Notes under the pieces: generated by a model
Told to the model about the DNA's origin: nothing
Databases searched by the model: none
Seen by the model: the letters and a program-made list of their open reading frames with translations, nothing else
Source of the DNA: a virus
DNA: 64,000 nt
Direction: 5' to 3' (one strand)
IMG/VR virus record: IMGVR_UViG_3300028392_000059
Span: 1-64,000 of that record
Shown: positions 1 to 64,000 of the stretch, in pieces
Position numbering within the stretch: the stretch's first letter is position 1
Layout of the letters: the number at the start of each line of letters is the position of its first letter
Made by a program: the position numbers and the translations under genes

Positions 1-334
1 CAGTTGAAACAGTCACAACTTTAATTTCTTGTGACTCTAGAAGATCTTTAAGCTTGGCTTGTGCCATATAAATTGCGTCATATAGATGAACGCCACCTCC
101 AGTGACAGTACCACGCATGTGTGCAAGGCTTACAGTGTATCCACCAAACTCTGAATCGTATCCTGGAGGAAGCACTGTAATTGTCATTTGATACGATTTA
201 GCTTCCATGAACATTTTCATAAGAGCTTGATCAAGATCATTCATCTCATCGCGAGATATTGGAATTTTTGCTTGTATGAATTTCACACGTTCAGCGTGAA
301 TTGCTGCTTTGATACGTTCTTCAGCTTTTGACAT
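1..334 (-). CDS. hypothetical protein (runs off window edge)
   Basis: ATG at 334 overlaps the stop of the upstream ORF; open frame MSKAEERIKAAIH... to the edge. Confidence 0.7.
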   Translation of the reverse strand, partial: MSKAEERIKAAIHAERVKFIQAKIPISRDEMNDLDQALMKMFMEAKSYQMTITVLPPGYDSEFGGYTVSLAHMRGTVTGGGVHLYDAIYMAQAKLKDLLESQEIKVVTVST

Positions 335-606
335 CAGTTGTTTTCTCTGAAAATGAAGCTGGAACGCCATCCAGATTCTGTTGTTGCTGTGATCCATTTA
401 AGATCACTACGATCTTTGATCAAATCCCAATAAGACTTGATTGTTTGCTCAGTGGAGCCCATATTAACAACTACACGAGTGCCGTCAACATGTTCCATAC
501 TAATTTGATTATGTTTGAGACGTTCATTTGTAATTTCGGCGTTTACAAAGGTATGTAGGTTTTCAAGATACTTATTAAGCCTACAAAGAATAGTCAAGTA
601 CATCAT
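334..606 (-). CDS. hypothetical protein
   Basis: 90-aa ORF tightly packed with its neighbours. Confidence 0.6.
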   Translation of the reverse strand: MMYLTILCRLNKYLENLHTFVNAEITNERLKHNQISMEHVDGTRVVVNMGSTEQTIKSYWDLIKDRSDLKWITATTESGWRSSFIFRENN

Positions 607-800
607 TGAAACAAACTCCCAATAAGCACACCAATCCCTGTGATAACAATTCCTAGCGGAATAACTCTATTAAGGTTAAAAGACCTATCAGGAATAATAG
701 CATCAAGATACGCTAGAAAACCGTTGTAAAGCACAAGAGCGATAGTAGCACCAATAAACATAAGAAATTCCTTAATTAGAAGACCAAATCCAATAGCCAT
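603..800 (-). CDS. small membrane protein (2 TM)
   Basis: two hydrophobic segments; 4-nt overlap with the next gene. Confidence 0.6.
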   Translation of the reverse strand: MAIGFGLLIKEFLMFIGATIALVLYNGFLAYLDAIIPDRSFNLNRVIPLGIVITGIGVLIGSLFQ

Positions 801-921
801 TCGGACAAGTCAACTCAACACCTGATTGGCAGAGATGATATTGATCTACACGCATGGCATGGTCAAACAAAATAAATGAAATTGCAAAGAAGAAAAGCAT
901 CGAAAGTACATACTTGAGCAT
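772..921 (-). CDS. small membrane-anchored protein
   Basis: AAGGAG RBS before MLKYVLSM; the longer track ORF runs into the tRNA. Confidence 0.55.
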   Translation of the reverse strand: MLKYVLSMLFFFAISFILFDHAMRVDQYHLCQSGVELTCPNGYWIWSSN

Positions 922-939
922 TTGACTTCTCCTTAAAAA

Positions 940-1014
940 TGGTGGACCAGCAAGGTTTGAACTTGCGACCTTAGAATTAAAAGTTCCACGCTCTACCAAC
1001 TGAGCTATGGGTCC
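940..1014 (-). tRNA. trnK: tRNA-Lys(UUU), CCA encoded
   Basis: D arm GCTC-AGTTGGTA-GAGC, anticodon loop CTTTTAA, T arm GCAAG-TTCAAAC-CTTGC, 3' ACCA. Confidence 0.9.
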
Positions 1015-1021
1015 ATACTAG

Positions 1022-1234
1022 TTATTTATATTCGTTATCCCAAAGGATTTTTGCAACATCACCAATATTAATGCTTTCGTGAGGAAAATAAGTGCGTTTC
1101 CACGTACGATTGTCTTGAGCGTAAAAACTACGACCTTGATCAAAGTACACAGTAGCATCGGGCATTGTACGAAAATCTTCAAATTCAATCTTGAAGCAAT
1201 GAGAATCAATCTCGGATATTTTCATGTTTCGCAT
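1022..1234 (-). CDS. hypothetical protein
   Basis: 70-aa ORF on the coding strand. Confidence 0.55.
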   Translation of the reverse strand: MRNMKISEIDSHCFKIEFEDFRTMPDATVYFDQGRSFYAQDNRTWKRTYFPHESINIGDVAKILWDNEYK

Positions 1235-1287
1235 TTGAGGTTTTCTTTCGTTCGGTTGTTAGAATTTCTTAGAGGCTTAGCGAAATA

Positions 1288-1494
1288 CTAATCATTTTGA
1301 ATTTCCTTTACAAATTCAACGCGTTGAACATAACTGTGCTGCGCAATGTAATTCATAATATCTTGAGGTTCATGCCAGGCACCTGGTACAGCATCCAGCA
1401 TGACAATAACCTTCAATTCAATCTGACGATGAATACCAGCTGCTTTATAATTATTCGTTGGAATAACCGGCGGAATATCTTTGTAAATCTTCAT
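1288..1494 (-). CDS. hypothetical protein
   Basis: AAGGA RBS before MKIYKDIPP; shorter than the track ORF. Confidence 0.55.
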   Translation of the reverse strand: MKIYKDIPPVIPTNNYKAAGIHRQIELKVIVMLDAVPGAWHEPQDIMNYIAQHSYVQRVEFVKEIQND

Positions 1495-1507
1495 TTCAAG
1501 GTCCTTT

Positions 1508-1687
1508 TCAATAGCACATAAAGACAGTAGCAGCTTGACCGCAATCACGATATATTTCTGCCTCGGAAAGTGCAAGCGAAAGACTGATGAATGAAATAGT
1601 GACAGCAGTATCGTCACGCATCACAATCAGAAAGTAGCTGTGATTGATGTTTACAAACTCTTGAAAGATAGGTGCTTCAAGTTGCAT
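1508..1687 (-). CDS. hypothetical protein (59 aa, not in track)
   Basis: AAGGAG RBS, MQLEAPIFQEF...FMCY*. Confidence 0.6.
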   Translation of the reverse strand: MQLEAPIFQEFVNINHSYFLIVMRDDTAVTISFISLSLALSEAEIYRDCGQAATVFMCY

Positions 1688-1711
1688 TTGATTTCTCCTT
1701 TTGCGTTTAGA

Positions 1712-1735
1712 TGACAGACTTTAACCGGTCTGTCA
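1712..1735. terminator. intergenic hairpin after the lysis block
   Basis: TGACAGAC-8 nt-GTCTGTCA perfect 8-bp stem; no clear U-tract. Confidence 0.45.
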
Positions 1736-1747
1736 GCGGCTTATTTG

Positions 1748-2068
1748 TTAACGATGTAAATGACCTGTTTGACCTTGGCCAGCACCATCGTATTCAGCTG
1801 GTGAATACGCCTTTGCGTCTGTTGTGTCGCCGAAAACATTTGTTGAGACAAAGTAGTCAAAGATACTCTGCTCATTGTTTTCTAAATTCACATTAAACAC
1901 ACGCAAGTCTTGAAATTTAGCACCTTCAAGCACAAGCTCGTTAATACGCTTTTCAAGCTCATTGCGATTGTTAAATGACACTGCAATAGCAGGCTCTGAA
2001 AAAGTAGCAGGCTTACAAATAAACATCATGTGGGTATCTCCTCTGAGGTATTCATATAAGATACCCAT
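1748..2068 (-). CDS. hypothetical protein
   Basis: ORF directly after the endolysin; start uncertain. Confidence 0.55.
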   Translation of the reverse strand: MGILYEYLRGDTHMMFICKPATFSEPAIAVSFNNRNELEKRINELVLEGAKFQDLRVFNVNLENNEQSIFDYFVSTNVFGDTTDAKAYSPAEYDGAGQGQTGHLHR

Positions 2069-2083
2069 ATTTGCGCGTTTATT

Positions 2084-2620
2084 TTATGCTTCGTTTGTAG
2101 ACAAAACACCATTACTAGCTACAAGGTACGGCTTAACAGAATCTGGCATTGCAACTTTAAACGGTACACGGCGAGCCTTGTAAAGACGCTTCTTTAGAAT
2201 ACGGCTAATACAAACTTTATCAGACTGATTACCACCAAGTACATGATAAGCAACATCATCTTCGGCAATGTAAATACCAACGTGACCGCCACCATCACGC
2301 TTAAACGTAAGGATGTCACCTAAAGAAGGCTTGTCAGCAGCACTACCATATGTAGCCCAATTCAAAGCATACAAAGGATTCTTAGCAAGCGGCTTACCTG
2401 CACGTTGTGCCATTGTAGCAACAAACAAACCACACCAAGGTACGGAGTCATCAGTGTACTTCCAGCCAATTACATCTTGGCCAATCTCAGCAGCCCATCC
2501 CATAATTTTAGCGTTAGAAGCTTTACCGGGAGTTTCTGTAACACCAAATTCTTTTAGTGCTTCAACAACAAGACGAGGTTTGTCGAGTGTATCAAGCCAC
2601 TCGTAACCTTTAATTGACAT
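2084..2620 (-). CDS. endolysin candidate, TIGR02594-like NlpC/P60-CHAP cysteine peptidase
   Basis: DDSVPWCGLFV, ALNW, GDILTFKR.GGGHVG, VLGGNQSD motifs. Confidence 0.85.
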   Translation of the reverse strand: MSIKGYEWLDTLDKPRLVVEALKEFGVTETPGKASNAKIMGWAAEIGQDVIGWKYTDDSVPWCGLFVATMAQRAGKPLAKNPLYALNWATYGSAADKPSLGDILTFKRDGGGHVGIYIAEDDVAYHVLGGNQSDKVCISRILKKRLYKARRVPFKVAMPDSVKPYLVASNGVLSTNEA

Positions 2621-2771
2621 GCTTTTTCTTCTTAAGTTCTTTGCGGATGACATCACCGACTTCATCAACAGCGAGTTCAACAAGCGGATTGTCTTTACTA
2701 ATAACATCAGCAACAGTCTTCTCAGGCTTGCTTAACAAACCAAACAGCAACTTAAAAATATTAATCTTCAT
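2610..2771 (-). CDS. small lysis-region protein
   Basis: 53 aa, amphipathic N-terminus and basic C-terminus, between holin and endolysin. Confidence 0.5.
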   Translation of the reverse strand: MKINIFKLLFGLLSKPEKTVADVISKDNPLVELAVDEVGDVIRKELKKKKHVN

Positions 2772-3000
2772 GTGGAATGTCCTTCTTAGCGGCACCAAAA
2801 TACCAACCTACAATTGTGGCAATAAGTGTACCAAGAATAAATCCTAGAATTGTGTCTGCAAATCGCACATTAGTCGGCGGAATTGCATGAAACGTGATAG
2901 CTACGAGATAGGCTGCAGAGAACATCGACCAGAAATATGCAAGAACATTACGTGCATCAAACTGACGATTTTCCTCAGTACCCTTAACGAAAAGACCCAT
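2761..3000 (-). CDS. putative holin (2 TM)
   Basis: two TM helices, ILGFILGT..ATIVGWYFG; first gene after a phage motif, upstream of the endolysin. Confidence 0.7.
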   Translation of the reverse strand: MGLFVKGTEENRQFDARNVLAYFWSMFSAAYLVAITFHAIPPTNVRFADTILGFILGTLIATIVGWYFGAAKKDIPHED

Positions 3001-3088
3001 TTTATTTACTTTCTATATTTATTAGATTTAGAGGATATACACATCATCTACTATGGTTAGTATGACCCACCGGAGGTCAGCCCTATCA

Positions 3089-3104
3089 TTAATCTAACGG
3101 GTTC
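3089..3104 (-). promoter_or_regulatory. putative phage promoter (GAACCCGTTAGATTAA)
   Basis: 14/16 match to the motif at 26036, 43658 and 57553; upstream of the lysis genes. Confidence 0.7.
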
Positions 3105-3206
3105 CGGTAAGGCTATCGTGCAAATTTTATAGTGTGGTAGCAGGCGGGTTATTGCTCACATTTGAGAACTGCAACCTGCTACGCTCACACCCGACATCAG
3201 ACGAGT

Positions 3207-3704
3207 CTACAAAGTCGAGTTTCGATCACCCAGCAAGCTCCTTGGATAGTTGTTTGTAAGACGTCTCAATCGCCCGCCATACTCTTGCCAGCCATTCTTT
3301 TCGAGCACTCTTGTAAACACACCCTTTGAAGGAAGATAGCTAGAAGTGATAACAACCTGAGCACCCATCTTTTGTGCAAATTCAAAATAGTGATTGTGAA
3401 ACATTACTAGCGCTTTTACAGCTTTGATACTACTTAAATTTGTGTGATAATAGATTTGCGAGAAAGCTTTGATAGATGAATGGTGTTGATCATGACCTTC
3501 TGAACAAGCCATCCATGCTACAAGCTTATCTGTATCATCAATCATAACCTTAAAGTACTTCATTCCAGACATAAAACCACTAAGCATGTTATAAGAACTT
3601 TCAGCTGTTACAGGAAACAAGGGGTCTCCATATACTTCATAAAGACCCCTTGACATTTCCGTTATAGCAGCAAAATCGCTTCTACGAACAGACCTTATTT
3701 TCAC
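3207..3704 (-). CDS. GNAT-fold protein
   Basis: IRSVRRSDFAAI N-terminus, FAQKMGAQVV and LEKNGW C-terminal pattern. Confidence 0.55.
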   Translation of the reverse strand: MKIRSVRRSDFAAITEMSRGLYEVYGDPLFPVTAESSYNMLSGFMSGMKYFKVMIDDTDKLVAWMACSEGHDQHHSSIKAFSQIYYHTNLSSIKAVKALVMFHNHYFEFAQKMGAQVVITSSYLPSKGVFTRVLEKNGWQEYGGRLRRLTNNYPRSLLGDRNSTL

Positions 3705-4222
3705 GGCCAACCAGCATTTAAATTAACAGCAGCAAGCCCAGCCTCATCTGTACAGATGTTAATAGCTGCTTTAAGTGTAATGTTATACATAGTGACTGCT
3801 GAAATATAATCTACAGCATCATTTACCATTGCCACAAAGTCACTTCTTGTAAAGTTAATGACGTCATTATTAGCCATTACCCATTCTACAGTTTCGCTAT
3901 CACCCTGCGCATTTGCTGTTAGATACACAAGTGATTGCATATCAACTTGCAACAGACCATATGTACTGTTAAAGTTATCTCGCTTTTCTTGAAAGATTTG
4001 AGATAGCTGATTGTGCTTATGGCGTTTATGCTGCTCAAGCTCAATCATAAAAGGTGTATTAGTGAACACACCATTTTCATAATTAATCTTTGCACCTGTA
4101 GCACGAAGCTCAACTAGCTCATGGTAAGTTTCATCAAAAATTTGTACAACATCACTTGGCATTGTCTTGTGAATAGTATTTTTATAGAATGAGTCTGTTT
4201 CTTTAGAATAGAAATATGACAT
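3701..4222 (-). CDS. tail fibre assembly/chaperone (DUF4376-like)
   Basis: YFYSKETDSFY..IH..MP.D N-terminus; W..ANN and L.AV...W C-terminus; follows the fibre gene. Confidence 0.75.
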   Translation of the reverse strand: MSYFYSKETDSFYKNTIHKTMPSDVVQIFDETYHELVELRATGAKINYENGVFTNTPFMIELEQHKRHKHNQLSQIFQEKRDNFNSTYGLLQVDMQSLVYLTANAQGDSETVEWVMANNDVINFTRSDFVAMVNDAVDYISAVTMYNITLKAAINICTDEAGLAAVNLNAGWP

Positions 4223-7200
4223 TTAATATCCAATCGCAATCCAAGAAAAGCCCAGAGCATACTTACCGGACCAACCTGTTTGCATAACAGCTTTAAATCC
4301 AGACGTTGTCCAGTTCTTATTTGTTTGGCCCCAATAGTCACCATCTGAACCTGTACTACCTGTACCAAGAACTTGTGACATAGCCATTAAACAAGCATTA
4401 GGAAATGTTAATGGAAAATTAATATCATATTCACCTTCAGGGTATGAATATGAAGAACCACCTAACATACCCCATTGCATAATAGAGCCATTAGCAAGTT
4501 CAAGATAGCCATTAGCAGCATTACTAGACGAAGCAACAGCGTCAGATGATAATTTAATACGTGTAACTTCAAGATTTTTAATCTTAGCACCAGTAATAAC
4601 AGCATCACCAATCTGAGCAGTTGTAGTGATTAACGAACCTGTCAAAGATAACTGGTCACCAGTAATAGAGTTAGCTAGAATATGATCTGCAGTAATAGAG
4701 CCATTAACAATAAGATTACCACCAACAGCTTCTCTTAACGACAATGCACCAATACGCATAACACCACTCATTGTGGTTGTTCCTGCATTGTATACACCAA
4801 AACGTACCTGAGTAGCATTAGCCGGTGTTGTTAATGCAATTGATTTAACACCAGCTGTATTAGTAGCCCATGTTAGTGCAGTAGAAGAAATGACAGTACC
4901 GTCTGCTTTGAAAAACTGTGCATATACTGATAGCGTCTGATTACTTGTATTATAAGCAGCAGCTTTCCATTCATACTGTGTGCTTGGTTTTACATCAGTC
5001 ATACCTTGCGGATAATGTAAAATACCATTACGAATACTATGTCTTGTATTCTTAGCTGCAGTATCAAGTGTGCTCGCATCAAGAACAGCGTAGTTAGTAC
5101 CAAGGTACTCGTAACCTGTAATGATTGTATTATCAGTTTGCCAAGTATTTGCTTGAAAAGGTATATAACCACCAATATCAGTACGAGTAATCAGCCAAAA
5201 ATCACTATCAATGAATGTAGGATCAGCTACTAGATTGCTTGCAGAAATTTTAATCTTGCTAGCTGTAATCGCTTCACCAGCAATTTTACTTGCAGAAATA
5301 GCACCTGCAAATATTTTATCGGCAGTGACACAATTTACAGCAAGTTGATCTGCAGTGATTGAACCATCAACAATCATTTCAGAACCATTAGCACGCATTA
5401 GCTTGATACCACCATAAGCAGCGTAACTAGCTAAAGCAGCAGTTCCATTAGCATAAAATACAAATTCAACTTTCACAAAGCATGCTGTAGCAGGTACATA
5501 AATCTTGCATTCAAGATTATAATTTGAAGTACCTGACTTAGGTGTAGTACGATAGTCCCATGTAGTAGTTCTAAGCACATGACGATTACCTGTATCGATT
5601 AGACTATCAGTCACACCACTAGGAATGCTAGAGGGTGAACCATCAGCTAATGTAGCAGAGGGTATTACTTGTGTAGTACCATCACTCGAATACCAGGTAA
5701 GTCGAATTGAAGACGCACCATTAAATGTACTACCCACACGATTTTTACAAAACAAACGAACCCAACTACCACCCTCAACAGCGATACGATCACTTCTTGA
5801 TGTTACAATCGTGCTAGAACCAGCTGTAAGAACAGTTGGTGAGTAAATAGCAGACGGCGTAGCCATTGCAACAGGTACAGAGCCTGTAGGACCAGAATAA
5901 CGGCAAGTTGTGTTACCCATATCCCAGAACGCGTCAGTACCACTAACGGGGTCTGTACTTCTATCTTGAAACATTGCATCTTGAATTAGATTAAATGTAT
6001 CAATAATAGCAAGCTTGCTTGTAACAACAGAACTTGCAGCAAGCTGGTCAGTTGTAATAGCACCAGCAGCAATTTGACCAGCAACAAGCTGACCTATGAT
6101 TTGAGTTGCATCAGCTGTATCAACAAATTGCGTACCATCTGCTCTATACAAACGCTTAGCACCAGTTAAGTAAACCATTCTACCATTTGTGTAATCTGTA
6201 CCAGCAGCAGTTAATGAGGTGAACAGCTCTACAGGTTTAATTGACGATGCGAAAAGAGTTGCATCAATTGAGTTACCAATCAAATCACCTGTGTCAGTAG
6301 CTGTTGTCCACGCACCGCTAGAATATCGATAGATTTTACCATTTGTTGTATTGTACAGAATTTTAGGACCAGTATATCCTGTTGGACTAGGCAATGTGGT
6401 AACACTTTTAACTGGCTCAAGACCCTGAACAAAGTCAGTAGTATCAACAGATGTAACGTTAATAGGACCAATACGTGTAGAATAGCTAGACTGATTACCT
6501 ACATAATCTACAGACTTTAACCAGTAGTAATATGCTAAAGTTCCATCAAGATTGCTATCAATAAAGCTACCATAATTAGCAACAGTTGCTGTACTTGGTG
6601 ATACTTTAACGGAACCAATTTTAACAGGACTGCCACTTGTCAAACTTCTATAAATATCAACACGATCAAGATCAGTAGCAGTGTCGTTTGTCCAAGTAAG
6701 AATATTAGATCTAAACGCTGATGCTGCGCTGATATTTGAAGGAGCAGCTGGTGCTGTATTGTCTACAACCGCAGCTAACGTTGCAATAGATGAATACGCA
6801 CTACGATTACCAGCGTCATCTACGGCACGTACTCGAAAGTAATATGCCGTTTTAAGTTTAAGATTCTTAGTGGCGATTGATGTTACATCAGCGGGTGTGG
6901 TACCAAGAGGTGCCCATGTACCTGTGCTTGTTTCACGCATATCAATTTCGTAATGGTTAAGATCACTGTCAGAAACAGGATCCCAATCAAATGCGCATGT
7001 GACAGAGCGATAACCATAGAAATCAACTTCAACAAGCGGTGTAATAGGTGTAGTTGCAAGTGCAGGTATAGCAGGCGCTACAGTATCAGCAGTAAGATCA
7101 GTACCTTGTTTAATAGAAAATATAGGCGTATCAGCTGTTGATGTAAAGCTGCTAGTAGTTTCGTAAACAACAACACTATAGTGCTTAATAGCAGAGTCAG

Positions 7201-9853
7201 AAAACGCGTTTACTACTTTTGTAGCTGCTGTGCCAGACGTTAATACGCCGTCAATATACCATTTATATTTAGGTACTTTGTAACCAGTAGGTGTAGCTGT
7301 AAGCGTAATTGTTGATGGTGATAATGTAGTACCAATCGTTTCAAACGAATTGTCTGTAGCTGTAAGCGTAACAGAACGTGTCCAACTATGATCTAAGTCA
7401 ATAGCGTTTGTAGGGTCAGTTGTCGTCATACGCGACATACGACCGTTACTATTTAACACACGAACACCAAAGAATGCACTTGCAGCATCAACAGCAGGTA
7501 GTGTAAATTGAGGTAATACATTTCTACCGATCTCTCGATAGATAGGAGCGCCACTGCTTTCTACATCATCAATACCTGCCTGATGAATATAGAACACATA
7601 ACCTGCAAAATCTTGAAAAGAAACAGGATCGCATTCAATACTACCAGAACTATCAATGTTCGTAGTTGTAGGTTTAACATAGCGCACAGCATTTGTCTGT
7701 GGAATAACCAAGTCATAAAGATTAGGTACATTAATATAAACGTCGTCTTTAACAGCCCAAGCAAGTTGAGAATAATCAAAACGTGATGCTGTGACTTGAC
7801 ATTGGTTATCTTTAACAACTTTTACACTATCAACACGAAGATACAACGGCGTTGTTGCACCGATTTGCATTGTATTACTTTGAAGCTGAATAAAGTCACC
7901 AGGTTCATAATAACGATCAGTAACAGTGTATGTAAATTTGTAGCTAGTAGCGCTTCTACTTGTACGACAAATTTCTTCTGCCTTAGCAAGAGCGTGGTAT
8001 GGATCAGTAACACCCTCAGCAAATAAATTAGTTTCAAGCTGTAAACCGCTATCTTCAAGAACCATTGCATCATAGACAGCTGATGTTTTGTTTACAGTTA
8101 CAAATGTGCTATAAGTAGCATCACGTGATGTCCACAATACTTTAGTAGCTGTAGATATTTTAGCAGCAACACCTTTATTCTCATTACCAGAAGCACTACC
8201 TGATAAAATTATTTGATAAATTTTATCGGCAGTTGTACTACCCATATTAAGCGTAGAAGTGGCAACGTTATCTTTATTTGATGATGTAATAGTTTTCAAC
8301 GTAGTGTTAGATGCATAATCTTTAATAACAATAGAACCACTATTGTCAGCAGCAAAATCAATATTATAAGTTACTACTGTACCTTTAGGAACACGTAATA
8401 AATAGCTAAAGCTTGTTGTGCTACTTTGATCATTCCATACACCATAGTTATTTAAAAGTCTGCCACCATTTTTGCTTTCGTCCCAAGAGCCTACGCCAAA
8501 AGAATATTTAGAACCACCAATACCTTGTAAATAACTAGCGTCGTACTTAGGTGGCCAACTTACAGTATCTTCTTTAAAATTTTCGAATTCATTATGAAAA
8601 TTAACAACAACGTAATTATAACGGTCTTGTGCAGAAGGCCAAGCAATGTCAATATCTTCACCTAGTACAAGATCATCATCAGTAATTGTACCTGCAAGAT
8701 TAATAGCACCATTGTTAGTAGGATATTGTAAAGAAAGCCTATATTGACCACCACTCCAGATAAGACGAGCGTCACCCATAGTAGAAAGTAAAGATTCAAT
8801 GTTTTCACGAACAGGTTTGCTTGTGTCAACAATAATATTACATTCATACAAAGGAAGATCACGCGTTGTTATGGGAGTTGTGCTACGCGTGGGCTGCCAG
8901 AACTTACCACCAACAGTAGCACCAGTCTGTACAATCGTATCACAAACATTAGCTGCTAGTCTGAAAGATTGTAAATCAACTTCTTCCTCAGCAAGCCCTT
9001 TACCATGAATAGGATCAAGAAGGTAATCAAGCAAACAATACGCAGGGTTGTTCTTGTAAGTACGAGTTGTTGATAACACGTTTGATGTGTTAATTGTACG
9101 TACTTTACGACCTTCAATTAGTGTTTGAACAGAAGGTACACCAGAAAACTGAGGATTATCCCGATCGAGACGAACAACAGCAGACATATACGCCATATTT
9201 GTAAACAGCGCATCATTACGGTCGCCAAAGTTAGCTGCAATAATACTATCAACTTCACCACCATCGTAGTGATAGTCAAGACGCATTGCAGCTTTAATAC
9301 CGTCATGTTTCTTAGCATTGGTTGTTTCTTCAATAGAGCCATACGTACCAAGGCCTGAATCATCAATATATCGAGAACCATCAATAATAACGTCCTTAGC
9401 ACTATTGATAGGGCCTGCACAAAGCACTTGCTGAAAGAACATATACTCATTCTTACCGCCCTGTGCACTTGCATCAAGGTAGCCGCCTGTTCGTGCAGCT
9501 ACAGCACCAGTGTTATAAACATAATCATCGTAGCCTGTACCCCAACGACTATAACCGTAATTATAAGCACCGTAGCCTCTAGAGCCTGTTGCAAATGTAG
9601 TATCTGCGTTAGATGCTACATATGTATACGCAGACGAGGTATTATGATACACACGTGTACCACCAATAAGTGCACGTCCATATACAATAGGTACATACTC
9701 AGCTTGTCCCTCTGTTACAACTTCAAAACCCTTACGAGCGTCAGCGGCAGCAAGAGCGGCAGCTTTCATCTTCTTGGCTTGAATAATTGAGTATACAGTA
9801 GACGCAGCTGCTACAACGAAAGATATAATAGCAATAATAAGTTCTAAACCCAT
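4223..9853 (-). CDS. tail tip / central fibre (TipJ-like) with FN3, carbohydrate-binding-like and gp53-like C-terminal domains
   Basis: VPIVYGRALIGG, NPAYCLLDYLLD, YYFRVRAVD.AGN.S FN3 repeats, ITADQL repeats, GSIMQWG...FP..FPNAC. Confidence 0.9.
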   Translation of the reverse strand: MGLELIIAIISFVVAAASTVYSIIQAKKMKAAALAAADARKGFEVVTEGQAEYVPIVYGRALIGGTRVYHNTSSAYTYVASNADTTFATGSRGYGAYNYGYSRWGTGYDDYVYNTGAVAARTGGYLDASAQGGKNEYMFFQQVLCAGPINSAKDVIIDGSRYIDDSGLGTYGSIEETTNAKKHDGIKAAMRLDYHYDGGEVDSIIAANFGDRNDALFTNMAYMSAVVRLDRDNPQFSGVPSVQTLIEGRKVRTINTSNVLSTTRTYKNNPAYCLLDYLLDPIHGKGLAEEEVDLQSFRLAANVCDTIVQTGATVGGKFWQPTRSTTPITTRDLPLYECNIIVDTSKPVRENIESLLSTMGDARLIWSGGQYRLSLQYPTNNGAINLAGTITDDDLVLGEDIDIAWPSAQDRYNYVVVNFHNEFENFKEDTVSWPPKYDASYLQGIGGSKYSFGVGSWDESKNGGRLLNNYGVWNDQSSTTSFSYLLRVPKGTVVTYNIDFAADNSGSIVIKDYASNTTLKTITSSNKDNVATSTLNMGSTTADKIYQIILSGSASGNENKGVAAKISTATKVLWTSRDATYSTFVTVNKTSAVYDAMVLEDSGLQLETNLFAEGVTDPYHALAKAEEICRTSRSATSYKFTYTVTDRYYEPGDFIQLQSNTMQIGATTPLYLRVDSVKVVKDNQCQVTASRFDYSQLAWAVKDDVYINVPNLYDLVIPQTNAVRYVKPTTTNIDSSGSIECDPVSFQDFAGYVFYIHQAGIDDVESSGAPIYREIGRNVLPQFTLPAVDAASAFFGVRVLNSNGRMSRMTTTDPTNAIDLDHSWTRSVTLTATDNSFETIGTTLSPSTITLTATPTGYKVPKYKWYIDGVLTSGTAATKVVNAFSDSAIKHYSVVVYETTSSFTSTADTPIFSIKQGTDLTADTVAPAIPALATTPITPLVEVDFYGYRSVTCAFDWDPVSDSDLNHYEIDMRETSTGTWAPLGTTPADVTSIATKNLKLKTAYYFRVRAVDDAGNRSAYSSIATLAAVVDNTAPAAPSNISAASAFRSNILTWTNDTATDLDRVDIYRSLTSGSPVKIGSVKVSPSTATVANYGSFIDSNLDGTLAYYYWLKSVDYVGNQSSYSTRIGPINVTSVDTTDFVQGLEPVKSVTTLPSPTGYTGPKILYNTTNGKIYRYSSGAWTTATDTGDLIGNSIDATLFASSIKPVELFTSLTAAGTDYTNGRMVYLTGAKRLYRADGTQFVDTADATQIIGQLVAGQIAAGAITTDQLAASSVVTSKLAIIDTFNLIQDAMFQDRSTDPVSGTDAFWDMGNTTCRYSGPTGSVPVAMATPSAIYSPTVLTAGSSTIVTSRSDRIAVEGGSWVRLFCKNRVGSTFNGASSIRLTWYSSDGTTQVIPSATLADGSPSSIPSGVTDSLIDTGNRHVLRTTTWDYRTTPKSGTSNYNLECKIYVPATACFVKVEFVFYANGTAALASYAAYGGIKLMRANGSEMIVDGSITADQLAVNCVTADKIFAGAISASKIAGEAITASKIKISASNLVADPTFIDSDFWLITRTDIGGYIPFQANTWQTDNTIITGYEYLGTNYAVLDASTLDTAAKNTRHSIRNGILHYPQGMTDVKPSTQYEWKAAAYNTSNQTLSVYAQFFKADGTVISSTALTWATNTAGVKSIALTTPANATQVRFGVYNAGTTTMSGVMRIGALSLREAVGGNLIVNGSITADHILANSITGDQLSLTGSLITTTAQIGDAVITGAKIKNLEVTRIKLSSDAVASSSNAANGYLELANGSIMQWGMLGGSSYSYPEGEYDINFPLTFPNACLMAMSQVLGTGSTGSDGDYWGQTNKNWTTSGFKAVMQTGWSGKYALGFSWIAIGY

Positions 9854-10440
9854 TACGAGCGTCCCCACTTAAGAATTAGTGTCCCGGAACCTTCGTAGAT
9901 TTGATCACAGCAGCCATCATTTGGGTCATTACCGCGTATAACGTCTCTACTAAGATACAAGCCTTTACGCATATCAAGAGATAGCATAGGACTTGCACAC
10001 GATATATTAAATAATGATTCACCAATCTCATCTGTTGTTATTTTAGAGGAAGCGCCATCAATGCGACCTTTATAAACAACAAGAGAATCTACGATATTAA
10101 GTAAAGGTAATCCTGTTGCAGGATCAATAAAGCCAAGACGAGCTTCTACAAGCTTACCAACATAAACGTTGTCAGCTTGTGCAGCACTGTCAAATGTGTT
10201 ATCAGCTAAGATAATTTTATATTGTTCGCGATCTACTGTAGTGCTAAGCTGCGGTGGATCAACTGAAACAATAAAATCATCAGCCACATACACAATATTA
10301 TTTGACATTGTCATAGTAGAGTGGTGCGTGGTAGACGCCCTAAAGAGACTACCATCACCATTTTTAATCCAAAGATTGTAAAAGATTTGACCCTGATTTG
10401 CAGCCAGAATGTTTTTGATATTAGTGCTAAATGTAAGCAT
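9853..10440 (-). CDS. minor tail / baseplate hub protein
   Basis: position between distal tail protein and tail tip; YKGRID and C-terminal LKWG. Confidence 0.65.
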   Translation of the reverse strand: MLTFSTNIKNILAANQGQIFYNLWIKNGDGSLFRASTTHHSTMTMSNNIVYVADDFIVSVDPPQLSTTVDREQYKIILADNTFDSAAQADNVYVGKLVEARLGFIDPATGLPLLNIVDSLVVYKGRIDGASSKITTDEIGESLFNISCASPMLSLDMRKGLYLSRDVIRGNDPNDGCCDQIYEGSGTLILKWGRS

Positions 10441-11033
10441 TATACTTTCTCTATCAGTTTTACAGTCCCAACATCCATTAGCATAGCATCGTCATACACC
10501 ATACCTGTTACAGTATCTGTATCATAATAGCATGACATGACAACATTATCTCGATGTTGAAATGTATTAGCATTTTGTGCTACTCGAAGTGTTGGAAATA
10601 TATTTAATGACCCTGTGCCGTTCAAATCAGCGGTAGTCATATAAATTTTAGAATGATTTGTGAACTTGATAAAAGTACCACGAGGAATTAACCCTGTGTT
10701 ACCTGCAACCGTAACAGCACTAGCACCTGCTGCGCCAGTACATGTTGGATTACTTGTCGAAGTACGTGCTTTTAATACGCCAGTGTTTTGAGGTACTAAA
10801 ATTGTAATTACTTCAGAATGCCCATTCACCACAAGATGCGCCATTAAATTTTGCGCACCGACCGTAAGAGGCTCAAGTTTGGTTTCTAACTCCCAACGTT
10901 GAGCACTCCTACGACCGATATTTCTCTTAAGGGAAAGGGTATCCGAAATAAAAACAGGCACATTAGAACGCATTGTCATCGGAGTAACAAATTGCGCAAT
11001 TACTGTACTGTTTTCATAGATACCGTAAGGCAT
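10440..11033 (-). CDS. distal tail protein
   Basis: follows the tape measure; AQRWEL, GTFIKF.NHSKIY, IFPTLR. Confidence 0.7.
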   Translation of the reverse strand: MPYGIYENSTVIAQFVTPMTMRSNVPVFISDTLSLKRNIGRRSAQRWELETKLEPLTVGAQNLMAHLVVNGHSEVITILVPQNTGVLKARTSTSNPTCTGAAGASAVTVAGNTGLIPRGTFIKFTNHSKIYMTTADLNGTGSLNIFPTLRVAQNANTFQHRDNVVMSCYYDTDTVTGMVYDDAMLMDVGTVKLIEKV

Positions 11034-14000
11034 TACTTATACCCTTTTTCCTTGTTATGTGCGTTAACACCAGCCGCGATTTGCGGAAGTAGATTGTAGA
11101 TTTCAGCTCTAGTTTGACGACTGATATCGCCTGTAATACCAAGATTAATTTCAGTTTTACCGCCATCAGCTTTAGCTGTAAGTTTAGACTGATCAATTGT
11201 AGACATTGTAGGCAATGCAAGTATAGGTGCACCTAAGTTATTACCGCTAGCAGGGCCACCTTTAGCAAGCTTAGTGATCGTACCACTGTTGATAGCTCTT
11301 AAAAGATTACCATGCTTCTTTGTAGCCTTAGCATTTACAACAAATTCACCATCAGACAACATTGCTGGAATGCTATCACTTGTGCCAGTTCCCGGACCGC
11401 TCACGTGGCCGCCATCAGCAAAGAAGGAACCAATCAGAGTCCCAAAGAGAGCACCAAGACCGCCAGCGGCACCCGCAAGTCCACCCATGCCGCCTCCAGC
11501 GCCTCCGAGACTCTTACCAATACCCTTTGTGAGTGTATCAGTGCTTGTCTTAAAAGTATCACCTAAACCCTTGGTAAGTGCATCGGTACTACTACCAAAC
11601 GTACTCCCAAGAACGTCAGCACCATCTGTAAGACTGCCAGTAATATCACCACCAAGTGCTGCACCACCTTTACCAAGCAAACCACCAATACCGTTTGAGA
11701 TAGGCGCAATAGAACCAGACATATCAGGAAGACTGGTTAAGCTATTACCAAGCGCACCAAAATCACTTGTAAGATTACTACCAACATCAGGAAGACCTGC
11801 AAGGCTCATAGCACCACTACCACTAGGATCAAGACCCTGGCCAAATGTCCAAGGAGTTTTACTGCTAGCGTCAAATGCTGATACAGTATCAAACAATGAA
11901 CCTACACCTGAAGTGTCTTGCTTTTGACCACCAAAAATACTACCATCAAACACACCTTTAATAGCTTTTGTAATGAAGCCATTTTCACCTGTAATAGAAT
12001 CAGTCATGCTATTTACAATTGTGTGAAGAATATCACTAGAAAGACCATCAAAGATTGTTTTAAAGAAATCACCCTTACCTGTGAAAGCATCGTAAAGTGC
12101 TGTTTTAAGATTAGAGTCAAGGCTGGTTGCAATGGTGTCACCAAGCTTCTTGAAGATACTATCAGCGTTTAAGATACTATTTGAAAACTTGTCAAGGTCT
12201 TCACGCATATCTTTAAGCTGTTTTGCCAACTTGTCTGTAGGCAGACCATTAGCAACTGCAGTATCAATCTCTTCCATCTTAGCACGAATATCATCAGCAG
12301 CCTTGTTCAGCTTAATTTGCTGCTTAGGCGACGCTGCAATACGTGTAGCTTCAGGAATTAAATCAGCACGACCTGCAGCAAGTTTATGATCACGAGCAGC
12401 AAGTAATGCATCAGACGCTCTAAACAGGTCATGAGGCTTATTCGCATAATCAATAGGCTTAGGTGTATCTATTGTAGCAATCTGTGGATCAGCTGTAGAT
12501 GTTTGGCGAGTATCTGCAAAACCAAAATGAATATGATTTTTATGGCTCTTATCGTTAATACCATGTGGTCCCATATCAGGACCAAATACTTGCTTAGTAC
12601 CGCCAGCATTATAACGTGGCTTGATACCATACTTAGCAAGAGCAGCTTCTACAGCCTTTGTTGTAAGACGAACACCCGGAACACTAAAGTCTAAAGCATG
12701 CGGATCAGGCCCATAATGATCTGATACATTACCGTCTGCAGTAAGCCTTTTATGTTTAGCAGGATCTTTGATGATAGCAGTTGGCCATTCAGCTTTAATA
12801 GCCGACGCTACGTCTTTTGCAGTAAGTGTTGTGGTTTCACTAGTATTAAGTTTACCAAGAAGAGCTTTAGTATTATCTTCAGTAGCCTTAGTGTTCTTAT
12901 CAAGAGGCGTAGCAAGGAAATCTTTGAGGTCTTGCCCAAATTCCGTTTTGAACAATTCTTCAAAACTCTTACGTAAAGCTTCTAGATCAGCACCAGGTTT
13001 AAGAAAGGCATCGTTAATGATCTTACCAAGTCCGGGTGTAAGATTAGGAAGTTCCAAAGCCTTGCTAAAGAAGTCAGTATTAACAGCGTCACTTGTGATC
13101 TTTTTACGTTGATCTTGAGGAAGCTTATTAAATTGACGTTCATTTAAATCAAAGTTAGGGAAGATTTCCTTGATCTTAGCAAGACCAGTTTTAGCGCCAC
13201 GCTCCCAAGCATCAGCAAAGCTATTTGAAATGTCGCTAAACAATGAAATGTATTCGCCAGTTTGTTTAAGCTTACGCGCAAAAGCAAACGAACTAACACC
13301 CGCATCAGCAAACGCTTGAAGCTTAGCTTTTACAGCATCAGCAGCGTTAGCAAGGTACGCAGAAAATTGAACACCAAAAACACCAGTGTTAACAGCATCA
13401 AGTGATGTGCTAAAAGCTTCATTAATACGCTCAGCATACTTGTCAGCTGAAATAGTAAGCTTTTGAAGCATAACATCACGTTCACGCTCAAGCTTTAACG
13501 CCTCAGCCTGAAGTTGGATAGCTTCTTGAAGATTACTAGTGTCATCAGCCTTTAACTTCTTAAGTTGAATTTTCTTATCAAGCTCAACAAGCTGTTGTAA
13601 CTGCTGCGTATCAATACGAGCAATAGTAGCTGCATCAGTAAGTCCACTACGAGAAAGACTATCAAAGAAACCCTTACCGGTGTTACTAAAAGATGCCACA
13701 AGCTTTTCACGAATTTTACCAAGCAACTCGGCTTTCTTTGTGAGTAAGCTAGACACATCTTGAGTAGGTGCGGCCTTCTTTAAGGCTTCTTCAATTTTAT
13801 GAATTTCAGCAGCAACACTAGAAACATTAGAACGTGCATCTTGGCTTAAACGAGCAAAACTAAGAGCATTGATTTCAATACCAGCTTCATTAATATCAGC
13901 AAGTAATTCTTTAAAACCATAACGATCTTTATGTCGGCTTTCACCACCACTCTTTGTACCTAACGCACTCAGTGCCACTTGTGCTTGTGCAGCTTTGTTG

Positions 14001-17000
14001 GCATTTTCAGTGAGGCTATCCGAAGCCATTTTAATGTACTTAGGATCAACCTTGCCCTGATTGTCGTTAATATACTTCTGCTGTGAGTAAGCATTAACAT
14101 TAGCATCACTGATTGTCTTCTGAAGCTTAAGTGCTTTTGTAGAACGTACATTGCTGCTAAGAATGTTAGGATCAGTAATACCTGCAAGACTTGCGCCTGC
14201 AGCACCACTAATACCATTATCGGTGATTGTTTGAATAGAACGACTTAAAGCGTTTGCAGATGCAATCTTAAGATCGTAAGTATCAGAAATAACTTGGCGA
14301 AGTTTAGCTTGATAATTCTCTAAAGCAGATGGATCACTACCTAGTTTATTTAAGGCGTTATTAGCATCTACAGAGGCTACGTTTACTTCTTGAATTTTCT
14401 GAGTAAGATCAACAATATCTTTTGTTGGTAAATTAATATACTCAGACATACTAAGAGTAGGTACGTCAAACTTCTGAAGAGCAGAATTAATACCTTCAAG
14501 ACTAAAATCTTTAGGTGCCATTTTCTGAAGTGACAGACGAGCATCATTAGCTTTGTTACGTAAATCTTGAAGATAAGCAGGAGCAGCATCCGACGGTGCA
14601 CTATCAAGCTCAGCTTTAAGACGTAAATATTCACTAGAAGCTTCTGAAAAAGCTTTAGACGCTTTGTCACCAGAAATCTTAAATGCAGTCAATGCATCAA
14701 CAGAAACAGAACCACCAAGAGCGCCACTTTGCTGTTGTGCTTGAGTACCAAGTAAGAGATCGTTAGTGTTAATGTCAATAAGAGCTTTAGCACTTGCTTC
14801 CGTGCTTGCAAGACGTTCTTGAGCAAACTTACGAGCAGATAATGTAGACGAGTCTTGAAAAGCTTTTTGAGCTTCTAAATGCTGGTCTGCATACAGTTTA
14901 TATTGTGCAAGATCTTTATCAAGACCGTTAAATTTAGACATGTCATTAGCACTAAAACCAATACCAAGATTAGCAGCATCTGTGCCAACTGATTTTAAGC
15001 GTTCAGTTTGTTTAGCAATATCAAGTTGATGTTTACCAAGATCAACAACAGCTTTAGCAGCCTTAATCTTAGCAAGGCCTGCTTGGTCTGCGATAGTTTT
15101 CTCACGAAGACTACGTTTAATAAAGTCAGCTTGGCTATTATCACCCTCGTAGCTACGATAGCCTTCACGTGTAGTTTTAAGAACTCGCGCGCTAGCTTCA
15201 TTAAACTTCTTTGCAGCGATATCATAATTTACTTGAGCTTGTGACTTATTTACTGCATCAGGATTAGCTTGATCATACGCAAGCCTAGCTTTACTCTTTG
15301 TAGGTTCATATGCGCCAGGCTTAGCAAACTTATAGTACTTTTCAGCTTCTTTAGAAATGGCAGCATCAAAAGTATTATAGCGTTGCGCTTGTGCAATCGA
15401 AGGATCTTTGATACGATCACGCACTCCATCGTACAACGAAGAAATACCGCTACCAAGACCTGTAAGTACATCAATAACAGATGTAACACCTGTAACGTCT
15501 TGCACAAACTTACTAATATCTGAATTCAAAAACGTTTTAGCAAGATTAAGAAAACCAATACCAAGCTGTTCAGCAGCCCACGCAAGTCCACCTACAACAG
15601 CCGCTGTATCAACATACAGTTCATGCCCAACAAGCTTCATTGCATCAGAAATACCTTTACCCATTTTGTAGAAGACGGCCTCAACGAAACCATCACCACC
15701 GGGACCAAAGATAAGTCGACTAAAGTTACCTGTTAACGAACTATCACCACCGGCAATATTCTGTTGAGCAGCAGCGACACGCTGTTGTGTAACCTCATTA
15801 CCAGTTTTACGATTAGGATCAATTGTAGCGTATCTAGCAAGGCGATCAAGAACTTCATTATATTGTGCTTGCGCAAGAAGCTTAGTCTCTTCATTATTAC
15901 CACTCTTTGCTTTCTCAGCAAGATTAGCAAAGGCGTCTTGCGCTGTTTTTAAGTAACTATCAAGAGCAGCTTGCTCATCAGCTGACAATTTACCTAAGTC
16001 AATATTTTGAAGTTCATTAGCATAGTTAAAATCTTGACCAGCAACTTTATTTTTACCGTAATCAGTAGCAAGCTTGCTAGATTTACCAACGTCAGTTTTA
16101 GCTTCAACACCAAAAAGACCAAGGACATTATCGCCAAGCCATTTAATATTGTCACTAAACTTGTCGAAGGGGCCAATAAAACCTACAAAAGCAGCAGCAA
16201 GTAATGCACCTGTTACAGCAATAGGTACCCAAACGTCAGCAGTAACACCTAATACTACTTCTACTAAACCAGCAAATGCGCCCCATACAAGACGACCTGC
16301 TCCAAGTAGCATTGCACCAAAACCACCAAGCATACCAAGCAAAGGCTTAAGAAGCTTACCAAACGAAGCACTGATACCACCTGCAGCGCCTGCAGCAATA
16401 TTATCTGTAACAGCGCCTTCAACAGCGCTTACAGGATTTGCTTTATTAGGTTTAGCAATATTCTTAAGAACATCAGCAAGTTTACTAACACCACCAAGCG
16501 CATTTTCAACTGTCATTGCAGCCCAAAATGCTTTAACAGCTTTCATTCGTTCACCCCACCATGCGGTAGAGAAGATTGGTGAAGCTGTGATAGTCCCTAT
16601 GTACGTTTTGACATCAGCAGTAGCAGCTTTCCAGCCAGCAGCATTTGCGCCGGGAACAAGGGATTTGGTAAGTTCAGCACGTTTAGTAGCAAGTTCAGTA
16701 GCCTGATCAGCATTAATCTGTTTAATAAAGCCAGTGCGTGAAGGAAGCCCTTGTGCTTTACGATCTTTCTTTGAAATCTTATCGTAATCGTCAAGAGCAT
16801 ACATTTTCTTTTCGCGCTGTAAAGACTTAAAATCTTCTAATTTGCCACCAACAGAATCATTGATGAATGAATTCTTCGTTGATTTAAAAGTAGAGAAACC
16901 TTTCCATACAGCAGAAAGACCACGCAATGCAGCAGTCAGCACAAGCGTAGATACAGCAATTGTACCAATGCTAGAACCAAGGTTACTAAAGGCACCACTT

Positions 17001-20000
17001 GCAGAAACAGCAGCCTGTGCAGTCCCAGCAAGGCCAATAGTAACACTAATCGCAGCAGCAACAAGAAATAACTTGCTCTTAAGTAATGTACCAAGGCTCT
17101 TAAAGTAAGGCTCAACAAAAGCAAAGAACCTAATCATACTTGCCTTAAGTCCGGAAAGAGTATTTGCAATTAGTTCTACAAACGTAGCACCAATAATAGC
17201 ACTTCCAGACTTGATGATAGCAACAAGTTTGATCAGTTTTTCTTTTGTAGACTTACTAATATCACCAACGGATAATGTAGGCGTAATGTTAGTGCCTTTT
17301 ACACTATCTTTCAAATTACGGAAAGACTTCTTAAAATCTGTCTTTTCAAAAGTAGGAATACCACCAGCATTACCCGTTTGTCGCGTAAACAACATGCTTT
17401 TGAGATCAATTTCACCAGCAGCATACCGTTTACGATTAGCAATAATATTATCAAAGACATTCTTGAAGTCATTCTTTACTTCATCAAGTGCCTTTGCGAT
17501 TGGCCCTTTCTGACGACGAGTAGATGCAGACAACGAAGTAAAAATACCGTCAAAAGAATTTGTAAATTTATCTATAGCAGTTTGTGGAAGAGCAGCGTGA
17601 ACTAGTGCAGAGCCAAGTGTACCAACAACGTCACCAACAAGCTTAAGACCTATTGACGAAACGTCTTTAAGAAACCTAGCACCACCGTCTTTACCAAATA
17701 TTGCAATGGCAAGAAAAGGAATAGCTGCTTGACTTACTTCAGTAAGTTTAAATGCATCTGTAAAGCCAAGAGAAATGATACCAGCAGCAAGCGCCGCAAA
17801 CTTAGGCTCATCAAAGAAATCTGTAGCTAGACGCTTAGTGATATTGAGCTTGGACGCATTACCAATTAATGGTCCTGCATAACCTTGAAACAATGCATTA
17901 AAAATACCAGCTTTAGGTGCTCGCTTTTCTGTACCTGGACGACCAAAGATAACAGTGAAGATATCTTTAAACTTCATACCAGAGAATTTAGCATATGCAA
18001 GTGCAATTGCTGCAATAGAACCAATAACACCGTTTGAAAAGATTGGAATGAGATTATCAAAGAAGTTTAGTGGACCTTGCAGAGCAGGTACTAAACCAAC
18101 TAAAAAGCTCTCAAGAATACGCGGAAGTGCTTTACCAACAAGAATAATATCTTCAAGCATTGCAGTAAATAAATGCTTAGCAAATTCTGCACCAATCTTA
18201 CCTGCAGCATCACCGATGCTAGGGGCAAGCTTTGCAACGGCACCGCCAGTTGCTGTGTCAATAACGCTAAGTAAATACCCAATGGCAAATACTTTTCCAA
18301 CACCTTCAGATTTAACTAAAGCAAATGCAGCATAAAGAATAGATACAAAACTATTTGCAATATTTTTAGCAGACTCACCCCAATTAATAGACTTGATTGT
18401 AAATGCAATTTCAGAGAAAGAAGAACCAAATTTACCAGCAAATGTTTGTACTTTTTCTAAAAGCTTCTTAAAGACATTAATGATAAAGTCTTTAAATTTA
18501 CCGATGTAATCTGTAGACGATGATAAACGAGTAGTGTGCTTGTTTACACCATCAACAAGATCGGGCCAGTAGGAGTGACCAACAACTTTATCCCAGATGT
18601 CATAAAAGACACCCTTTACATAAGTGCCAAACTTTTGAATGCGAGATTCTACACCACCAAGATGTGAGTTAGCATAGTTAAGCAGAGACTTAAACATCTG
18701 AATAACATAACCAATAGCAGCATTAGCAGCATTTTTCAAGCTATCAAAAACAGCACCGTAATCGATTGTAGTGAGTTGTTTGTAAATTTCTGAAGCAACA
18801 CCTGTAAAGACACCAACAACACCTGCAGCAATAGACTTCAAAAGACCTAAAACAATACCGACGATAGCTTTACCAAGGCCCTTAGAATAACCGTCCAGTG
18901 AAGACGATTTTTCTACAATGCCTGTAAATAGAGAAGCTAGACCTTTTGTGCCAGCTACAATACCATCTACTAAGCTTTTACCAAAAGCAACACCACGTTT
19001 AAAGCTAAAGGAAGCCTTAAAGGTATCACTAACAGTCTTCAAAACAACATACAAACTAACTTTGATGTTATAGATGAATTTAGAAAGGTCAGGTGCAATT
19101 AAGTCGTCGTACAAACGTTTAGCCGCATCGCCAGCAAGACGGAAATACTGCGCAAGGCGGTCAAGGCGTGTATCACGAATACGAATAAGCTGATTGTCAA
19201 TAAGGCCAAGTTTGATTAAGAATGTCTGAGCGGGCCATACCCAACTCTTAAAAAGAACACGCTCTTTTTCTTTAAAGATGTAATCCCAGTTATCAAGTCG
19301 AATAAGATGATTGTCAATAATGTCATTAACTTTAGATAAATTAGCAGCAAATTCTACAATACTACGCGATTTAAATAAATCAACAAGAGCACGACCAGCA
19401 AAGTTATCGCTGAAAGAGCCTAATGTAAGAGTTTCAGCAACAGCCTCAAGAGAGCGATTTAATGGAAGCAGTGATTTGTAAATAAACACATCAACAGCTT
19501 TACCGCTCTTTGCAAAATTAGCAATGATTGTTTCTTTAAAACGAACAAAAGGTAAAGTAATGTATGGAACTGTACGTGCAATATTACGCACAAAGATTTC
19601 GAATGTACGTGCAAATTGCGCAAGTGTATCAACAATTGCTTCAACACTCTTACGAGTATCACCAACATCAAAGAAGCTATTTTCCTTAGTTGGCTTCTTT
19701 ACACGAGAGAAAAGTTTTTGAATTAAGTTAGGCGGAACAGCAGCTTCTTGCGACTTACCAAAGAACGCTTTGAATTCTTGCAAAATTAATGCGGACTGCT
19801 TTTTAAGTTCAGTCTTTGTAGAGCTAACGTTAAATACATCACCAATGTTGAATTTATGCTTATTAAGCATATCAAGATTAGCAAGGTAGTTGTTAAAAGC
19901 ATTCTTTACAGTAAGCAGCTTTAGCGTGATGCTATCAGACGAGCCACTAATACCTTTAGCCATGCTTGCAAAGCTAGAGCCAAGCTTACTTGAAAAACCG

Positions 20001-20899
20001 ATTGCAAGATTGATATCACCAAAGAAATAGCTAAGTGACTGCCTAAGCATATTAAAGCCAGCAGCAGCACTTACAGTAGTTTTGTTAAAATCTTTATCGG
20101 TAGAGTCAGCCATCTTTTCGATAGCTGTAATAACTTGGTCCGCTGTCAACTGCCCATTAGCAGCAAATTGACGCATTTGCCCAACAGTCAAGCCTAATGA
20201 TTTTGCAAGACCTTGACCTAAATAGGCCATCTGCTCCATGACAGAGTTGAGCTCTTCACCGCGCAGCGTACCTGAGCCAATACCCTGACCGAGCTGCACA
20301 AGAGCCGCATTAACAGAGTCAATAGAAGAACCAGACAACGTACCAGCTTGCTGAATTGTCTTTGTAATCTTAAGAATACGCTGTGAACTTACATTAGCAC
20401 TTTCAAGCGACTTAGAAAACGTTGTGTAAATAGCAGCATTAGAAGCTAATGACGTACGCGTATCTTGCGATACTTTAAATAATTCACGTTGACGCTGTGT
20501 CAGCTCATACGTATCTTTTGTAACAAGTTTAAGACGATTACGAATAGTGTTAAGATCGTCACCTGCTTGTGCAAATAGCTGTGTACCCTTTGTAGCAGCA
20601 AATGTTGCAGCAATTGTAAGGATAGAGCCTTTAAGCAGACTTAAATTTGCACGCAAATCTGTACTATCACTTGCAACGGCGCGTAAAGAAGAACTACCAC
20701 TGCTACGAAAGTTACGAAATACTGAGCTAGATTCGTTAACAGTACGATTTAGGTCTTTAAAAGGTTTAGTGTCCACATTGCCAATGTTGTTAGCTTTTGA
20801 TCCAGTAAGAATCATTTGTGCTAACGAACGATTAAGACTTTTTAAGTCCTGTTGTGCTTTTGTGGAATTTGTATCGACGTCAATTACAATACCCGACAT
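11033..20899 (-). CDS. tape measure protein (3288 aa) with embedded zinc-peptidase domain
   Basis: QLGQGIGSGTLRGEELNSVMEQ tape-measure motif; FADGGHVSGPGTGTSDSIPAMLSDGEFVV C-terminal motif; Ala/Gly-rich helical composition. Confidence 0.95.
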   Translation of the reverse strand: MSGIVIDVDTNSTKAQQDLKSLNRSLAQMILTGSKANNIGNVDTKPFKDLNRTVNESSSVFRNFRSSGSSSLRAVASDSTDLRANLSLLKGSILTIAATFAATKGTQLFAQAGDDLNTIRNRLKLVTKDTYELTQRQRELFKVSQDTRTSLASNAAIYTTFSKSLESANVSSQRILKITKTIQQAGTLSGSSIDSVNAALVQLGQGIGSGTLRGEELNSVMEQMAYLGQGLAKSLGLTVGQMRQFAANGQLTADQVITAIEKMADSTDKDFNKTTVSAAAGFNMLRQSLSYFFGDINLAIGFSSKLGSSFASMAKGISGSSDSITLKLLTVKNAFNNYLANLDMLNKHKFNIGDVFNVSSTKTELKKQSALILQEFKAFFGKSQEAAVPPNLIQKLFSRVKKPTKENSFFDVGDTRKSVEAIVDTLAQFARTFEIFVRNIARTVPYITLPFVRFKETIIANFAKSGKAVDVFIYKSLLPLNRSLEAVAETLTLGSFSDNFAGRALVDLFKSRSIVEFAANLSKVNDIIDNHLIRLDNWDYIFKEKERVLFKSWVWPAQTFLIKLGLIDNQLIRIRDTRLDRLAQYFRLAGDAAKRLYDDLIAPDLSKFIYNIKVSLYVVLKTVSDTFKASFSFKRGVAFGKSLVDGIVAGTKGLASLFTGIVEKSSSLDGYSKGLGKAIVGIVLGLLKSIAAGVVGVFTGVASEIYKQLTTIDYGAVFDSLKNAANAAIGYVIQMFKSLLNYANSHLGGVESRIQKFGTYVKGVFYDIWDKVVGHSYWPDLVDGVNKHTTRLSSSTDYIGKFKDFIINVFKKLLEKVQTFAGKFGSSFSEIAFTIKSINWGESAKNIANSFVSILYAAFALVKSEGVGKVFAIGYLLSVIDTATGGAVAKLAPSIGDAAGKIGAEFAKHLFTAMLEDIILVGKALPRILESFLVGLVPALQGPLNFFDNLIPIFSNGVIGSIAAIALAYAKFSGMKFKDIFTVIFGRPGTEKRAPKAGIFNALFQGYAGPLIGNASKLNITKRLATDFFDEPKFAALAAGIISLGFTDAFKLTEVSQAAIPFLAIAIFGKDGGARFLKDVSSIGLKLVGDVVGTLGSALVHAALPQTAIDKFTNSFDGIFTSLSASTRRQKGPIAKALDEVKNDFKNVFDNIIANRKRYAAGEIDLKSMLFTRQTGNAGGIPTFEKTDFKKSFRNLKDSVKGTNITPTLSVGDISKSTKEKLIKLVAIIKSGSAIIGATFVELIANTLSGLKASMIRFFAFVEPYFKSLGTLLKSKLFLVAAAISVTIGLAGTAQAAVSASGAFSNLGSSIGTIAVSTLVLTAALRGLSAVWKGFSTFKSTKNSFINDSVGGKLEDFKSLQREKKMYALDDYDKISKKDRKAQGLPSRTGFIKQINADQATELATKRAELTKSLVPGANAAGWKAATADVKTYIGTITASPIFSTAWWGERMKAVKAFWAAMTVENALGGVSKLADVLKNIAKPNKANPVSAVEGAVTDNIAAGAAGGISASFGKLLKPLLGMLGGFGAMLLGAGRLVWGAFAGLVEVVLGVTADVWVPIAVTGALLAAAFVGFIGPFDKFSDNIKWLGDNVLGLFGVEAKTDVGKSSKLATDYGKNKVAGQDFNYANELQNIDLGKLSADEQAALDSYLKTAQDAFANLAEKAKSGNNEETKLLAQAQYNEVLDRLARYATIDPNRKTGNEVTQQRVAAAQQNIAGGDSSLTGNFSRLIFGPGGDGFVEAVFYKMGKGISDAMKLVGHELYVDTAAVVGGLAWAAEQLGIGFLNLAKTFLNSDISKFVQDVTGVTSVIDVLTGLGSGISSLYDGVRDRIKDPSIAQAQRYNTFDAAISKEAEKYYKFAKPGAYEPTKSKARLAYDQANPDAVNKSQAQVNYDIAAKKFNEASARVLKTTREGYRSYEGDNSQADFIKRSLREKTIADQAGLAKIKAAKAVVDLGKHQLDIAKQTERLKSVGTDAANLGIGFSANDMSKFNGLDKDLAQYKLYADQHLEAQKAFQDSSTLSARKFAQERLASTEASAKALIDINTNDLLLGTQAQQQSGALGGSVSVDALTAFKISGDKASKAFSEASSEYLRLKAELDSAPSDAAPAYLQDLRNKANDARLSLQKMAPKDFSLEGINSALQKFDVPTLSMSEYINLPTKDIVDLTQKIQEVNVASVDANNALNKLGSDPSALENYQAKLRQVISDTYDLKIASANALSRSIQTITDNGISGAAGASLAGITDPNILSSNVRSTKALKLQKTISDANVNAYSQQKYINDNQGKVDPKYIKMASDSLTENANKAAQAQVALSALGTKSGGESRHKDRYGFKELLADINEAGIEINALSFARLSQDARSNVSSVAAEIHKIEEALKKAAPTQDVSSLLTKKAELLGKIREKLVASFSNTGKGFFDSLSRSGLTDAATIARIDTQQLQQLVELDKKIQLKKLKADDTSNLQEAIQLQAEALKLERERDVMLQKLTISADKYAERINEAFSTSLDAVNTGVFGVQFSAYLANAADAVKAKLQAFADAGVSSFAFARKLKQTGEYISLFSDISNSFADAWERGAKTGLAKIKEIFPNFDLNERQFNKLPQDQRKKITSDAVNTDFFSKALELPNLTPGLGKIINDAFLKPGADLEALRKSFEELFKTEFGQDLKDFLATPLDKNTKATEDNTKALLGKLNTSETTTLTAKDVASAIKAEWPTAIIKDPAKHKRLTADGNVSDHYGPDPHALDFSVPGVRLTTKAVEAALAKYGIKPRYNAGGTKQVFGPDMGPHGINDKSHKNHIHFGFADTRQTSTADPQIATIDTPKPIDYANKPHDLFRASDALLAARDHKLAAGRADLIPEATRIAASPKQQIKLNKAADDIRAKMEEIDTAVANGLPTDKLAKQLKDMREDLDKFSNSILNADSIFKKLGDTIATSLDSNLKTALYDAFTGKGDFFKTIFDGLSSDILHTIVNSMTDSITGENGFITKAIKGVFDGSIFGGQKQDTSGVGSLFDTVSAFDASSKTPWTFGQGLDPSGSGAMSLAGLPDVGSNLTSDFGALGNSLTSLPDMSGSIAPISNGIGGLLGKGGAALGGDITGSLTDGADVLGSTFGSSTDALTKGLGDTFKTSTDTLTKGIGKSLGGAGGGMGGLAGAAGGLGALFGTLIGSFFADGGHVSGPGTGTSDSIPAMLSDGEFVVNAKATKKHGNLLRAINSGTITKLAKGGPASGNNLGAPILALPTMSTIDQSKLTAKADGGKTEINLGITGDISRQTRAEIYNLLPQIAAGVNAHNKEKGYK

Positions 20900-20910
20900 C
20901 TCAATTCCTT

Positions 20911-20956
20911 AAATAAAAAGCCCCCACCAAGTCCGGTTAAGGAGCCTAGTGAGGGC
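20911..20956 (-). terminator. intrinsic terminator upstream of the tape measure gene
   Basis: about 15-bp stem with G-U pairs on the minus strand, followed by TTTTTATTT. Confidence 0.75.
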
Positions 20957-20961
20957 AAAGA

Positions 20962-21258
20962 TCATGCAGATCTTACGATTGTTCCACTAGGGTTAATACC
21001 CTTTTGTGATAACAAAGTTTCTTCTATAAAGTAAGCAGGTGCTTGCTCAGATGAACCACTATTTAAGCGATCTATATACTCTGCGTCATTTGTGATATGT
21101 TTACCATCATGTGACCACCGACTTTCAGCAAAACCAGTATCAACAGGTGTTGCTTCTTTTAAACGTTCTACAGCCGTGTTTAAGATTTTCAGCTTTTCAG
21201 CTTTCATACGGGCGTCTACTTCTTTCTGTAGATCACCCTTCATTTTAACTGTTATCAT
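20962..21258 (-). CDS. HK97 gp10-like tail completion protein
   Basis: TPVDTG...W, N.AEYI..LN.GSS.QAP. Confidence 0.8.
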   Translation of the reverse strand: MITVKMKGDLQKEVDARMKAEKLKILNTAVERLKEATPVDTGFAESRWSHDGKHITNDAEYIDRLNSGSSEQAPAYFIEETLLSQKGINPSGTIVRSA

Positions 21259-21590
21259 AGACTAATCTTATCTCCTCCAACAGCATTCATCATTTTCTGG
21301 AAGAATGCTGATTGAACCAAGGTATCAGCAGGATTACCTGAGCCCTTTCCAGGATTATAGATACGATCAAGACTAGGAAATAACTTCCACGGCTTTTCTT
21401 TAACACCTTGTGCTTGAATTATTTTAGAGGCACGATCATCATCACGCCAGCCATAAGGACGACGTTCAAAATAATCATACCAACCTAATAATTCATCATA
21501 AGGCATTTCATCTTTGAGTTTGTAAACAGGCATTCCCAAATGCAAAGCTATCTCATAAAGAGATAACTCATCATCTGTTAATCGGACTTT
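21255..21590 (-). CDS. tail assembly chaperone, frameshifted (gpT-like) portion
   Basis: the -1 frame from GGGAAAG is open: KVRLTDDELSLYEIALHLGMPV... Confidence 0.8.
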   Translation of the reverse strand, partial: KVRLTDDELSLYEIALHLGMPVYKLKDEMPYDELLGWYDYFERRPYGWRDDDRASKIIQAQGVKEKPWKLFPSLDRIYNPGKGSGNPADTLVQSAFFQKMMNAVGGDKISL

Positions 21591-21901
21591 CCCTGATCGT
21601 TACCAATACCCGAAAACTTCATGATTTCATTAGAGAGCTTCGAAAGCTCATCCATAGGCCAATTCTCAAAGTGTGCATCTTCAAGATCAGCACCACCTTC
21701 AACAGAAGCACGAATAATAGTACGAAGAATATCAAGACCTGCTTCTTCGTCAGTTTCCAGAGCCTTAGCCTTTTCCTGGATAATCTTAACTTCAGCAACG
21801 GTCAGCTTTGCAATCTTAACGTCAGTTCCAATGAACTTGACATTCTTGGTCATGCGGTGACCAATAAGAGCCATAATACCAGACTTCATAATATCAACCA
21901 T
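21578..21901 (-). CDS. tail assembly chaperone (gpG-like)
   Basis: 107 aa between tail tube and tape measure; ends QGKSD. Confidence 0.8.
   Translation of the reverse strand: MVDIMKSGIMALIGHRMTKNVKFIGTDVKIAKLTVAEVKIIQEKAKALETDEEAGLDILRTIIRASVEGGADLEDAHFENWPMDELSKLSNEIMKFSGIGNDQGKSD
21587..21593 (-). other. programmed -1 frameshift site G-GGA-AAG
   Basis: same heptamer as the lambda G/GT site; joins the two chaperone frames. Confidence 0.85.
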
Positions 21902-21902
21902 T

Positions 21903-22139
21903 TTAATTACCCTTAAACTTTTCCGAATTAGCCTGCTGAAAATCATCAAGCTGCTTACGCATTTGGTGAAGAATTGCAAGTGTGTTATAGACTTCCAAAG
22001 ACTTCTCAGGCATGCTGTCAAATTCAGCAACACGATCAAACGTCTTTCGAATACTGATATCAATACTCTTACGCATGTGCTTAGCAGTTGTGCCAAGCAC
22101 GTAACTCATATCGAAGGGCCGATTGGCTTCTTCAGTCAT
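21903..22139 (-). CDS. hypothetical tail-region protein
   Basis: 78-aa ORF with purine-rich RBS. Confidence 0.65.
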   Translation of the reverse strand: MTEEANRPFDMSYVLGTTAKHMRKSIDISIRKTFDRVAEFDSMPEKSLEVYNTLAILHQMRKQLDDFQQANSEKFKGN

Positions 22140-22156
22140 AATCTCTCTTTCTAATT

Positions 22157-22181
22157 GGGGACGCCCTTGTGAGACGTCCCC
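22157..22181 (-). terminator. hairpin after the tail tube gene
   Basis: GGGGACGTCT-CACAA-GGGCGTCCCC with 2 G-U pairs on minus; U-tract only on the plus side. Confidence 0.55.
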
Positions 22182-22190
22182 TTTTTAACA

Positions 22191-22778
22191 TTAGATGGTG
22201 TAAGCACCCCAGAACTGACCCTGAATAGACAGAGTCAGCGTAGCAGTGTTTGCATCAGTAAGCTGCGGAGCAACAGTGAGCGCTTCGAACTTACCAACCC
22301 AGTAATACTGCGAGTTTTGCACAGTACCAATACCAGCAGCGGTAGAAGCATAAGCTGTTGCAGTAGTACCAGTCGGCTTAGCATTCATAACCGCAAGGCG
22401 GAAAGGATACTGCTTACCGTTACCAACCAGCGGAGCAAGAAGCGAAGTGCTATCAAGACCCCATTCGTTGGAAACATAGTTCAGTGTAAGCTCAAGCGAA
22501 GGTGCATCCGCCTGACCCTGAACCTGCGAAGACGTTGCCTGACCATAGGTAGGAACGTTAACAATATTAGCAGGTGTACCAATCGGAGGATACTCACGAA
22601 TGTTGTCCATGCTGACAAACGTACCAGCAGCACGCGTACCACCAACAGTAGGGATTTCAGTAACAAAGAGAGCCTGCCAACCAGCAGCAGTAGTCGGAAA
22701 GGTGGTAACGTCAGTTGTCGGAAGAGCAACGGAGAGATCAGTATAGATACCCGCGCCAATACCAGAGATATGTGCCAT
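22191..22778 (-). CDS. major tail tube protein
   Basis: IREYPPIGTPANIVNVPTYG..S.Q..GQADAP.LELTLNYV; strong codon bias. Confidence 0.85.
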   Translation of the reverse strand: MAHISGIGAGIYTDLSVALPTTDVTTFPTTAAGWQALFVTEIPTVGGTRAAGTFVSMDNIREYPPIGTPANIVNVPTYGQATSSQVQGQADAPSLELTLNYVSNEWGLDSTSLLAPLVGNGKQYPFRLAVMNAKPTGTTATAYASTAAGIGTVQNSQYYWVGKFEALTVAPQLTDANTATLTLSIQGQFWGAYTI

Positions 22779-22780
22779 TT

Positions 22781-23188
22781 TTAATTAACTCCAAACAAAT
22801 TAAACGGTATTGTGTATTGTGAACGCACAAGTGTCTTGTTGTCACTATCAATGCCCTTAGGCACCATAGTGCTACGATCAAACTGCACGTTTCGGCTTGC
22901 AGAAATGATTACAGTTTTGTTGCACAGATAATCATCTAGCTTATCAGCTATAGCAGAAGCTCTTGACGGACCAAGGCCGCTGGCTGTATAGATATCAATA
23001 ATGACAATACCTGAAATTGAAACACGATTAATGCCCTTACCAGAAGGTATAATCGTTACTTTAACGAATTCATCACCAGCGTTTGAAGCTACAACATCTT
23101 GCGGAAATGTCTTTATATTTTCGGCTGTCCAGGTATTCAGACCAAAAATTGAAAAGATAGCTTGCTGTGTAGCACTATATCTTCCCAT
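22781..23188 (-). CDS. tail terminator protein
   Basis: GIVIIDIYT..G.G..RA..IAD.L; synteny. Confidence 0.7.
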   Translation of the reverse strand: MGRYSATQQAIFSIFGLNTWTAENIKTFPQDVVASNAGDEFVKVTIIPSGKGINRVSISGIVIIDIYTASGLGPSRASAIADKLDDYLCNKTVIISASRNVQFDRSTMVPKGIDSDNKTLVRSQYTIPFNLFGVN

Positions 23189-23189
23189 A

Positions 23190-23543
23190 TTAAACTTCCC
23201 TAAAGATATTGAATATCCATACTCTTCCAGTTTCCTTGAGAGCATCACCAATACGCCACGTATTACCACTGTAAGAAAGCGTATCGTACAACGACAAACT
23301 TCCAACGTCAATGGCTTTTACCATCACCGTCTTTGTGATTGTATTGGAATTCTTTTGAGGCTTTTTCTGGTCAAGTTCAATCAATTTGATTGTAACAGGA
23401 GTGTCAGAAGTTTTAGAAAGTGTACCTGCATTAAAATCAAATGTTGCAGATAATGCCTTTGTAAATGTAGCATCTACAGCAAGATCTTTAACTTTGTTGA
23501 ATGCAGATACAACTTGCCTATCAATCAGCGCAGCATAACTCAC
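23190..23543 (-). CDS. head closure protein
   Basis: beta-rich, about 117 aa, between adaptor and terminator. Confidence 0.65.
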   Translation of the reverse strand: MSYAALIDRQVVSAFNKVKDLAVDATFTKALSATFDFNAGTLSKTSDTPVTIKLIELDQKKPQKNSNTITKTVMVKAIDVGSLSLYDTLSYSGNTWRIGDALKETGRVWIFNIFREV

Positions 23544-24013
23544 CAAGCCCTCCAAACGTTGAAGGCACCTTTGTTAATCAGAAGTGGTTGAAAGATACGC
23601 TTAACATGTAAGGGTATGACAGACGCATTCCTAATATTGGTAAGATTAATAGGACCAAGCTGAAGGTTTTCTACCAAACCTGTATTATCTAGAAGACCAT
23701 CATTGTTTAACAAATGATAGCTAAGCTCATAAGTAGCTGTTAGAATACGCGTTGGCGTAGTATCAGTATTTACTTGCCTACCTAGACGAGGATCAAAGTA
23801 TGAGATTATACGCGGAAATGCCAGAAGTTGAGTGTCACTTACAGCAAATCCATCCCATGTCAGATTGTCAAGTAAAGCCGTTGCAGTGACCAAAGCTTGT
23901 GCTTTTTGTGTATCACTTGCTTGTTCCCAAGCAGCAACGTCTAAACGGTCTGCAAAATAACTATTGGCTTCATCAACCGTAACATAGCTATTAACATTTT
24001 TGGAAAGTGCCAT
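23540..24013 (-). CDS. head-tail adaptor
   Basis: NSYVTVDEANSYF, ALVTAT..LD, Q.LAFPR motifs; follows the capsid gene. Confidence 0.8.
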   Translation of the reverse strand: MALSKNVNSYVTVDEANSYFADRLDVAAWEQASDTQKAQALVTATALLDNLTWDGFAVSDTQLLAFPRIISYFDPRLGRQVNTDTTPTRILTATYELSYHLLNNDGLLDNTGLVENLQLGPINLTNIRNASVIPLHVKRIFQPLLINKGAFNVWRAW

Positions 24014-24027
24014 AAGTGACTACTCTA

Positions 24028-25215
24028 TTACTGGTGGAAGATCGGCAGAATACCGAGCGACAGAGCAGACATAGCCTTACGCTGCCAAATGCCACGCACG
24101 TTGGCAATGTTAGCATCAACCATACCAGCGACTGTACGCTTAGTAGTACCATCCATAACCGACATATAGTCAGCATCCGACGGGAAAGCTTCTTCAGGAC
24201 CGGCCCAGCTATAACCAGCAGGAGCGACCACATAACCCCAACGATGCCACACTTCAGTGGTACCACCACCCTGATAAGCACCCGGATTACGGAAGATTTC
24301 AGTATCATCAGGGATAGCAAGCGATTCCATCGCAAGCGCACCCGGAAGCACGATAAACGATGTAAACGAGTTAGCCGTAATATCAACACCAGCACCAATA
24401 TTCAGCTTTGTGATTTCCGCAGAAGTCAAAGCAGTATTAGCACGCGTGTTAATCAGACGAAACTTGCCCTGGAAGATAGTCGAAAACTCGACATTACCAT
24501 CAACAACACGATCTTCATCAACAAGGTTAGCCGAACGCAGCGAAGCCATAATAGCCGGGCTGGTAACAAGGTAAGCATAATCGGGCTCATAGTCTTTATA
24601 AGCCATACCAAAGGCACGAATAAAGGCTTCAGCACGAGCAGCACCCTGCACAGCAGCAGTAGCAGCAATAACAGGAGCAGCACCAAGGTCAACATAGAAA
24701 CCATAACGACGATCAGTAGGATCATTGTAGAAGGTTTGACCACCAAGACCAGCAGAACCACTACCAGTAGCAGCACCGTTAAGCACTTCCGAAACGGCAA
24801 CACCCTTAAGCACAGACAGAATAGCGTTATGCTCATCTTGTGCATGCGTCTCACCAAAGTCACGACCAAGCTTAGCAAGACCATCAACCTGCGTCACAAC
24901 CTGCTGCAGATTAATCTTTTCATAACCATGCGTACGCACAGTCTTAATGTACTGCTGATAGTCAGAACCATAAGTGGTCTTGGTACCAGCGGTAGAGTCA
25001 GTAAGCGAGGCAACGTTAATGGTAGGGTTCAGCGGCTTAAACCAGCGCATCTGACCAATAAACGTTTCAGTAGCAGTATCAATCTGCGGGTTACCACTAA
25101 CAATAGCGGTAGACGACAGCTTCTTTGCATTAGTATAGGCTTCGTCGGAATACGCGCCAAGCGTCTCCTGAAGCACAAAGTTAGTAGCGCCAGCAGGCGA
25201 AACCGGAGTAGGCAT
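24028..25215 (-). CDS. major capsid protein
   Basis: 395 aa after the scaffold, before the adaptor; strongest codon bias in the window. Confidence 0.85.
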   Translation of the reverse strand: MPTPVSPAGATNFVLQETLGAYSDEAYTNAKKLSSTAIVSGNPQIDTATETFIGQMRWFKPLNPTINVASLTDSTAGTKTTYGSDYQQYIKTVRTHGYEKINLQQVVTQVDGLAKLGRDFGETHAQDEHNAILSVLKGVAVSEVLNGAATGSGSAGLGGQTFYNDPTDRRYGFYVDLGAAPVIAATAAVQGAARAEAFIRAFGMAYKDYEPDYAYLVTSPAIMASLRSANLVDEDRVVDGNVEFSTIFQGKFRLINTRANTALTSAEITKLNIGAGVDITANSFTSFIVLPGALAMESLAIPDDTEIFRNPGAYQGGGTTEVWHRWGYVVAPAGYSWAGPEEAFPSDADYMSVMDGTTKRTVAGMVDANIANVRGIWQRKAMSALSLGILPIFHQ

Positions 25216-25228
25216 TTAATTAATTCCC

Positions 25229-25924
25229 TTAGGCACGCTTACGGAGATTTCCTTCCGCAGCAAGTTTCAGAACATCAGCCTGAGACATACCAAAGAGTGA
25301 CTTACCCTTTGTATCTGCAGGTGTTGTAGTTGTTGTAGTTGTTGATGTACCGCCACCAGACGAACGCTTAGCCTTAAGCAAGAATGAATTGTCATCGTGC
25401 TCTAAGAAAGACTTAACGAATGCTGCAATAGTAACACCGCTCCTATGAACCCATTCACCAGCATCATTCTTATGAAGTTCAGATGTAATGTCACGCTTTG
25501 CCATTTCAGCAGCTTTGGCATTTCTGAATTCGTATCCTGCAAGAACATTGCTAACGGCAATATCGCGCGTGTTCACTACATCACGCTCTTCAAGCTCACG
25601 AATCTTAGCTTCCATGTCGGCACGCTCACGTTCGAAAGCTTCTTGCAATTTACCTTCATCTTTAAGACGCTGAGTCTCACGATCACGATCAGCCTTTTCA
25701 CGTTCAGCAAGCTTCTTTGCGGCATCATCACGAGCAGCATAGGCAGCATCAAGCTTACGCTTCATATCTGCTTTAGCTTCGTCAATCGCCTTTTGAACTT
25801 CTGTACGCTTGTCTTCAGCTTCAACGGGAGTACCATCTTCGTTCTTTGTCGGATCGTAGTCAGGATTATCAATCATCTGACCTTCATTTTCAGGATCAGG
25901 GATTTGCTTAGGATTAACTAACAT
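25229..25924 (-). CDS. capsid scaffolding protein
   Basis: acidic N-terminus, coiled coil, FLLK...SGGG C-terminal pattern. Confidence 0.8.
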   Translation of the reverse strand: MLVNPKQIPDPENEGQMIDNPDYDPTKNEDGTPVEAEDKRTEVQKAIDEAKADMKRKLDAAYAARDDAAKKLAEREKADRDRETQRLKDEGKLQEAFERERADMEAKIRELEERDVVNTRDIAVSNVLAGYEFRNAKAAEMAKRDITSELHKNDAGEWVHRSGVTIAAFVKSFLEHDDNSFLLKAKRSSGGGTSTTTTTTTPADTKGKSLFGMSQADVLKLAAEGNLRKRA

Positions 25925-26035
25925 TATTCTTAGTCCTTTGAGTACAACTCATGAAATACAAGAGCACGGCTCTTATACTAAACTATGTAGATATAGGTCA
26001 TTTCAACACACAAGTTTTCCTGACCCATACCTGGG

Positions 26036-26051
26036 TTAATTTAACGGGGTC
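26036..26051 (-). promoter_or_regulatory. putative phage promoter (GACCCCGTTAAATTAA)
   Basis: exact copy of the motif, upstream of scaffold/capsid. Confidence 0.8.
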
Positions 26052-26055
26052 TGCA

Positions 26056-29000
26056 TTACCCGACGCCATACCATCCATGATTCTGCTCAAAATCATACGG
26101 AGCGTCTTCTAAGATATCCTCAACAGTCAATATGTCTTCTTTGGTAAGAATACGATCACCAACTTTTGATTTACCGGCGACAGGTATCAGTCCTTTATCA
26201 ATTGCTTCTTGCAAGTAAGCATCGTAACTTGCTTTTGGAAGACCTCTAGCAAGCATTTCATCTAGTGTCATTTTAACAACATTGTTAGTTAGCGTCTCGG
26301 CGTAAATACCACGAAGGGCTGTACGTCCAGGAAGCAAATCTGCAATGTTAGTAAAGAAAGCATCGTGAATAGTGCTCGTAGGAACATTATTACGTTTGCC
26401 CCATAAATGAAACTTCTTTACAATTACAGCGTCATTAGAGTGATTACCATTAACAGCAAATGCAGTACGTGCTTTAGTAGCATCTGCAATGTCGTTAATT
26501 TTACCTTCTTTGTTAAGAACCTCATCCCACCAGCTAGCAGTAGTCTTTTGAGGTACCATCAGAATATTAGTAGTCCAATTACCGTTTGCATCTTTGTAAA
26601 CAAGACGCTCTTCAAACGTCTGCGTGAAATTCTGCTCAATTACTTTACCATCAAAGTTTACCCAAGGAACATTTGTCCATGATTTAGGTAGATCATTCAT
26701 ACTTGTATAAGCAACAGACACTTCACTAGCCTTAGAAACATCTTTAAGTGTAGTGATACCAAGCTTGCTAGCTACATCACCAGCTACACCAAAATCTAAC
26801 TTCCAAAGCTTACGACCTACAGCACGGTCTTCAGGTATGTCAACACCAAGCAGCAAATCAGCAAGTCCGCTGTTAGGGTTCCATTTAGAAAATACCTTCT
26901 GCAATAGCTGTTCTGTAACAGGTGTATTTGCTGGTAAGCCAAGTACTTGTGATAACACTTTAGGCAGACGATAACCTTTACTGCGTTTACCACGAAGTGC
27001 AAGAGTTGCTACTGTCTTCCAACTGATATTAGCATTTGAAGGTTTAGCATTCGTAAGGTACTCTTGTGCCAACCTGCCAAAGAATTTTGTAAAGTCCTTA
27101 AGAATAGGAACCTGTTCAGCAAGATGATCACTCATGATATTAGCTATCTGTTTGAAGTCATCAGGTGTTACAATGCGTTCATACGACTGAGAAAGCTTTT
27201 CAACAATATCTTTTGTAGCAGGATCAAGAAACCAAAGTTGTTCCATTATCTGGTCGCCAGGGTCTTGTCCTTTGTTAAAGATATCTCTAACATCATCACG
27301 TAAAGAACGTAGCAGTTGTTCGCCCTCAGGGTCATATCGTGCTACACGTGCAATACGCGCATCAATTTCGTTGAGAACTTTTTGACGATCTGTAGCAGTA
27401 ACAACAAGTGTCCCTGAGTCTTTACCAAGCACTTTACCAAGCTTACCTTCTACGTTAAGAATACCAGTACGTTCACCAGCACCATAGAAAGTAACCATGT
27501 TTTGGGCTTTAGCAGCTTTCTGCAAGTCTTTAAGACCAAGTCCTAACTTTTCATTAATCTTTTTAAAGCGAGGATCATTATATGTTGATGCTGCAATTTC
27601 ATCGTATAGACGACGTTTTTGATTAGTCAACACAACATTAGAAAGGCCAGCTAATTGCTTATTACGCGTAGTAAGTGCAATAATCTGAGCGCCAGATGAA
27701 CTAGCGTCTTGTTCCATTGCAAGCGCAGTTTCAAACGTATCTAATGTGCCACCAGCAGCAAGATGACGATCTATTTTAGCTGTCTCAATTGCAAAACGAA
27801 AGAACTTACCTAACTCTTCACCATCAACACGCTGTACTGTAGGGTCTTCGAGAATAGCGCGTATATCAGCAGGCTTTGCACTGATCATACGTTCACCAAT
27901 TTCTCGAAGCTTAGGTCTCCAAGTAGCAGCAATCTTACGCCTACCCGTAAATGTAAGACTATCATATGGTCCTTCAAAGTGATCGCTAAGACCACCAAGA
28001 AAGGCACCAATCTGATCTGTCAAAGCGTCATTACCGTCATTACCGAGAATTTTAACTGCTTCTGTATTTAAGAAGGGCCTAAAACTCTCACCCGACTGCG
28101 GGCTTATAAGACCACGGTCATAAACGCGAGCACGATGGTCAATGAACGGATGATTGCTAAATGCAGCATCTTTCTCACGTAACCACTGCATAGATTTAAA
28201 GCGCTCGTAGGCGTCACCACGAGAACTAATGTAATGCTTGTACTCATTCAAATCATCATAAAAAGCTGCTTTACCGCGATCATCTTTGAAGTAAAGAAGC
28301 TTTTGGGTAAAGTCATAAAAGTCCGGATCAACCTTATACTTTGTTTTAGAAGCCCACGTTAGTGCATCAACGAGCTGCTTGTCAACAAACTTAACAGGGA
28401 AATCGCTATATGATGACGTAGAGGTAATTGGGATACGCGTATCATAAAGGCCGAGAACGCCCCTGTCGATGAAATACGTCTTGTAGCCTTCGCGGAATAG
28501 CAGACGATTTTTGTCATTTATAACTCCAACACGTAATCCAAGCTCAACTTGCCTTGTAAGCTTTGAATAGGCAGCAATACGAGGATCAATAACATTTACA
28601 TAATATGATACAGTGTCATAGTACGGACCGAAATATGCACCAGACAGGCGTGAACGCATTCTACGCTTTTGAACACCAAATGTATCAATCTCAAACAGAT
28701 GCCCAGCTTTCTTCTCAAGAATGTTAAGACCCGTTTGATACCATTGTTTGCGATTACCATTAAGATTTGCAAGATTATAAAGATCACGACCAAGTGATAC
28801 AGCAAGCGAGTCTCTATCAGGAGAATCAGCCATACCAAGCTTATGTGCAAATCTAAGGTAAAACTGCTGCATTTGTGAGTCGTCAATCCGACCACGTAAC
28901 CGTAAAGGGATTGTAGTGTCGAACACGCCTTTAAGTTCAGCAGCTATTTGAGGAGCTACTCTATCTTCCCATGCATTGCGTGCTACAATATTCTTAACAA

Positions 29001-30708
29001 AGTTTCTTTCAAGAGTGTCAAGCTGTGTACGACCAAGAACAGGATCAATGTAATCATCGTCTACCAGCTTTTTGAGAACATCTTGCCCTTTACGGATTTG
29101 AGTTTCAATAGCGTCAGAGACATTCATAACATCAAACTTAACTTGTGATTGCGCTACAGCTTTAAAGTTACCCCAAACTTCACGGTTATCTCGATAACGG
29201 CCGATTACAACACGAAGGTTATCAGCAATAACAGCACGCTCATTCATACTAAGCTTTAAAGAAACATCGTCAAGAACTTTATTAATGAAAGCTTTGTCAT
29301 CGTCTTTAAGGCTTACACTCTCATTTACACGACGAACAGCACCTTCAAAGACTTCAGCGTTAGGTTGATACAAACGAACGTCATCATACCTACCTGTAAG
29401 CGGATTGAAACGCAACTGCTCTTCAGTAGGAGGAGATTGGAGTACTCTACGCTTTGTAGCTTTCTTCGTATGCAAGAGTGTACCACGATAGTTTGTCAAT
29501 GATAACGTACCATCAAGCTCACCTGCTTGCAACAAATAATAGTCTACAAGAGTATTACGCATGTTATATAAATCTTCAGGCGTAGCAGCGCCAAGTTGCA
29601 TAGCATCTAGTTTAGCTTTTGCATCGGCAAATTTACGTGTATCACCAGGGATTGTATAGCTATCAGCAGTCAGCTGACGAAGCTCTTTGATACCAATTGT
29701 GTTACCGTTCGGATTGCTAAACTTGTCAACAGTCAGTTTGTTTGTATTCAAAAGATCAACTGACTTGTAATCACCAAGATGACGCAACTGTACATCCGAA
29801 GGTTGACGCTTAAGCCAATCATTATAGCTTTCTCTTAACGGTGTCTGACCGTCATAGTATGCTTGTTGCTTCGGCGTGAGGTTTGCAAGGTTTCTTTTTC
29901 TTACTTCCGCAGCACTTTCCAAAGAACCAATATCAGACCAAGACTTAAACACAGGTATAGTCGTAGAACGACAGTTCCAGTGAGCAGGCGGTAGGTGCTC
30001 CACATCACCAACGGGGTAAATAACGCCGTCCCTATGAGAGCACAGAGGAGTAGTCCTTGAATCGAGAACGGCCACATACTGCCACCCATTAAGGGCTTTC
30101 TCATTAGCTTTGTAAACTTCATGATCCGCCTGTGCATGTACTGATGTGATACTTGTAGTAACCAGCGACTGTGCTTGGAAACGTGTGATTTTGTGAACGT
30201 TACCACGACGTACATCAAGAGCAATATCAGTTGCTGTTTTACCTTCTGAGATACCTTTACGAATTACAGCTTCAATACGTTGCTTTTCAAGAACAGACAT
30301 ACCGGCCCAACTTTGTGACAATGTCTTATCATTATACAAAGGACGTTCAAGCACAACTTCTTCAGCAACACGACGAGTAGGTCTTTGTGTGCGCCAAATC
30401 TTACCCATTACAGATTCCATGTTTTGATAAGCAAATGATGCTTGATCAGCAAACAAATCTAGTAATGAACGACGGTGAGTAGATTGTAATTCGGTATATG
30501 TATCTACGAGTTCTTTATCAATTGCTTCTCGTAGTGTTTCAAGACCTTTGGCAGATGTATGAGCATCTTGAATGAGCTTGTCAAGTCTAACTGTATGGCC
30601 GTCAATAACTAACGAAACCTTACCTTGTACTCGACGCTCATAAAGACGAATCATCGCCGCTCTATCAACAGCCTTGTCGTAAAGTTGTGTGTTAGCATTA
30701 ACGGCCAC
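26056..30708 (-). CDS. MuF (SPP1 gp7-like) minor head protein fused to a T7-family single-subunit RNA polymerase
   Basis: N-terminal YVAVLDSRTTPLC...PPAHWNCRSTTIP (MuF); C-terminal DHRARVY..ISPQ, motif A QDASSSGAQ, motif B K-x7-YG, NHSNDA, motif C IHDAF. Confidence 0.92.
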   Translation of the reverse strand: MAVNANTQLYDKAVDRAAMIRLYERRVQGKVSLVIDGHTVRLDKLIQDAHTSAKGLETLREAIDKELVDTYTELQSTHRRSLLDLFADQASFAYQNMESVMGKIWRTQRPTRRVAEEVVLERPLYNDKTLSQSWAGMSVLEKQRIEAVIRKGISEGKTATDIALDVRRGNVHKITRFQAQSLVTTSITSVHAQADHEVYKANEKALNGWQYVAVLDSRTTPLCSHRDGVIYPVGDVEHLPPAHWNCRSTTIPVFKSWSDIGSLESAAEVRKRNLANLTPKQQAYYDGQTPLRESYNDWLKRQPSDVQLRHLGDYKSVDLLNTNKLTVDKFSNPNGNTIGIKELRQLTADSYTIPGDTRKFADAKAKLDAMQLGAATPEDLYNMRNTLVDYYLLQAGELDGTLSLTNYRGTLLHTKKATKRRVLQSPPTEEQLRFNPLTGRYDDVRLYQPNAEVFEGAVRRVNESVSLKDDDKAFINKVLDDVSLKLSMNERAVIADNLRVVIGRYRDNREVWGNFKAVAQSQVKFDVMNVSDAIETQIRKGQDVLKKLVDDDYIDPVLGRTQLDTLERNFVKNIVARNAWEDRVAPQIAAELKGVFDTTIPLRLRGRIDDSQMQQFYLRFAHKLGMADSPDRDSLAVSLGRDLYNLANLNGNRKQWYQTGLNILEKKAGHLFEIDTFGVQKRRMRSRLSGAYFGPYYDTVSYYVNVIDPRIAAYSKLTRQVELGLRVGVINDKNRLLFREGYKTYFIDRGVLGLYDTRIPITSTSSYSDFPVKFVDKQLVDALTWASKTKYKVDPDFYDFTQKLLYFKDDRGKAAFYDDLNEYKHYISSRGDAYERFKSMQWLREKDAAFSNHPFIDHRARVYDRGLISPQSGESFRPFLNTEAVKILGNDGNDALTDQIGAFLGGLSDHFEGPYDSLTFTGRRKIAATWRPKLREIGERMISAKPADIRAILEDPTVQRVDGEELGKFFRFAIETAKIDRHLAAGGTLDTFETALAMEQDASSSGAQIIALTTRNKQLAGLSNVVLTNQKRRLYDEIAASTYNDPRFKKINEKLGLGLKDLQKAAKAQNMVTFYGAGERTGILNVEGKLGKVLGKDSGTLVVTATDRQKVLNEIDARIARVARYDPEGEQLLRSLRDDVRDIFNKGQDPGDQIMEQLWFLDPATKDIVEKLSQSYERIVTPDDFKQIANIMSDHLAEQVPILKDFTKFFGRLAQEYLTNAKPSNANISWKTVATLALRGKRSKGYRLPKVLSQVLGLPANTPVTEQLLQKVFSKWNPNSGLADLLLGVDIPEDRAVGRKLWKLDFGVAGDVASKLGITTLKDVSKASEVSVAYTSMNDLPKSWTNVPWVNFDGKVIEQNFTQTFEERLVYKDANGNWTTNILMVPQKTTASWWDEVLNKEGKINDIADATKARTAFAVNGNHSNDAVIVKKFHLWGKRNNVPTSTIHDAFFTNIADLLPGRTALRGIYAETLTNNVVKMTLDEMLARGLPKASYDAYLQEAIDKGLIPVAGKSKVGDRILTKEDILTVEDILEDAPYDFEQNHGWYGVG

Positions 30709-30712
30709 AGTT

Positions 30713-30988
30713 TTATCCTTTTAGCTTATCACGAATAACTAAGTAAAGCCAGATAATGTTACCTATTAAGAGAACAATACCGGCACTTAGTGCGAACCAA
30801 TAGTGTAAATCAGCAAAGAAGAAAATATTCCAAACGCCCCAAGCTATGTAAAAGCCTGTCATGGGCCAAGAAATACCCTTTACTTCGCGATCTTTGATGT
30901 ATTGAAATACATTCATCCAAGCGATAATTGCTCCGACACCCTCAAAGAACATTACAATTAAGTCATTGTTTAACACAATACTTTCCAT
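30713..30988 (-). CDS. 3-TM PQ-loop/SemiSWEET-like membrane protein
   Basis: three TM helices with Y.K.REVKGISW loop and GVW; PQ dipeptide absent. Confidence 0.6.
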   Translation of the reverse strand: MESIVLNNDLIVMFFEGVGAIIAWMNVFQYIKDREVKGISWPMTGFYIAWGVWNIFFFADLHYWFALSAGIVLLIGNIIWLYLVIRDKLKG

Positions 30989-32642
30989 TTATAATGTTGA
31001 TAGTTAAGCTCTGATTGTTATCAAAGAGAATAACATGAGAGTTAGTCCAATTGGTACCTGGTGATGTTACATAGAACTGCGTCCTAGGTGTACTCGTTCC
31101 TGCACGTTTTACAGTACCCCAAGTGGTAGCAGAGTGGTTATGACCTAATACACAAGGCATACCAACTTTTCTAAATTCTTTATTTGATCGAGTAGGAACA
31201 CCCTTAGGCCCAAGATCACCATGCATATTAAGCAAGTGTCCGGCAACAATATGGTTCTCAGTGCGATCAAGTGCTTTAAAGCGATCGATGTTTTGAGAAT
31301 TTAAGTATAGAGCTACAGGATCGCTAGTAGCAGCATAAACTTTAACAGGATTACGCTCTTTAATGTCAGCAACAACCATGCTAAAGAGCGTGGAGCCAAT
31401 TTCTAAATTAGCATCATCTTTAGTCCATCGCATCGTATCAATATATTCATTGACATATTCAATGTGATTAGATGCCACAACAAAGATTTCAGCGTCAGTA
31501 CGTTCTTTCATCCAATTGATTTCAGCAACAGCCGACTTCAATTCTGTATCAAGGCTGTCATAACCAAGTGGTGCTTTCCAAGCGCGTCTAGTAGCTTGTT
31601 TAATTTCCCATTTAGACACGCTGTCACAATCTACAAAATCATGTAAATATACACGTTCTGGGTTAATGGTGGGAATAAGTTGATTAAAGGTAACATCACG
31701 AACAACAGGATCAGTTTTACCTGTATGCCAGTCACCCAGAACAATAGCTTTAATAGCGTTAGTGTGTGGTTTAATTACAGTCTCACCACTATAATAGAAT
31801 GAGCCACCGCTACGATGATCTAGATCATAACAGCCATTATTTTTGTCAGCAAACAAATGATAATATTGTGTAAAACCATCACCATCGCAGTTCAGTACTA
31901 CAGCACCATACACATGATTGTGCATAGCAACAGCACCAGTGCGATCTTGTTGTCCAAGCTTGTCAAGTGTATATGTGGGATGTGTAACAGCACATGATGT
32001 CATAATAGCTTTAGGATAGCAATCAACAATCATTTGATGTTGTAATTCTGCAGCGGGTGCCGCAAAGATTTGATGTGTATTACCACCAAGTTCACACAAA
32101 GAGTCTGTAAGAAAGCGTTCTAACGTTGGACGCAAGCGTTCGGTGTTGAGATTAAAGCTGCCATTACACACAAGCATGTCGTAAAAGAGAATTTTACCCT
32201 TAAGACGATTTGGAAAAAGTTGTGTATATTTACCATCAATAAACTTAACAGGACCGTATTTGATTGGTAATACTACTAACACAGCATTTTGATGTTTGCA
32301 ATATGTTTCAAGTGTAGTAAGCCAATCATTGTTCAACGAGCCACCAAATTGAGCAGCAGTAACAACAATTTTCTTAGCGTTACGAACAAGCTTATCACTA
32401 ACCTTAAAAGCATCTAATTGACGTAAAGCACGTTGTGGTACGGGAATACCAACACCATCTGCTCTACGCCAGATCAGCTCAGGCAGCTTGTTCTTATCCT
32501 TTATTTTATTATATTCTTTTACAAGCTTGAGGATGTCTTCTTCAGGACAATCCAAAGCACGAGCAATATCATGATAGCTTGTAAACGATACAGCATCATT
32601 CCAAACCTTAACGAAAGCTTTTGCTTGATCAAGCTTCTTCAT
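30963..32642 (-). CDS. calcineurin-like metallophosphoesterase
   Basis: GDWH, HDFVD, ASNH, MHGD, GHNH motifs in canonical order. Confidence 0.8.
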   Translation of the reverse strand: MKKLDQAKAFVKVWNDAVSFTSYHDIARALDCPEEDILKLVKEYNKIKDKNKLPELIWRRADGVGIPVPQRALRQLDAFKVSDKLVRNAKKIVVTAAQFGGSLNNDWLTTLETYCKHQNAVLVVLPIKYGPVKFIDGKYTQLFPNRLKGKILFYDMLVCNGSFNLNTERLRPTLERFLTDSLCELGGNTHQIFAAPAAELQHQMIVDCYPKAIMTSCAVTHPTYTLDKLGQQDRTGAVAMHNHVYGAVVLNCDGDGFTQYYHLFADKNNGCYDLDHRSGGSFYYSGETVIKPHTNAIKAIVLGDWHTGKTDPVVRDVTFNQLIPTINPERVYLHDFVDCDSVSKWEIKQATRRAWKAPLGYDSLDTELKSAVAEINWMKERTDAEIFVVASNHIEYVNEYIDTMRWTKDDANLEIGSTLFSMVVADIKERNPVKVYAATSDPVALYLNSQNIDRFKALDRTENHIVAGHLLNMHGDLGPKGVPTRSNKEFRKVGMPCVLGHNHSATTWGTVKRAGTSTPRTQFYVTSPGTNWTNSHVILFDNNQSLTINIINGKYCVKQ

Positions 32643-32868
32643 AAGTCTTCTCAAAAATGTCAGGCTTACACGGATAGAATTCACCATTAACACCACGAAT
32701 GATGTAATCATAGAGCTTTGCTGTCATTACACCTTTAAGTGTGATAATCTGCAAACCACCACCAGGTGTATACTTAATATTATTTCCAGCAAAATCGCCT
32801 AACGCGTGTAGATTCATTCCTGTCCATTGAACAGCTTGAATCTCAACTGGTAGTTTCCGGTACCTCAT
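32629..32868 (-). CDS. YRKxPV...GEFYPCKPDIF family small protein (possible nucleotide-signal sponge)
   Basis: YRKLPVEIQAVQW, ITLKGVMTA, DYIIRGVNGEFYPCKPDIFEKTYE. Confidence 0.7.
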   Translation of the reverse strand: MRYRKLPVEIQAVQWTGMNLHALGDFAGNNIKYTPGGGLQIITLKGVMTAKLYDYIIRGVNGEFYPCKPDIFEKTYEEA

Positions 32869-33253
32869 TCTTTTTCTTTCTGACGCGTGTCACTTTAAGA
32901 CTAAGTGCGTCCATTGTAAACTCAACTAAATAATCAAGCAAATACGCATGTGCTTCTCTACCGGGCTCATACTCACCAACGTCTTCATGTATCATTTGTG
33001 TAACATGAAGGCATTCATGTGCAATCACAGAAGCAGCGTTATCAACCATATCAGGAGGAAAACGCATTACAATACACTGACCTTTAGGGCTATCAAAGTT
33101 CCATGTAGATGCGTAGCCCTGAGCCATGTCTGTTTGACGAGCATCTTTAAAGCCAACGGCTTCAAGGCCTGCATACATGGCCTCAGGGTTATCACATACA
33201 CCAACCATTGTATTATAGGGGACCGCTTGGATCCACCTAATTTTATCTAGCAT
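32843..33253 (-). CDS. HExxH zincin-like protein
   Basis: IAHECLH...EAHAYL. Confidence 0.6.
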   Translation of the reverse strand: MLDKIRWIQAVPYNTMVGVCDNPEAMYAGLEAVGFKDARQTDMAQGYASTWNFDSPKGQCIVMRFPPDMVDNAASVIAHECLHVTQMIHEDVGEYEPGREAHAYLLDYLVEFTMDALSLKVTRVRKKKNEVPETTS

Positions 33254-34902
33254 TATTGCTTACCTTTAAGCTTTGTATTCATTTGGTTAGCAAAATCAGA
33301 CTGTTTCTGATTAAATTGGTCTTTTGGTGTAATAATAGACTCATCTTTGCTAATTTCTATCTGTCCTTCATCATCATCATAATCGGGAGGTAACAGATCA
33401 TTTTGCTTAAGAATAAGAAGCCAGATAGTACGCGGAATAAGACCCTGTTGGTACCATTCAGTAGCTAAGCGAAGCCAATCTGCACCATGTGGCATAGGAT
33501 TGAAATCACTAGATAGCTCAAAATCAATATCAGCGGCCTTAAGCTCAATATCATAATACCAGTTAAGCATGAAGCAAATAACTTGCCGCATAGTATTACT
33601 GACTTTAAGATTTAGAGAACCAAGTTGAGCAGTTTGAGCAGCATTACGTATTTCAAGGGCTACACCTGATTGATCACCATGCTCAGGAGCAAGCATACGT
33701 ACACCAAGCTTTGCAATTTCTTCATAACCTGAAGCAATAGCCTTTTCCATGTCTTGAAGAGCGTCTGTAGGCGTCTTAAGAACATCAGCTTTGTCTTCAG
33801 GGTTAGGAAGCAAAATCCAAGAGCCTAGACCACCACTGACAATCTGGTCAAACTTTGCATCGTCCATAGATGAACAAATAACAGGTGTATAAGTAGCGGC
33901 ACCATACATAAGGTGATTACGACGAGAGATCTTATTGTAAAGCGCAATCTCTTTATCAATAATAGGAGTAAGTAGAGGAATCGTACCATCTACACTACCA
34001 TTCAAAGGCCACGCAGGAATAACCATAACAGGCTTATCATTAATGATAACAGGAATTGTGTCAATCAACTTAAACACAGGACGCTTAGCGTTGTTGACAA
34101 TTGTATGTCCACCCTGCACACCAACAGCTTCACGAGAGTCTTCAAGCTCAAATACACGAACTTGATATTTACCGTCAGGTGTTAGCTCATGTACCCACAC
34201 TGTTTCAACGTACTTAGGGTGAAACTCGTAGATATCATCATCGTATCGCTGTTGATACCCTTTTACAATGACGCGATCAAGAACAGTACGCCCATTAGGA
34301 TCAGTGCGTGTGCGAGTGTTGATAATGTTCTCAGCTCGATGAAGAACCGGATATGGTTTAATAGCTTTACGATCTTCAATTGACATTTCCTCATCAATGC
34401 GAGGATAATCTACAAAGATCCATGCTCGACTTGTTTGTACTTCTTCCCATAGTGCTGCGTCAAGAAAAGCAGACATTGCACTATCGTCCTTGCCGAACTC
34501 ATGCATAAGCCACTTTGCAGCATCTTTTTCAACATCATCAGGAAGCTTTAGTGTTGGCTGCTTACGAAGAAGGCCACCTACTAGCGTCTTGCTAAATTGT
34601 GCAGTAATACCAGGAAGTTCAGCTTCAGCCTTGTAAAAGTTATATTGTAACTGCGACATAGAAGGTGAGAAGGGAATGAGCAAGTTTGTAAAGTTAACAG
34701 TATCAATTATACTATCGAAGTCCTTCACAAACTGCTCACCATTACACACTGCGCGACTCTTAAGCCATACGTATACGAGTGAACGATACGCATCAGATGG
34801 ATCAGCTACAGTCTTTGTTTGATCAGCAGCCGAAGTCTGAACGACAGATGACTTAACAGAAAATCCAGCTGACTTTAACGAATTGAAAGTAGCCTCATCC
34901 AT
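33253..34902 (-). CDS. portal protein (DUF4055-like)
   Basis: 549 aa; Y..Y...AE, LVGGLLRKQP, AWIFVDYP, LGVRML, SGVAL.I. Confidence 0.88.
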   Translation of the reverse strand: MDEATFNSLKSAGFSVKSSVVQTSAADQTKTVADPSDAYRSLVYVWLKSRAVCNGEQFVKDFDSIIDTVNFTNLLIPFSPSMSQLQYNFYKAEAELPGITAQFSKTLVGGLLRKQPTLKLPDDVEKDAAKWLMHEFGKDDSAMSAFLDAALWEEVQTSRAWIFVDYPRIDEEMSIEDRKAIKPYPVLHRAENIINTRTRTDPNGRTVLDRVIVKGYQQRYDDDIYEFHPKYVETVWVHELTPDGKYQVRVFELEDSREAVGVQGGHTIVNNAKRPVFKLIDTIPVIINDKPVMVIPAWPLNGSVDGTIPLLTPIIDKEIALYNKISRRNHLMYGAATYTPVICSSMDDAKFDQIVSGGLGSWILLPNPEDKADVLKTPTDALQDMEKAIASGYEEIAKLGVRMLAPEHGDQSGVALEIRNAAQTAQLGSLNLKVSNTMRQVICFMLNWYYDIELKAADIDFELSSDFNPMPHGADWLRLATEWYQQGLIPRTIWLLILKQNDLLPPDYDDDEGQIEISKDESIITPKDQFNQKQSDFANQMNTKLKGKQ

Positions 34903-34905
34903 GGT

Positions 34906-35085
34906 TTAGGCCTTCATTGCAGCATTGAACTCTTCGAGAGTTCCAATAAAGTTTTCACCAGACGTATGGTTGACAGCCACCAATGTGACACCATCTTCAT
35001 TGTCCATAGTGAGATTCCAGTTGCAAGGAACACGATCCTCGAACTTGGTAACGGGAGCGACAGTAATGTCCATTTCTACGGCCAT
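34906..35085 (-). CDS. hypothetical protein (59 aa, not in track)
   Basis: RBS AAAGGACTAAGAA identical to the scaffold gene RBS; MAVEMDITVAP...AAMKA*. Confidence 0.7.
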   Translation of the reverse strand: MAVEMDITVAPVTKFEDRVPCNWNLTMDNEDGVTLVAVNHTSGENFIGTLEEFNAAMKA

Positions 35086-35624
35086 GGTTTTCTTAGTCCT
35101 TTAATGATTACTGAATCAGCTCTTGAACCTTTGTATAGAGCTGTTCTTGTGAGACTGCCCTTATAAGCAGTTACGGTTGTGCCAGAGAATGTCCAGCCGG
35201 TATTATTGCCACCATCAGTAGAATTAGCAGCAAACCATGTACTTGCAGGTGTTGCGTTAATATTGCTGATTGTGTCATAATTTACAGTTACAGTTCCAGT
35301 CCCTGAGTAATTTAATGTAGCATCGGTAGCATTGATAGAACGTGTTAAACTTGCGTTATTTAAACTAAAGTTTTTAACGTTCATCGCAGTAGAGCTAAAA
35401 CCATATTGAGACTTAAAGCCAAAACTAACAGTAACGCTAGAAAGTCCTGTAGTGATATTACCTAATGTTAAACCTTCATAAAGAATTTCAGTAGGTGCGT
35501 TGCTGGCAATTTCTAAAGTGACACCACTCCAGTCGCCTTGCTCAGGACCACCTATCCATAGAGTATTGCTGGCAGAGCCTGATAGTTTTAATGTGCCAGT
35601 ACCAGAAGCAGCAAGTTGTCCCAT
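35076..35624 (-). CDS. C-terminal partner of the beta-helical fibre-like protein
   Basis: own GGAGG RBS, TAATG coupling; ends NSTDGGNNTGWTF. Confidence 0.7.
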   Translation of the reverse strand: MGQLAASGTGTLKLSGSASNTLWIGGPEQGDWSGVTLEIASNAPTEILYEGLTLGNITTGLSSVTVSFGFKSQYGFSSTAMNVKNFSLNNASLTRSINATDATLNYSGTGTVTVNYDTISNINATPASTWFAANSTDGGNNTGWTFSGTTVTAYKGSLTRTALYKGSRADSVIIKGLRKPWP

Positions 35625-38572
35625 TAGTCGCCTCCACTACTAGAATAGTAGTTTGGATCACCGCCATTTTGAAAATTGCCGCTTGTAATTTCTAACGTAC
35701 CGCTATTAAAAAAGATGTTAGTAACAAATGTGTAAGTATAAGAAATTGTGTTACACTTAAGATAAAACCCATTTAAATTAAGATGAGACACAAATGACAG
35801 TATACCGCTAGTAGTAAGATCACTAGATAGAAGAATAGTAGTACCTACAGCGTAACCTACTGTAATATTACCAAAAACCTTGCCAGAGGGAATGGTAAGA
35901 GTAGCACCAGTTAAAATTAATGTTAAACCACCAACATTACAATTGTTACCAAATATTGCAAAGCCTGTGCTCACAACTTGAAGCGTACCTGCGATAACAC
36001 CATTATAATTTGTAGAATCAAATCCCGCAACAAACTGGAAGCTATTGCTTATACTTACAGTATCCGAGCCACTATCTAAATAAAAATATAATGGATTACT
36101 TCCAGGAATAATCGTACGAGTGCCAGTTGTTGGGTTACCAGATAAGTAGATTCCTCCACTATATTGATTACCATTTCCTGAGTAAACTGTAGTATTCGTA
36201 CCTGTCAGAATGTGTTTGCTATATGCAGCACTACAGTCAAGAATACCTGAATTACTTAAAGTGGCAGAGGTAAATGTATAACCCGCATAAACAATAGTAG
36301 CACCAGCATTAACAGTAACAGTACCACTTATACTACGGTTAGCTGGTAATGTAGTTGTTGATCCAGTGTTTGCAACTAAATTTGTAATAGTTATCTGTGA
36401 ACTTGCGGGTAAAGTAAAACTTACATACCCACCAATATTCATAGTAGTTGTAGTTATTTTGTAGCTATTATATACAAAAGTTACAACAGAAGATGCTGCC
36501 AGTGTCAACGATGTTAACGTAATATTACTAGATAATGTAAAAGTAATAGTACCATTTAATGTAAGATCACTATACGTTAATGTATAAGAGCCATATGAAA
36601 TGGTAGCACCAGCAAACAGGCTTAGCGAGTAAAATGACATATCATTTGGTAATGTAAATGCTACATTTGCTGCTAATGTTAAAGAGTTAGAAGGATTTAG
36701 TACAGTATAACCACCTGTATAGAAGGTAAGGCTCACTGTATTGTTAATCTTCAAATCAGTACAAACAAGAATATTTGCAAAATAGGTACTATTATTTATA
36801 ACAGCTGTATAAACGACTACAGGATTAACACTATAGTTTATGTTACCGCCGCTAAATGTTAGAGTATTAAATGTTGTAGTTCTAGAATTAGTGTTAAGGA
36901 ATAATGTACCGCCCGTAAGTACACATTGATCAATAGTAACTGCTGACGGCGGTGAGAACGTAATTGAACTTGTAAAAGTAACAACGCCAGTCCCTACAAC
37001 AAACCCGGCAAAAGCACTACCAAATGTGATATTACTGAGTGTAAAGCTACCATTTAAATAGCCACTAAATACGCTCAAATCTAACGAACCAATAAAAGGC
37101 CCATAAATAATGGCACTACCGTTTCCACTAGCTTTAACATTAATGGCAATACTAGAAGTATACGTTCTAGCTGCAGAACCGGCACCATTACAGTTAAACA
37201 CAAAACCAGAGGGGATTGTACCACCAGTTACACTAATAACAGTGCCACTAGCACCAGTTAACGTAATACCACCGCTAGTCGCAGATATAGTGCCACCGGT
37301 CATATTAAGCGATGGTGATGTTATTGTAATTGAGCTTATATTAAACGTACCAGCACTAATAGTCAACGAGGCAAGTGTACGTGCAGTATCTGCAATAGTA
37401 GTTATACCCGATTTGCTTAAATTAAGCCCCAGCGAATACAAAATAAAAGGCAGCGTATTATTTGCCTGCGGTGACCATACAAGTGCACTTGTTGTTGTAG
37501 AACTAATAAAAGAAGGTAAGGCTGCAGTAGCAAGAGTACCAGTCATTTTACCAGAACCAGACACAACACCGTCTATACTTACACCAATGAAATTAGCAAG
37601 ATTGACAGTATCAGCAAGCGTGTTAATATACAGTACAACATCACCAGTCGTAACATTCACTGTTCGAGTACCTGTGGTACCAGTCGATGAAAACGTAACA
37701 CTCAAGTTACCGCTAGGGCGTGTACCGCCTGTAACAGTCAATGTAGCTGTACCACTACCACCTGAACACGTAACAGTATTAGAGCCCATTGTAAGGACAC
37801 CACCTGTTTGTGAAAAAGTGTTACAAGTTAAATTACCATTAAATGTAATATTACCCGACACAATACTAATAGGAGCAGTTGTTGTGATACCACCAGAAAA
37901 TGTAACAGTATTACCTCCACCAGCGTCTACAGTAACACTACATGTTAATGACGCCGTAGGTACAGTAATAGAACAAGCGGTAGATACGAGTATAGCTGAT
38001 GACGTTGCAGTACCAGCAATTTTACTGCTAACCGTCGTTACAATACTTAAACCACCCGCTTGTAGCGTAAGTATATCTGCTGAGCCTAGTGTAAGTGTTA
38101 CAGGTCGTTTAGTACCCGTATTGTCTGTTGTATCAACGATACTCAAACCATAGATAGTACGAGACACTGTAGTGTTCATTGCAACAGATTGTGCTAACGA
38201 AGCGTTTGTAGTTACATAACACATATCACCTGTAGTAGGTGCAGAAGCAGCAGTAGCTTCAACAGCTAAAATAGGTTGCGATGTAAAGGCAGCTGTACTT
38301 GCAGTTAATGTATACGTACCTGTACCATCCGAATTTGCAGCTGTATTGGATGAGATAATACCACAAGCAACCATTGCTGTAGCAGTGTTATACCGATACA
38401 GACGATAGCCATTAGGTAGTTTACCGTTACCATCACCAGCGGTTACAGTTAATGATGTACCTGTAGTATTGATTTGAGCAGTCACGCGGCGAGGACCATT
38501 AGCAAACCAGTTTGTAGTACTTGAAATAGAAGCAGATGTATTAGCAAGCATGAACAGATATCTATCAGCCAT
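35624..38572 (-). CDS. Thr/Ser/Gly-rich beta-helical fibre/adhesin-like structural protein
   Basis: 982 aa, very few charged residues, repeated xLTxxGGT beta-solenoid pattern. Confidence 0.7.
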   Translation of the reverse strand: MADRYLFMLANTSASISSTTNWFANGPRRVTAQINTTGTSLTVTAGDGNGKLPNGYRLYRYNTATAMVACGIISSNTAANSDGTGTYTLTASTAAFTSQPILAVEATAASAPTTGDMCYVTTNASLAQSVAMNTTVSRTIYGLSIVDTTDNTGTKRPVTLTLGSADILTLQAGGLSIVTTVSSKIAGTATSSAILVSTACSITVPTASLTCSVTVDAGGGNTVTFSGGITTTAPISIVSGNITFNGNLTCNTFSQTGGVLTMGSNTVTCSGGSGTATLTVTGGTRPSGNLSVTFSSTGTTGTRTVNVTTGDVVLYINTLADTVNLANFIGVSIDGVVSGSGKMTGTLATAALPSFISSTTTSALVWSPQANNTLPFILYSLGLNLSKSGITTIADTARTLASLTISAGTFNISSITITSPSLNMTGGTISATSGGITLTGASGTVISVTGGTIPSGFVFNCNGAGSAARTYTSSIAINVKASGNGSAIIYGPFIGSLDLSVFSGYLNGSFTLSNITFGSAFAGFVVGTGVVTFTSSITFSPPSAVTIDQCVLTGGTLFLNTNSRTTTFNTLTFSGGNINYSVNPVVVYTAVINNSTYFANILVCTDLKINNTVSLTFYTGGYTVLNPSNSLTLAANVAFTLPNDMSFYSLSLFAGATISYGSYTLTYSDLTLNGTITFTLSSNITLTSLTLAASSVVTFVYNSYKITTTTMNIGGYVSFTLPASSQITITNLVANTGSTTTLPANRSISGTVTVNAGATIVYAGYTFTSATLSNSGILDCSAAYSKHILTGTNTTVYSGNGNQYSGGIYLSGNPTTGTRTIIPGSNPLYFYLDSGSDTVSISNSFQFVAGFDSTNYNGVIAGTLQVVSTGFAIFGNNCNVGGLTLILTGATLTIPSGKVFGNITVGYAVGTTILLSSDLTTSGILSFVSHLNLNGFYLKCNTISYTYTFVTNIFFNSGTLEITSGNFQNGGDPNYYSSSGGD

Positions 38573-38576
38573 CTTA

Positions 38577-38960
38577 CTATCCCATCAGTGTATAAAGAAT
38601 GGACCCTGTAGCAGGTGCTGTACCAAAGTTGTTAACAATGATAGCATTAGCTGACGAAGGATACCAATCACAATAGATAGGGTAACCCGTTGTAGAGTCT
38701 CTAAAAGCCATAAGTAAGCTAGTAGTATTTAAATTATGAGTAATTGTAAATGTTACAGCACTACCATTACCTATGCTACCAGATAAGATCGATACAGCCC
38801 TAGATGGAATCCATTTAGTGCCATCCCATTGAATACGATCACCAGTAGCAGGTGTGCCTGTAACCTCAATTTTGTCAGTATTTAAATTACTAAAATTACT
38901 ATCGACTTCAGTATTCGTCAACGGAGAGCCTTTAGTAGCTCTACTGACAATTGTAGACAT
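38577..38960 (-). CDS. fibre-like virion protein
   Basis: RATKGSPLTNTEVDSNF.NL, I.WDGTKW.P, ITHNLNT. Confidence 0.65.
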   Translation of the reverse strand: MSTIVSRATKGSPLTNTEVDSNFSNLNTDKIEVTGTPATGDRIQWDGTKWIPSRAVSILSGSIGNGSAVTFTITHNLNTTSLLMAFRDSTTGYPIYCDWYPSSANAIIVNNFGTAPATGSILYTLMG

Positions 38961-39409
38961 TACTGTGCTGTAACTTTCCAAGTAACAGTCAGCGAGTCAC
39001 TAGCGCCCTTATTTTGCACAGAGAACACAGTACGATTAAGCATAGTGCCTGCGCTAGAGGCATTAAAGATACCAGCTTCAGTAATAGCACCAGTAGCCGT
39101 ACCTGCAGGAAATGTAGCTACATACTGAACACTATCATTTGCTACGTTTGTAGTAACAATTGTTGTGCTTGTAAGAGCAACACGAGCAAGTTCTGTAACA
39201 AGTGCAGATTGAGTTGCACCTGCAGCAGTGGCACTTGTACCAACAGCCATATGTGACATTGCAGTAGCTGTGGCATCTTTCATACGACTGGCAATATACG
39301 CAAAGCCACCATTAACAATCAAATTGTTGTAATTGTATTCATCCACGCTGCCATCTTCACGTTCGAAGCGCAACGTAAGCTCACCCTTAAGTTCAAGGTT
39401 GTCAAGCAT
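38960..39409 (-). CDS. putative virion structural protein (fibre base/adaptor-like)
   Basis: NLIVNGG, MAVGT, ITEAGIFNA...GTML.R, L.VTWKVT. Confidence 0.7.
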   Translation of the reverse strand: MLDNLELKGELTLRFEREDGSVDEYNYNNLIVNGGFAYIASRMKDATATAMSHMAVGTSATAAGATQSALVTELARVALTSTTIVTTNVANDSVQYVATFPAGTATGAITEAGIFNASSAGTMLNRTVFSVQNKGASDSLTVTWKVTAQ

Positions 39410-39411
39410 TA

Positions 39412-40203
39412 TTAGGGTATCCTTAATATTGTGCCTACGTAATCGCTCTCAAAGTAAGAAGCAGACGTATAGGATTGATTTATCAAAACAAGCGTTTCAC
39501 TTGCTGTTGTTGTTTCGTTTATAGCTTTACCAAATGTAAGCGTAACACCATCACTCATACTAGTAGATTCTTGCGTACTAGTAGAAAGCGCCGTACCTGC
39601 ACTCACAAGGTTATTGCTAACGATTTCGCTAATGTTTGTATAATCAATGAGAACCATTGACTTGTCAAACACAATGGTATCTGATATGGTAGATGCATCT
39701 GTTTTTGTAGAAGCAGTGTTTATTGACACAACTTCTGTAGATGTAACATAATCAGTAATGCTTTTAGCAGTATCAAATGTCAAATAATCATTTGTACCTA
39801 CAGTGTCATTAATGATTTTTGAAACATCAAACACAACAAGCTCATTGTTTGAAAACACATCAGTATAAACTTTGCTTGCACTAAATGTAATAATTTCAAC
39901 AGGGTCAACAATATCTACAGTACCGCTAGGATTAGACAGTTCAGGAAACCGCTGACTGGCATTATCAATGTCAATATTAAAAGTGTTAGTGTTAGTGTTT
40001 GTATCGACTTGATAACCTTTTATAGTAACACTAACAGCTTTTGATTGAGCATCAGCAACGACAGGCTTTGTTTTAAAATCAGGTAAAACATTAACCTTGT
40101 CAGCCTTAGTAGCGACTACGGGTGTGGTTACAGCAACAGCTAAAGTAGGCGAGGCTACAGTTGAAGCTAATTGCTTGTTGCCTATTGTTACCTGATTAGC
40201 CAT
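39412..40203 (-). CDS. Thr/Ser/Asp/Val-rich repeat structural protein
   Basis: about 19-aa K...D....S(D/E) repeats; YF..DYVG C-terminus. Confidence 0.65.
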   Translation of the reverse strand: MANQVTIGNKQLASTVASPTLAVAVTTPVVATKADKVNVLPDFKTKPVVADAQSKAVSVTIKGYQVDTNTNTNTFNIDIDNASQRFPELSNPSGTVDIVDPVEIITFSASKVYTDVFSNNELVVFDVSKIINDTVGTNDYLTFDTAKSITDYVTSTEVVSINTASTKTDASTISDTIVFDKSMVLIDYTNISEIVSNNLVSAGTALSTSTQESTSMSDGVTLTFGKAINETTTASETLVLINQSYTSASYFESDYVGTILRIP

Positions 40204-40205
40204 GT

Positions 40206-40790
40206 TTACACCACGTCAGTAGGACTGAATTGAATTTCAATCATACCCCTAAGCGGCTTCCATGTTTTGACAATAATAGAGTTAGTAGGTTCAGTGACAC
40301 GAAGTTCAAAGAAGCCATACACATGCGACATTACTGTAGGAGCAACACCCCAAGTATTACCTAGTGTAGACGGGAATTGCACATACACATAGTTAAGCTG
40401 TGTCTCTTGCCAGTATGGATCAACATCAGGCGTAGTAGCACTGACACGATTAACACCAGTAAGGAGCTTGTAATACTTGCTATTGTACAAAACAACATTC
40501 TCAATGCTGTAAGATGTAGCAGCCGCCCAATTACCACGTAGCGTAGGCACACGAACAGTAAGTGTAGTCTGTACACCACTAGGCTTTACTGTAGAAGGCT
40601 TATCGGACTGTGCAGCAACATTATCTGCCTCAATCACAACAGCTTCATAGGTGTACCCAGCAGTGGCATCAGTAAGAAAGTTCAAAAGAATAGGGTACTC
40701 TAGTTGCTCGCCTTTGACGAACGACCATAAAACAGAACCACTATCAGAGATAAGGTCTGTCTTGATGTCATTAAGTTTACTGCGTGCCAT
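40206..40790 (-). CDS. structural protein with CBM5/12-like insert
   Basis: WAAATSYSIENVVLYNSKYYK...TPD..PYW. Confidence 0.65.
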   Translation of the reverse strand: MARSKLNDIKTDLISDSGSVLWSFVKGEQLEYPILLNFLTDATAGYTYEAVVIEADNVAAQSDKPSTVKPSGVQTTLTVRVPTLRGNWAAATSYSIENVVLYNSKYYKLLTGVNRVSATTPDVDPYWQETQLNYVYVQFPSTLGNTWGVAPTVMSHVYGFFELRVTEPTNSIIVKTWKPLRGMIEIQFSPTDVV

Positions 40791-40974
40791 GTGTTTGTTC
40801 CATCACAGTTAAAAGGCATGGACCATCAAGATTGACAATCGTGCCATTTTCTAGATGGACAGGATAAGTCCAAGATCGATCGTCGGTAAGTAGATGAACA
40901 CCAGATTTGATATCATCAACACAAAGACGACCATACGCTGTATCACGATATTCGGGAAACAAAGAAAGTTGCAT
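40777..40974 (-). CDS. hypothetical protein
   Basis: 65-aa ORF filling the gap. Confidence 0.5.
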   Translation of the reverse strand: MQLSLFPEYRDTAYGRLCVDDIKSGVHLLTDDRSWTYPVHLENGTIVNLDGPCLLTVMEQTHGTQ

Positions 40975-40976
40975 AA

Positions 40977-41306
40977 TTACACCTTATCTTGCTTCTTATC
41001 CAACTTAGCGTAAATTGAATCAAGCTTAGTCAGCAAAGGTACCAATGCCTCCTTTAGCTCATTTTTGGTTACGTATTGCTGTGCTAGAAGCAGTTCTAAA
41101 TTGCCAATACGATCTAAGCGTTCAAGTATCTCATGACGAGTCCTGTCGCTTTCTATGTTGGTACGGTACTCAGACACAAGCTTAAGCTCTAGGCTGTTAA
41201 TCCTATTATGGTCTCTTTGCTGCTGTCCCCAGACGGTATTAACCCACCAAGTAACACCAGCAAGAATAATAGCTAACATCCCAGAGAAAATGGTTTGATT
41301 GTCCAT
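40977..41306 (-). CDS. single-TM coiled-coil protein
   Basis: N-terminal TM, then a duplicated LEL.L...Y motif, ends KLDKKQDK. Confidence 0.65.
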   Translation of the reverse strand: MDNQTIFSGMLAIILAGVTWWVNTVWGQQQRDHNRINSLELKLVSEYRTNIESDRTRHEILERLDRIGNLELLLAQQYVTKNELKEALVPLLTKLDSIYAKLDKKQDKV

Positions 41307-42631
41307 CAAAAATTAAATCCTCTAGAAGAAGCTCGCTTAGCCGACCTAATAGGAAATCGGTATTCTGTAGCGTAACGAACACCATCAGAGAAGTGCTCAA
41401 CACCCTCCTTCTTATCGATGGTAGCAGTATTAGAATTATTGTCCACCCACTTTGTACGCTCCATAGAAGATATGAGATTTGTACATTTAGGATCAAAGAA
41501 CATAGACATTTCACCAGCAGCTGTCATTAGCTGAGCATTGACTGCATTAACAGAGTCAATCATACCTGGTGCTTTATTATGTGCTAAGCAGACAATACCT
41601 TGTGATTCTAAGATAGTAAAATCGGATCGACCAACAGGTGCAGAAGACTGACGTCTACGACCAGTAGGATCGGGATAAGCAAATATTTTATTAGTAGGGT
41701 ACCTACCCCGAAGAGCAATAGCAAGCTGTTCTGTATCAGGATGACCCATGAGCTCATCAAGGTAATGTGTTTGTTTACCTCGTATAGCAAATACTGAAGA
41801 AGCTTGGATACCCACGTTAAAGTCGATACCAACATGTACATCTTCTTTCTCGCTGAATGGCTCAAGTGTACGCACATGTTTTTTACGATCAAAACAATAA
41901 AACACACTATTACCAGAGTCTTTGAACTGAGCAAGATACTCAGAGGCAAATGAACGAGGATCAATAGTGTGTCGTAACGATTCAATTTCTACAGGATCTA
42001 GGAAAGGCGACCCTGTATAGTCGTAATGGTAAGATCCCCAAGCAGGATCCTTCTCGCTGTAGTGATGGATTTCATGGAAGAAATCGTAGCCATTAGGTGT
42101 TGACGCGATAAGAGCGCGACCTGGAGAGCGAGCACCATATCGTAAAGCATTTTGTGGGCTCCAACGTGTTGATATGCATGGACGGATAACAGACTCCCAA
42201 GCTTTCTTAGGAGCAATACCACGTGTACATGATGTGATTTCGTCCCAGCCTACAAAGTAATAACCTTTACCACGCATACGCTCAACAGCCTCATAAGACA
42301 ACAAACGAAGCTCTACATTATTTGGTAGAACAAAACGTCCTTGGTCTTGTGAACTCTTAATTGCATACTGCTCAAGGCCCATATCGTAGGCAAGGACAGG
42401 ATAGTAGATATCAGTCACCTGATCATACGTAGGAGCAATAATAGCAACACGTTTGTTAGGGACATCGGCTGGTAATGCCATAAGTTCGAAAGCAGCAGTT
42501 GTTGCAGCTGTAGCAAGGAAGTAGGATTTACCCCAACCACGAGCACAGCAAACAGATATAAACCGATGCTTCATGTCAATAAACATGTCTTCAAAGGCTT
42601 CTGTTTGACCTTCGTGTAAATATACGCTCAT
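41306..42631 (-). CDS. terL: terminase large subunit
   Basis: LHEGQ, Walker A ARGWGKS, Walker B VGWDE, ASTP, GIDFN, HFSDGVRY. Confidence 0.95.
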   Translation of the reverse strand: MSVYLHEGQTEAFEDMFIDMKHRFISVCCARGWGKSYFLATAATTAAFELMALPADVPNKRVAIIAPTYDQVTDIYYPVLAYDMGLEQYAIKSSQDQGRFVLPNNVELRLLSYEAVERMRGKGYYFVGWDEITSCTRGIAPKKAWESVIRPCISTRWSPQNALRYGARSPGRALIASTPNGYDFFHEIHHYSEKDPAWGSYHYDYTGSPFLDPVEIESLRHTIDPRSFASEYLAQFKDSGNSVFYCFDRKKHVRTLEPFSEKEDVHVGIDFNVGIQASSVFAIRGKQTHYLDELMGHPDTEQLAIALRGRYPTNKIFAYPDPTGRRRQSSAPVGRSDFTILESQGIVCLAHNKAPGMIDSVNAVNAQLMTAAGEMSMFFDPKCTNLISSMERTKWVDNNSNTATIDKKEGVEHFSDGVRYATEYRFPIRSAKRASSRGFNF

Positions 42632-42960
42632 TACCGAAACATTCGTTCATACTCTTCAAAAGGCATACTCATTGTAACAGTAAGGCCTTCTTTACGATGC
42701 TTCATACGACGAGGGCTGTCATGAACGCCAGAACAATAACCATTACACATGTCATTACCTGGACGACAGTCTTTGCCACATACAGCAACACCATTCACAA
42801 CTTGATGTGGACCTCTAACAGTAATCTCAACATCATCACCTTTACGGTTAATGCTGACGTATTCAGGATAGAAACTATTAGGTGCTGTATACGCAGCTAT
42901 GTTCTTTAAACCACACATATCACATGCCTTTGCAGAGCAATTACGACAATGATCAACCAT
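42631..42960 (-). CDS. Cys-rich hypothetical protein
   Basis: several CxxC motifs; start uncertain. Confidence 0.55.
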   Translation of the reverse strand: MVDHCRNCSAKACDMCGLKNIAAYTAPNSFYPEYVSINRKGDDVEITVRGPHQVVNGVAVCGKDCRPGNDMCNGYCSGVHDSPRRMKHRKEGLTVTMSMPFEEYERMFR

Positions 42961-43381
42961 CATCATCTTCCTTATCGCCAGTGTGATAAACAACACCTTT
43001 TTGAGTTGTATGGACAACAAAAGCAGGAAGTACTTTCTCTTCAACAACATTATGTTCAGGCACACGGCCATAGCCATAACGAAGGAGATTGTTAGCAATC
43101 CGCTCTTTCTTGTCTAATAGATTGTTAAGTAGATCAGATCGCCATGTTAATGGTTTCTGTGTAGAAGCACTATACACAACGATCTTCCCATCGCGAATGT
43201 CGTATTCACGCTGAATGAGCTGTTCTATCTCACGATACGTCTTAACAAGTTCGCCAATGGGATCATAATTTAACACACGAAGACGATCTTTAGACCTTTC
43301 GCTACCACCATGATAGCGCATAGCCTTTGTACCGTTACCGTATGCTCCTGGTTGTTCAATAACAATGTCTGCAGCTGACAT
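42953..43381 (-). CDS. putative terminase small subunit
   Basis: first late gene; L..L.YDPI..L...Y and LLRYGY pattern; close upstream of terL. Confidence 0.6.
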   Translation of the reverse strand: MSAADIVIEQPGAYGNGTKAMRYHGGSERSKDRLRVLNYDPIGELVKTYREIEQLIQREYDIRDGKIVVYSASTQKPLTWRSDLLNNLLDKKERIANNLLRYGYGRVPEHNVVEEKVLPAFVVHTTQKGVVYHTGDKEDDDG

Positions 43382-43446
43382 GGGACTCGTTTCTCAGTTC
43401 GACGATGGAGGAAAAATCAACTAACAACTAAACTCGACAGAGTTCA

Positions 43447-43462
43447 TTAAGTTAACGGTGTC
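43447..43462 (-). promoter_or_regulatory. putative phage promoter (GACACCGTTAACTTAA)
   Basis: 14/16 match to the motif, followed by TGA as at 43658 and 3089. Confidence 0.65.
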
Positions 43463-43485
43463 GACCAACAATTATGCACATATTT

Positions 43486-43568
43486 CTTTGTACCTTGCAG
43501 TGTACAGTTTGAGAATAACATGAATTTATCCACGTTTGTACCACTTATGGCCTTAGACTTTGTACCTT
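43486..43568. repeat. three direct repeats of TTTGTACC
   Basis: CTTTGTACCTT at 43486 and 43558, TTTGTACC at 43535. Confidence 0.6.
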
Positions 43569-43657
43569 TTAATAGTTATATTATATATTTATATTAAGGA
43601 GGATACATCATCTACAACTTAACATTGAGGGTGAACCCCCCAGCGGGCAGCTAATCA

Positions 43658-43673
43658 TTAATTTAACGGGGTC
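43658..43673 (-). promoter_or_regulatory. putative phage promoter (GACCCCGTTAAATTAA)
   Basis: exact copy of the motif at the start of the late region. Confidence 0.8.
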
Positions 43674-43730
43674 TACCAACATTTGTGCACACATTTTCAA
43701 TACAAAAAATTCGCGTTATCGGCCAGAGCG

Positions 43731-43806
43731 AAAAAAAAAAAAGATTGTGTCCCCAACACACCACTCAACCAACCCGCAATGGGGTCAATCAAATGGTGTG
43801 TTGGGG
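43731..43806 (-). terminator. long hairpin plus U12 closing the accessory region
   Basis: 25-bp uninterrupted helix (6 G-U) at 43751-43806; T12 lies 8 nt downstream. Confidence 0.75.
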
Positions 43807-43811
43807 TTTTG

Positions 43812-44006
43812 TTATTGTGTTTGCGCCGCTAACTTAGCAGCTTGTATTGTCATGTGTTCTGTTACAACACCTTTTGGTGATGCCAACCTAACAGGTGTTT
43901 TTGAATTAAGTTGAAATATCTCCCAACCATTTTTTATTTGTAGTTCGTTGTATGGTCCTTCGTTTATGTCACAACGCCAACCATCAGATGACATCATCCA
44001 ACTCAT
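43812..44006 (-). CDS. hypothetical protein
   Basis: ATGA overlap with the upstream gene. Confidence 0.55.
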   Translation of the reverse strand: MSWMMSSDGWRCDINEGPYNELQIKNGWEIFQLNSKTPVRLASPKGVVTEHMTIQAAKLAAQTQ

Positions 44007-44164
44007 GGTAAAGCTAAACGAGCAACAAGTGCAGCCTTGTATGACGACATAGCAGCTTGCTGAAGATACAGTAGCCGACGATGCTCATTTGAAAGCTCAG
44101 AGGTATTAAGAAAGTTTTTAAGCTTTACAAGCTTGTCAGACAAATCTTCAAGCTCTTTATTCAT
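44003..44164 (-). CDS. crAss001_48/Y16Q-like helical hairpin protein (53 aa, not in track)
   Basis: ELEDLSDKLVKLKNFL...LL..Q..AM..Y...L..RL. Confidence 0.7.
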   Translation of the reverse strand: MNKELEDLSDKLVKLKNFLNTSELSNEHRRLLYLQQAAMSSYKAALVARLALP

Positions 44165-44337
44165 CCCCAGCCCCCAAGCCATAGTTCAAGCACAACAGAG
44201 ACGTATGTAAGTGCACCAAGAATGATACCTGCTTGCCACTTACCTTCTGTAAATGCAATAAGGGTTGCAAAGAAAGCGATAAAGATAAAGAATGCAACTA
44301 TAACCATTGCAAGAATAAGTGCTGCAAGAAGAAACAT
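44161..44337 (-). CDS. small 2-TM membrane protein (58 aa, not in track)
   Basis: hydrophobic; ATGA coupling to the next gene. Confidence 0.6.
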   Translation of the reverse strand: MFLLAALILAMVIVAFFIFIAFFATLIAFTEGKWQAGIILGALTYVSVVLELWLGGWG

Positions 44338-44339
44338 AA

Positions 44340-44543
44340 TTACACCTGTTCGTGATAAACGATGATACCCTTGATAGCATAAATAAGCATCATGGTGTCA
44401 CCAATCAATAGCATAAAGCCAAAGATACCAGTAAACCATTCATCCTTACCAAGTGCATCAAATATTGCATAAATAAAACCCCAACCAAGCAGTACTGCAA
44501 GAACAACACCAATAATCGAAAGTGCGAGAAGAAATACAATCAT
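44340..44543 (-). CDS. small 2-TM membrane protein
   Basis: hydrophobic; AAGGA RBS. Confidence 0.6.
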   Translation of the reverse strand: MIVFLLALSIIGVVLAVLLGWGFIYAIFDALGKDEWFTGIFGFMLLIGDTMMLIYAIKGIIVYHEQV

Positions 44544-44686
44544 TTTTTAATCCTTTTAAATACACAAAACCATGTGTGCTCTCTAAGTGTAAAATTTACA
44601 AGTTCCCAGCCGTCGTCACCAAGTTTATTTAACTCGGTCGTGTATGGTCGGCCTTCAAAACTTACGATCTTATATTCAAACTGCAT
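44540..44686 (-). CDS. DUF4177-like protein (48 aa, not in track)
   Basis: FEYKIV...LNKLGDDGWELV...FKR. Confidence 0.75.
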   Translation of the reverse strand: MQFEYKIVSFEGRPYTTELNKLGDDGWELVNFTLREHTWFCVFKRIKK

Positions 44687-45290
44687 TATGAATTGCAATT
44701 TCAATACCATTTAGTTGTTGACTAATTTCAAGATTGTAGTAAAAGTTGCCATTATGTGAAAACACAACAGGCGCTTTTGGAGAGTGCTTTTGAAGTTCTT
44801 CAATAAGTGTTTCTACTGTATAACGCTTGTCTATAACAATCGAAAACTTTCCACCGTCATCGATAATCTTTACAATACCACACGTGTTAGCTCGAAGTTC
44901 ATTCAACAGCTCTTCAACAGCAGCTGATTCATCTACTACACTAACAGGCTTTTTATCATTAGCCCCACGTGGTGTGTACGACTTAGTTTCAATTTTAGAA
45001 AAATCAAGATCAAAGATCATAATTTCATTAGTGGAATCGCATTCAATAGGTGTTTTTCCAAACTTAAAATCAAGACCTATTGTTCCTGGAATAGCTGGAC
45101 GACACACATAACCACCTTTACTAGTCTTGTAAAAGGAAACAGCTCTCTCTACACTATAAGACTGGCGCTTCTTATAAAGATAGAGCTTTCCATCAATTAC
45201 AGTGCAAAATACGGTGTTGTTTTCATTACCGAAATTTTCATCGGCATAAATTGAAATACCAGCTGTAGTATTAGAAATAAAGAAATTCAT
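44676..45290 (-). CDS. hypothetical protein
   Basis: 204-aa ORF. Confidence 0.65.
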   Translation of the reverse strand: MNFFISNTTAGISIYADENFGNENNTVFCTVIDGKLYLYKKRQSYSVERAVSFYKTSKGGYVCRPAIPGTIGLDFKFGKTPIECDSTNEIMIFDLDFSKIETKSYTPRGANDKKPVSVVDESAAVEELLNELRANTCGIVKIIDDGGKFSIVIDKRYTVETLIEELQKHSPKAPVVFSHNGNFYYNLEISQQLNGIEIAIHNAV

Positions 45291-46000
45291 CAGAAAAGAT
45301 CCTTCAAAGAAATATGAAAACGATACTCTTCAGGAATAATATGCCACACTTTCATAAAGAGTGCACGATTGCCACGTGTGAGTACTTGCATCAAGTCGAC
45401 CTTCTCACGAAGATACATTGAAGCAAATTTAGCATCGGCTTCTGCAATATCACGTGTGTTAGAATACAAATCAGCAAGCTTAATTGTATGCACTTCAGAA
45501 GGTGCACTAGCAAGCCTAACTTTGGAAGCAAACTTACGTTCTGAACGATTACCTTCTTCCATGTCAGACAGATAGCGAACATAAGATGCTACATCAGTAC
45601 CGAACATGCTGCTGATTTCATCATACGTGACACCACAATCTTCAATGACATCGTGAAGAACGGCAGCACACTGCATATCTTCATCACCACCATATTCACG
45701 CACAAGCATCATAACTTCGATGGGATGAACAATATAAGGTTCACCTGTATATTTACGCTGCTGATTTTTATGAGCCTGAGCAGCAAATACAACTGCATTA
45801 TTAACGCGTTCCATAGGTGTCTCCTTTTGTAGAATGTCTTTTACAATAAATAGAGCATCGCTTCCAATATCGCCAATGACATAGCGTAGAATATCACTAT
45901 GCGAATGTTCATCTGTGAAGAATATAACGAGTTCATCTGTTTTATTCGTGAAAACGCTCCCTGGTGGTATAACACCAGGGCATAGTTTAATTTCGCTCAT
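45290..46000 (-). CDS. RelA/SpoT-type HD hydrolase (Mesh1/SAH-like); core starts at 45814
   Basis: AH.NQQRKYTGEPYIVHP, AAVLHDVIED, IKLAD..N. Confidence 0.88.
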   Translation of the reverse strand: MSEIKLCPGVIPPGSVFTNKTDELVIFFTDEHSHSDILRYVIGDIGSDALFIVKDILQKETPMERVNNAVVFAAQAHKNQQRKYTGEPYIVHPIEVMMLVREYGGDEDMQCAAVLHDVIEDCGVTYDEISSMFGTDVASYVRYLSDMEEGNRSERKFASKVRLASAPSEVHTIKLADLYSNTRDIAEADAKFASMYLREKVDLMQVLTRGNRALFMKVWHIIPEEYRFHISLKDLF

Positions 46001-46425
46001 TGTAGCCTCCACACCTCAACAGGAAGGTCGCTCCAAACATCAAAGTAACAGGATACCTCAACAGCTTTTTGAGCAGAGGCACCCATTTCCATTGCGCCAA
46101 GAGCAAAGTCACAACCTGAACCGATAGCAAAGAAATCAGCCTTTAGCGGGCCTGATAGCATTTTATGATCGGTTGCAAAGAAAACATCACCATTTAGATG
46201 TACAGCAAGTAATGAAAAAGCATCAGGTAGAATGAGACTACTGTCCTGTGTTTCGTACCAATTAGCTACATATTCACCACCACCTGGTGTTGTAGAACTA
46301 ACACCAATCAACGTACCGTTTTGTAAACGTTTGATCTTCGATTTACGGCCAATCGGATATTTTGAACCTGAATAAGCTCTTGTATCACCAGCCATAAGAC
46401 CATTTCTATAAGCAATAGTAGTCAT
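45997..46425 (-). CDS. Ntn-hydrolase / proteasome-beta (HslV)-like protein
   Basis: MTTIAY...AGD.R, K, AIGSG..FALGAM..GA.A..AV. Confidence 0.8.
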   Translation of the reverse strand: MTTIAYRNGLMAGDTRAYSGSKYPIGRKSKIKRLQNGTLIGVSSTTPGGGEYVANWYETQDSSLILPDAFSLLAVHLNGDVFFATDHKMLSGPLKADFFAIGSGCDFALGAMEMGASAQKAVEVSCYFDVWSDLPVEVWRLQ

Positions 46426-46426
46426 A

Positions 46427-46762
46427 TCAACCTATCAGTTCAAAAATGTGACCTTTAGCGTTAGTTTCCCAACCTTCAATGTCAGCAATCTTTTCTACAG
46501 TACGCCGAAATGCACGTATTTCGTATTGTTTAAGCGCTTCACGTAAATGCTGAATTATTGTAATATTTTCTGCACAAGGAGCTTGTACATTTAGAAATAG
46601 TTGGCGATCAATCAATGCTCTAATAACTTCTTGTGATGAAGGCCCAGGAGAGTCACCATATTCTGGGTTGATTGTACCATCACAATAAAACATTAGCTGA
46701 TATTTTGTTGATGCTTTTAAATCATCAAGCTCATAATGATGACCTGGTACTATAACTTTCAT
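46427..46762 (-). CDS. Acb2-like anti-CBASS sponge candidate
   Basis: GH.Y...F...G...QEVIRALIDR..FLN...PC.EN..II.HL.EAL....R...R. Confidence 0.7.
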   Translation of the reverse strand: MKVIVPGHHYELDDLKASTKYQLMFYCDGTINPEYGDSPGPSSQEVIRALIDRQLFLNVQAPCAENITIIQHLREALKQYEIRAFRRTVEKIADIEGWETNAKGHIFELIG

Positions 46763-46940
46763 TTGGGTTTCTCCGGTAGGTCTTGGATGATTTGTTTCAT
46801 CTTATCTAAGCAGTGTAGTAACTTTGTTTTAATCTCTGTATTCATTCCACGGTGAATAAGAGCATTGTGAAATCGCCAAAGAACTTCGCTTAAATAACCA
46901 TTAAAAGTTGATACAGCTTCTTCCATAGGATATTCCTTTT

Positions 46941-46968
46941 GAGGGTGATCCTATTAAAGATCACCCTC
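46941..46968. terminator. intergenic hairpin
   Basis: GAGGGTGATC-8 nt-GATCACCCTC perfect 10-bp stem; no U-tract on minus. Confidence 0.5.
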
Positions 46969-46977
46969 TGAAGTTAA

Positions 46978-47391
46978 TTAGTCGAGTGCAGCAAGCTTAC
47001 GCTCAAGTTCTTCAAGAGAAGCTTCCGTAAGCTGTGCATCCTTCTTTGCACCAATAGCATCAAGAAGCTTACGACGCTCTTCAGTACGCTCACGGCGACG
47101 AGCAGCTGCAGTCTTCTCTTCAAGCTTCACAGCAATGATATACTTAACGATTTCAAGCTTAGTCTCAAGCTCAACCTTTTCATCACTGTTAGAGCTAGGC
47201 TTTACGAACGACTCTTCACTAATTTCCTTGAGATTAGCATTGATGCCACGTGCAACGGTATCAAGATTAAACCCATCAGCACTTTCAAGCTTAAGATCCC
47301 AAAGTTGTTCAGTAGTGATAATACCACGAATAGTAGTATAACGGTACTTGTTACGAAGTGCGGTTTCAAACATGTTCATTTTATTCTCCAT
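46978..47391 (-). CDS. conserved phage coiled-coil protein
   Basis: MFE.A.R.K.R....G..T.EQLWDL.L pattern. Confidence 0.75.
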   Translation of the reverse strand: MENKMNMFETALRNKYRYTTIRGIITTEQLWDLKLESADGFNLDTVARGINANLKEISEESFVKPSSNSDEKVELETKLEIVKYIIAVKLEEKTAAARRRERTEERRKLLDAIGAKKDAQLTEASLEELERKLAALD

Positions 47392-47549
47392 TATGAAAGT
47401 TCATATGCATTATCAAAATCACCCCTAGGGTCTACAGTAGCATAAGCATCTGCGTATCCCTCAGAATAATTACAGTCTTCATTTAAACAAACATCTGCTC
47501 TCATTGATTGAGCAAGTGTGTTTTGATTACATTGTGGGCATCTTGTCAT
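47391..47549 (-). CDS. small zinc-ribbon protein (52 aa, not in track)
   Basis: CPQC...CLNEDC. Confidence 0.55.
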   Translation of the reverse strand: MTRCPQCNQNTLAQSMRADVCLNEDCNYSEGYADAYATVDPRGDFDNAYELS

Positions 47550-47767
47550 CAGCTTTTACAATCACAAACAACACATTGAAGATTAATTTCAATGACATTG
47601 ACAGCAGAGTCACGATCAAACATCATATTCTTTACATCTTCAAGTGTACAATCACTGAAATTTTCTTCAAGAGCTACATTGATTGCTTCAACTTCGTTTT
47701 GTGCTTTGACCTCTTTAAGCTTTAATTCATTATCAAAGAAGTCAATATATGCTACGATGTACCTCAT
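47549..47767 (-). CDS. hypothetical protein
   Basis: 72 aa, GAGGA RBS. Confidence 0.6.
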   Translation of the reverse strand: MRYIVAYIDFFDNELKLKEVKAQNEVEAINVALEENFSDCTLEDVKNMMFDRDSAVNVIEINLQCVVCDCKS

Positions 47768-49731
47768 CCGAATACTACCTCAAATGGACGCTTGTCAACA
47801 ACAATTATCGCCGAGTCCTTTTTAGTGGAAGAGAATCCAAGGCCACTAAGCTGGCTCTCTGAAGGAGGACACTTGGTTTTGTCAGCAAGTACTTCAAACA
47901 CCTTGCGATGAGCATCAAGATCGCCACGAAGAAATTCATTATAAATTCCCCGCGCGGCATCGTCTGTCTTGCATCCTTCCAGAAGGAAAAACCAATGCTT
48001 ATTCCCAACAGCATTATCATCCCAATAATTAGGGCTAAGCATGATCGAATTAATATTGACCAGATTTCCACTAGTAAGTCCCCACTTAGTTTGAGCAATA
48101 CCCTCGTTTGTGACATCAGGTGCATTCTTAAGGCTTGTAATTGCATTGTTCTTTACATCGAACGTTGCAATTTCTTGATAACCACGTACAGGTTTGTTAT
48201 ACACAAACTGCTGCTTAGTGCCAATACCCTCAATATCAACAGTACAACCAACGTCAATAGATTCACGAGGTGTGAAGTTATGAACAATGATTTTATATCT
48301 ACCATCAACCATCTTGGTGAAATGAATGTTTTCAACAGCGTCTCGACGATCACCACTAATGTTCATATCAACGTCAAGAATACCATATCGGCCATATTTT
48401 CTCTGATAACTAATACGATCGACCGGTGTTTCAATGTGGATATCAAGGTCGTCTGTGTTGAACCAAGCAAGAGATACACGGAACAGTGCATCAACATTGC
48501 CACCAGCAGCTTTAACGCGAGCCTTTACAGAGTCAGCAACGTTACCGTCGTATGACCAAGCAAAGTTGTTATTCCACTTAAACAAAGGTGCACCCGTCTC
48601 ACCATCTGCTGTAGTGATTGTTACGAAGTTACCAAAATGTTGGGGCTCAACAAGCAGCTGAAGTTCTTTCTTTCCAGGAAGAACGTGCTCAAAGAAATCA
48701 CTAACACTAACCTTTGTAGGTGATTCAATTTTAATATGATTAGCCGGTTTGATCTGATCTGCAAGAAGATCATGAATACCACCCTTCATATTACCAACCA
48801 CACGGTTAGAAACATAAAGAACATTATTCACTGAAACATCAGAAATGTTTGCAAGGCGACGCTTAATATTTACGCCAAGCTTTTCAATCTTTTCTGCCGC
48901 TTCATTGATCATCTTTGTAGTAACAAGAGACTTTGGCCGCTTATAATTTGTAGGCGCAACCATTGCTTCGTACTTACTAACAGCAACTGCAAGATCGGTA
49001 CCCTCGGAGATAGCGACAAGCAGCGTACCAATACTGGTACCACGAATATGCGCAATGTTATTATACTTTTCAAGATTTGCCCACACCCACATTGTCTTTT
49101 GAAATGTTGCGTTGTAAGCAATAAGAGCTTCTCGGAGAGACCTTAACGATCGAATATTTTCCATACCACGATAAATATCGTTATTATTTGTTAGTTCAAT
49201 AACGGTATTAACAGTCTCAACGCTAATTTCATTCAGCGCACGTTGAAAGACATTAAAAGAAGTATTAATGCTACCACGATCAGCATCAGGTTTAACAGAA
49301 TAATGCTTACGACCGACAGCGCCATGGAAGTGATTCCACTTACGCGAAGTCTCAGTGTCGTAATTATATTCAACACCGTATTGGCGCTCCTTAGTACGAT
49401 ACACAGAGACAATAGGTGCTTGACGCACAATGTCGCGCATTGTTTCAGCAACAACATTGTACGGGTACGGCAGTGTGTTGTAATTATCCCAGACAGTAAT
49501 AATTACGTCGCCGTCAATAGAAACAACAGTGCCAAGATTGCGAATGAAATTCTTACAACAGTTACAGTCGTGTTCGGTGCGTTGACGAAATACTTCATTT
49601 GTTCCCTCCGGAAAAGCTGCAAGATACGATGCAAAGATGTCTTGAACGTCTACTTTATAGAGTTCTTGTGAAGACATCTGCGTGTACTGATCATGAACGC
49701 TCTTTGAGAATGTAGGAAAATCAGCCGACAT
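47764..49731 (-). CDS. conserved 655-aa phage protein with YfaP/DUF2135-like domain
   Basis: HDCNCCKNF, VAP.NYKRP, FKW.NNFAWSY, SLAWFN.DDLDIH, LDVDMN. Confidence 0.75.
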   Translation of the reverse strand: MSADFPTFSKSVHDQYTQMSSQELYKVDVQDIFASYLAAFPEGTNEVFRQRTEHDCNCCKNFIRNLGTVVSIDGDVIITVWDNYNTLPYPYNVVAETMRDIVRQAPIVSVYRTKERQYGVEYNYDTETSRKWNHFHGAVGRKHYSVKPDADRGSINTSFNVFQRALNEISVETVNTVIELTNNNDIYRGMENIRSLRSLREALIAYNATFQKTMWVWANLEKYNNIAHIRGTSIGTLLVAISEGTDLAVAVSKYEAMVAPTNYKRPKSLVTTKMINEAAEKIEKLGVNIKRRLANISDVSVNNVLYVSNRVVGNMKGGIHDLLADQIKPANHIKIESPTKVSVSDFFEHVLPGKKELQLLVEPQHFGNFVTITTADGETGAPLFKWNNNFAWSYDGNVADSVKARVKAAGGNVDALFRVSLAWFNTDDLDIHIETPVDRISYQRKYGRYGILDVDMNISGDRRDAVENIHFTKMVDGRYKIIVHNFTPRESIDVGCTVDIEGIGTKQQFVYNKPVRGYQEIATFDVKNNAITSLKNAPDVTNEGIAQTKWGLTSGNLVNINSIMLSPNYWDDNAVGNKHWFFLLEGCKTDDAARGIYNEFLRGDLDAHRKVFEVLADKTKCPPSESQLSGLGFSSTKKDSAIIVVDKRPFEVVFG

Positions 49732-50110
49732 CTGTTTGTTCCTCTAGCTTCGTTGTGTCAAGGCTGTAATGATAAGCAATAATACGCATTCCACTAATAA
49801 ACTTTTCCATAAATAATCCTGCGCTTCGAGCAGCATTGTCATGGACATTTTGAAGCCGTGATAGGAAATCAAGATTATTCGTAGTGGATTCTATACCAGC
49901 CGCATCAACCATAGGCTTCGGTATATTTCTAATACCACACAGCTTATCTTTCCACATATCAATTTGGTCATCAGGAACAAGAACGCCTACAGCACAACGT
50001 AATTTATCATCTGTGAGATAATAACACTTACCAGTTGCTGAGATTGCTGGCTTGCCTTGTGCAAATATCTTTTCAACAACAGTGTCAAACCACTTTTGGT
50101 ATTTATTCAT
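49721..50110 (-). CDS. conserved phage protein
   Basis: QG.PA....C.Y......CAVG.L.PDD...L..LQ.VHD. Confidence 0.7.
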   Translation of the reverse strand: MNKYQKWFDTVVEKIFAQGKPAISATGKCYYLTDDKLRCAVGVLVPDDQIDMWKDKLCGIRNIPKPMVDAAGIESTTNNLDFLSRLQNVHDNAARSAGLFMEKFISGMRIIAYHYSLDTTKLEEQTDVG

Positions 50111-50484
50111 GGTCTTTTCCTTTAAAGTAGAATATCAGCAGCACTGTTTTTCTTTTGTACAGGTTTTGGGCTAGTATCAAAAAGCTGCTGAAGTTGAGTT
50201 AATACGCTAGCTTCATCAAGTCGACATTGAACAAGATCAATACTATTATCAGCATCAATTACAGCAACAACATCAAGATGCTGAAGCGCAATACTGTACA
50301 ATGTCACTTGGAGATACCTCTCACGGCTAATAATAAGCCAATTAAGCATCAGCTTCCTCCTATGATTTTTCCATCTACTTTGAAAGTGGTTGCTCGTGGG
50401 TATACGTTCACGGTTGCTACACCGCAAGCAATATCTCGGGTATCTCGAAAGTCTATTTTGACGTTTAGGTGTTCGGGTATTTGT

Positions 50485-50709
50485 TTAAGTTTCTGAATTA
50501 ACTCGTTTAATAGCACGACGTTTCTCGCTCAAGAGTTTCTTTATTTGTGAAATAGCTTGTGCAAGTGTATTACCATAAGCATACACGAACCTGATATCAT
50601 CCGCCCATACTTCAATAATAAATTCCCCATTATATCCAATACTAGCACGTGTAGCTTTAAACATTTTAGTCAATTTGACTATATCTGCACCAACAATTTT
50701 AGTGTACAT
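50485..50709 (-). CDS. hypothetical protein
   Basis: 74-aa ORF in a tightly packed run. Confidence 0.5.
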   Translation of the reverse strand: MYTKIVGADIVKLTKMFKATRASIGYNGEFIIEVWADDIRFVYAYGNTLAQAISQIKKLLSEKRRAIKRVNSET

Positions 50710-50710
50710 A

Positions 50711-51313
50711 TCAAAACTCTATAAAGTAATTTGTGAACTCTTTTCCATTCTTAACGCTTACACGTGCAGACCAGAAACCACGAAGGTCACCCTCTTTAAG
50801 GACAACACACGCCTCTTTATAAGAAATACGTGCTTGGTCCATCAAAGCCTCTGTGAACAAACGGTGTGTGAGAGCAGAGTCACCCAAGATACGCTTTGCA
50901 CAAGCAAATAGCCGCCGCCTATCAAGGCCAGCCAAGGTATCAGTAAACTCGCGAGAAACAGTTTGATACTCATCGTTTTCATCTTTCGACCAGTACCTTC
51001 GTCGTTCACCCTCATTAATAAGCTCCGCACTCTTTTCATCAGTAAGTTCAAATTTCTTTGCAACTTCACTAATAAGTTTTTCATAAGTATAAGGACCAGC
51101 GTCAACAACGTCTTTGATGTTAACAAGTTTAAACGGCAGAGTAACATTATCTTTTGAAATCTCAAGAATAACGTATTCACCACCACTGTCAAGTGACAGC
51201 TTAGCTTTTTCTAGAACAGTATTAATAAACGTTTCATTGAATATGCTCATTACTGCTGGCTCTTGTTCTACGTACTGATACGTAACTGACCAATCGTACA
51301 TTATGGGTTCCAT
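50711..51313 (-). CDS. hypothetical protein
   Basis: 200-aa ORF. Confidence 0.6.
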   Translation of the reverse strand: MEPIMYDWSVTYQYVEQEPAVMSIFNETFINTVLEKAKLSLDSGGEYVILEISKDNVTLPFKLVNIKDVVDAGPYTYEKLISEVAKKFELTDEKSAELINEGERRRYWSKDENDEYQTVSREFTDTLAGLDRRRLFACAKRILGDSALTHRLFTEALMDQARISYKEACVVLKEGDLRGFWSARVSVKNGKEFTNYFIEF

Positions 51314-51537
51314 CGAACATGAGTGTGATCACCAGATTCAAAAGTCTTTAGCATTGCAGCAGCTTCTTCCTCTGTACGAAAGTAACCGCTATCTCGTGAG
51401 CCTGGTTCATCAAAACCAAATTCAGAATTATGGTAAGTTGTACCAACATAATAACCTGCTGGAGACTTCATTACTTTTAATTCGCTGTAACTATCAGCTT
51501 CTTCTAGATCAATTCGTGTTACTTGCAAACTTTTCAT
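51301..51537 (-). CDS. conserved small phage protein
   Basis: V.KSPAGYYVG...P.SR.S.YF.T.EEA. Confidence 0.7.
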   Translation of the reverse strand: MKSLQVTRIDLEEADSYSELKVMKSPAGYYVGTTYHNSEFGFDEPGSRDSGYFRTEEEAAAMLKTFESGDHTHVRWNP

Positions 51538-51706
51538 GGCTTTTCTTCATGAGTATATTCAACATAAACACACTTCATAACATAGGCTTTCTTTACATTT
51601 TGCGTGACAGCCCTAACGCGTGCTTCGCCAGCTTGGCATTCAAAAAGAGTTTCATAAGCGTGATACTGAGGTTGAAAACCAAGTATAAGTACTGCTGTTA
51701 ACCACA

Positions 51707-51928
51707 TTACGAATTCCTAATATCTGGAAGAAAGGGAACTTCAGATTCACCCCAAAATGTCCAACGCCACTTAGTGAAGCCTTTTTCACCGTCAGAAAGG
51801 TATGAACTATCAATCATACACTCAACACTTTCTGAACGTCGTTTAAGAAAACGAACAGGCAATGGCGGAACAGTAATAGTTTCAAGTGGTGCACCAAAGT
51901 CAAGTTGCGGCATAGATTTTTCTTTCAA
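51707..51928 (-). CDS. hypothetical protein
   Basis: 73-aa ORF. Confidence 0.45.
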   Translation of the reverse strand: MKEKSMPQLDFGAPLETITVPPLPVRFLKRRSESVECMIDSSYLSDGEKGFTKWRWTFWGESEVPFLPDIRNS

Positions 51929-51949
51929 TATTTACGTTGATTTCTTTTG

Positions 51950-52543
51950 TTACTTAACCTCATTAACTGCGTGCTTAATCTTCACATTTGCAGCAGCAAT
52001 ATCATTCGGGCAAGCTACACTAACAACAGTAGCAGGTAGACGATAGGGCGATGTAAACAGATTAGGCTCAGACATGCTAGTAGAAGCTTCACCTGTTTCG
52101 GGATCAATCATCTTGATAACGCTAGCCGAACCTGAAGACGGGTGGTAAAGACCATCAGGATCAGGCTGCGCCATCATGTATGTACCATCTGCTGTCATAT
52201 CGTCAGGACCAAAACGAAGGTACTGAGGGAACTCAGGCGCGGTAAACTGTGTACCCATAGAAATAGAATAACCTACCGCCTGACCAATACAGATGAACTT
52301 ACCGTCAAGCCCTTGCGCGTATACATACGTAAGGACAGTCTTGTCCATATCTTCGTATGCATCCTTCAGTACCTGACGCTGGGAGTAGTTGGTAACAGCA
52401 GGATAACCAACCTTACGATCACCAGCATTCATTGTACCACGAGTTGCCTTACCCTGACGCATTGCTGCAGGATCAGAAGTCTGCCAATCACCACAGGCAG
52501 AAAGAAGCGACATAAGAGCGACTGCAATAATAAACTTACGCAT
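51950..52543 (-). CDS. lipoprotein
   Basis: MRKFIIAVALMSLLSAC lipobox. Confidence 0.8.
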   Translation of the reverse strand: MRKFIIAVALMSLLSACGDWQTSDPAAMRQGKATRGTMNAGDRKVGYPAVTNYSQRQVLKDAYEDMDKTVLTYVYAQGLDGKFICIGQAVGYSISMGTQFTAPEFPQYLRFGPDDMTADGTYMMAQPDPDGLYHPSSGSASVIKMIDPETGEASTSMSEPNLFTSPYRLPATVVSVACPNDIAAANVKIKHAVNEVK

Positions 52544-52545
52544 GA

Positions 52546-52854
52546 TCAATATTCCTTTGCTTCAGTGATGCAAGTCTGGTTATCAGGGAGAACGATACCT
52601 TTGAAAGTATCTGCAGTCGTTCGAATGAGTGCTGCAAGTCCCTTCTTGTTACTGTCTTCCTTGTGAAACTCATAGCAATAATGTGAGAGATCGCGATTGA
52701 CACCTTCATTATATTCACGACTAGTGTCGTAAACTTGTGAACGTGTTTCTTCACGAACCTTTTGAATCTGTCGATCTGCAAAAAGGCCAAAGGATGTAAG
52801 TGCAAACCAAACAACGATAACAGCAAAAATGCCGAGGATAACATTTTTAATCAT
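52546..52854 (-). CDS. single-TM membrane protein
   Basis: N-terminal TM, then a helical domain with 2 Cys. Confidence 0.7.
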   Translation of the reverse strand: MIKNVILGIFAVIVVWFALTSFGLFADRQIQKVREETRSQVYDTSREYNEGVNRDLSHYCYEFHKEDSNKKGLAALIRTTADTFKGIVLPDNQTCITEAKEY

Positions 52855-53117
52855 ACAAGCTCCGTCCGTGTAACTGCATTTGTTTCAAGCACTTCAAGTG
52901 CCTGGAGAACATAAAACTTTTGGCCAGGGTTGTTGGCAGCTAAGCGTGTAGCTTCTGTAACAGCCGCTGCACGTGACTGATGGCGAACAGCAGGTGCTCT
53001 TCCACCTTCACCATACACCATGTAAAATGCTCGTGTCATAGTTTTCTTTTTCCTTTCTTCTGCCATACGCTCATTAAAATCGTATAGTGCTTGAACAGCA
53101 AGTGGATTAATGTCCAT
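52851..53117 (-). CDS. conserved small phage protein
   Basis: P..RH.S...A..EA.RLA..NPG..FYVL. Confidence 0.65.
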   Translation of the reverse strand: MDINPLAVQALYDFNERMAEERKKKTMTRAFYMVYGEGGRAPAVRHQSRAAAVTEATRLAANNPGQKFYVLQALEVLETNAVTRTELV

Positions 53118-53340
53118 TGAACAAGCTTTCAATAGTGTTAAGACTCGTACGAAATGCTTCAAGAGGAATAGTGTTAGCAAAAGTAATCACAATATCAGGC
53201 TCTACAACAGGCGCAAACAAACGTTCGCCTACTACGGCAAGTTCTTCATTCTTAAAGAACATGATAGCAGGCTGCATTTCACCATGATAACCTGCAACAA
53301 GCGTCCATTCACCGTTACCAACATTAATTTTAGTTTGCAA
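53107..53340 (-). CDS. hypothetical protein
   Basis: 77 aa, AGGA RBS. Confidence 0.55.
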   Translation of the reverse strand: MQTKINVGNGEWTLVAGYHGEMQPAIMFFKNEELAVVGERLFAPVVEPDIVITFANTIPLEAFRTSLNTIESLFNGH

Positions 53341-53815
53341 GCATATTTCCTAACGCAATAGCTGAGAGAATAAGTGCGACAATATAAGGCCACACTGGTG
53401 GTTCGTTTGGTGGAATTGTTGTAACGTCTTTATAGTGTTTAAAGAACACTTTGCCTTCATTATTATATTCTACAGTTATACAATTACTATCTGTAGATTT
53501 TTTAGGACGAAACAACATGCCATTAAAGAAACAATCGGAACGCGATTGATATGCTTTTTGCCACTTGATACCGTTGTCTAATGTAGCATCATGTTCTTTT
53601 GTTTCATGTACCAGGTTAGCACGTGCTTTATCACACTCTGTTTTGTAATGTGCAACAAGTGTTTGAAGACTAATAAGATGATTTGTGAGAAAATTCAAAA
53701 CATAGTACATTGTCAAATGACTTTGAACAACTGTACCATTGTTTGAAATTGTAAATTCTCGTCTACCTTCAATCTCTATTAACTCTCCTGAAGTAGTTTC
53801 AAAGGCTACTTTCAT
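53330..53815 (-). CDS. hypothetical protein with C-terminal TM
   Basis: GGAG RBS before MKVAFET; hydrophobic C-terminus. Confidence 0.55.
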   Translation of the reverse strand: MKVAFETTSGELIEIEGRREFTISNNGTVVQSHLTMYYVLNFLTNHLISLQTLVAHYKTECDKARANLVHETKEHDATLDNGIKWQKAYQSRSDCFFNGMLFRPKKSTDSNCITVEYNNEGKVFFKHYKDVTTIPPNEPPVWPYIVALILSAIALGNMLAN

Positions 53816-54110
53816 TGATTTTCTCCAGATACCAAAGATATGCTGTTGTTGCACCAATCAAACCTACCTTCCACCCTAGAAGCTTACCTTTCTTGTAAGC
53901 ATGGAGCGTCGGAGCAGCTACGATTTTACAACGATGCGCAATATCCGCGTAAGTATCAATATCAACTGTATAGATATCAGTCTCGACAATTTTAAGCCGA
54001 TTGAACAAATCCACTGAAGGACTTGCCCAATCGGCCCAAAATAATACTAAAGCTGTATCTAACGAAGATATTGTACTATCAAACGTATCAGATACAAGCG
54101 GTTTAAGCAT
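53799..54110 (-). CDS. thioredoxin-fold protein lacking both catalytic cysteines
   Basis: LVLFWADWASPS (vs WCGPC), VDID, IA....I..APTL..YK.G. Confidence 0.8.
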   Translation of the reverse strand: MLKPLVSDTFDSTISSLDTALVLFWADWASPSVDLFNRLKIVETDIYTVDIDTYADIAHRCKIVAAPTLHAYKKGKLLGWKVGLIGATTAYLWYLEKINESSL

Positions 54111-54410
54111 TTACAGTGTCTTCAACACTTCATCAACGTTTGCAAAAAGCGGATGGTTAGACTGCTCCAAAGCCTTGCGAATGACTTCCTGACGCTTATC
54201 AGAAGGCCAATTAATAGAACCTTGAATGACCACATTAAGAACGTCGGCAATCACTTCGATAGTGTTCTCAGGATGGATTGCGAAGTGCGCGGCCATAGTG
54301 TCTACTGAACTATTGACGTCAGAGGGTGTGACGACGACCGCCGGAGCACTGGAGGCATCCGCAGGTGCATTTCCCGCACCGTTGTCTTCCACGAAAAATT
54401 CTTCAGCCAT
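54111..54410 (-). CDS. hypothetical protein
   Basis: 99 aa, GAGGA RBS. Confidence 0.65.
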   Translation of the reverse strand: MAEEFFVEDNGAGNAPADASSAPAVVVTPSDVNSSVDTMAAHFAIHPENTIEVIADVLNVVIQGSINWPSDKRQEVIRKALEQSNHPLFANVDEVLKTL

Positions 54411-54603
54411 TAATCAATTCCTCTTCATTGGTGAAATCAAGATAATCATTGCGCATTGCAATCTTATCTTCTAGTGGCGCATTTAGATAGCCGTTGAAAC
54501 CATCTATATACTCTTGTGGTTTAGTGGATAGCAGCGGATTAAGCCCAAGATGAGCAGCATTCCATCCACTAGTGTATGTATCAGAAAATGGTGGCGTTGG
54601 CAT
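54403..54603 (-). CDS. hypothetical protein
   Basis: Y..GW.A / Y..GF repeats. Confidence 0.55.
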   Translation of the reverse strand: MPTPPFSDTYTSGWNAAHLGLNPLLSTKPQEYIDGFNGYLNAPLEDKIAMRNDYLDFTNEEELING

Positions 54604-54997
54604 ACGTTACACCATTATACCTAATTTTGAAAGTAGCACCTTCGTTATTCAACGCGTCTACAATACCATGAATATTAAAACGTGATACATGAATATAGAG
54701 TGTATTCAAAATATCTTGCACATCACGTTTTCTATCATCATTCAAAATGTTGTAACGCAACACGAGCGCATGAATAAGAGCATACAACGCTTTGTTAAGG
54801 TCGTTTACACCTTCATTTGTGACTTTGGAACCGTTACCCCATTTTGCATTTTTAAGTACCGTGTTTGCGACCTTAGTTGCAGCACGATACAGATGATTAG
54901 TGTCCATAGAGTATGGATCATTTAGGCGACCATTGCTGTCTACCCATTTAAAATCATGCGGGATTTTACCCTGCAAGATATGTGTGTTAATGAACAT
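54581..54997 (-). CDS. hypothetical protein
   Basis: 138 aa, GAGGA RBS. Confidence 0.65.
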   Translation of the reverse strand: MFINTHILQGKIPHDFKWVDSNGRLNDPYSMDTNHLYRAATKVANTVLKNAKWGNGSKVTNEGVNDLNKALYALIHALVLRYNILNDDRKRDVQDILNTLYIHVSRFNIHGIVDALNNEGATFKIRYNGVTYANATIF

Positions 54998-55012
54998 AGT
55001 GTATCCTCTAAA

Positions 55013-55086
55013 TGGTGCTCTTACTCAGAATCGAACTGAGATATCCGCGTTACAAAGGCGGCGCTCTACCATTGAGCTATAAGAGC
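55013..55086 (-). tRNA. trnT: tRNA-Thr(UGU), CCA encoded
   Basis: GCTCTTA/TAAGAGC acceptor stem, loop TTTGTAA, TTCGATT. Confidence 0.9.
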
Positions 55087-55087
55087 A

Positions 55088-55173
55088 TGGTGCGCATGAC
55101 TGGACTCGAACCAGCACGTCTAAAAGACACAAGATTTTAAGTCTCGGGCGTCTACCAATTCCGCCACACGCGC
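55088..55173 (-). tRNA. trnL: tRNA-Leu(UAA), CCA encoded
   Basis: GGCGGAATTGGTAGACGC D arm, loop CTTAAAA, long variable arm, TTCGAGT. Confidence 0.93.
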
Positions 55174-55179
55174 ACTGAG

Positions 55180-55560
55180 CTATAAGATCAAAAGCTTTTT
55201 ATACCAATCAGAGATATATGTGTAGATACTTGGAGCACATTCTCTTAAACGTGCCCTTCCTGTACCTATACCATCTTCTGGCCAGTAGACTGTTTTACCT
55301 GCTTTTAAATGACGTTGCAACTTCAAAAAAGCTGTATCAATTTTCACTTGCACTTTAAAGAAATCATCTTCAGAAAAGAATGCTTCAGCTTTATTACTCG
55401 GCAACCATTTTGTTGGGATACCTACAGTATTAGGCTCACCGCATGCTTCTTTAGCTTGACCACGCCACCCGTTACCTTGCATATTACTACCATACACAAA
55501 AATATCGTCTGGATGTGCTCTAATAAATTCTCTAGTGTAGTGTTTGATTTGCTTAATCAC
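55180..55560 (-). CDS. macro-like domain protein
   Basis: IFVYGSN..G.G..GQA, GIPTK, GIGTG.A. Confidence 0.7.
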   Translation of the reverse strand: MIKQIKHYTREFIRAHPDDIFVYGSNMQGNGWRGQAKEACGEPNTVGIPTKWLPSNKAEAFFSEDDFFKVQVKIDTAFLKLQRHLKAGKTVYWPEDGIGTGRARLRECAPSIYTYISDWYKKLLIL

Positions 55561-56112
55561 GCAGCTAACGACGCACTATTTGCATGATACGCAGTCGAAT
55601 GAATGAAGCCTGTCTCAGTGTAAAAACCCCAATCACGGTCTTTTTGCAATGATGCAAACACAGTCAAACAACCTGGCGATGTATCTACAATAGCATGAAC
55701 AGAACTACTATCACGTAGAATGATATCACCCTCATGGCGTCTTTCGACGCCAATGAACTTATTGCTACCTGTTTCATACACATTTTCATCGTACCAACCA
55801 GATACAATTAAAGATGCATTTGGCCACGGATGGCAATGAGGGTCATCACGATCAGGGCGCGCGTATTGATGAATATAAATGTTTTCTACTTCTGACGCCA
55901 TCACACCAAAGTAATGCAAAGGCATAGAAGGGTCATCATACACAGGTACCATAGCCTTACGACTCAACATCCATCGGTTAATGTATGGTGAACCGTTACG
56001 ACTAATGATTTGATTAGGCGTTCTACTATTAACAATGCCGCTAACAAAGTTTTGAGCAAAAACCTAAAAGGATAGGTGGAAGTGCTTCTCGCACAACAGT
56101 AAAGTCAGTCAT
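55557..56112 (-). pseudogene. cupin-fold protein interrupted by a +1 frameshift
   Basis: H....D...PHCHPW...S.I.SGWY.E...H.I; N-terminus MTDFTVVREALPP is out of frame at T5 (56058-56062). Confidence 0.65.
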
Positions 56113-56285
56113 TCAACAACCTTTAGTGGAGGTAGGCTTGCGCGTAATTCTCGACGCTCACTCCTAAGTCTTTGAAGTTCTATCGAAGCATCGTAATTAG
56201 TAGCCTTACCATCGCGCTGCTCTTTCTTGACAAACAGAATTCGATCTGATATTTGGTTTAATCTTTTGAGAGTATCCGTGACCAT
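56109..56285 (-). CDS. hypothetical helical protein (58 aa, not in track)
   Basis: MVTDTLKRLNQ...KVVE*; ATGA overlap with the cupin start. Confidence 0.5.
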   Translation of the reverse strand: MVTDTLKRLNQISDRILFVKKEQRDGKATNYDASIELQRLRSERRELRASLPPLKVVE

Positions 56286-56547
56286 ACATTAGCCTCTTAG
56301 CTTCGTCTCTACTAACACCTAAGTCTTTAGCAATGATATCATAAAAGCTTTTACCATGACAACGCACAGGTAGCATAATTTCTGCACAGGGATTTGTTTC
56401 AATCTGAGCAGAGCGACGATCACCAGCATTGTAAATAGCTTCGTATTCTTGCATAAACCTTACATCATCAATGCAATACTTACGATATTCATCAACCCAA
56501 ACGTCACGATTAAAGCTGTAAGACTCAAAGTCCCAAGTTAGAAAGGG
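56206..56547 (-). CDS. mosaic ORF of DNA polymerase- and RNR-like motif fragments (start unclear)
   Basis: frame open upstream of the Met at 56454: LTWDFESYS, YCIDDV, NPCAE, RDEAKRLMYG. Confidence 0.45.
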   Translation of the reverse strand, partial: PFLTWDFESYSFNRDVWVDEYRKYCIDDVRFMQEYEAIYNAGDRRSAQIETNPCAEIMLPVRCHGKSFYDIIAKDLGVSRDEAKRLMYGHGYSQKIKPNIRSNSVCQERAARW

Positions 56548-56810
56548 CTGCCAACAAGTTCGTTTACCTCTTTTTCGAAAGTAGTAATAGAATCAGTATC
56601 GAGCAAATGATCATCATCATCTGTAGCGAACGAAAACAGACGCGTATTAAGATCATTGACTTCAGCCAGCTTTTCGTTAAGCCTCTTAATTTCTGCTTCA
56701 ATACTGACAACAGATTTGTTCAAACGAACATGAGAGGCCTCAAGACGTTTAGCACCTTGATCGCGAGCGGCTTCACGAGTATCATTAAGATGTTCTTCAA
56801 AATATGACAT
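56538..56810 (-). CDS. coiled-coil hypothetical protein
   Basis: AAGGA RBS before MSYFEEH. Confidence 0.65.
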   Translation of the reverse strand: MSYFEEHLNDTREAARDQGAKRLEASHVRLNKSVVSIEAEIKRLNEKLAEVNDLNTRLFSFATDDDDHLLDTDSITTFEKEVNELVGSPF

Positions 56811-56833
56811 AAATATTCCTTTTATTTGCATTT

Positions 56834-56864
56834 AAAATGGGGAGACCAAATTAATGATCTCCCC
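56834..56864 (-). terminator. intrinsic terminator
   Basis: GGGGAGATCA-TTAATT-TGGTCTCCCC-ATTTT. Confidence 0.75.
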
Positions 56865-56874
56865 AAGGTATTGA

Positions 56875-57450
56875 TTACGCAGTGCCAGCAGGTGCTTCGG
56901 CAGCAGCCTTAGCTTCCTTCTCAGCCTTCTGCTTTGCACGGTAGGCTTCAAGTGCATTAACAGCATTCGGCGAAACTTCACGCTTCACAACACCAGCCTT
57001 ATAAGCGGCAAGGATAGGCTCCTTGTTCTCAATGATAAAGCCAGCAAGCTTTTCATTACCGTCAGCAGCAGTCGTGAGGATTTCAAGCGCAGCAGCACTC
57101 TTCTCTTCATCAGTCATGCGCTTAACCGACGGCCAACGGAACGAAGTAGCGATAGCCTCCGAATTGTCAATAATAAACTGGGTGTCCTTAGCACCAGCCT
57201 TAGTGACAGCGGCAAGAGCTGCTTCCAGCTTCTTGATATCGCTCTTGGTAACACGCTGAATAACGCCAGCTTCAAACGCGGTTTCCACAGTTTCCTGATT
57301 ATCAACCAGCCACGAAACAAGCTTATCGTTGTCTGCGATAAACGTCTTCAGGGCTTCTGTAATCTTCGGACGACGCATAAAGGCCATAGCTTCAGCCTTG
57401 GTCTCAAAGCTCTGATCGCCAACCTGGAAAACCTGCTTAAGTTCAGTCAT
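56875..57450 (-). CDS. probably abundant Ala/Lys/Glu-rich phage protein
   Basis: strong codon bias; own motif upstream and own terminator downstream; GAGGA RBS. Confidence 0.8.
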   Translation of the reverse strand: MTELKQVFQVGDQSFETKAEAMAFMRRPKITEALKTFIADNDKLVSWLVDNQETVETAFEAGVIQRVTKSDIKKLEAALAAVTKAGAKDTQFIIDNSEAIATSFRWPSVKRMTDEEKSAAALEILTTAADGNEKLAGFIIENKEPILAAYKAGVVKREVSPNAVNALEAYRAKQKAEKEAKAAAEAPAGTA

Positions 57451-57552
57451 GTTAATGTATTCCTCTAAACGATAAAAAATATGCACCCTACAATGTGGGC
57501 ATATCATAATGAGATAAGTGAATTATCCCGAAGTCCCTATCCCACAAGTGGG

Positions 57553-57568
57553 TTAATTTAACGGGGTC
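57553..57568 (-). promoter_or_regulatory. putative phage promoter (GACCCCGTTAAATTAA)
   Basis: exact copy of the motif. Confidence 0.8.
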
Positions 57569-57736
57569 CGGGAGGGTTGGCCACTTGGCTCGTAATCGTT
57601 CAGACAAAAGAAAGCGAGTTGCCCAGACTTATATAGCTCGCACGCTTGTAACAGATCTTTAGTATTTCGTAGCACAGCTGACGGTATATGTGTGCTCAGT
57701 GTCTAGAATACTTTAAGAAAGTTACGGGCACTTAGG

Positions 57737-58018
57737 TTACGTTGTAATCTTCAACTGAGTATTGATACGATCCCTAATATCAACAGCAATCGCGTGCCAC
57801 AGCTGAGGTGACACAATTGCCATACTTTCAGGATCTTCTGGTCCAGGCGCACTAGCAGCTACCGTAGTAGAGTAATGCCGGATAGCTTCCATAATGAACG
57901 CTTGACACATACCACCATAAGGTGATACATTCATAATGTTCAAAATAAAACCTTCATTAGTATTAAAACGAGGTTGCTTTGCTCGCTCTACTCGAATTGC
58001 ATCTTGGATTGAAGTCAA
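57737..58018 (-). CDS. hypothetical protein
   Basis: 93-aa ORF. Confidence 0.6.
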   Translation of the reverse strand: MTSIQDAIRVERAKQPRFNTNEGFILNIMNVSPYGGMCQAFIMEAIRHYSTTVAASAPGPEDPESMAIVSPQLWHAIAVDIRDRINTQLKITT

Positions 58019-58233
58019 GTTCTTTTCCCTGCAAAGTCTTCAGGTATGATATAACCCAGCATAATACCATCGCAAAACCACATACCCCAGCCAGCTTTAA
58101 TGATTTCTTCACAAGACCATTTACGACCAGCAGAGTCAATCCAACGATAGCAATGCCAGAAGAATGCTGGAAACTTACAGTGTCGCTGGATCATATGATA
58201 AGCAATGCCGCGATAAAGCTCAGGTGAGTACAC
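58015..58233 (-). CDS. hypothetical protein
   Basis: 72-aa ORF. Confidence 0.45.
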   Translation of the reverse strand: MYSPELYRGIAYHMIQRHCKFPAFFWHCYRWIDSAGRKWSCEEIIKAGWGMWFCDGIMLGYIIPEDFAGKRT

Positions 58234-58444
58234 CTACAATATCCTTTGGATGTTCTACAGAAGCCTTAATGTAAGAGCCGTCTGCAAAGTACGTGTCAAG
58301 CTTACCATTATCAGAAATGATAAATTGAGACGTTTCACTTACTTTTGCGAAGTCACGAGTGTTACGTTGACCTGCCATCTTTCGAATAACAGAGACTTTA
58401 CGACCTTCTCGTGTCTTGTACGTTTTACCAACTTCAATTTGCAT
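58220..58444 (-). CDS. conserved small phage protein
   Basis: IEVGKTYKTREGRKV...DG......DIV. Confidence 0.65.
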   Translation of the reverse strand: MQIEVGKTYKTREGRKVSVIRKMAGQRNTRDFAKVSETSQFIISDNGKLDTYFADGSYIKASVEHPKDIVGVLT

Positions 58445-58763
58445 CGCGAGCATTCTTTGCAATGTCAACTGCCTTACGAGCAGTAGAAATCAGCTTATCA
58501 GTGTGCAATGCTTTAATTTCATCGAGAGCATCACGATACTTGTCGCCACGATCACGAAGCTTTACAGTTGTTTCCTTATAACCCTGCAATGTCTGTTCTT
58601 TGCTGGCAAGCCTACTTGCAAGATCGTCAATTGAAAGCTTTGTAAGACTGTGGCTTTCAATCTCTGCAAACAAGTCGTTAACAGCTTGCCTTGTGCCTCC
58701 TGAAAGAATAAAGCAGGCAACAATGAGAAAAGCAATTACGAGGCATAGTGCAAAATAAATCAT
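58434..58763 (-). CDS. single-TM coiled-coil protein
   Basis: N-terminal TM plus heptad repeats. Confidence 0.6.
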   Translation of the reverse strand: MIYFALCLVIAFLIVACFILSGGTRQAVNDLFAEIESHSLTKLSIDDLASRLASKEQTLQGYKETTVKLRDRGDKYRDALDEIKALHTDKLISTARKAVDIAKNARDAN

Positions 58764-59740
58764 TCTTCAAATACCTTATCAATGAGAATACCAAGGTAGG
58801 TAGCGTCAACCTTACCTTCAGCATTTTTAAGTTCAGAAATTAGCTGACTCATATAAGCCATATCTACACCAATCAGCTGCTCTTTAAGTACAGACCTGTT
58901 CATAAGGTCAACGCCCTGAAGCTGAATGATAATCTTAAGCATTTGACCAGCAGAAATACGCCAGCCACGCTTGATAAACTTACGTGTACGAAACAATGAT
59001 GCAACAGGGTACAGTGAACCCTTGTACACTAATGTCTTCGAAAGCATACATTCAAGTGCTTCGGGAGCTACAGTGACTTCCTTGGTAGAGTGATCGTAGT
59101 AGCCCATTGCATGTGCAAAATCAAATGTACGGTGAATTTCTGAAGGGTTACCCCAGAAACGAATAATCAACTGAATTTTATCAGACAACGTAATTGCATT
59201 ATCTGTAAGAAACACAGGACGGTACTTAGGTTTCTTAACAGAAGGTTTCAATTCATCAGCTGCATCTTCTGCAAACCCTGCAGGGTCTTCAAGAGGTACG
59301 TCATTGCCAAGAAGAAAATCTTCTGCTTCAAATTCAGGCTGGCTCTCAAAATAGTTGTAATCTACACCTTGGTCTTCTTCTGCTGTGCCTGCAGATTGCA
59401 TCCAAATGACTACACGCTCTTCTTCTTCACCAAGGATATTCTTTACTGTAATGGTCTTAAGTTTAGGCGCGTAACCCTTAACTTTAGCCTTAAGATCATT
59501 GTTGCTATTGAACTCAGCGATATAATACTCCGCAACAGCAATAGCAGTTTCTTTGTTGCGAAAGTAAATATCGTAATCGTTTACCTTTTCACCAATCAAC
59601 ATTGATGCAATAGAACCACCTGTTACAATGGTGTTATGCTTAGCAATGTTACGGACGCTTTCATCTTTAATTGACTCTAGCCACTTATCTACTTCACGTG
59701 AAATAATGAGGCCAATTGTACGCTTACGAAGTCCACTCAT
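58760..59740 (-). CDS. Pol-beta superfamily nucleotidyltransferase-like protein
   Basis: IVTGGSIASML.GE.VNDYDIYF, NAITL, IQLI, FDF.H, R..KF..RGW. Confidence 0.78.
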   Translation of the reverse strand: MSGLRKRTIGLIISREVDKWLESIKDESVRNIAKHNTIVTGGSIASMLIGEKVNDYDIYFRNKETAIAVAEYYIAEFNSNNDLKAKVKGYAPKLKTITVKNILGEEEERVVIWMQSAGTAEEDQGVDYNYFESQPEFEAEDFLLGNDVPLEDPAGFAEDAADELKPSVKKPKYRPVFLTDNAITLSDKIQLIIRFWGNPSEIHRTFDFAHAMGYYDHSTKEVTVAPEALECMLSKTLVYKGSLYPVASLFRTRKFIKRGWRISAGQMLKIIIQLQGVDLMNRSVLKEQLIGVDMAYMSQLISELKNAEGKVDATYLGILIDKVFEE

Positions 59741-60030
59741 TTGGTATCCTTGGGAATTACAAAGAGAAATGCGGGCGTACGACACACACTATTTCGAATG
59801 TGATACGTACGCGCTCTATACTCTGGATGCACTTGATTGTTGTTTGCACGCTCGGAGCATGTACGTCCTGTTCGTACTTTAGCTCCGTCAGGGATTTGCT
59901 CTGCTGCAAGTAGTACAGAGTTTTCGTACACTTCAAGAACACGTCGTCGTCGAAGGTCTACACGAGAAATACAACCTGTTTGTAGTACTTCATCACCAAC
60001 TTTAATTTCAGTACCTTCAAAGTCTTGCAT
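59737..60030 (-). CDS. hypothetical protein
   Basis: D..G.EI.VGD.V start pattern. Confidence 0.6.
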   Translation of the reverse strand: MQDFEGTEIKVGDEVLQTGCISRVDLRRRRVLEVYENSVLLAAEQIPDGAKVRTGRTCSERANNNQVHPEYRARTYHIRNSVCRTPAFLFVIPKDTK

Positions 60031-60289
60031 TACGTTCGCCTAGCATTTCATCAATCAACGTCAAGTTAGTTGTATAAAATTCATCAACTACCGTAACGTC
60101 AGAATAGCACAAAATATTATCACCGTCGCGTGTAATAAAGAATGGTCGACGCGCAATTGTCTTTTTGCGTACTTTAGCACGAACAGCGTTACCATCTTCA
60201 TCAAAGTCTACAGAAATAAGCATGTCACATATCCATTTTGTCTCGAAAACCGAGTGCTCTGGCTTGTCTAGGTTTATCTTTAGCACCAT
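60017..60289 (-). CDS. hypothetical protein
   Basis: 90-aa ORF, start uncertain. Confidence 0.5.
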   Translation of the reverse strand: MVLKINLDKPEHSVFETKWICDMLISVDFDEDGNAVRAKVRKKTIARRPFFITRDGDNILCYSDVTVVDEFYTTNLTLIDEMLGERNARL

Positions 60290-61124
60290 GTGGAAAATGA
60301 CGAAACTTAAGGTACTTACCTTTATCTCGTGGCCAATGGTGCCAGATATCTTGAAGTTGATCTGCGGTAAAACAACCTGGAGCTACACTAATAAGGTCAC
60401 CTTTAAAGCTGACTTTAAACTTACCAGTAGAATCTGCGCCTACTTTACCTTCTTTAGATGAACTTCGTTTAGCATTACCTAGGGCATCTCTAGTTTGTTC
60501 GTTGTTATTAGTCTGTTTCTCTACAAGATCTTCTAGAATGCCTTCATCATCTTGCTCCCTCTTGATTTTGTAAACGAGTCCTTGAAGAAATGTTCCTCGG
60601 CCACATTTATAATGCCCAATAGGGCTTTTAGCAATGACGCCTTCATAACCTGCTTCAAGAAATTCTGCTTCAGCTTCTAGTAGCTCATCTTCATTTTCAA
60701 CAGAACGTTGAGGTACAAGCGTGTACACATCAAAGTCTTTGATAACTTCAAAAAGCTTCTCTAAACGCTGATAGAAAGGTTTAATTAACCAGTCATCATG
60801 CGTGTAATCGAATACATAATACGATATATCACCCGGTTTATCTCCTGACATAATATGTGATTGTGATCGATTGTACACACCGAAATCTGTAGCAACACCA
60901 GCGATTAACTCACCGTCAAGATGATCAACCATGGTGAATTCTTCTTGCACTTGCAAAGATGGAATTTCAATAAGCTTCCTAGAAAGCATTCTACCACCTT
61001 TAGTAAGACCTCTAATACCATCATACTTAGGTGATACCATAAGTGGGTATTGAAGTTTACCAAAGAAGTTAGGGACTTTCAAAGGACTTTCATTAGGTGC
61101 AAGCATTGGTCCTTTAAAGAGCAC
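60225..61124 (-). CDS. lig: ATP-dependent DNA ligase
   Basis: PMLA, motif I PKYDGIR, LDGEL, YYVFD, GYEGVI.K, Y..GR, KIK. Confidence 0.93.
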   Translation of the reverse strand: MLFKGPMLAPNESPLKVPNFFGKLQYPLMVSPKYDGIRGLTKGGRMLSRKLIEIPSLQVQEEFTMVDHLDGELIAGVATDFGVYNRSQSHIMSGDKPGDISYYVFDYTHDDWLIKPFYQRLEKLFEVIKDFDVYTLVPQRSVENEDELLEAEAEFLEAGYEGVIAKSPIGHYKCGRGTFLQGLVYKIKREQDDEGILEDLVEKQTNNNEQTRDALGNAKRSSSKEGKVGADSTGKFKVSFKGDLISVAPGCFTADQLQDIWHHWPRDKGKYLKFRHFPHGAKDKPRQARALGFRDKMDM

Positions 61125-61431
61125 AAAGCCACTCCGTATGGTACTTAAGCTTATATTCAATACGCTTAGCAATAGCGTCTTCATCAAGTCCAAGTTCTGT
61201 GATTGCCAATCCACACATTGCAATAATATCTGCAATTTCTTCCTGGAGCCACTGTCGATTAGGCTTTAGTGTAGTAGGCTCAACTTCATCAACACCTTGA
61301 ATAATACAACGACTTGCTGCTGATCCACCTTCGTTAAGCTCTTCACCTAGTTTACCAAGACAAGCCAATATTTTCTTATCTGTAATAGGCTGCCAATGCG
61401 ATGGCCTACCTTTATAATATTCTTCTGTCAT
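61114..61431 (-). CDS. MazG-like NTP pyrophosphohydrolase
   Basis: KLGEELNE...LQEEIAD. Confidence 0.75.
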   Translation of the reverse strand: MTEEYYKGRPSHWQPITDKKILACLGKLGEELNEGGSAASRCIIQGVDEVEPTTLKPNRQWLQEEIADIIAMCGLAITELGLDEDAIAKRIEYKLKYHTEWLCAL

Positions 61432-61444
61432 ACATTTTCCGTTT

Positions 61445-61473
61445 AAAAGGGAGGCCAAATTAATGACCTCCCT
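61445..61473 (-). terminator. intrinsic terminator
   Basis: AGGGAGGTCA-TTAATT-TGGCCTCCCT-TTT. Confidence 0.75.
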
Positions 61474-61476
61474 GTA

Positions 61477-61707
61477 TTAAAACTTAGTAGCTTTTACAAT
61501 ATCTTTCATAATGATTTCAACATCACTGTTGTCTAGCATCATTACATCTTCAACTGTAATAGGCTCATTATCTATTAGAGTAATAGCTGCAAGTAGTACA
61601 GCACGTTGCATAGGTAATGGTTGTTGGTTTGCAAGCAAAACATCACCATACTTAGGTCGTCTGTATTCCGCACATCTGCCATCAATTAGATAATGCGCTC
61701 CTACCAT
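61477..61707 (-). CDS. hypothetical protein
   Basis: follows the RNR stop; DIJ-like LD..D...I C-terminus not diagnostic. Confidence 0.5.
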   Translation of the reverse strand: MVGAHYLIDGRCAEYRRPKYGDVLLANQQPLPMQRAVLLAAITLIDNEPITVEDVMMLDNSDVEIIMKDIVKATKF

Positions 61708-61708
61708 C

Positions 61709-63646
61709 TCACCTGATCGGACATGCACCTGTTGCGCATTCGTCTCCACCTTCGAATTCGGCAGCATTAACCGACTCGATAAGCCTAGTTTTCGCAACAA
61801 GCTCATTGTAAGCATCTTCAGTTACTTCTTCATACGGTGCTTGATCAAAACCGTGCCCACTGTGCAAGAGGAAAGATAAGCTCTTATGAGAACCCCGATA
61901 ATTAGCTTCAAGATACTTTCGAATCTCAGGAAGCTCTTCAAGCTTATAATATACAGTACAGCTTACACTGTTATCAGACCACTCTGCCTGAAGCTTTTGA
62001 ACAACCTTAAGCTGATCAATAGCAGACATTTCACTGGCCATAACAGCATTATCAGGGTAGCGATAAGGGAAAGTAACAATTACTGAGCCATAATCGGGTG
62101 TACCATCAAAGTTACGCTTATACTCGACAGGGTACCCATGGTCACGACAAACCTCAACAAGAGGACTATCAGATGCAACTGTGATACGACGATACATAAA
62201 GCGTGCATAGCCTGGATGACATCCAGGAAGCACACCAGGCAGAAGACTAAGAGTACCCGACGGCTTAACGGTGGTAAGCTTAATCGAGGGATTCATCTTC
62301 TTGATTTGACTATACTCAAGGTCAAAAGCACGCAAATGGTCATAGCCGTTAGAAAGCCAATTCCACTGAGCCTGACTTGCTTGAAGGACACCGGTTACAC
62401 CAATACCCATACGCATATTGCGATGCACAACAGCTTCTGTATCGCGATTGTGGCAAGGTAGCATCAGCGAATGTTTGTTGATGCGATAGATGAGTTCAAG
62501 GATATCAAGAAATTCTACGTAGCTATCGACATTAGGCATGAAAACTTCTGCTAGGCAGCACGTTTCCTTGTCTTCGAGCGACTGCTCTGCGCACGGATTG
62601 TAGCCTTGCACATTTGCATCTGGATAGTCATAGTCTCCAAGGCGGCCAACAGCCCTCGACAATTCGAGGTTGATAAGTCCATAGGGTTCGCCCTTACCTT
62701 CATACCCGTCCCAGAAATAATCATGAAGCTCTCCAATGTTAGAACATGCAACAGAATTATTAGACATAGAGCGCCACTTAGGAATGTTACCCAAGTCCCA
62801 CCGCTTAGCCAGCAAGAATTCAATATCATCAGGATCGCCAATAGCAATCTGAGCAGACCTACGAACGTTACCAGCAACAATGATCCAAGCAATGAGGTTC
62901 ATAATATCAAGTGCATCAACTGGCCTGATCTTCTTACCCGCACGCTTAATCAGAATGTTACTGATTTCGTTAATACCCCAAACGAGGTCTTCAGGCCCAC
63001 TAGCTGTACCACCAAAACCTTTGATAGGAGTACCCTTACCACGGATAGCGCCTGTCCAGTAGGTGAAATGACCCTTATCAGTCTCTTCAGACAGAAAAGC
63101 AGCCTTAAGTGTTTTGCCAAGAAACTTTACCCAACCCTCACGACTATCAGGGATGATAAAATCGGCACCAGCATCTTCAACGCGTGTGGGTGCTTTAAAC
63201 CAAGGCTTTACTTCAGGAAGTTTGTTAACGTGTTCACGCTGAATGTTAAAGCCTACACCTGAACCAAGTGCAAGCATATCCATTGCCCAACAGAATGGAC
63301 GAATAGGATGGTCAACAACTGTAAATGCACAATTCTGCAGAGAAGCAAGACCGAGACGATCTACAGTACCAGTACCAAGTTGCCAAAGAAAACGGCCAGC
63401 AACAGAGCACTTAAGCTTCAGCATATAATCGCGTAGACGATTTTCTTCATCAACTGTGAAACCAACATTAAGCTGCGTACGACAAGCATTAATAATACGC
63501 TCTACCGTGTCAGTAAACTCTTCTGTCTTACCAAGAGAATTACCATCTTCATCAAACAAAGGTCTAGCATAAGTACGCTTGTACGTAAGATATCCAACAG
63601 GACTCCAAGGCGTCTTAATATCATTCATAATTACGGTTTCACCCAT
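61709..63646 (-). CDS. nrdJ: class II (adenosylcobalamin-dependent) ribonucleotide reductase
   Basis: RTYAR, NCAF, IPDSREGW, FGGTASGP, GNVRRSA, NPCAEQ, TVKPSGT, C-terminal CATGACPIR. Confidence 0.93.
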   Translation of the reverse strand: MGETVIMNDIKTPWSPVGYLTYKRTYARPLFDEDGNSLGKTEEFTDTVERIINACRTQLNVGFTVDEENRLRDYMLKLKCSVAGRFLWQLGTGTVDRLGLASLQNCAFTVVDHPIRPFCWAMDMLALGSGVGFNIQREHVNKLPEVKPWFKAPTRVEDAGADFIIPDSREGWVKFLGKTLKAAFLSEETDKGHFTYWTGAIRGKGTPIKGFGGTASGPEDLVWGINEISNILIKRAGKKIRPVDALDIMNLIAWIIVAGNVRRSAQIAIGDPDDIEFLLAKRWDLGNIPKWRSMSNNSVACSNIGELHDYFWDGYEGKGEPYGLINLELSRAVGRLGDYDYPDANVQGYNPCAEQSLEDKETCCLAEVFMPNVDSYVEFLDILELIYRINKHSLMLPCHNRDTEAVVHRNMRMGIGVTGVLQASQAQWNWLSNGYDHLRAFDLEYSQIKKMNPSIKLTTVKPSGTLSLLPGVLPGCHPGYARFMYRRITVASDSPLVEVCRDHGYPVEYKRNFDGTPDYGSVIVTFPYRYPDNAVMASEMSAIDQLKVVQKLQAEWSDNSVSCTVYYKLEELPEIRKYLEANYRGSHKSLSFLLHSGHGFDQAPYEEVTEDAYNELVAKTRLIESVNAAEFEGGDECATGACPIR

Positions 63647-64000
63647 GTTGTCTCAACTTTTGTAAATTCATCTTCAACGGGAATAGCCGTCAATCGCCCT
63701 GTTGATTGATTATACATAGCACCACGAACAATACCTGTAAGACCGGTTGTACGTGCTTTCAACACTGCCATGTTAATTGTGTTTCTTGTGTTATCATCTT
63801 CTGCATTCATATCACGTGCAAAGCCAATGATATCAAAGGAAATCTGCTTGATTGAACCAGAGCCTTTGATGTCATCCATTGTAGGAATCTTACCTTGTTC
63901 AAATGATACTGCACCTTGACCTACTTTACGTAAGTGAGATACAAGACCAATCCAAACAGGGTACTTCTTTACAAGAGCAAGAAGATCGTTCATGATCTTA
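63631..64000 (-). CDS. primase/helicase C-terminus (T7 gp4/DnaB-like), partial
   Basis: LVSHLRK, DIKGSGSIKQIS, VLKAR.TG.TG, Y...TGRL. Confidence 0.9.
   Translation of the reverse strand, partial: KIMNDLLALVKKYPVWIGLVSHLRKVGQGAVSFEQGKIPTMDDIKGSGSIKQISFDIIGFARDMNAEDDNTRNTINMAVLKARTTGLTGIVRGAMYNQSTGRLTAIPVEDEFTKVETTWVKP

Follow-up and report, generated by a model that had tools for sequence, protein, structure and literature searches.

A 20-bp element with the consensus gAmCCCGTTAAATTAACCCt stands at the heads of operons in the 75,364-bp genome of an uncultured phage (IMG/VR record IMGVR_UViG_3300028392_000059) and of its relatives. In our reading, to which we assign a probability of roughly 0.7, it is the middle and late promoter of a free T7-type RNA polymerase of 746 aa encoded by the same genome, and either the host enzyme or an injected, MuF-fused polymerase reads a second, early motif. 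The 20-mer adds a new consensus to a known kind of promoter, and no published description of it was found in the literature.

The window analyzed here comprises the first 64,000 nucleotides of the record. An earlier note on this DNA had claimed five co-oriented, intergenic copies of a 16-bp motif, and all five were recovered on the minus strand: exact instances of GACCCCGTTAAATTAA at 26036, 43658 and 57553, and variants with two mismatches at 3089 and 43447. Allowing up to three mismatches, the window contains 7 matches to the 16-mer versus 0.44 expected, a number reached in 0 of 100 shuffles. Two of these, with three mismatches each, at 35766(+) and 44624(-), are located within ORFs and stay under 8 bits on a matrix of the 20-bp element, and were rejected for these reasons. 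The rest of the genome adds a sixth copy, GAACCCGTTAAATTAA, at genome positions 70110-70125(-). Scanning the whole genome with the 20-bp weight matrix returned exactly these six sites, with scores of 15-34 bits against 8.1 bits for the runner-up, and no site on the opposite strand. All six copies are on the coding strand and in gaps between genes; intergenic DNA makes up 5.9% of the genome. The features located within the window are collected in the table.

Table. Promoter-like elements and associated features in the window (window coordinates; bits refer to the 20-bp weight matrix).
Feature	Position	Strand	Sequence	Remarks
Early motif copy	2053..2082	-	AAACGCGCAAATATGGGTATCTTATATG	Start of early gene block
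Promoter-like copy	3085..3104	-	GAACCCGTTAGATTAATGAT	Two mismatches to the 16-mer; 23.3 bits
Promoter-like copy	26032..26051	-	GACCCCGTTAAATTAACCCA	Exact 16-mer; 33.2 bits
MuF-polymerase fusion gene	26056..30708	-		1550 aa; PF04233 (E 2e-13) and weak PF00940
Weaker tandem copy	43443..43462	-	GACACCGTTAACTTAATGAA	Two mismatches to the 16-mer; 15.2 bits
Promoter-like copy	43654..43673	-	GACCCCGTTAAATTAATGAT	Exact 16-mer; 26.4 bits
Terminator-like element	43731..43806	-		25-bp hairpin followed by a twelve-T run; MFE -41.9 kcal/mol, z-score -7.8
Promoter-like copy	57549..57568	-	GACCCCGTTAAATTAACCCA	Exact 16-mer; 33.2 bits

The genes downstream of the window copies are those named in the earlier note (lysis, scaffold/capsid and, for the tandem pair, terminase), except that its 191-aa gene encodes 210 aa when read from the first ATG. 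The copy heading this gene lies 46 nt upstream of the ORF (56875-57507) and is directly followed by a mini-hairpin, CCCActtgTGGG; homologues of the gene are also preceded by a motif copy in three relatives (G001, G002 and G004). The tandem pair occupies a 713-nt gap ahead of the terminase genes. Its first member lies about 58 nt past the twelve-T run of the strong terminator-like hairpin, an element that would close the preceding gene block just ahead of the tandem late promoters, and the second lies 66 nt upstream of the ATG (43381) of a 142-aa ORF, a candidate small terminase. Both members have about 25 nt of upstream sequence in common, which suggests that they arose by local duplication. 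The operon that they head includes the MuF-polymerase fusion gene, in line with the downstream position previously given for that gene, and the next copy is located between the stop codon of the fusion gene and the scaffold/capsid genes. The last copy is found 89 nt ahead of the lysis genes, which comprise a 79-aa ORF and, after it, the gene of a 209-aa lysozyme-like protein; the lysis region of relatives likewise has an upstream copy. Some of the late copies also have further leader sequence in common.

The earlier note had proposed extending the scan to relatives, and this revealed the same strand bias: across 79 related loci, matches with up to three mismatches number 83 on the coding strand and 0 on the opposite strand. 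Synteny was assessed in five complete genomes, with protein identities of about 45-68%, and in these the motif is found largely at the same five positions, ahead of the replication genes, the 210-aa gene, terminase, scaffold/capsid and lysis. The copy between the MuF-polymerase and scaffold/capsid genes is kept in all five genomes; with heads identified by the homologous downstream gene, conservation amounts to 4/5 for p79/lysis, for p187-p195-DNA polymerase and for p210, and to 3/5 for terminase. No near-identical DNA was found in named phages. In a more distant clade (L073, L108 and L149; polymerase 46% identical, about 22 kb of phage) the early motif is retained, and intergenic inspection, repeated k-mers and the weight matrix located no late motif. 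No motif copy is present in the partial, high-G+C record of EBPR siphovirus 1, which encodes a fusion 56% identical to this one and is without a free polymerase.

Aligning the 74 distinct sites found in relatives defines the boundaries of the element sharply: all information falls within 20 bp (positions -2 to +17), and the flanks carry approximately 0 bits. The 20-mer is asymmetric and falls within the size range of about 17-23 bp expected of T7-type promoters. The bases following TTAA are CCC in 61-65 of the 74 sites, or else TGA, as in three of the six copies in this genome. T7-type promoters usually have a G start (GG or GGG) directly after the A+T block, and this is absent here; therefore, a start inside TTAA, on a purine, or on C must be assumed. 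In some relatives the site reads AATTAACCCTCA, resembling the T3 promoter, a likeness that was judged coincidental because conservation ends at CCCt. Within the 20-mer there is no inverted repeat or internal pairing, and the element is invariant rather than covarying. It therefore does not have the form of the hairpin promoters of the N4 virion polymerase, whose own sequence folds, upstream of the start, into a stem of 5-7 bp and a 3-nt loop. A short stem-loop with compensatory changes does occur downstream of many copies (about 31 of 74 sites), but these mini-hairpins are singly weak (-4 to -7 kcal/mol), no better than in shuffled sequence. Nor does the element resemble an intrinsic terminator, as the motif forms no hairpin and the mini-hairpins have no T run; true terminator-like elements stand elsewhere in the genome, such as that at 43731-43806. 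An Rfam search yielded three tRNAs only, and neither the motif nor its leaders matched any RNA family.

The earlier note had suggested that the motif might be read either by the MuF-fused polymerase or by a second reader encoded outside the window, and of these two options the second is the one supported here, the MuF option not being favored. Searching beyond the window identified a free T7-type polymerase of 746 aa at genome positions 70771-73011 (PF00940, E 3e-64), and matches to this family are restricted to two ORFs in the whole genome. The free enzyme aligns with residues 270-883 of T7 RNA polymerase at a probability of 100%, and its specificity loop aligns with T7 residues 739-770. Among 13 sequences, R625, the equivalent of T7 R746, is nearly invariant, and Q636, the equivalent of T7 Q758, is invariant. 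With this loop the enzyme looks capable of reading such a promoter through putative contacts with the DNA. Its N-terminal part, at 139 aa versus 269 aa in T7, is not alignable, and neither the A+T-rich recognition loop nor the intercalating hairpin was identified in the T7 alignment. The enzyme is 27.5% identical to the Xp10 polymerase and 36% identical to the free polymerase of the DSS3 roseophages. The MuF fusion, which is 32% identical to its DSS3 roseophage counterpart, retains the polymerase catalytic motifs and is only distantly T7-like, its polymerase domain being barely alignable with T7 (probability 56%). A PDB search with this domain as a single sequence gave no match, and a profile of five fusion-domain sequences recovered weak matches to T7 (E 0.03) and to N4 RNAPII (E 0.17). 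The fusion is a candidate reader of the early motif, and not of the 16-mer.

The order of motifs and genes is what points to the free enzyme. The second motif, tGCGgaAAaa..gGTATCTTATATGA, is characteristic of the early region, which lies upstream of the free polymerase gene; an exact GGTATCTTATATG occurs at two places in the genome, the other early copy being located at 74339-74351, outside the window. This motif is conserved in all relatives, where 86 of 87 copies, distributed over 46 loci, lie upstream of the free polymerase gene. Conversely, in 46 of 46 loci the stretch from the first early motif to the polymerase gene contains no late motif, and in most of these loci the first late motif is found 0.34-2.7 kb past the end of that gene. 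Scans of the early region revealed no enrichment of the sigma-70 consensus (39 sites found versus 38.1 expected) or of the terminator consensus. The sharply bounded 20-bp asymmetry, sense-strand and intergenic placement, syntenic operon heads and exclusion from the stretch ahead of the polymerase gene therefore argue for a promoter of a single-subunit polymerase, as the earlier note had supposed. The assignment to the free enzyme over the MuF fusion draws on gene order and temporal logic rather than on covariation: since the core of the motif is constant across the clade, comparison of motif and specificity loop gave no covariation signal.

In the scheme that we propose, the early block, including the polymerase gene, would be transcribed from the early promoter class by the capsid-delivered MuF-fused polymerase or, less likely, by the host enzyme. 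Newly made free polymerase would bind the G+C-rich half of the late element, gAmCCCGTT, through its T7-like specificity loop, melt the A+T-rich half, AAATTAA, and start RNA synthesis at or beside the TTAA/CCC junction. The six sites would then drive the replication genes, the 210-aa block, the genes from terminase to MuF-polymerase, the scaffold, capsid and tail genes, and lysis. A short CCC...GGG stem-loop would stand at the 5' end of many of the resulting transcripts and could protect that end.

The roles of the two phage polymerases could conceivably be exchanged, with the MuF-fused enzyme reading the 20-bp element, either after injection or late, and the free enzyme reading the early motif. 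The catalytic motifs of the fusion are compatible with such an arrangement, and the end of the early motif, TATATG-A, is more like the T7 initiation region than TTAACCC is. Because the fusion gene sits in a late operon headed by the motif, however, new copies of the fusion would be made only late, whereas injected copies reading the motif would transcribe the lysis and capsid genes first, and the free polymerase gene would be left only with a promoter requiring its own product. The poor alignment of the fusion domain with T7, set against the clear T7-type specificity loop of the free enzyme, also makes this exchange improbable.

Less probable again is a site for host RNA polymerase assisted by a phage factor, such as a small sigma-like protein or an activator, in the manner of T4 late or middle promoters. 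In such a site TAAATT, which agrees with TATAAT at 4 of 6 positions, would act as a -10-like element, and T4 late promoters do consist of a single A+T-rich box without a -35 element. Nonetheless, the zero information outside the 20 bp leaves no -35 box, and no hexamers are spaced 17±1 bp apart as in sigma-70 promoters; sigma-70-type sites are not enriched, six-frame searches of the genome returned no match to sigma-70 region 2 or region 4_2, and with two phage polymerases and two motif classes no motif is left over for the host enzyme. The explanation that we rate lowest is that the element is not a promoter at all but a signal for the processing or stability of RNA, or a DNA site that serves a repressor, packaging or replication. 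The stem-loop and its compensatory changes after many copies, together with the extra leader sequence of some late copies, would suit an RNA-level signal, but the conserved part itself neither pairs internally nor covaries. Its strict placement at operon heads, once just past a terminator-like hairpin, suits a start signal, and packaging or origin sites are not expected at five largely fixed operon heads per genome. If the element is read as the late promoter of the free polymerase, what was an anonymous repeat becomes a transcription map that can be tested, with six units of defined heads, for an uncultured 75-kb phage and dozens of relatives.

Class II and III promoters of T7 offer a close parallel, being likewise about 20 bp long, asymmetric, intergenic and on the sense strand, with a block for recognition and, after it, an A+T-rich block for melting. 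In T7, phi1.1A lies 26 nt after gene 1, and here too all copies come after the polymerase gene, the first of them soon after it. The T7 promoter, TAATACGACTCACTATAG, is unrelated in sequence and has GGG where CCC is found here, and, unlike T7 (Autographiviridae), this phage is a siphovirus, with a long tail and a second polymerase. The earlier assertion that the motif matches neither the T7/SP6 nor the sigma-70 consensus calls for slight amendment, as likeness to known elements is not lacking altogether: the motif has CCCGT(T)AA in common with the Syn5 promoter and CGTTAAA with the repeated motif of DSS3_VP1. The short, characterized Syn5 promoter, ATTGGGCACCCGTAA, has G at +1, yet its polymerase tolerates A or C in the first position, with 36-52% of the G yield (PMC3950665), which makes a start at TTAA/CCC conceivable. 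The core that is common to both directly precedes the start region in Syn5 and is there followed by G, whereas the 20-mer continues with TTAA and then CCC. This resemblance may be convergent, since the 30 matches listed for the 746-aa enzyme do not include the Syn5 polymerase. Tandem promoters like the pair at 43447 and 43658 are known from the Xanthomonas siphovirus Xp10, whose own T7-like, single-subunit polymerase reads two of about 20 bp ahead of the structural genes (PMC4331800), in a long intergenic region; in Xp10, by contrast, early genes are transcribed by the host polymerase and there is no second phage polymerase. The compact 746-aa enzyme and its 20-bp promoter, unlike those of T7, T3 and SP6, constitute a candidate new polymerase-promoter pair, a type of system sought for orthogonal expression tools and for RNA synthesis.

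Relays between phage polymerases have been described in coliphage N4, with its three-polymerase program (PMC4496689), and in Thermus phage P23-45, whose virion polymerase is fused to the tape measure (PMC10770324). In both, the virion polymerase transcribes early genes that include a second phage polymerase with its own promoter class. The N4 virion enzyme uses hairpin promoters and N4 late genes rely on the host enzyme, whereas the second enzyme here apparently transcribes both middle and late genes; the P23-45 enzymes are of the two-barrel type, whereas both enzymes here belong to the T7 family and the virion candidate is MuF-fused. We offer, as a tentative proposal with somewhat less than even odds, that this siphovirus lineage, distantly related to the Naomviridae, runs its whole program without host RNA polymerase: a capsid enzyme fused to MuF would read the 30-bp early motif and give rise to the 746-aa enzyme, which would read the 20-bp motif at all middle and late operons, possibly with a non-G start and a 5' stem-loop. 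The early and late motifs make such a relay, from MuF-fused virion enzyme to free enzyme, directly testable.

The roseophages DSS3_VP1 and DSS3_PM1 (Naomviridae, Noahvirus), which carry dU in place of dT (PMC8323127), have the same one-strand gene plan: a giant, MuF-like head protein is likewise encoded between portal and scaffold, and the replication genes are preceded by a free polymerase. The paper describing them mentions neither the polymerases nor these motifs (PMC8323127). DSS3_VP1 contains 12 co-oriented copies of ATAGGGTGCGTTAAAGAGGGG, with the core CGTTAAA in common with the 20-mer, and two early-type copies upstream of its own polymerase gene. Its consensus differs on either side of this core, which is followed by a typical G-rich start, GAGGGG. 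Being cultured on Ruegeria pomeroyi, DSS3_VP1 provides a system for mapping the equivalent motifs. The 127-bp terminal repeats of DSS3_VP1 and of the related genome G002 look like assembly overlaps.

The virus, whose 75,364-bp record is rated complete and has its bases 1-64,000 as the window, is a siphovirus. It encodes terminase, portal, a tape measure protein of 3288 aa and a tail fibre protein of 1881 aa, and every sizeable ORF is on the minus strand. The 1550-aa MuF fusion protein contains a MuF head domain linked to a polymerase domain that is of the T7 family but very divergent. No close DNA match was found among named phages, of which the partial EBPR siphovirus 1 and the Naomviridae roseophages DSS3_VP1 and DSS3_PM1 are the nearest relatives; DSS3_VP1, cultured on Ruegeria pomeroyi DSS-3, has a one-strand genome plan like that of this phage.

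The five positions at which the earlier note placed a promoter-like 16-mer, GAmmCCGTTArmTTAA, were all recovered, and a sixth copy was found in the part of the record beyond the window (see table). At up to 3 mismatches the window contains 7 matches to this 16-mer, against 0.44 expected, a number that none of 100 shuffled sequences reached. Scanning the full genome with a weight matrix, as the same note had proposed, using a 20-bp matrix derived from the sites of relatives, returned exactly six sites, scoring 15-34 bits and all on the same strand; the next best score was 8.1 bits, and the opposite strand yielded none. The copies had been described as wholly intergenic, and all six do fall in gaps, which make up 5.9% of the genome. 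Before the tandem copies that precede the terminase genes, the gene block is closed by a 25-bp hairpin (-41.9 kcal/mol, z -7.8) and a run of twelve T, and the copy at 43658 is followed by ~200 nt without an ORF.

Coordinates of promoter-like motifs, polymerase genes and associated features (w, window; g, whole record)
Feature	Sequence	Position	Strand
Late motif, exact 16-mer		w 26036; 43658; 57553	-
Late motif, 2-mismatch variants		w 3089; 43447	-
Late motif, sixth copy		g 70110-70125	-
Early motif, exact copies	tGCGgaAAaa..gGTATCTTATATGA	2053-2065 (element 2053-2082); g 74339-74351	-
Free polymerase gene (746 aa)		g 70771-73011	
MuF fusion gene (1550 aa)		w 26056..30708	-
TG(C/T)AC box, TGCAC form	GTGCACAAAT, TGCACGATAG	w 43675-43700; 3106-3130	-
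Leaders of the lysis and first terminase copies	GTAGATGATGT.TAT..CCTC	3030-3085; 43590-43654	-
Runs of twelve or more T		g ~73687-73699; w 43731-43742	-
Intergenic hairpins	e.g. GGGGAGATCATTAATTTGGTCTCCCC	w 56832-56874; 61440-61475; 46927-46977	-
Intergenic hairpin		g 69464-69517	
Hairpin 5' of tape measure gene	followed by TTTTTATTT	w ~20900-20961	-
tRNA gene, early region		943-1014	-
Two adjacent tRNA genes, middle region		55016-55173	-

The strand bias extends to the 79 related viral loci retrieved by a search with the free polymerase (most of them 52-71% identical in that protein), where the 16-mer at up to 3 mismatches gave 83 matches on the coding strand and 0 on the opposite one. Across 74 distinct sites, information is restricted to 20 bp, gAmCCCGTTAAATTAACCCt (hereafter the late motif), with none in the flanks. 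When this genome and four complete relatives were compared for synteny, the copy between the MuF fusion and scaffold/capsid genes was kept in 5 of 5 genomes. The other four heads, namely lysis, the 187-aa/195-aa/DNA polymerase block lying just after the free polymerase gene, the 210-aa gene and the terminase region, were each recognised by a homologous downstream gene in 3-4 of the five.

A second RNA polymerase outside the window, which the earlier note had raised as a possible reader of these copies, does exist: the 746-aa ORF matches PF00940 (E 3e-64), and a six-frame search of the genome returned only this free enzyme and the MuF fusion as polymerase-family ORFs, with no match to sigma-70 region 2 or 4_2. 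A profile of 13 free-enzyme sequences aligns to residues 270-883 of T7 RNA polymerase with 100% probability, taking in the specificity loop, where R746 and Q758 have counterparts, whereas the polymerase domain of the fusion aligns weakly (probability 56%). The first 139 residues of the free enzyme could not be aligned with the first 269 of T7, and this short N-terminal part would fit the absence of conservation further upstream of the motif. In nine loci of relatives (L050, L056, L059, L060, L062, L063, L067, L070 and L071) the free-polymerase match extends over 2.75-3.3 kb rather than 2.24 kb, so that the gene there seems interrupted by inserts of ~0.5-1 kb. In EBPR siphovirus 1 (L089, JF412302; 25771-31144) the fusion homologue is annotated as two genes, gp47 and gp49, separated by one for an HNH endonuclease (gp48), an arrangement pointing to an intron or some other insertion in the polymerase gene.

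K-mers common to the region from lysis to the free polymerase revealed a second promoter-like class, the early motif, which carries ~30 bp of information and, here as in nearly all relatives, marks the early region 5' of the free polymerase gene. Of the 87 early-motif copies in 46 related loci, 86 precede that gene by 0.7-9.4 kb; no late motif falls between them and the gene, and in most loci the first late motif appears 0.34-2.7 kb past its end. The first early copy in relatives is often preceded by a hairpin and T run. Also recurring, in relatives (including L049 and L073) as well as here, are stretches of at least twelve T that lead into CG and a ribosome-binding site; they are found ahead of the late promoters and ~0.7 kb 5' of the free polymerase gene, and may be terminators, attenuators or U-rich translation leaders. 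The spacing of the TGCG block to the TATA-like end of the early motif does not seem to fit a sigma-70 promoter; the likely reader of this motif is the MuF-fused polymerase or the host enzyme.

Two motif classes accompany the two polymerases: the early motif heads the unit that contains the free-enzyme gene, and the late motif heads one that contains the fusion gene, a placement to be expected for a virion protein. This order of elements is consistent with a two-step relay, in which the early motif would first be read by an enzyme available from the outset, either the injected fusion or the polymerase of the host, and the late motif then by the free enzyme. The reverse assignment, with the fusion reading the late motif and the free enzyme the early one, appears improbable, since it would put expression of the lysis and capsid genes first; covariation between specificity loop and motif provided no evidence for assigning the enzymes. 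In kind, the late motif is probably a phage single-subunit-polymerase promoter, with the T7-type layout of a G+C-rich block followed by an A+T-rich block. The start base is uncertain because CCC or TGA, not GGG, comes after the A+T block; Syn5 polymerase can initiate with A or C, though at a lower yield (PMC3950665).

The closest working models for the late motif include T7 and Xp10, which has two tandem promoters before its structural genes (PMC4331800), and the proven Syn5 promoter has CCCGT(T)AA in common with it (PMC3950665). For the relay, the closest models are N4 (PMC4496689) and P23-45 (PMC10770324); according to Iyer et al., N4-like virion polymerases are confined to N4-like phages. 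Neither consensus is present in DSS3_VP1 (L106/L107, MN602266), which instead has twelve co-oriented copies of ATAGGGTGCGTTAAAGAGGGG (GGTGCGTTAAAG sites) across its middle and late genes, sharing CGTTAAA with the late set of this clade, and two copies of AAAAAGTGAGAAAACTAAGGCATCTATAATGA, early-type 32-mers at 35790 and 36237 that lie where the region leading to its polymerase gene begins and share GG.ATCT.T.ATGA with the early set. The Naomviridae genome paper (PMC8323127) mentions neither polymerases nor either motif set, and no description of the late-motif consensus or of a MuF-polymerase relay was found in the library of papers searched.

Around the late copies, a stem of at least 4 bp starting at CCC, with compensatory changes, occurs at about 31 of 74 sites, and stems of at least 5 bp at 13 (3.6 expected); the three stems found here do not exceed shuffled sequence in stability. 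The leaders of the lysis and first terminase copies share an element ~45-65 nt downstream, and a C-rich stretch, CG.CCCCTCC, comes after the lysis-upstream copies of relatives and could pair with a ribosome-binding site. A TG(C/T)AC box is found at 6 of 74 sites overall, 19-21 nt upstream of the late copy; three of these sites are in this genome and the others in relatives. It might be an extra regulator site separating late from middle copies. Intergenic hairpins of one family (9-11 bp stems, A+T-rich loops), often followed by TTTTAA, could represent attenuators, processing sites or 3'-end stabilisers. Three tRNA genes are present, and a strong hairpin (-23.8 kcal/mol) directly 5' of the tape measure gene may be an attenuator reducing its expression.

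Follow-up and report, generated by a model that had tools for sequence, protein, structure and literature searches.

A freshwater, long-tailed phage carries a MuF/gp7 head module joined intact to a T7-fold RNA polymerase (RNAP) in a single protein, here called MuF-RNAP, and the two parts are confirmed to form a real fusion. The polymerase is complete and apparently active, all of its catalytic residues are conserved, and MuF-RNAP is probably packaged in the capsid as a virion RNAP that starts an N4-like polymerase relay. If so, the phage would bring its own transcription enzyme in the capsid and thereby switch on its early genes, including that of a second phage polymerase.

Overall architecture of MuF-RNAP

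The gene lies in a 64,000-nt window (the whole stretch of DNA analysed) of a record that is a circular map, because an open reading frame spans the junction of its ends. As the initial annotation held, the gene is one open frame of 1550 aa. The frame is intact and gives a product of ~175 kDa; it starts with a GTG located 7 nt 3' of an AAAGGA ribosome-binding site, stops at 26056-26058, and has an N-terminus that agrees with homologues (Table 1). The AlphaFold domain dissection proposed earlier was carried out and separated a MuF module (aa 1-345) from a T7-type RNAP module (aa 561-1550).

The MuF module consists of a long helical hairpin and the MuF core, and matches PHROG 241 "head morphogenesis" (E 3e-62); it scored 51.7 bits with Pfam Phage_Mu_F (cut-off, 29.6). 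The signature residues are D216-x-R-T-x3-C223 and P241-x-H-x-N-C-R-S248; their presence had been correctly recognized, while the spacing of the first is D.RT...C instead of the claimed D.RT..C. This is the single MuF match in the 75-kb genome. In the AF2 model of aa 1-600 (pLDDT 85), confidence dips at aa 350-358, and an extra helical domain (aa 359-560) sits between MuF and the T7-like core. Fold comparison of this domain gave no informative match, and structural alignments with N4 mini-vRNAP extend back to ~aa 426. The roughly 550 aa described at first as unrecognized are mostly the N-terminal domain of the polymerase itself; the alignment with T7 RNAP (residues 38-883) starts at ~aa 561.

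Table 1. Positions of MuF-RNAP, its parts and associated features in the window
Feature	Position	Strand	Basis
Whole MuF-RNAP gene	26056..30708	-	Single frame, GTG + AAAGGA ribosome-binding site, homologue-matched N-terminus
MuF/SPP1-gp7 head-morphogenesis module, aa 1-345	29674..30708	-	PHROG 241, AF2
Pfam Phage_Mu_F core, aa 143-251	29956..30282	-	E 1.8e-13, D-x-R-T and P-x-H-x-N-C-R-S signatures
Linker aa 346-358 (low confidence) and extra helical domain aa 359-560	29029..29673	-	AF2
T7-type single-subunit RNAP module, aa 561-1550	26059..29028	-	Structure and profile matches
D857-H-R859-A-R861-V-Y863 (equivalent to T7 D421-W-R-G-R-V-Y427)	28120..28140	-	Alignment
Motif A catalytic Asp D1001 (T7 D537)	27706..27708	-	Invariant, 30 sequences down to 20% identity
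Motif B/O-helix Q1063, K1064, K1067, Y1075-G1076	27481..27522	-	Alignment
Clade-specific insertion of ~125 aa, aa 1222-1345	26674..27045	-	hhalign insert versus family consensus and T7
H1423-S-N-D1426 (T7 H784...D787) and motif C H1448-D1449 (T7 H811-D812)	26362..26442	-	Alignment
Portal protein (PF13264/PHROG 145)	33253..34902	-	Profile match
582-aa homologue of phage T5 A1 "DNA transfer protein"	30963..32711	-	PHROG 1745 E 4.7e-66
Scaffold	25229-25924	-	Directly downstream of MuF-RNAP
Major head protein	24028-25215	-	Downstream of MuF-RNAP, after scaffold
Candidate class M/L motif (GACCCCGTTAAATTAA type)	26036..26049	-	4 matches in window versus 0.11 expected
Candidate class E motif (GCG-n-AAATAT-n-GGTATCTTATATG)	2053..2076	-	Conserved exact 12-mer

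The fusion is the rule in the MuF-RNAP family and is conserved over deep divergence. The search for this architecture suggested in the initial annotation returned at least 513 protein clusters, nearly all of 1540 to 1560 aa with both Pfam domains; complete frames in viral contigs measured 1537 to 1578 aa in 60 of 60 cases, and distant members likewise begin with MuF. Only three cultured or named phages carry a MuF-RNAP, including Naomviridae (DSS3_VP1/PM1). A literature search found no publication on the design and, for any family member, no proteomic study of virions, no transcription data, and no biochemical work; the word "polymerase" is absent from the account of MuF toxins by Jamet et al. 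(2017).

Structure and catalytic residues of the polymerase module

In the AF2 model (pLDDT 82.6), aa 561-1550 fold as a near-complete T7-type RNAP, with N-terminal domain, thumb, palm, fingers, and C-terminal foot. Structural alignment with T7 RNAP (VIA-align, 8dh5_E) gave Z 30.7 and an rmsd of 3.4 Å over 530 residues, compared with Z 28 for mitochondrial RNAP and 19.5 for N4 mini-vRNAP, and Foldseek matched T7 RNAP with E 1.9e-18. T7 RNAP was also found by the family profile in the PDB (E 4.2e-25) and by hhalign (probability 99%), with sequence identity of only ~16 to 18%; Pfam RNA_pol scored 25.7 bits versus a cut-off of 22. The ~125-aa insertion, common to MuF-RNAP and EBPR siphovirus 1, directly precedes the specificity-loop β-hairpins (aa 1346-1386) and is partly disordered in the model (pLDDT <50 at model positions 938-992).

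All of the RNAP motifs listed in the initial annotation are present at the kind of place stated, and their residues were verified. Motif B has the spacing K1067-x7-Y1075-G1076, in which K1067 equals T7 K631 and Y1075-G1076 equals T7 Y639-G640; motif C reads I-H1448-D1449. Across 30 sequences, the most distant at 20% identity, D1001, D1449, K1064, K1067, Y1075, G1076, and D1426 are unchanged; R861 is invariant and H1423 nearly so in the same number. The position of T7 R627 is indeed Gln (Q1063), and this lack of conservation in place is a point against the virion-RNAP reading. The worry attached to it does not hold, since Gln is a clade-specific state adjoining the invariant K1064: three close sequences have Gln at position 1063, the next clade has Arg, and the remaining sequences vary. 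A tail of about 100 aa after motif C had also been remarked on; it does measure 101 aa (71 in T7) and is nevertheless normal, because the alignment runs through the last residues of T7 RNAP. T7 RNAP requires its free C-terminal FAFA, and an aromatic-Gly motif is conserved at the extreme C terminus of the MuF-RNAP family.

Genome context, second polymerase and promoter-like motifs

The MuF-RNAP gene belongs to the late operon that encodes packaging and head proteins. It lies between portal and scaffold, as first described, but does not adjoin the portal gene, from which it is separated by ORFs of 136, 582, and 91 aa; the 582-aa protein is 23 to 25% identical to T5-like A1 proteins over >80% of its length (tblastn). 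A canonical, stand-alone T7-like RNAP (27% identity to T7 RNAP, E 9e-51) is encoded at genome positions 70771-73011, outside the window. All 11 near-complete relatives checked, as well as DSS3_VP1, encode both MuF-RNAP and the stand-alone RNAP, and this conserved pair strengthens the virion-RNAP reading. All genes run in one direction.

Two unrelated, conserved classes of promoter-like motif partition the genome. Class M/L (CCCGTTAAATTAA type) heads the middle and late modules (replication, packaging, capsid, and lysis) and is kept at syntenic sites in six relatives; the copy in Table 1 begins 7 nt past the MuF-RNAP stop codon, upstream of the scaffold and capsid genes, and is followed by a CCCA-n4-TGGG mini-hairpin. 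Class E was found only upstream of the early genes leading to the stand-alone RNAP: one copy lies directly after the CHAP endolysin gene, heading the small early genes, and a second at genome positions 74339-74362, outside the window. In this genome and in 9 of 11 relatives, an exact copy of its 12-mer lies on the coding strand 1 to 4.5 kb ahead of the stand-alone RNAP gene, whereas the reversed pattern, used as a control, gave one match in 12 genomes. The positions of these promoter-like motifs are those expected of a polymerase relay and strengthen that reading.

Proposed mechanism and alternatives

We infer packaging, ejection, and promoter assignment as follows. The MuF module would act as a capsid-loading tag, docking the 175-kDa protein during prohead assembly on the portal, its presumed partner. 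At infection, MuF-RNAP would exit with, or just before, the leading DNA end through the ~0.5-micrometre tail, refold, and initiate at class E promoters (GGTATCTTATATG type), transcribing the small early genes and the stand-alone RNAP gene, on the assumption that early genes enter first. The stand-alone RNAP would then read the class M/L promoters and hence the middle and late modules. Because all genes point the same way, transcription could also contribute to DNA entry, as it does for T7 and N4. The tail had been predicted to be very long, and the tape measure protein does have 3288 aa; passage of an unfolded 175-kDa protein through such a tail is a point against delivery. Even in SPP1, MuF/gp7 itself is not known to be ejected.

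Alternatively, the host polymerase could use the class E motif as its promoter, in the manner of A1-A3 of T7. In such a T7-style program, which we consider unlikely, host RNAP would read the early genes, including the stand-alone RNAP gene, and packaged MuF-RNAP would be otherwise employed, for instance in replication priming (T7 and mitochondrial RNAPs prime replication at origins), DNA pulling, or transcribing a few sites not recognized here. The T7-like unidirectional layout (small early genes, then RNAP, then T7-like replication genes), the conserved hairpins in the early and middle region, and a TTG-like element 8 nt upstream of class E in some relatives agree with it. However, the class E core (12 to 14 nt) does not differ between phages with proteins only 60 to 70% identical and has no good -10 hexamer at standard spacing, and sigma-70-like sites show no excess in the early region (11 versus 15.6 expected, with one consensus scanned). 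Sufficiency of the host enzyme would also hardly explain a highly derived second polymerase with a full specificity-loop region in every relative.

It is still less probable that the RNAP half is late expressed and acts in the producing cell only, possibly after being cleaved off, with MuF doing ordinary head assembly and the fusion merely coupling expression of the two halves. The late-operon position and the low-confidence linker, which in the model could be a cleavage site, fit this proposal, but a single promoter class, already accounted for by the stand-alone RNAP, serves both the middle and the late modules, and a late-only polymerase cannot explain class E sites before early genes. The fusion persists in every one of the 60 complete frames and between clades only 20% identical, which speaks for selection on the physical link to MuF itself, and the MuF cargoes known so far are all believed to be directed to the capsid (PMC6316719, PMC5576092).

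Loss of catalysis, leaving the polymerase fold as a DNA-binding pilot or end-protecting protein on the portal, is very improbable: Gln at the R627 position, the weak Pfam RNA_pol match, and a most distant clade with Tyr or Phe for the motif C His and a drifted DxRGR motif speak for it, but none of the 30 sequences departs from the two metal-binding Asp, the O-helix Lys, Tyr-Gly, or D1426, the variable Arg position adjoins an invariant Lys and is Arg in the sister clade, and EBPR siphovirus 1 has, directly after motif B, a group I intron carrying a homing endonuclease, elements that typically target functionally constrained sequence.

Comparison with known systems

T7 RNAP (gene 1) is the best structural match and shares T/DxxGR, motifs A, B, and C, the H784 equivalent, the specificity-loop region, and a conserved extreme C terminus. 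It is made early as a free protein and is not packaged, whereas MuF-RNAP is fused to MuF, does not keep Arg627 in place, and has added the extra helical domain and the 125-aa insertion.

N4 gp50 (Schitoviridae) is likewise a single-subunit RNAP of the T7 superfamily; it is carried in the capsid and performs the first transcription, before a second, T7-like phage RNAP takes over. Here, too, both polymerase genes are conserved together, and MuF-RNAP is probably carried in the capsid. However, gp50 has ~3500 aa, including dedicated regions for injection and encapsidation as well as a zincin-like domain (PMC5512222); it lacks MuF and belongs to a podovirus, in contrast to the 1550-aa, MuF-headed protein of a long-tailed phage. 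The MuF-RNAP fold is nearer to T7 RNAP than to N4 mini-vRNAP by Z score, and the candidate sites resemble T7-type duplex promoters, unlike the DNA hairpins of N4. N4-like vRNAPs were described as confined to N4-like phages (Iyer et al. 2017).

SPP1 gp7 binds the portal and thereby enters the procapsid in one to a few copies. The cargo at the C terminus of MuF proteins has so far consisted of toxins, and its delivery is believed to take place at infection (PMC6316719, PMC5576092). MuF-RNAP shares with the MuF polymorphic toxins and with SPP1 gp7 (PF04233) the N-terminal MuF next to a portal gene and the C-terminal cargo. The known toxins come with immunity genes and belong to temperate phages, whereas the cargo here is a ~1000-aa RNAP, an integrase search gave no match above the cut-off, and the module is the phage's only MuF.

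Thermus phage P23-45, a siphovirus with an extremely long tail, has a virion RNAP, gp96, fused to its tape measure; gp96 transcribes pre-early genes, including that of the non-virion RNAP gp64, and each polymerase has its own promoter motif (PMC10770324). A long-tailed phage, an RNAP fused to a structural protein, a second RNAP, and two motif classes are common to both. The P23-45 enzymes are two-barrel RNAPs, kin of cellular polymerases, and their carrier is a tape measure in the tail, whereas in our phage a right-hand, T7-fold polymerase is joined to a portal-associated head protein, and a domain search of the tape measure found only the TMP domain.

MuF and polymerase modules of the fused protein

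The MuF-RNAP gene, a single ORF that joins a MuF head protein module to a T7-type RNA polymerase, is intact and encodes 1550 aa (about 175 kDa); it starts with GTG preceded by an AAAGGA ribosome-binding site. The Phage_Mu_F domain (PF04233) was detected at aa 143 to 251 (51.7 bits against a Pfam cut-off of 29.6, E 1.8e-13), PHROG 241 "head morphogenesis" matches the N-terminal part (E 3e-62), and the gene lies in the head module near the portal, three ORFs apart; no other MuF domain was found in the genome. The RNA_pol domain (PF00940) matches aa 1397 to 1488 with 25.7 bits against a cut-off of 22, or with 28.6 bits once the pieces in frame are summed, and PHROG "RNA polymerase" matches aa 834 to 1081 (E 3e-18). 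A single-protein sequence search of the PDB returned no match, and only the family profile, which hits T7 RNAP with E 4.2e-25, and the fold search succeeded. Together, the profiles and the AlphaFold models uphold the proposal of the initial annotation that MuF is N-terminal and a T7-type RNAP C-terminal.

The model of aa 1 to 600 (pLDDT 85) has three parts: a long helical hairpin with the MuF core (to about aa 345), a low-confidence linker (aa 346 to 358), and a further helical domain (to about aa 560). Its fold search against the PDB (Foldseek, VIA-wide) gave generic helical bundles only, with nothing informative and no solved MuF structure among the matches. The model of aa 351 to 1550, built from an alignment of 30 relatives, has a mean pLDDT of 82.6 and a pTM of 0.78, and its predicted right-hand fold (N-terminal domain, thumb, palm, and fingers) superimposes on T7 RNAP with a Z score of 30.7 (RMSD of 3.4 Å over 530 residues; model residues 216 to 1200 on T7 residues 38 to 883), followed by mitochondrial RNAPs (Z about 28) and N4 mini-vRNAP (Z 19.5). 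The polymerase module is therefore predicted to be near full length and to start at about aa 561; most of the 550 aa that had been described as unrecognized would be the polymerase's own N-terminal domain, the remainder one accessory domain. A family A DNA polymerase was ruled out as the identity of the C-terminal module, because the top structural and profile matches are all RNAPs and RNAP-specific motifs are present.

Active site of the fused polymerase

Active-site conservation was assessed by aligning 30 sequences of the family, with identities as low as 20%. The catalytic aspartates D1001 (motif A, T7 D537) and D1449 (motif C, T7 D812) are invariant in the 30 sequences, as are K1067 (T7 K631) and Y1075-G1076 (T7 Y639-G640) of motif B, D1426, and R861; H1423, which corresponds to the ribose-sensing histidine H784 of T7, is nearly invariant. 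The RNAP-specific T/DxxGR motif is present as D857-x-R-x-R861-V-Y. The arginine that lies four residues before the lysine in T7 (R627) is Q1063 in MuF-RNAP; this glutamine, flagged earlier, is genuine and is shared with the two closest relatives, whereas arginine occupies the position in the next clade and other clades vary. The immediately following K1064 is invariant, and the family seems to use this shifted basic residue in place of T7 R627. We take the missing arginine to be a trait of this divergent lineage that does not exclude the protein from the T7-like RNAPs, given that its Pfam score, its fold, and its metal-binding residues are those of an RNAP.

The extreme C terminus is conserved as aromatic-Tyr-Gly-x-Gly ending at the last residue, and it aligns with the end of T7 RNAP. 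The free C terminus of T7 RNAP is functionally important, which fits the placement of MuF at the opposite, N-terminal end. A partly disordered 125-aa insertion (aa 1222 to 1345) precedes β-hairpins that align to the T7 specificity-loop region.

Distribution of the fusion

The search for MuF plus RNAP architectures called for in the initial annotation recovered the fusion widely. By word-indexed search it occurs in at least 513 protein clusters, nearly all of 1540 to 1560 aa with both Pfam domains and, where named, called "SPP1 gp7 family head morphogenesis protein", and in 80 viral contigs all 60 frames uncut by a contig end measure 1537 to 1578 aa. An exhaustive HMMER search gave 148 matches among 50%-identity representatives; in the full-length matches the matched region is the C-terminal half. 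Eight full-length members that are more distant or longer (1264 to 2073 aa) were scanned: each begins with MuF, and in two of them (1264 and 1307 aa) the polymerase half is near-canonical.

Among 50,697 phage records, the fusion was found only in EBPR siphovirus 1, a relative, and in the cultured roseophages DSS3_VP1 and DSS3_PM1 (Naomviridae); it is annotated there as a head protein, in the two roseophages only as "head morphogenesis". Megablast against the phage records gave no match. The bacterial and archaeal genome collection yielded two phage contigs only, binned in one Gammaproteobacteria MAG, with no prophage context and no reliable host. The sequencing runs containing the stretch are freshwater metagenomes, with no RNA runs listed among them. 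No dCMP-deaminase or YfbR-like genes were found in the genome, so the fusion has no fixed link with the uracil DNA found in Naomviridae.

In EBPR siphovirus 1 (JF412302) the homologous gene appears split, gp47 ("head protein") and gp49 ("hypothetical") being deposited separately. Directly after motif B the gene is interrupted (locus L001 11179-11405) by a group I intron (Rfam match of 40.5 bits, E 1.6e-8, under the gathering score) that carries an ORF for an HNH endonuclease. As the break lies inside the polymerase, a natural separation of MuF from RNAP was ruled out.

Genome map and head operon

The record (75,364 bp, of which the window is the first 64 kb) is rated complete, and all credible genes lie on the minus strand. 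A 167-codon open frame spans the junction of the record's ends (window 1/genome 75364), and thus the "linear" record represents a circular map. The fusion gene sits within the late head operon. TMP_3 is the sole domain detected in the tape measure, from whose length the tail is estimated at about half a micrometer.

Positions of the genes and sequence elements discussed, counted in the window unless marked as genome positions of the whole record
Feature	Position	Strand	Remarks
Class E motif	2053-2076; genome 74339-74362		Two copies exactly
Class M/L motif	3089; 26036; 43447 (weaker); 43658; 57553; genome 70110	Coding	Intergenic gaps
Tail genes			Beyond the major head protein; include 3288-aa tape measure and 1881-aa fiber protein
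Scaffold	25229-25924		Directly downstream of MuF-RNAP; major head protein follows
MuF-RNAP	26056-30708	-	1550 aa
ORFs between portal and MuF-RNAP			In order: 136 aa, 582-aa T5 A1 homologue, 91 aa
T5 A1 homologue	30963-32711	-	PHROG 1745, E 5e-66
Portal	33253-34902		
Genes without assignment	34906-41306		6-kb block, terminase to portal
982-aa protein	35624-38572	-	Within the 6-kb block
Large terminase	41306-42631		
Non-coding gap	43099-43811		713 bp, ahead of the packaging operon
Stem-loops	about 56832-56874; 61236-61708 (hairpin near 61440); 46927-46977; genome 69464-69517		Early and middle region
tRNA-like sequences	54998-55179	-	Two, adjacent, in an intergenic gap (read by eye)
Stand-alone RNAP	genome 70771-73011 (locus L005 1426-3666)	-	746 aa; 6.8 kb past the window end

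Several neighboring features are recorded here as separate observations. The block of genes without assignment between terminase and portal is an odd site for large ones, and its 982-aa protein has no PHROG or Pfam match. The late head operon includes the gene for the homologue of A1 ("DNA transfer protein"). A1 is a pre-early protein of T5-like phages, where its gene belongs to the first-step-transfer region, and from the placement here one may ask whether the homologue is packaged too; in DSS3_VP1 this position, between portal and MuF-RNAP, holds no gene.

A second polymerase and two promoter-like motif classes

Outside the window the genome encodes a stand-alone T7-like RNAP, which Pfam recognizes strongly (E 3e-64) and which is 27% identical to T7 RNAP (E 9e-51). 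DSS3_VP1 and all 11 near-complete relatives examined have both polymerase genes. The two enzymes are not recent duplicates, since the free enzyme is far nearer to T7 than to the fused one, to which its similarity is marginal (E 0.01). In three relatives (G001, G006, and G011) the free RNAP gene is either broken into two frames, of 514 plus 257 aa, or longer, at 926 and 1013 aa, which suggests introns or inteins there too.

Two promoter-like motif classes were found. Class M/L (GA-A/C-CCCGTTAAATTAA), of the middle and late modules, has four copies in the window against 0.11 expected and is kept at a syntenic site in six relatives; one copy stands 7 nt past the stop codon of the fusion gene, ahead of the scaffold and capsid genes. 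In the gap ahead of the packaging operon, a strong hairpin terminator with a 12-T run is followed by two tandem class M/L copies that share extended upstream similarity. Class E (GCG-n-AAATAT-n-GGTATCTTATATG), of the early genes, has both its copies at the head of the small-gene run that ends in the free RNAP gene, the copy within the window directly after the CHAP endolysin gene. In this genome and 9 of 11 relatives, the free RNAP gene is preceded, at a distance of 1 to 4.5 kb, by the exact class E 12-mer on the coding strand; a reversed-pattern control gave one match in the twelve genomes. A quick k-mer search of DSS3_VP1 gave no clean motif, and the two-motif result is so far confined to the freshwater clade. 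In addition, conserved stem-loops (GGGAG-A/G-TCATTAATTTGG-T/C-CTCCC) occur in intergenic gaps, a compensatory stem change distinguishing two of the copies; they may act in termination or processing or as some other signal.

The coexistence of two unrelated, sharply conserved motifs with two polymerases suggests one promoter class per enzyme, and the early-gene class E would most simply belong to the enzyme already present at time zero. The main rival is a T7-style start, in which the host polymerase would act at the class E sites and the packaged enzyme would have another role. For host promoters, a scan with one sigma-70 consensus, which may not be that of the host, found no excess of such sites in the early region, and by reading the class E core has no good -10 hexamer at standard spacing. 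Two weaker rivals, a late polymerase that is not delivered and a catalytically dead DNA-binding protein, are disfavored because both the fusion and the active site are conserved.

Proposed delivery of the polymerase with the virion

A strong interaction with the portal brings a few copies of SPP1 gp7 into the procapsid, and the same route has been proposed for MuF proteins that bear a C-terminal toxin (PMC6316719; PMC5576092); portal binding together with few copies inside procapsids and virions is known for SPP1 gp7 only (PMC6316719). By analogy, the MuF half of the fusion would load the polymerase into the head, where the enzyme may ride on the portal beside the last-packaged DNA end. At infection it would be released, thread through the tail, and refold, and it would then recognize a promoter class of its own, of the GGTATCTTATATG type, starting an N4-like two-polymerase relay fully independent of host RNAP. 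Its transcription might perhaps also power genome entry.

Virion delivery has been solved earlier in two ways, by the enzymes of N4 and jumbo phages and by the tape-measure fusion of P23-45. MuF-docked T7-type RNAPs, portal borne and tail threaded, with MuF as a general loading tag, would be a third independent route, widespread in freshwater and marine siphophages; taken with the relay and the possible role in genome entry, we consider this reading evenly poised between right and wrong.

Virion RNAPs and MuF cargo delivery are each already known, and their fusion is the new part; no description of a MuF-RNAP fusion was found in the literature on MuF plus RNA polymerase, including the Naomviridae papers. 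Virion-carried RNAPs let a phage program start without the host enzyme and, to our knowledge, come from few lineages only, each with its own delivery device. If true, our proposal would add a delivery route in ordinary-looking long-tailed phages abundant in lakes and sea, would extend what MuF is known to carry beyond toxins, making it a general tag by which large enzymes are loaded into the capsid, and would raise a concrete physical question, the passage of a 175-kDa enzyme down a very long tail. In practical terms, the polymerases and the two candidate promoters could also be of interest as a compact pair of transcription systems that are possibly orthogonal. Because DSS3_VP1 and DSS3_PM1 are cultured and have the same gene, the idea is directly testable.

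Comparison with known systems

MuF polymorphic toxins belong to temperate phages, have a C-terminal toxin domain, and are encoded beside an immunity gene, whereas here the C-terminal cargo is an RNAP, the downstream gene encodes the scaffold, and no integrase above the cut-off was found in the genome. N4 gp50 is a giant polyprotein of about 3500 aa with flanking injection/encapsidation regions and a zincin-like domain (PMC5512222), features that are absent from the 1550-aa fusion, in which MuF and RNA_pol are the only domains found; N4-like virion RNAPs are stated to be confined to N4-like phages (Iyer et al. 2017), and the core modeled here is not closest to N4 mini-vRNAP, its Z score with that enzyme being well below those with T7 and mitochondrial RNAPs. 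N4 and P23-45 are both precedents for a virion RNAP that transcribes the gene of a second RNAP (PMC5512222; PMC10770324). However, the P23-45 type has a two-barrel (DPBB) core fused to the tape measure, whereas the enzyme described here is predicted to have the right-hand fold of T7 RNAP, and its carrier is MuF.
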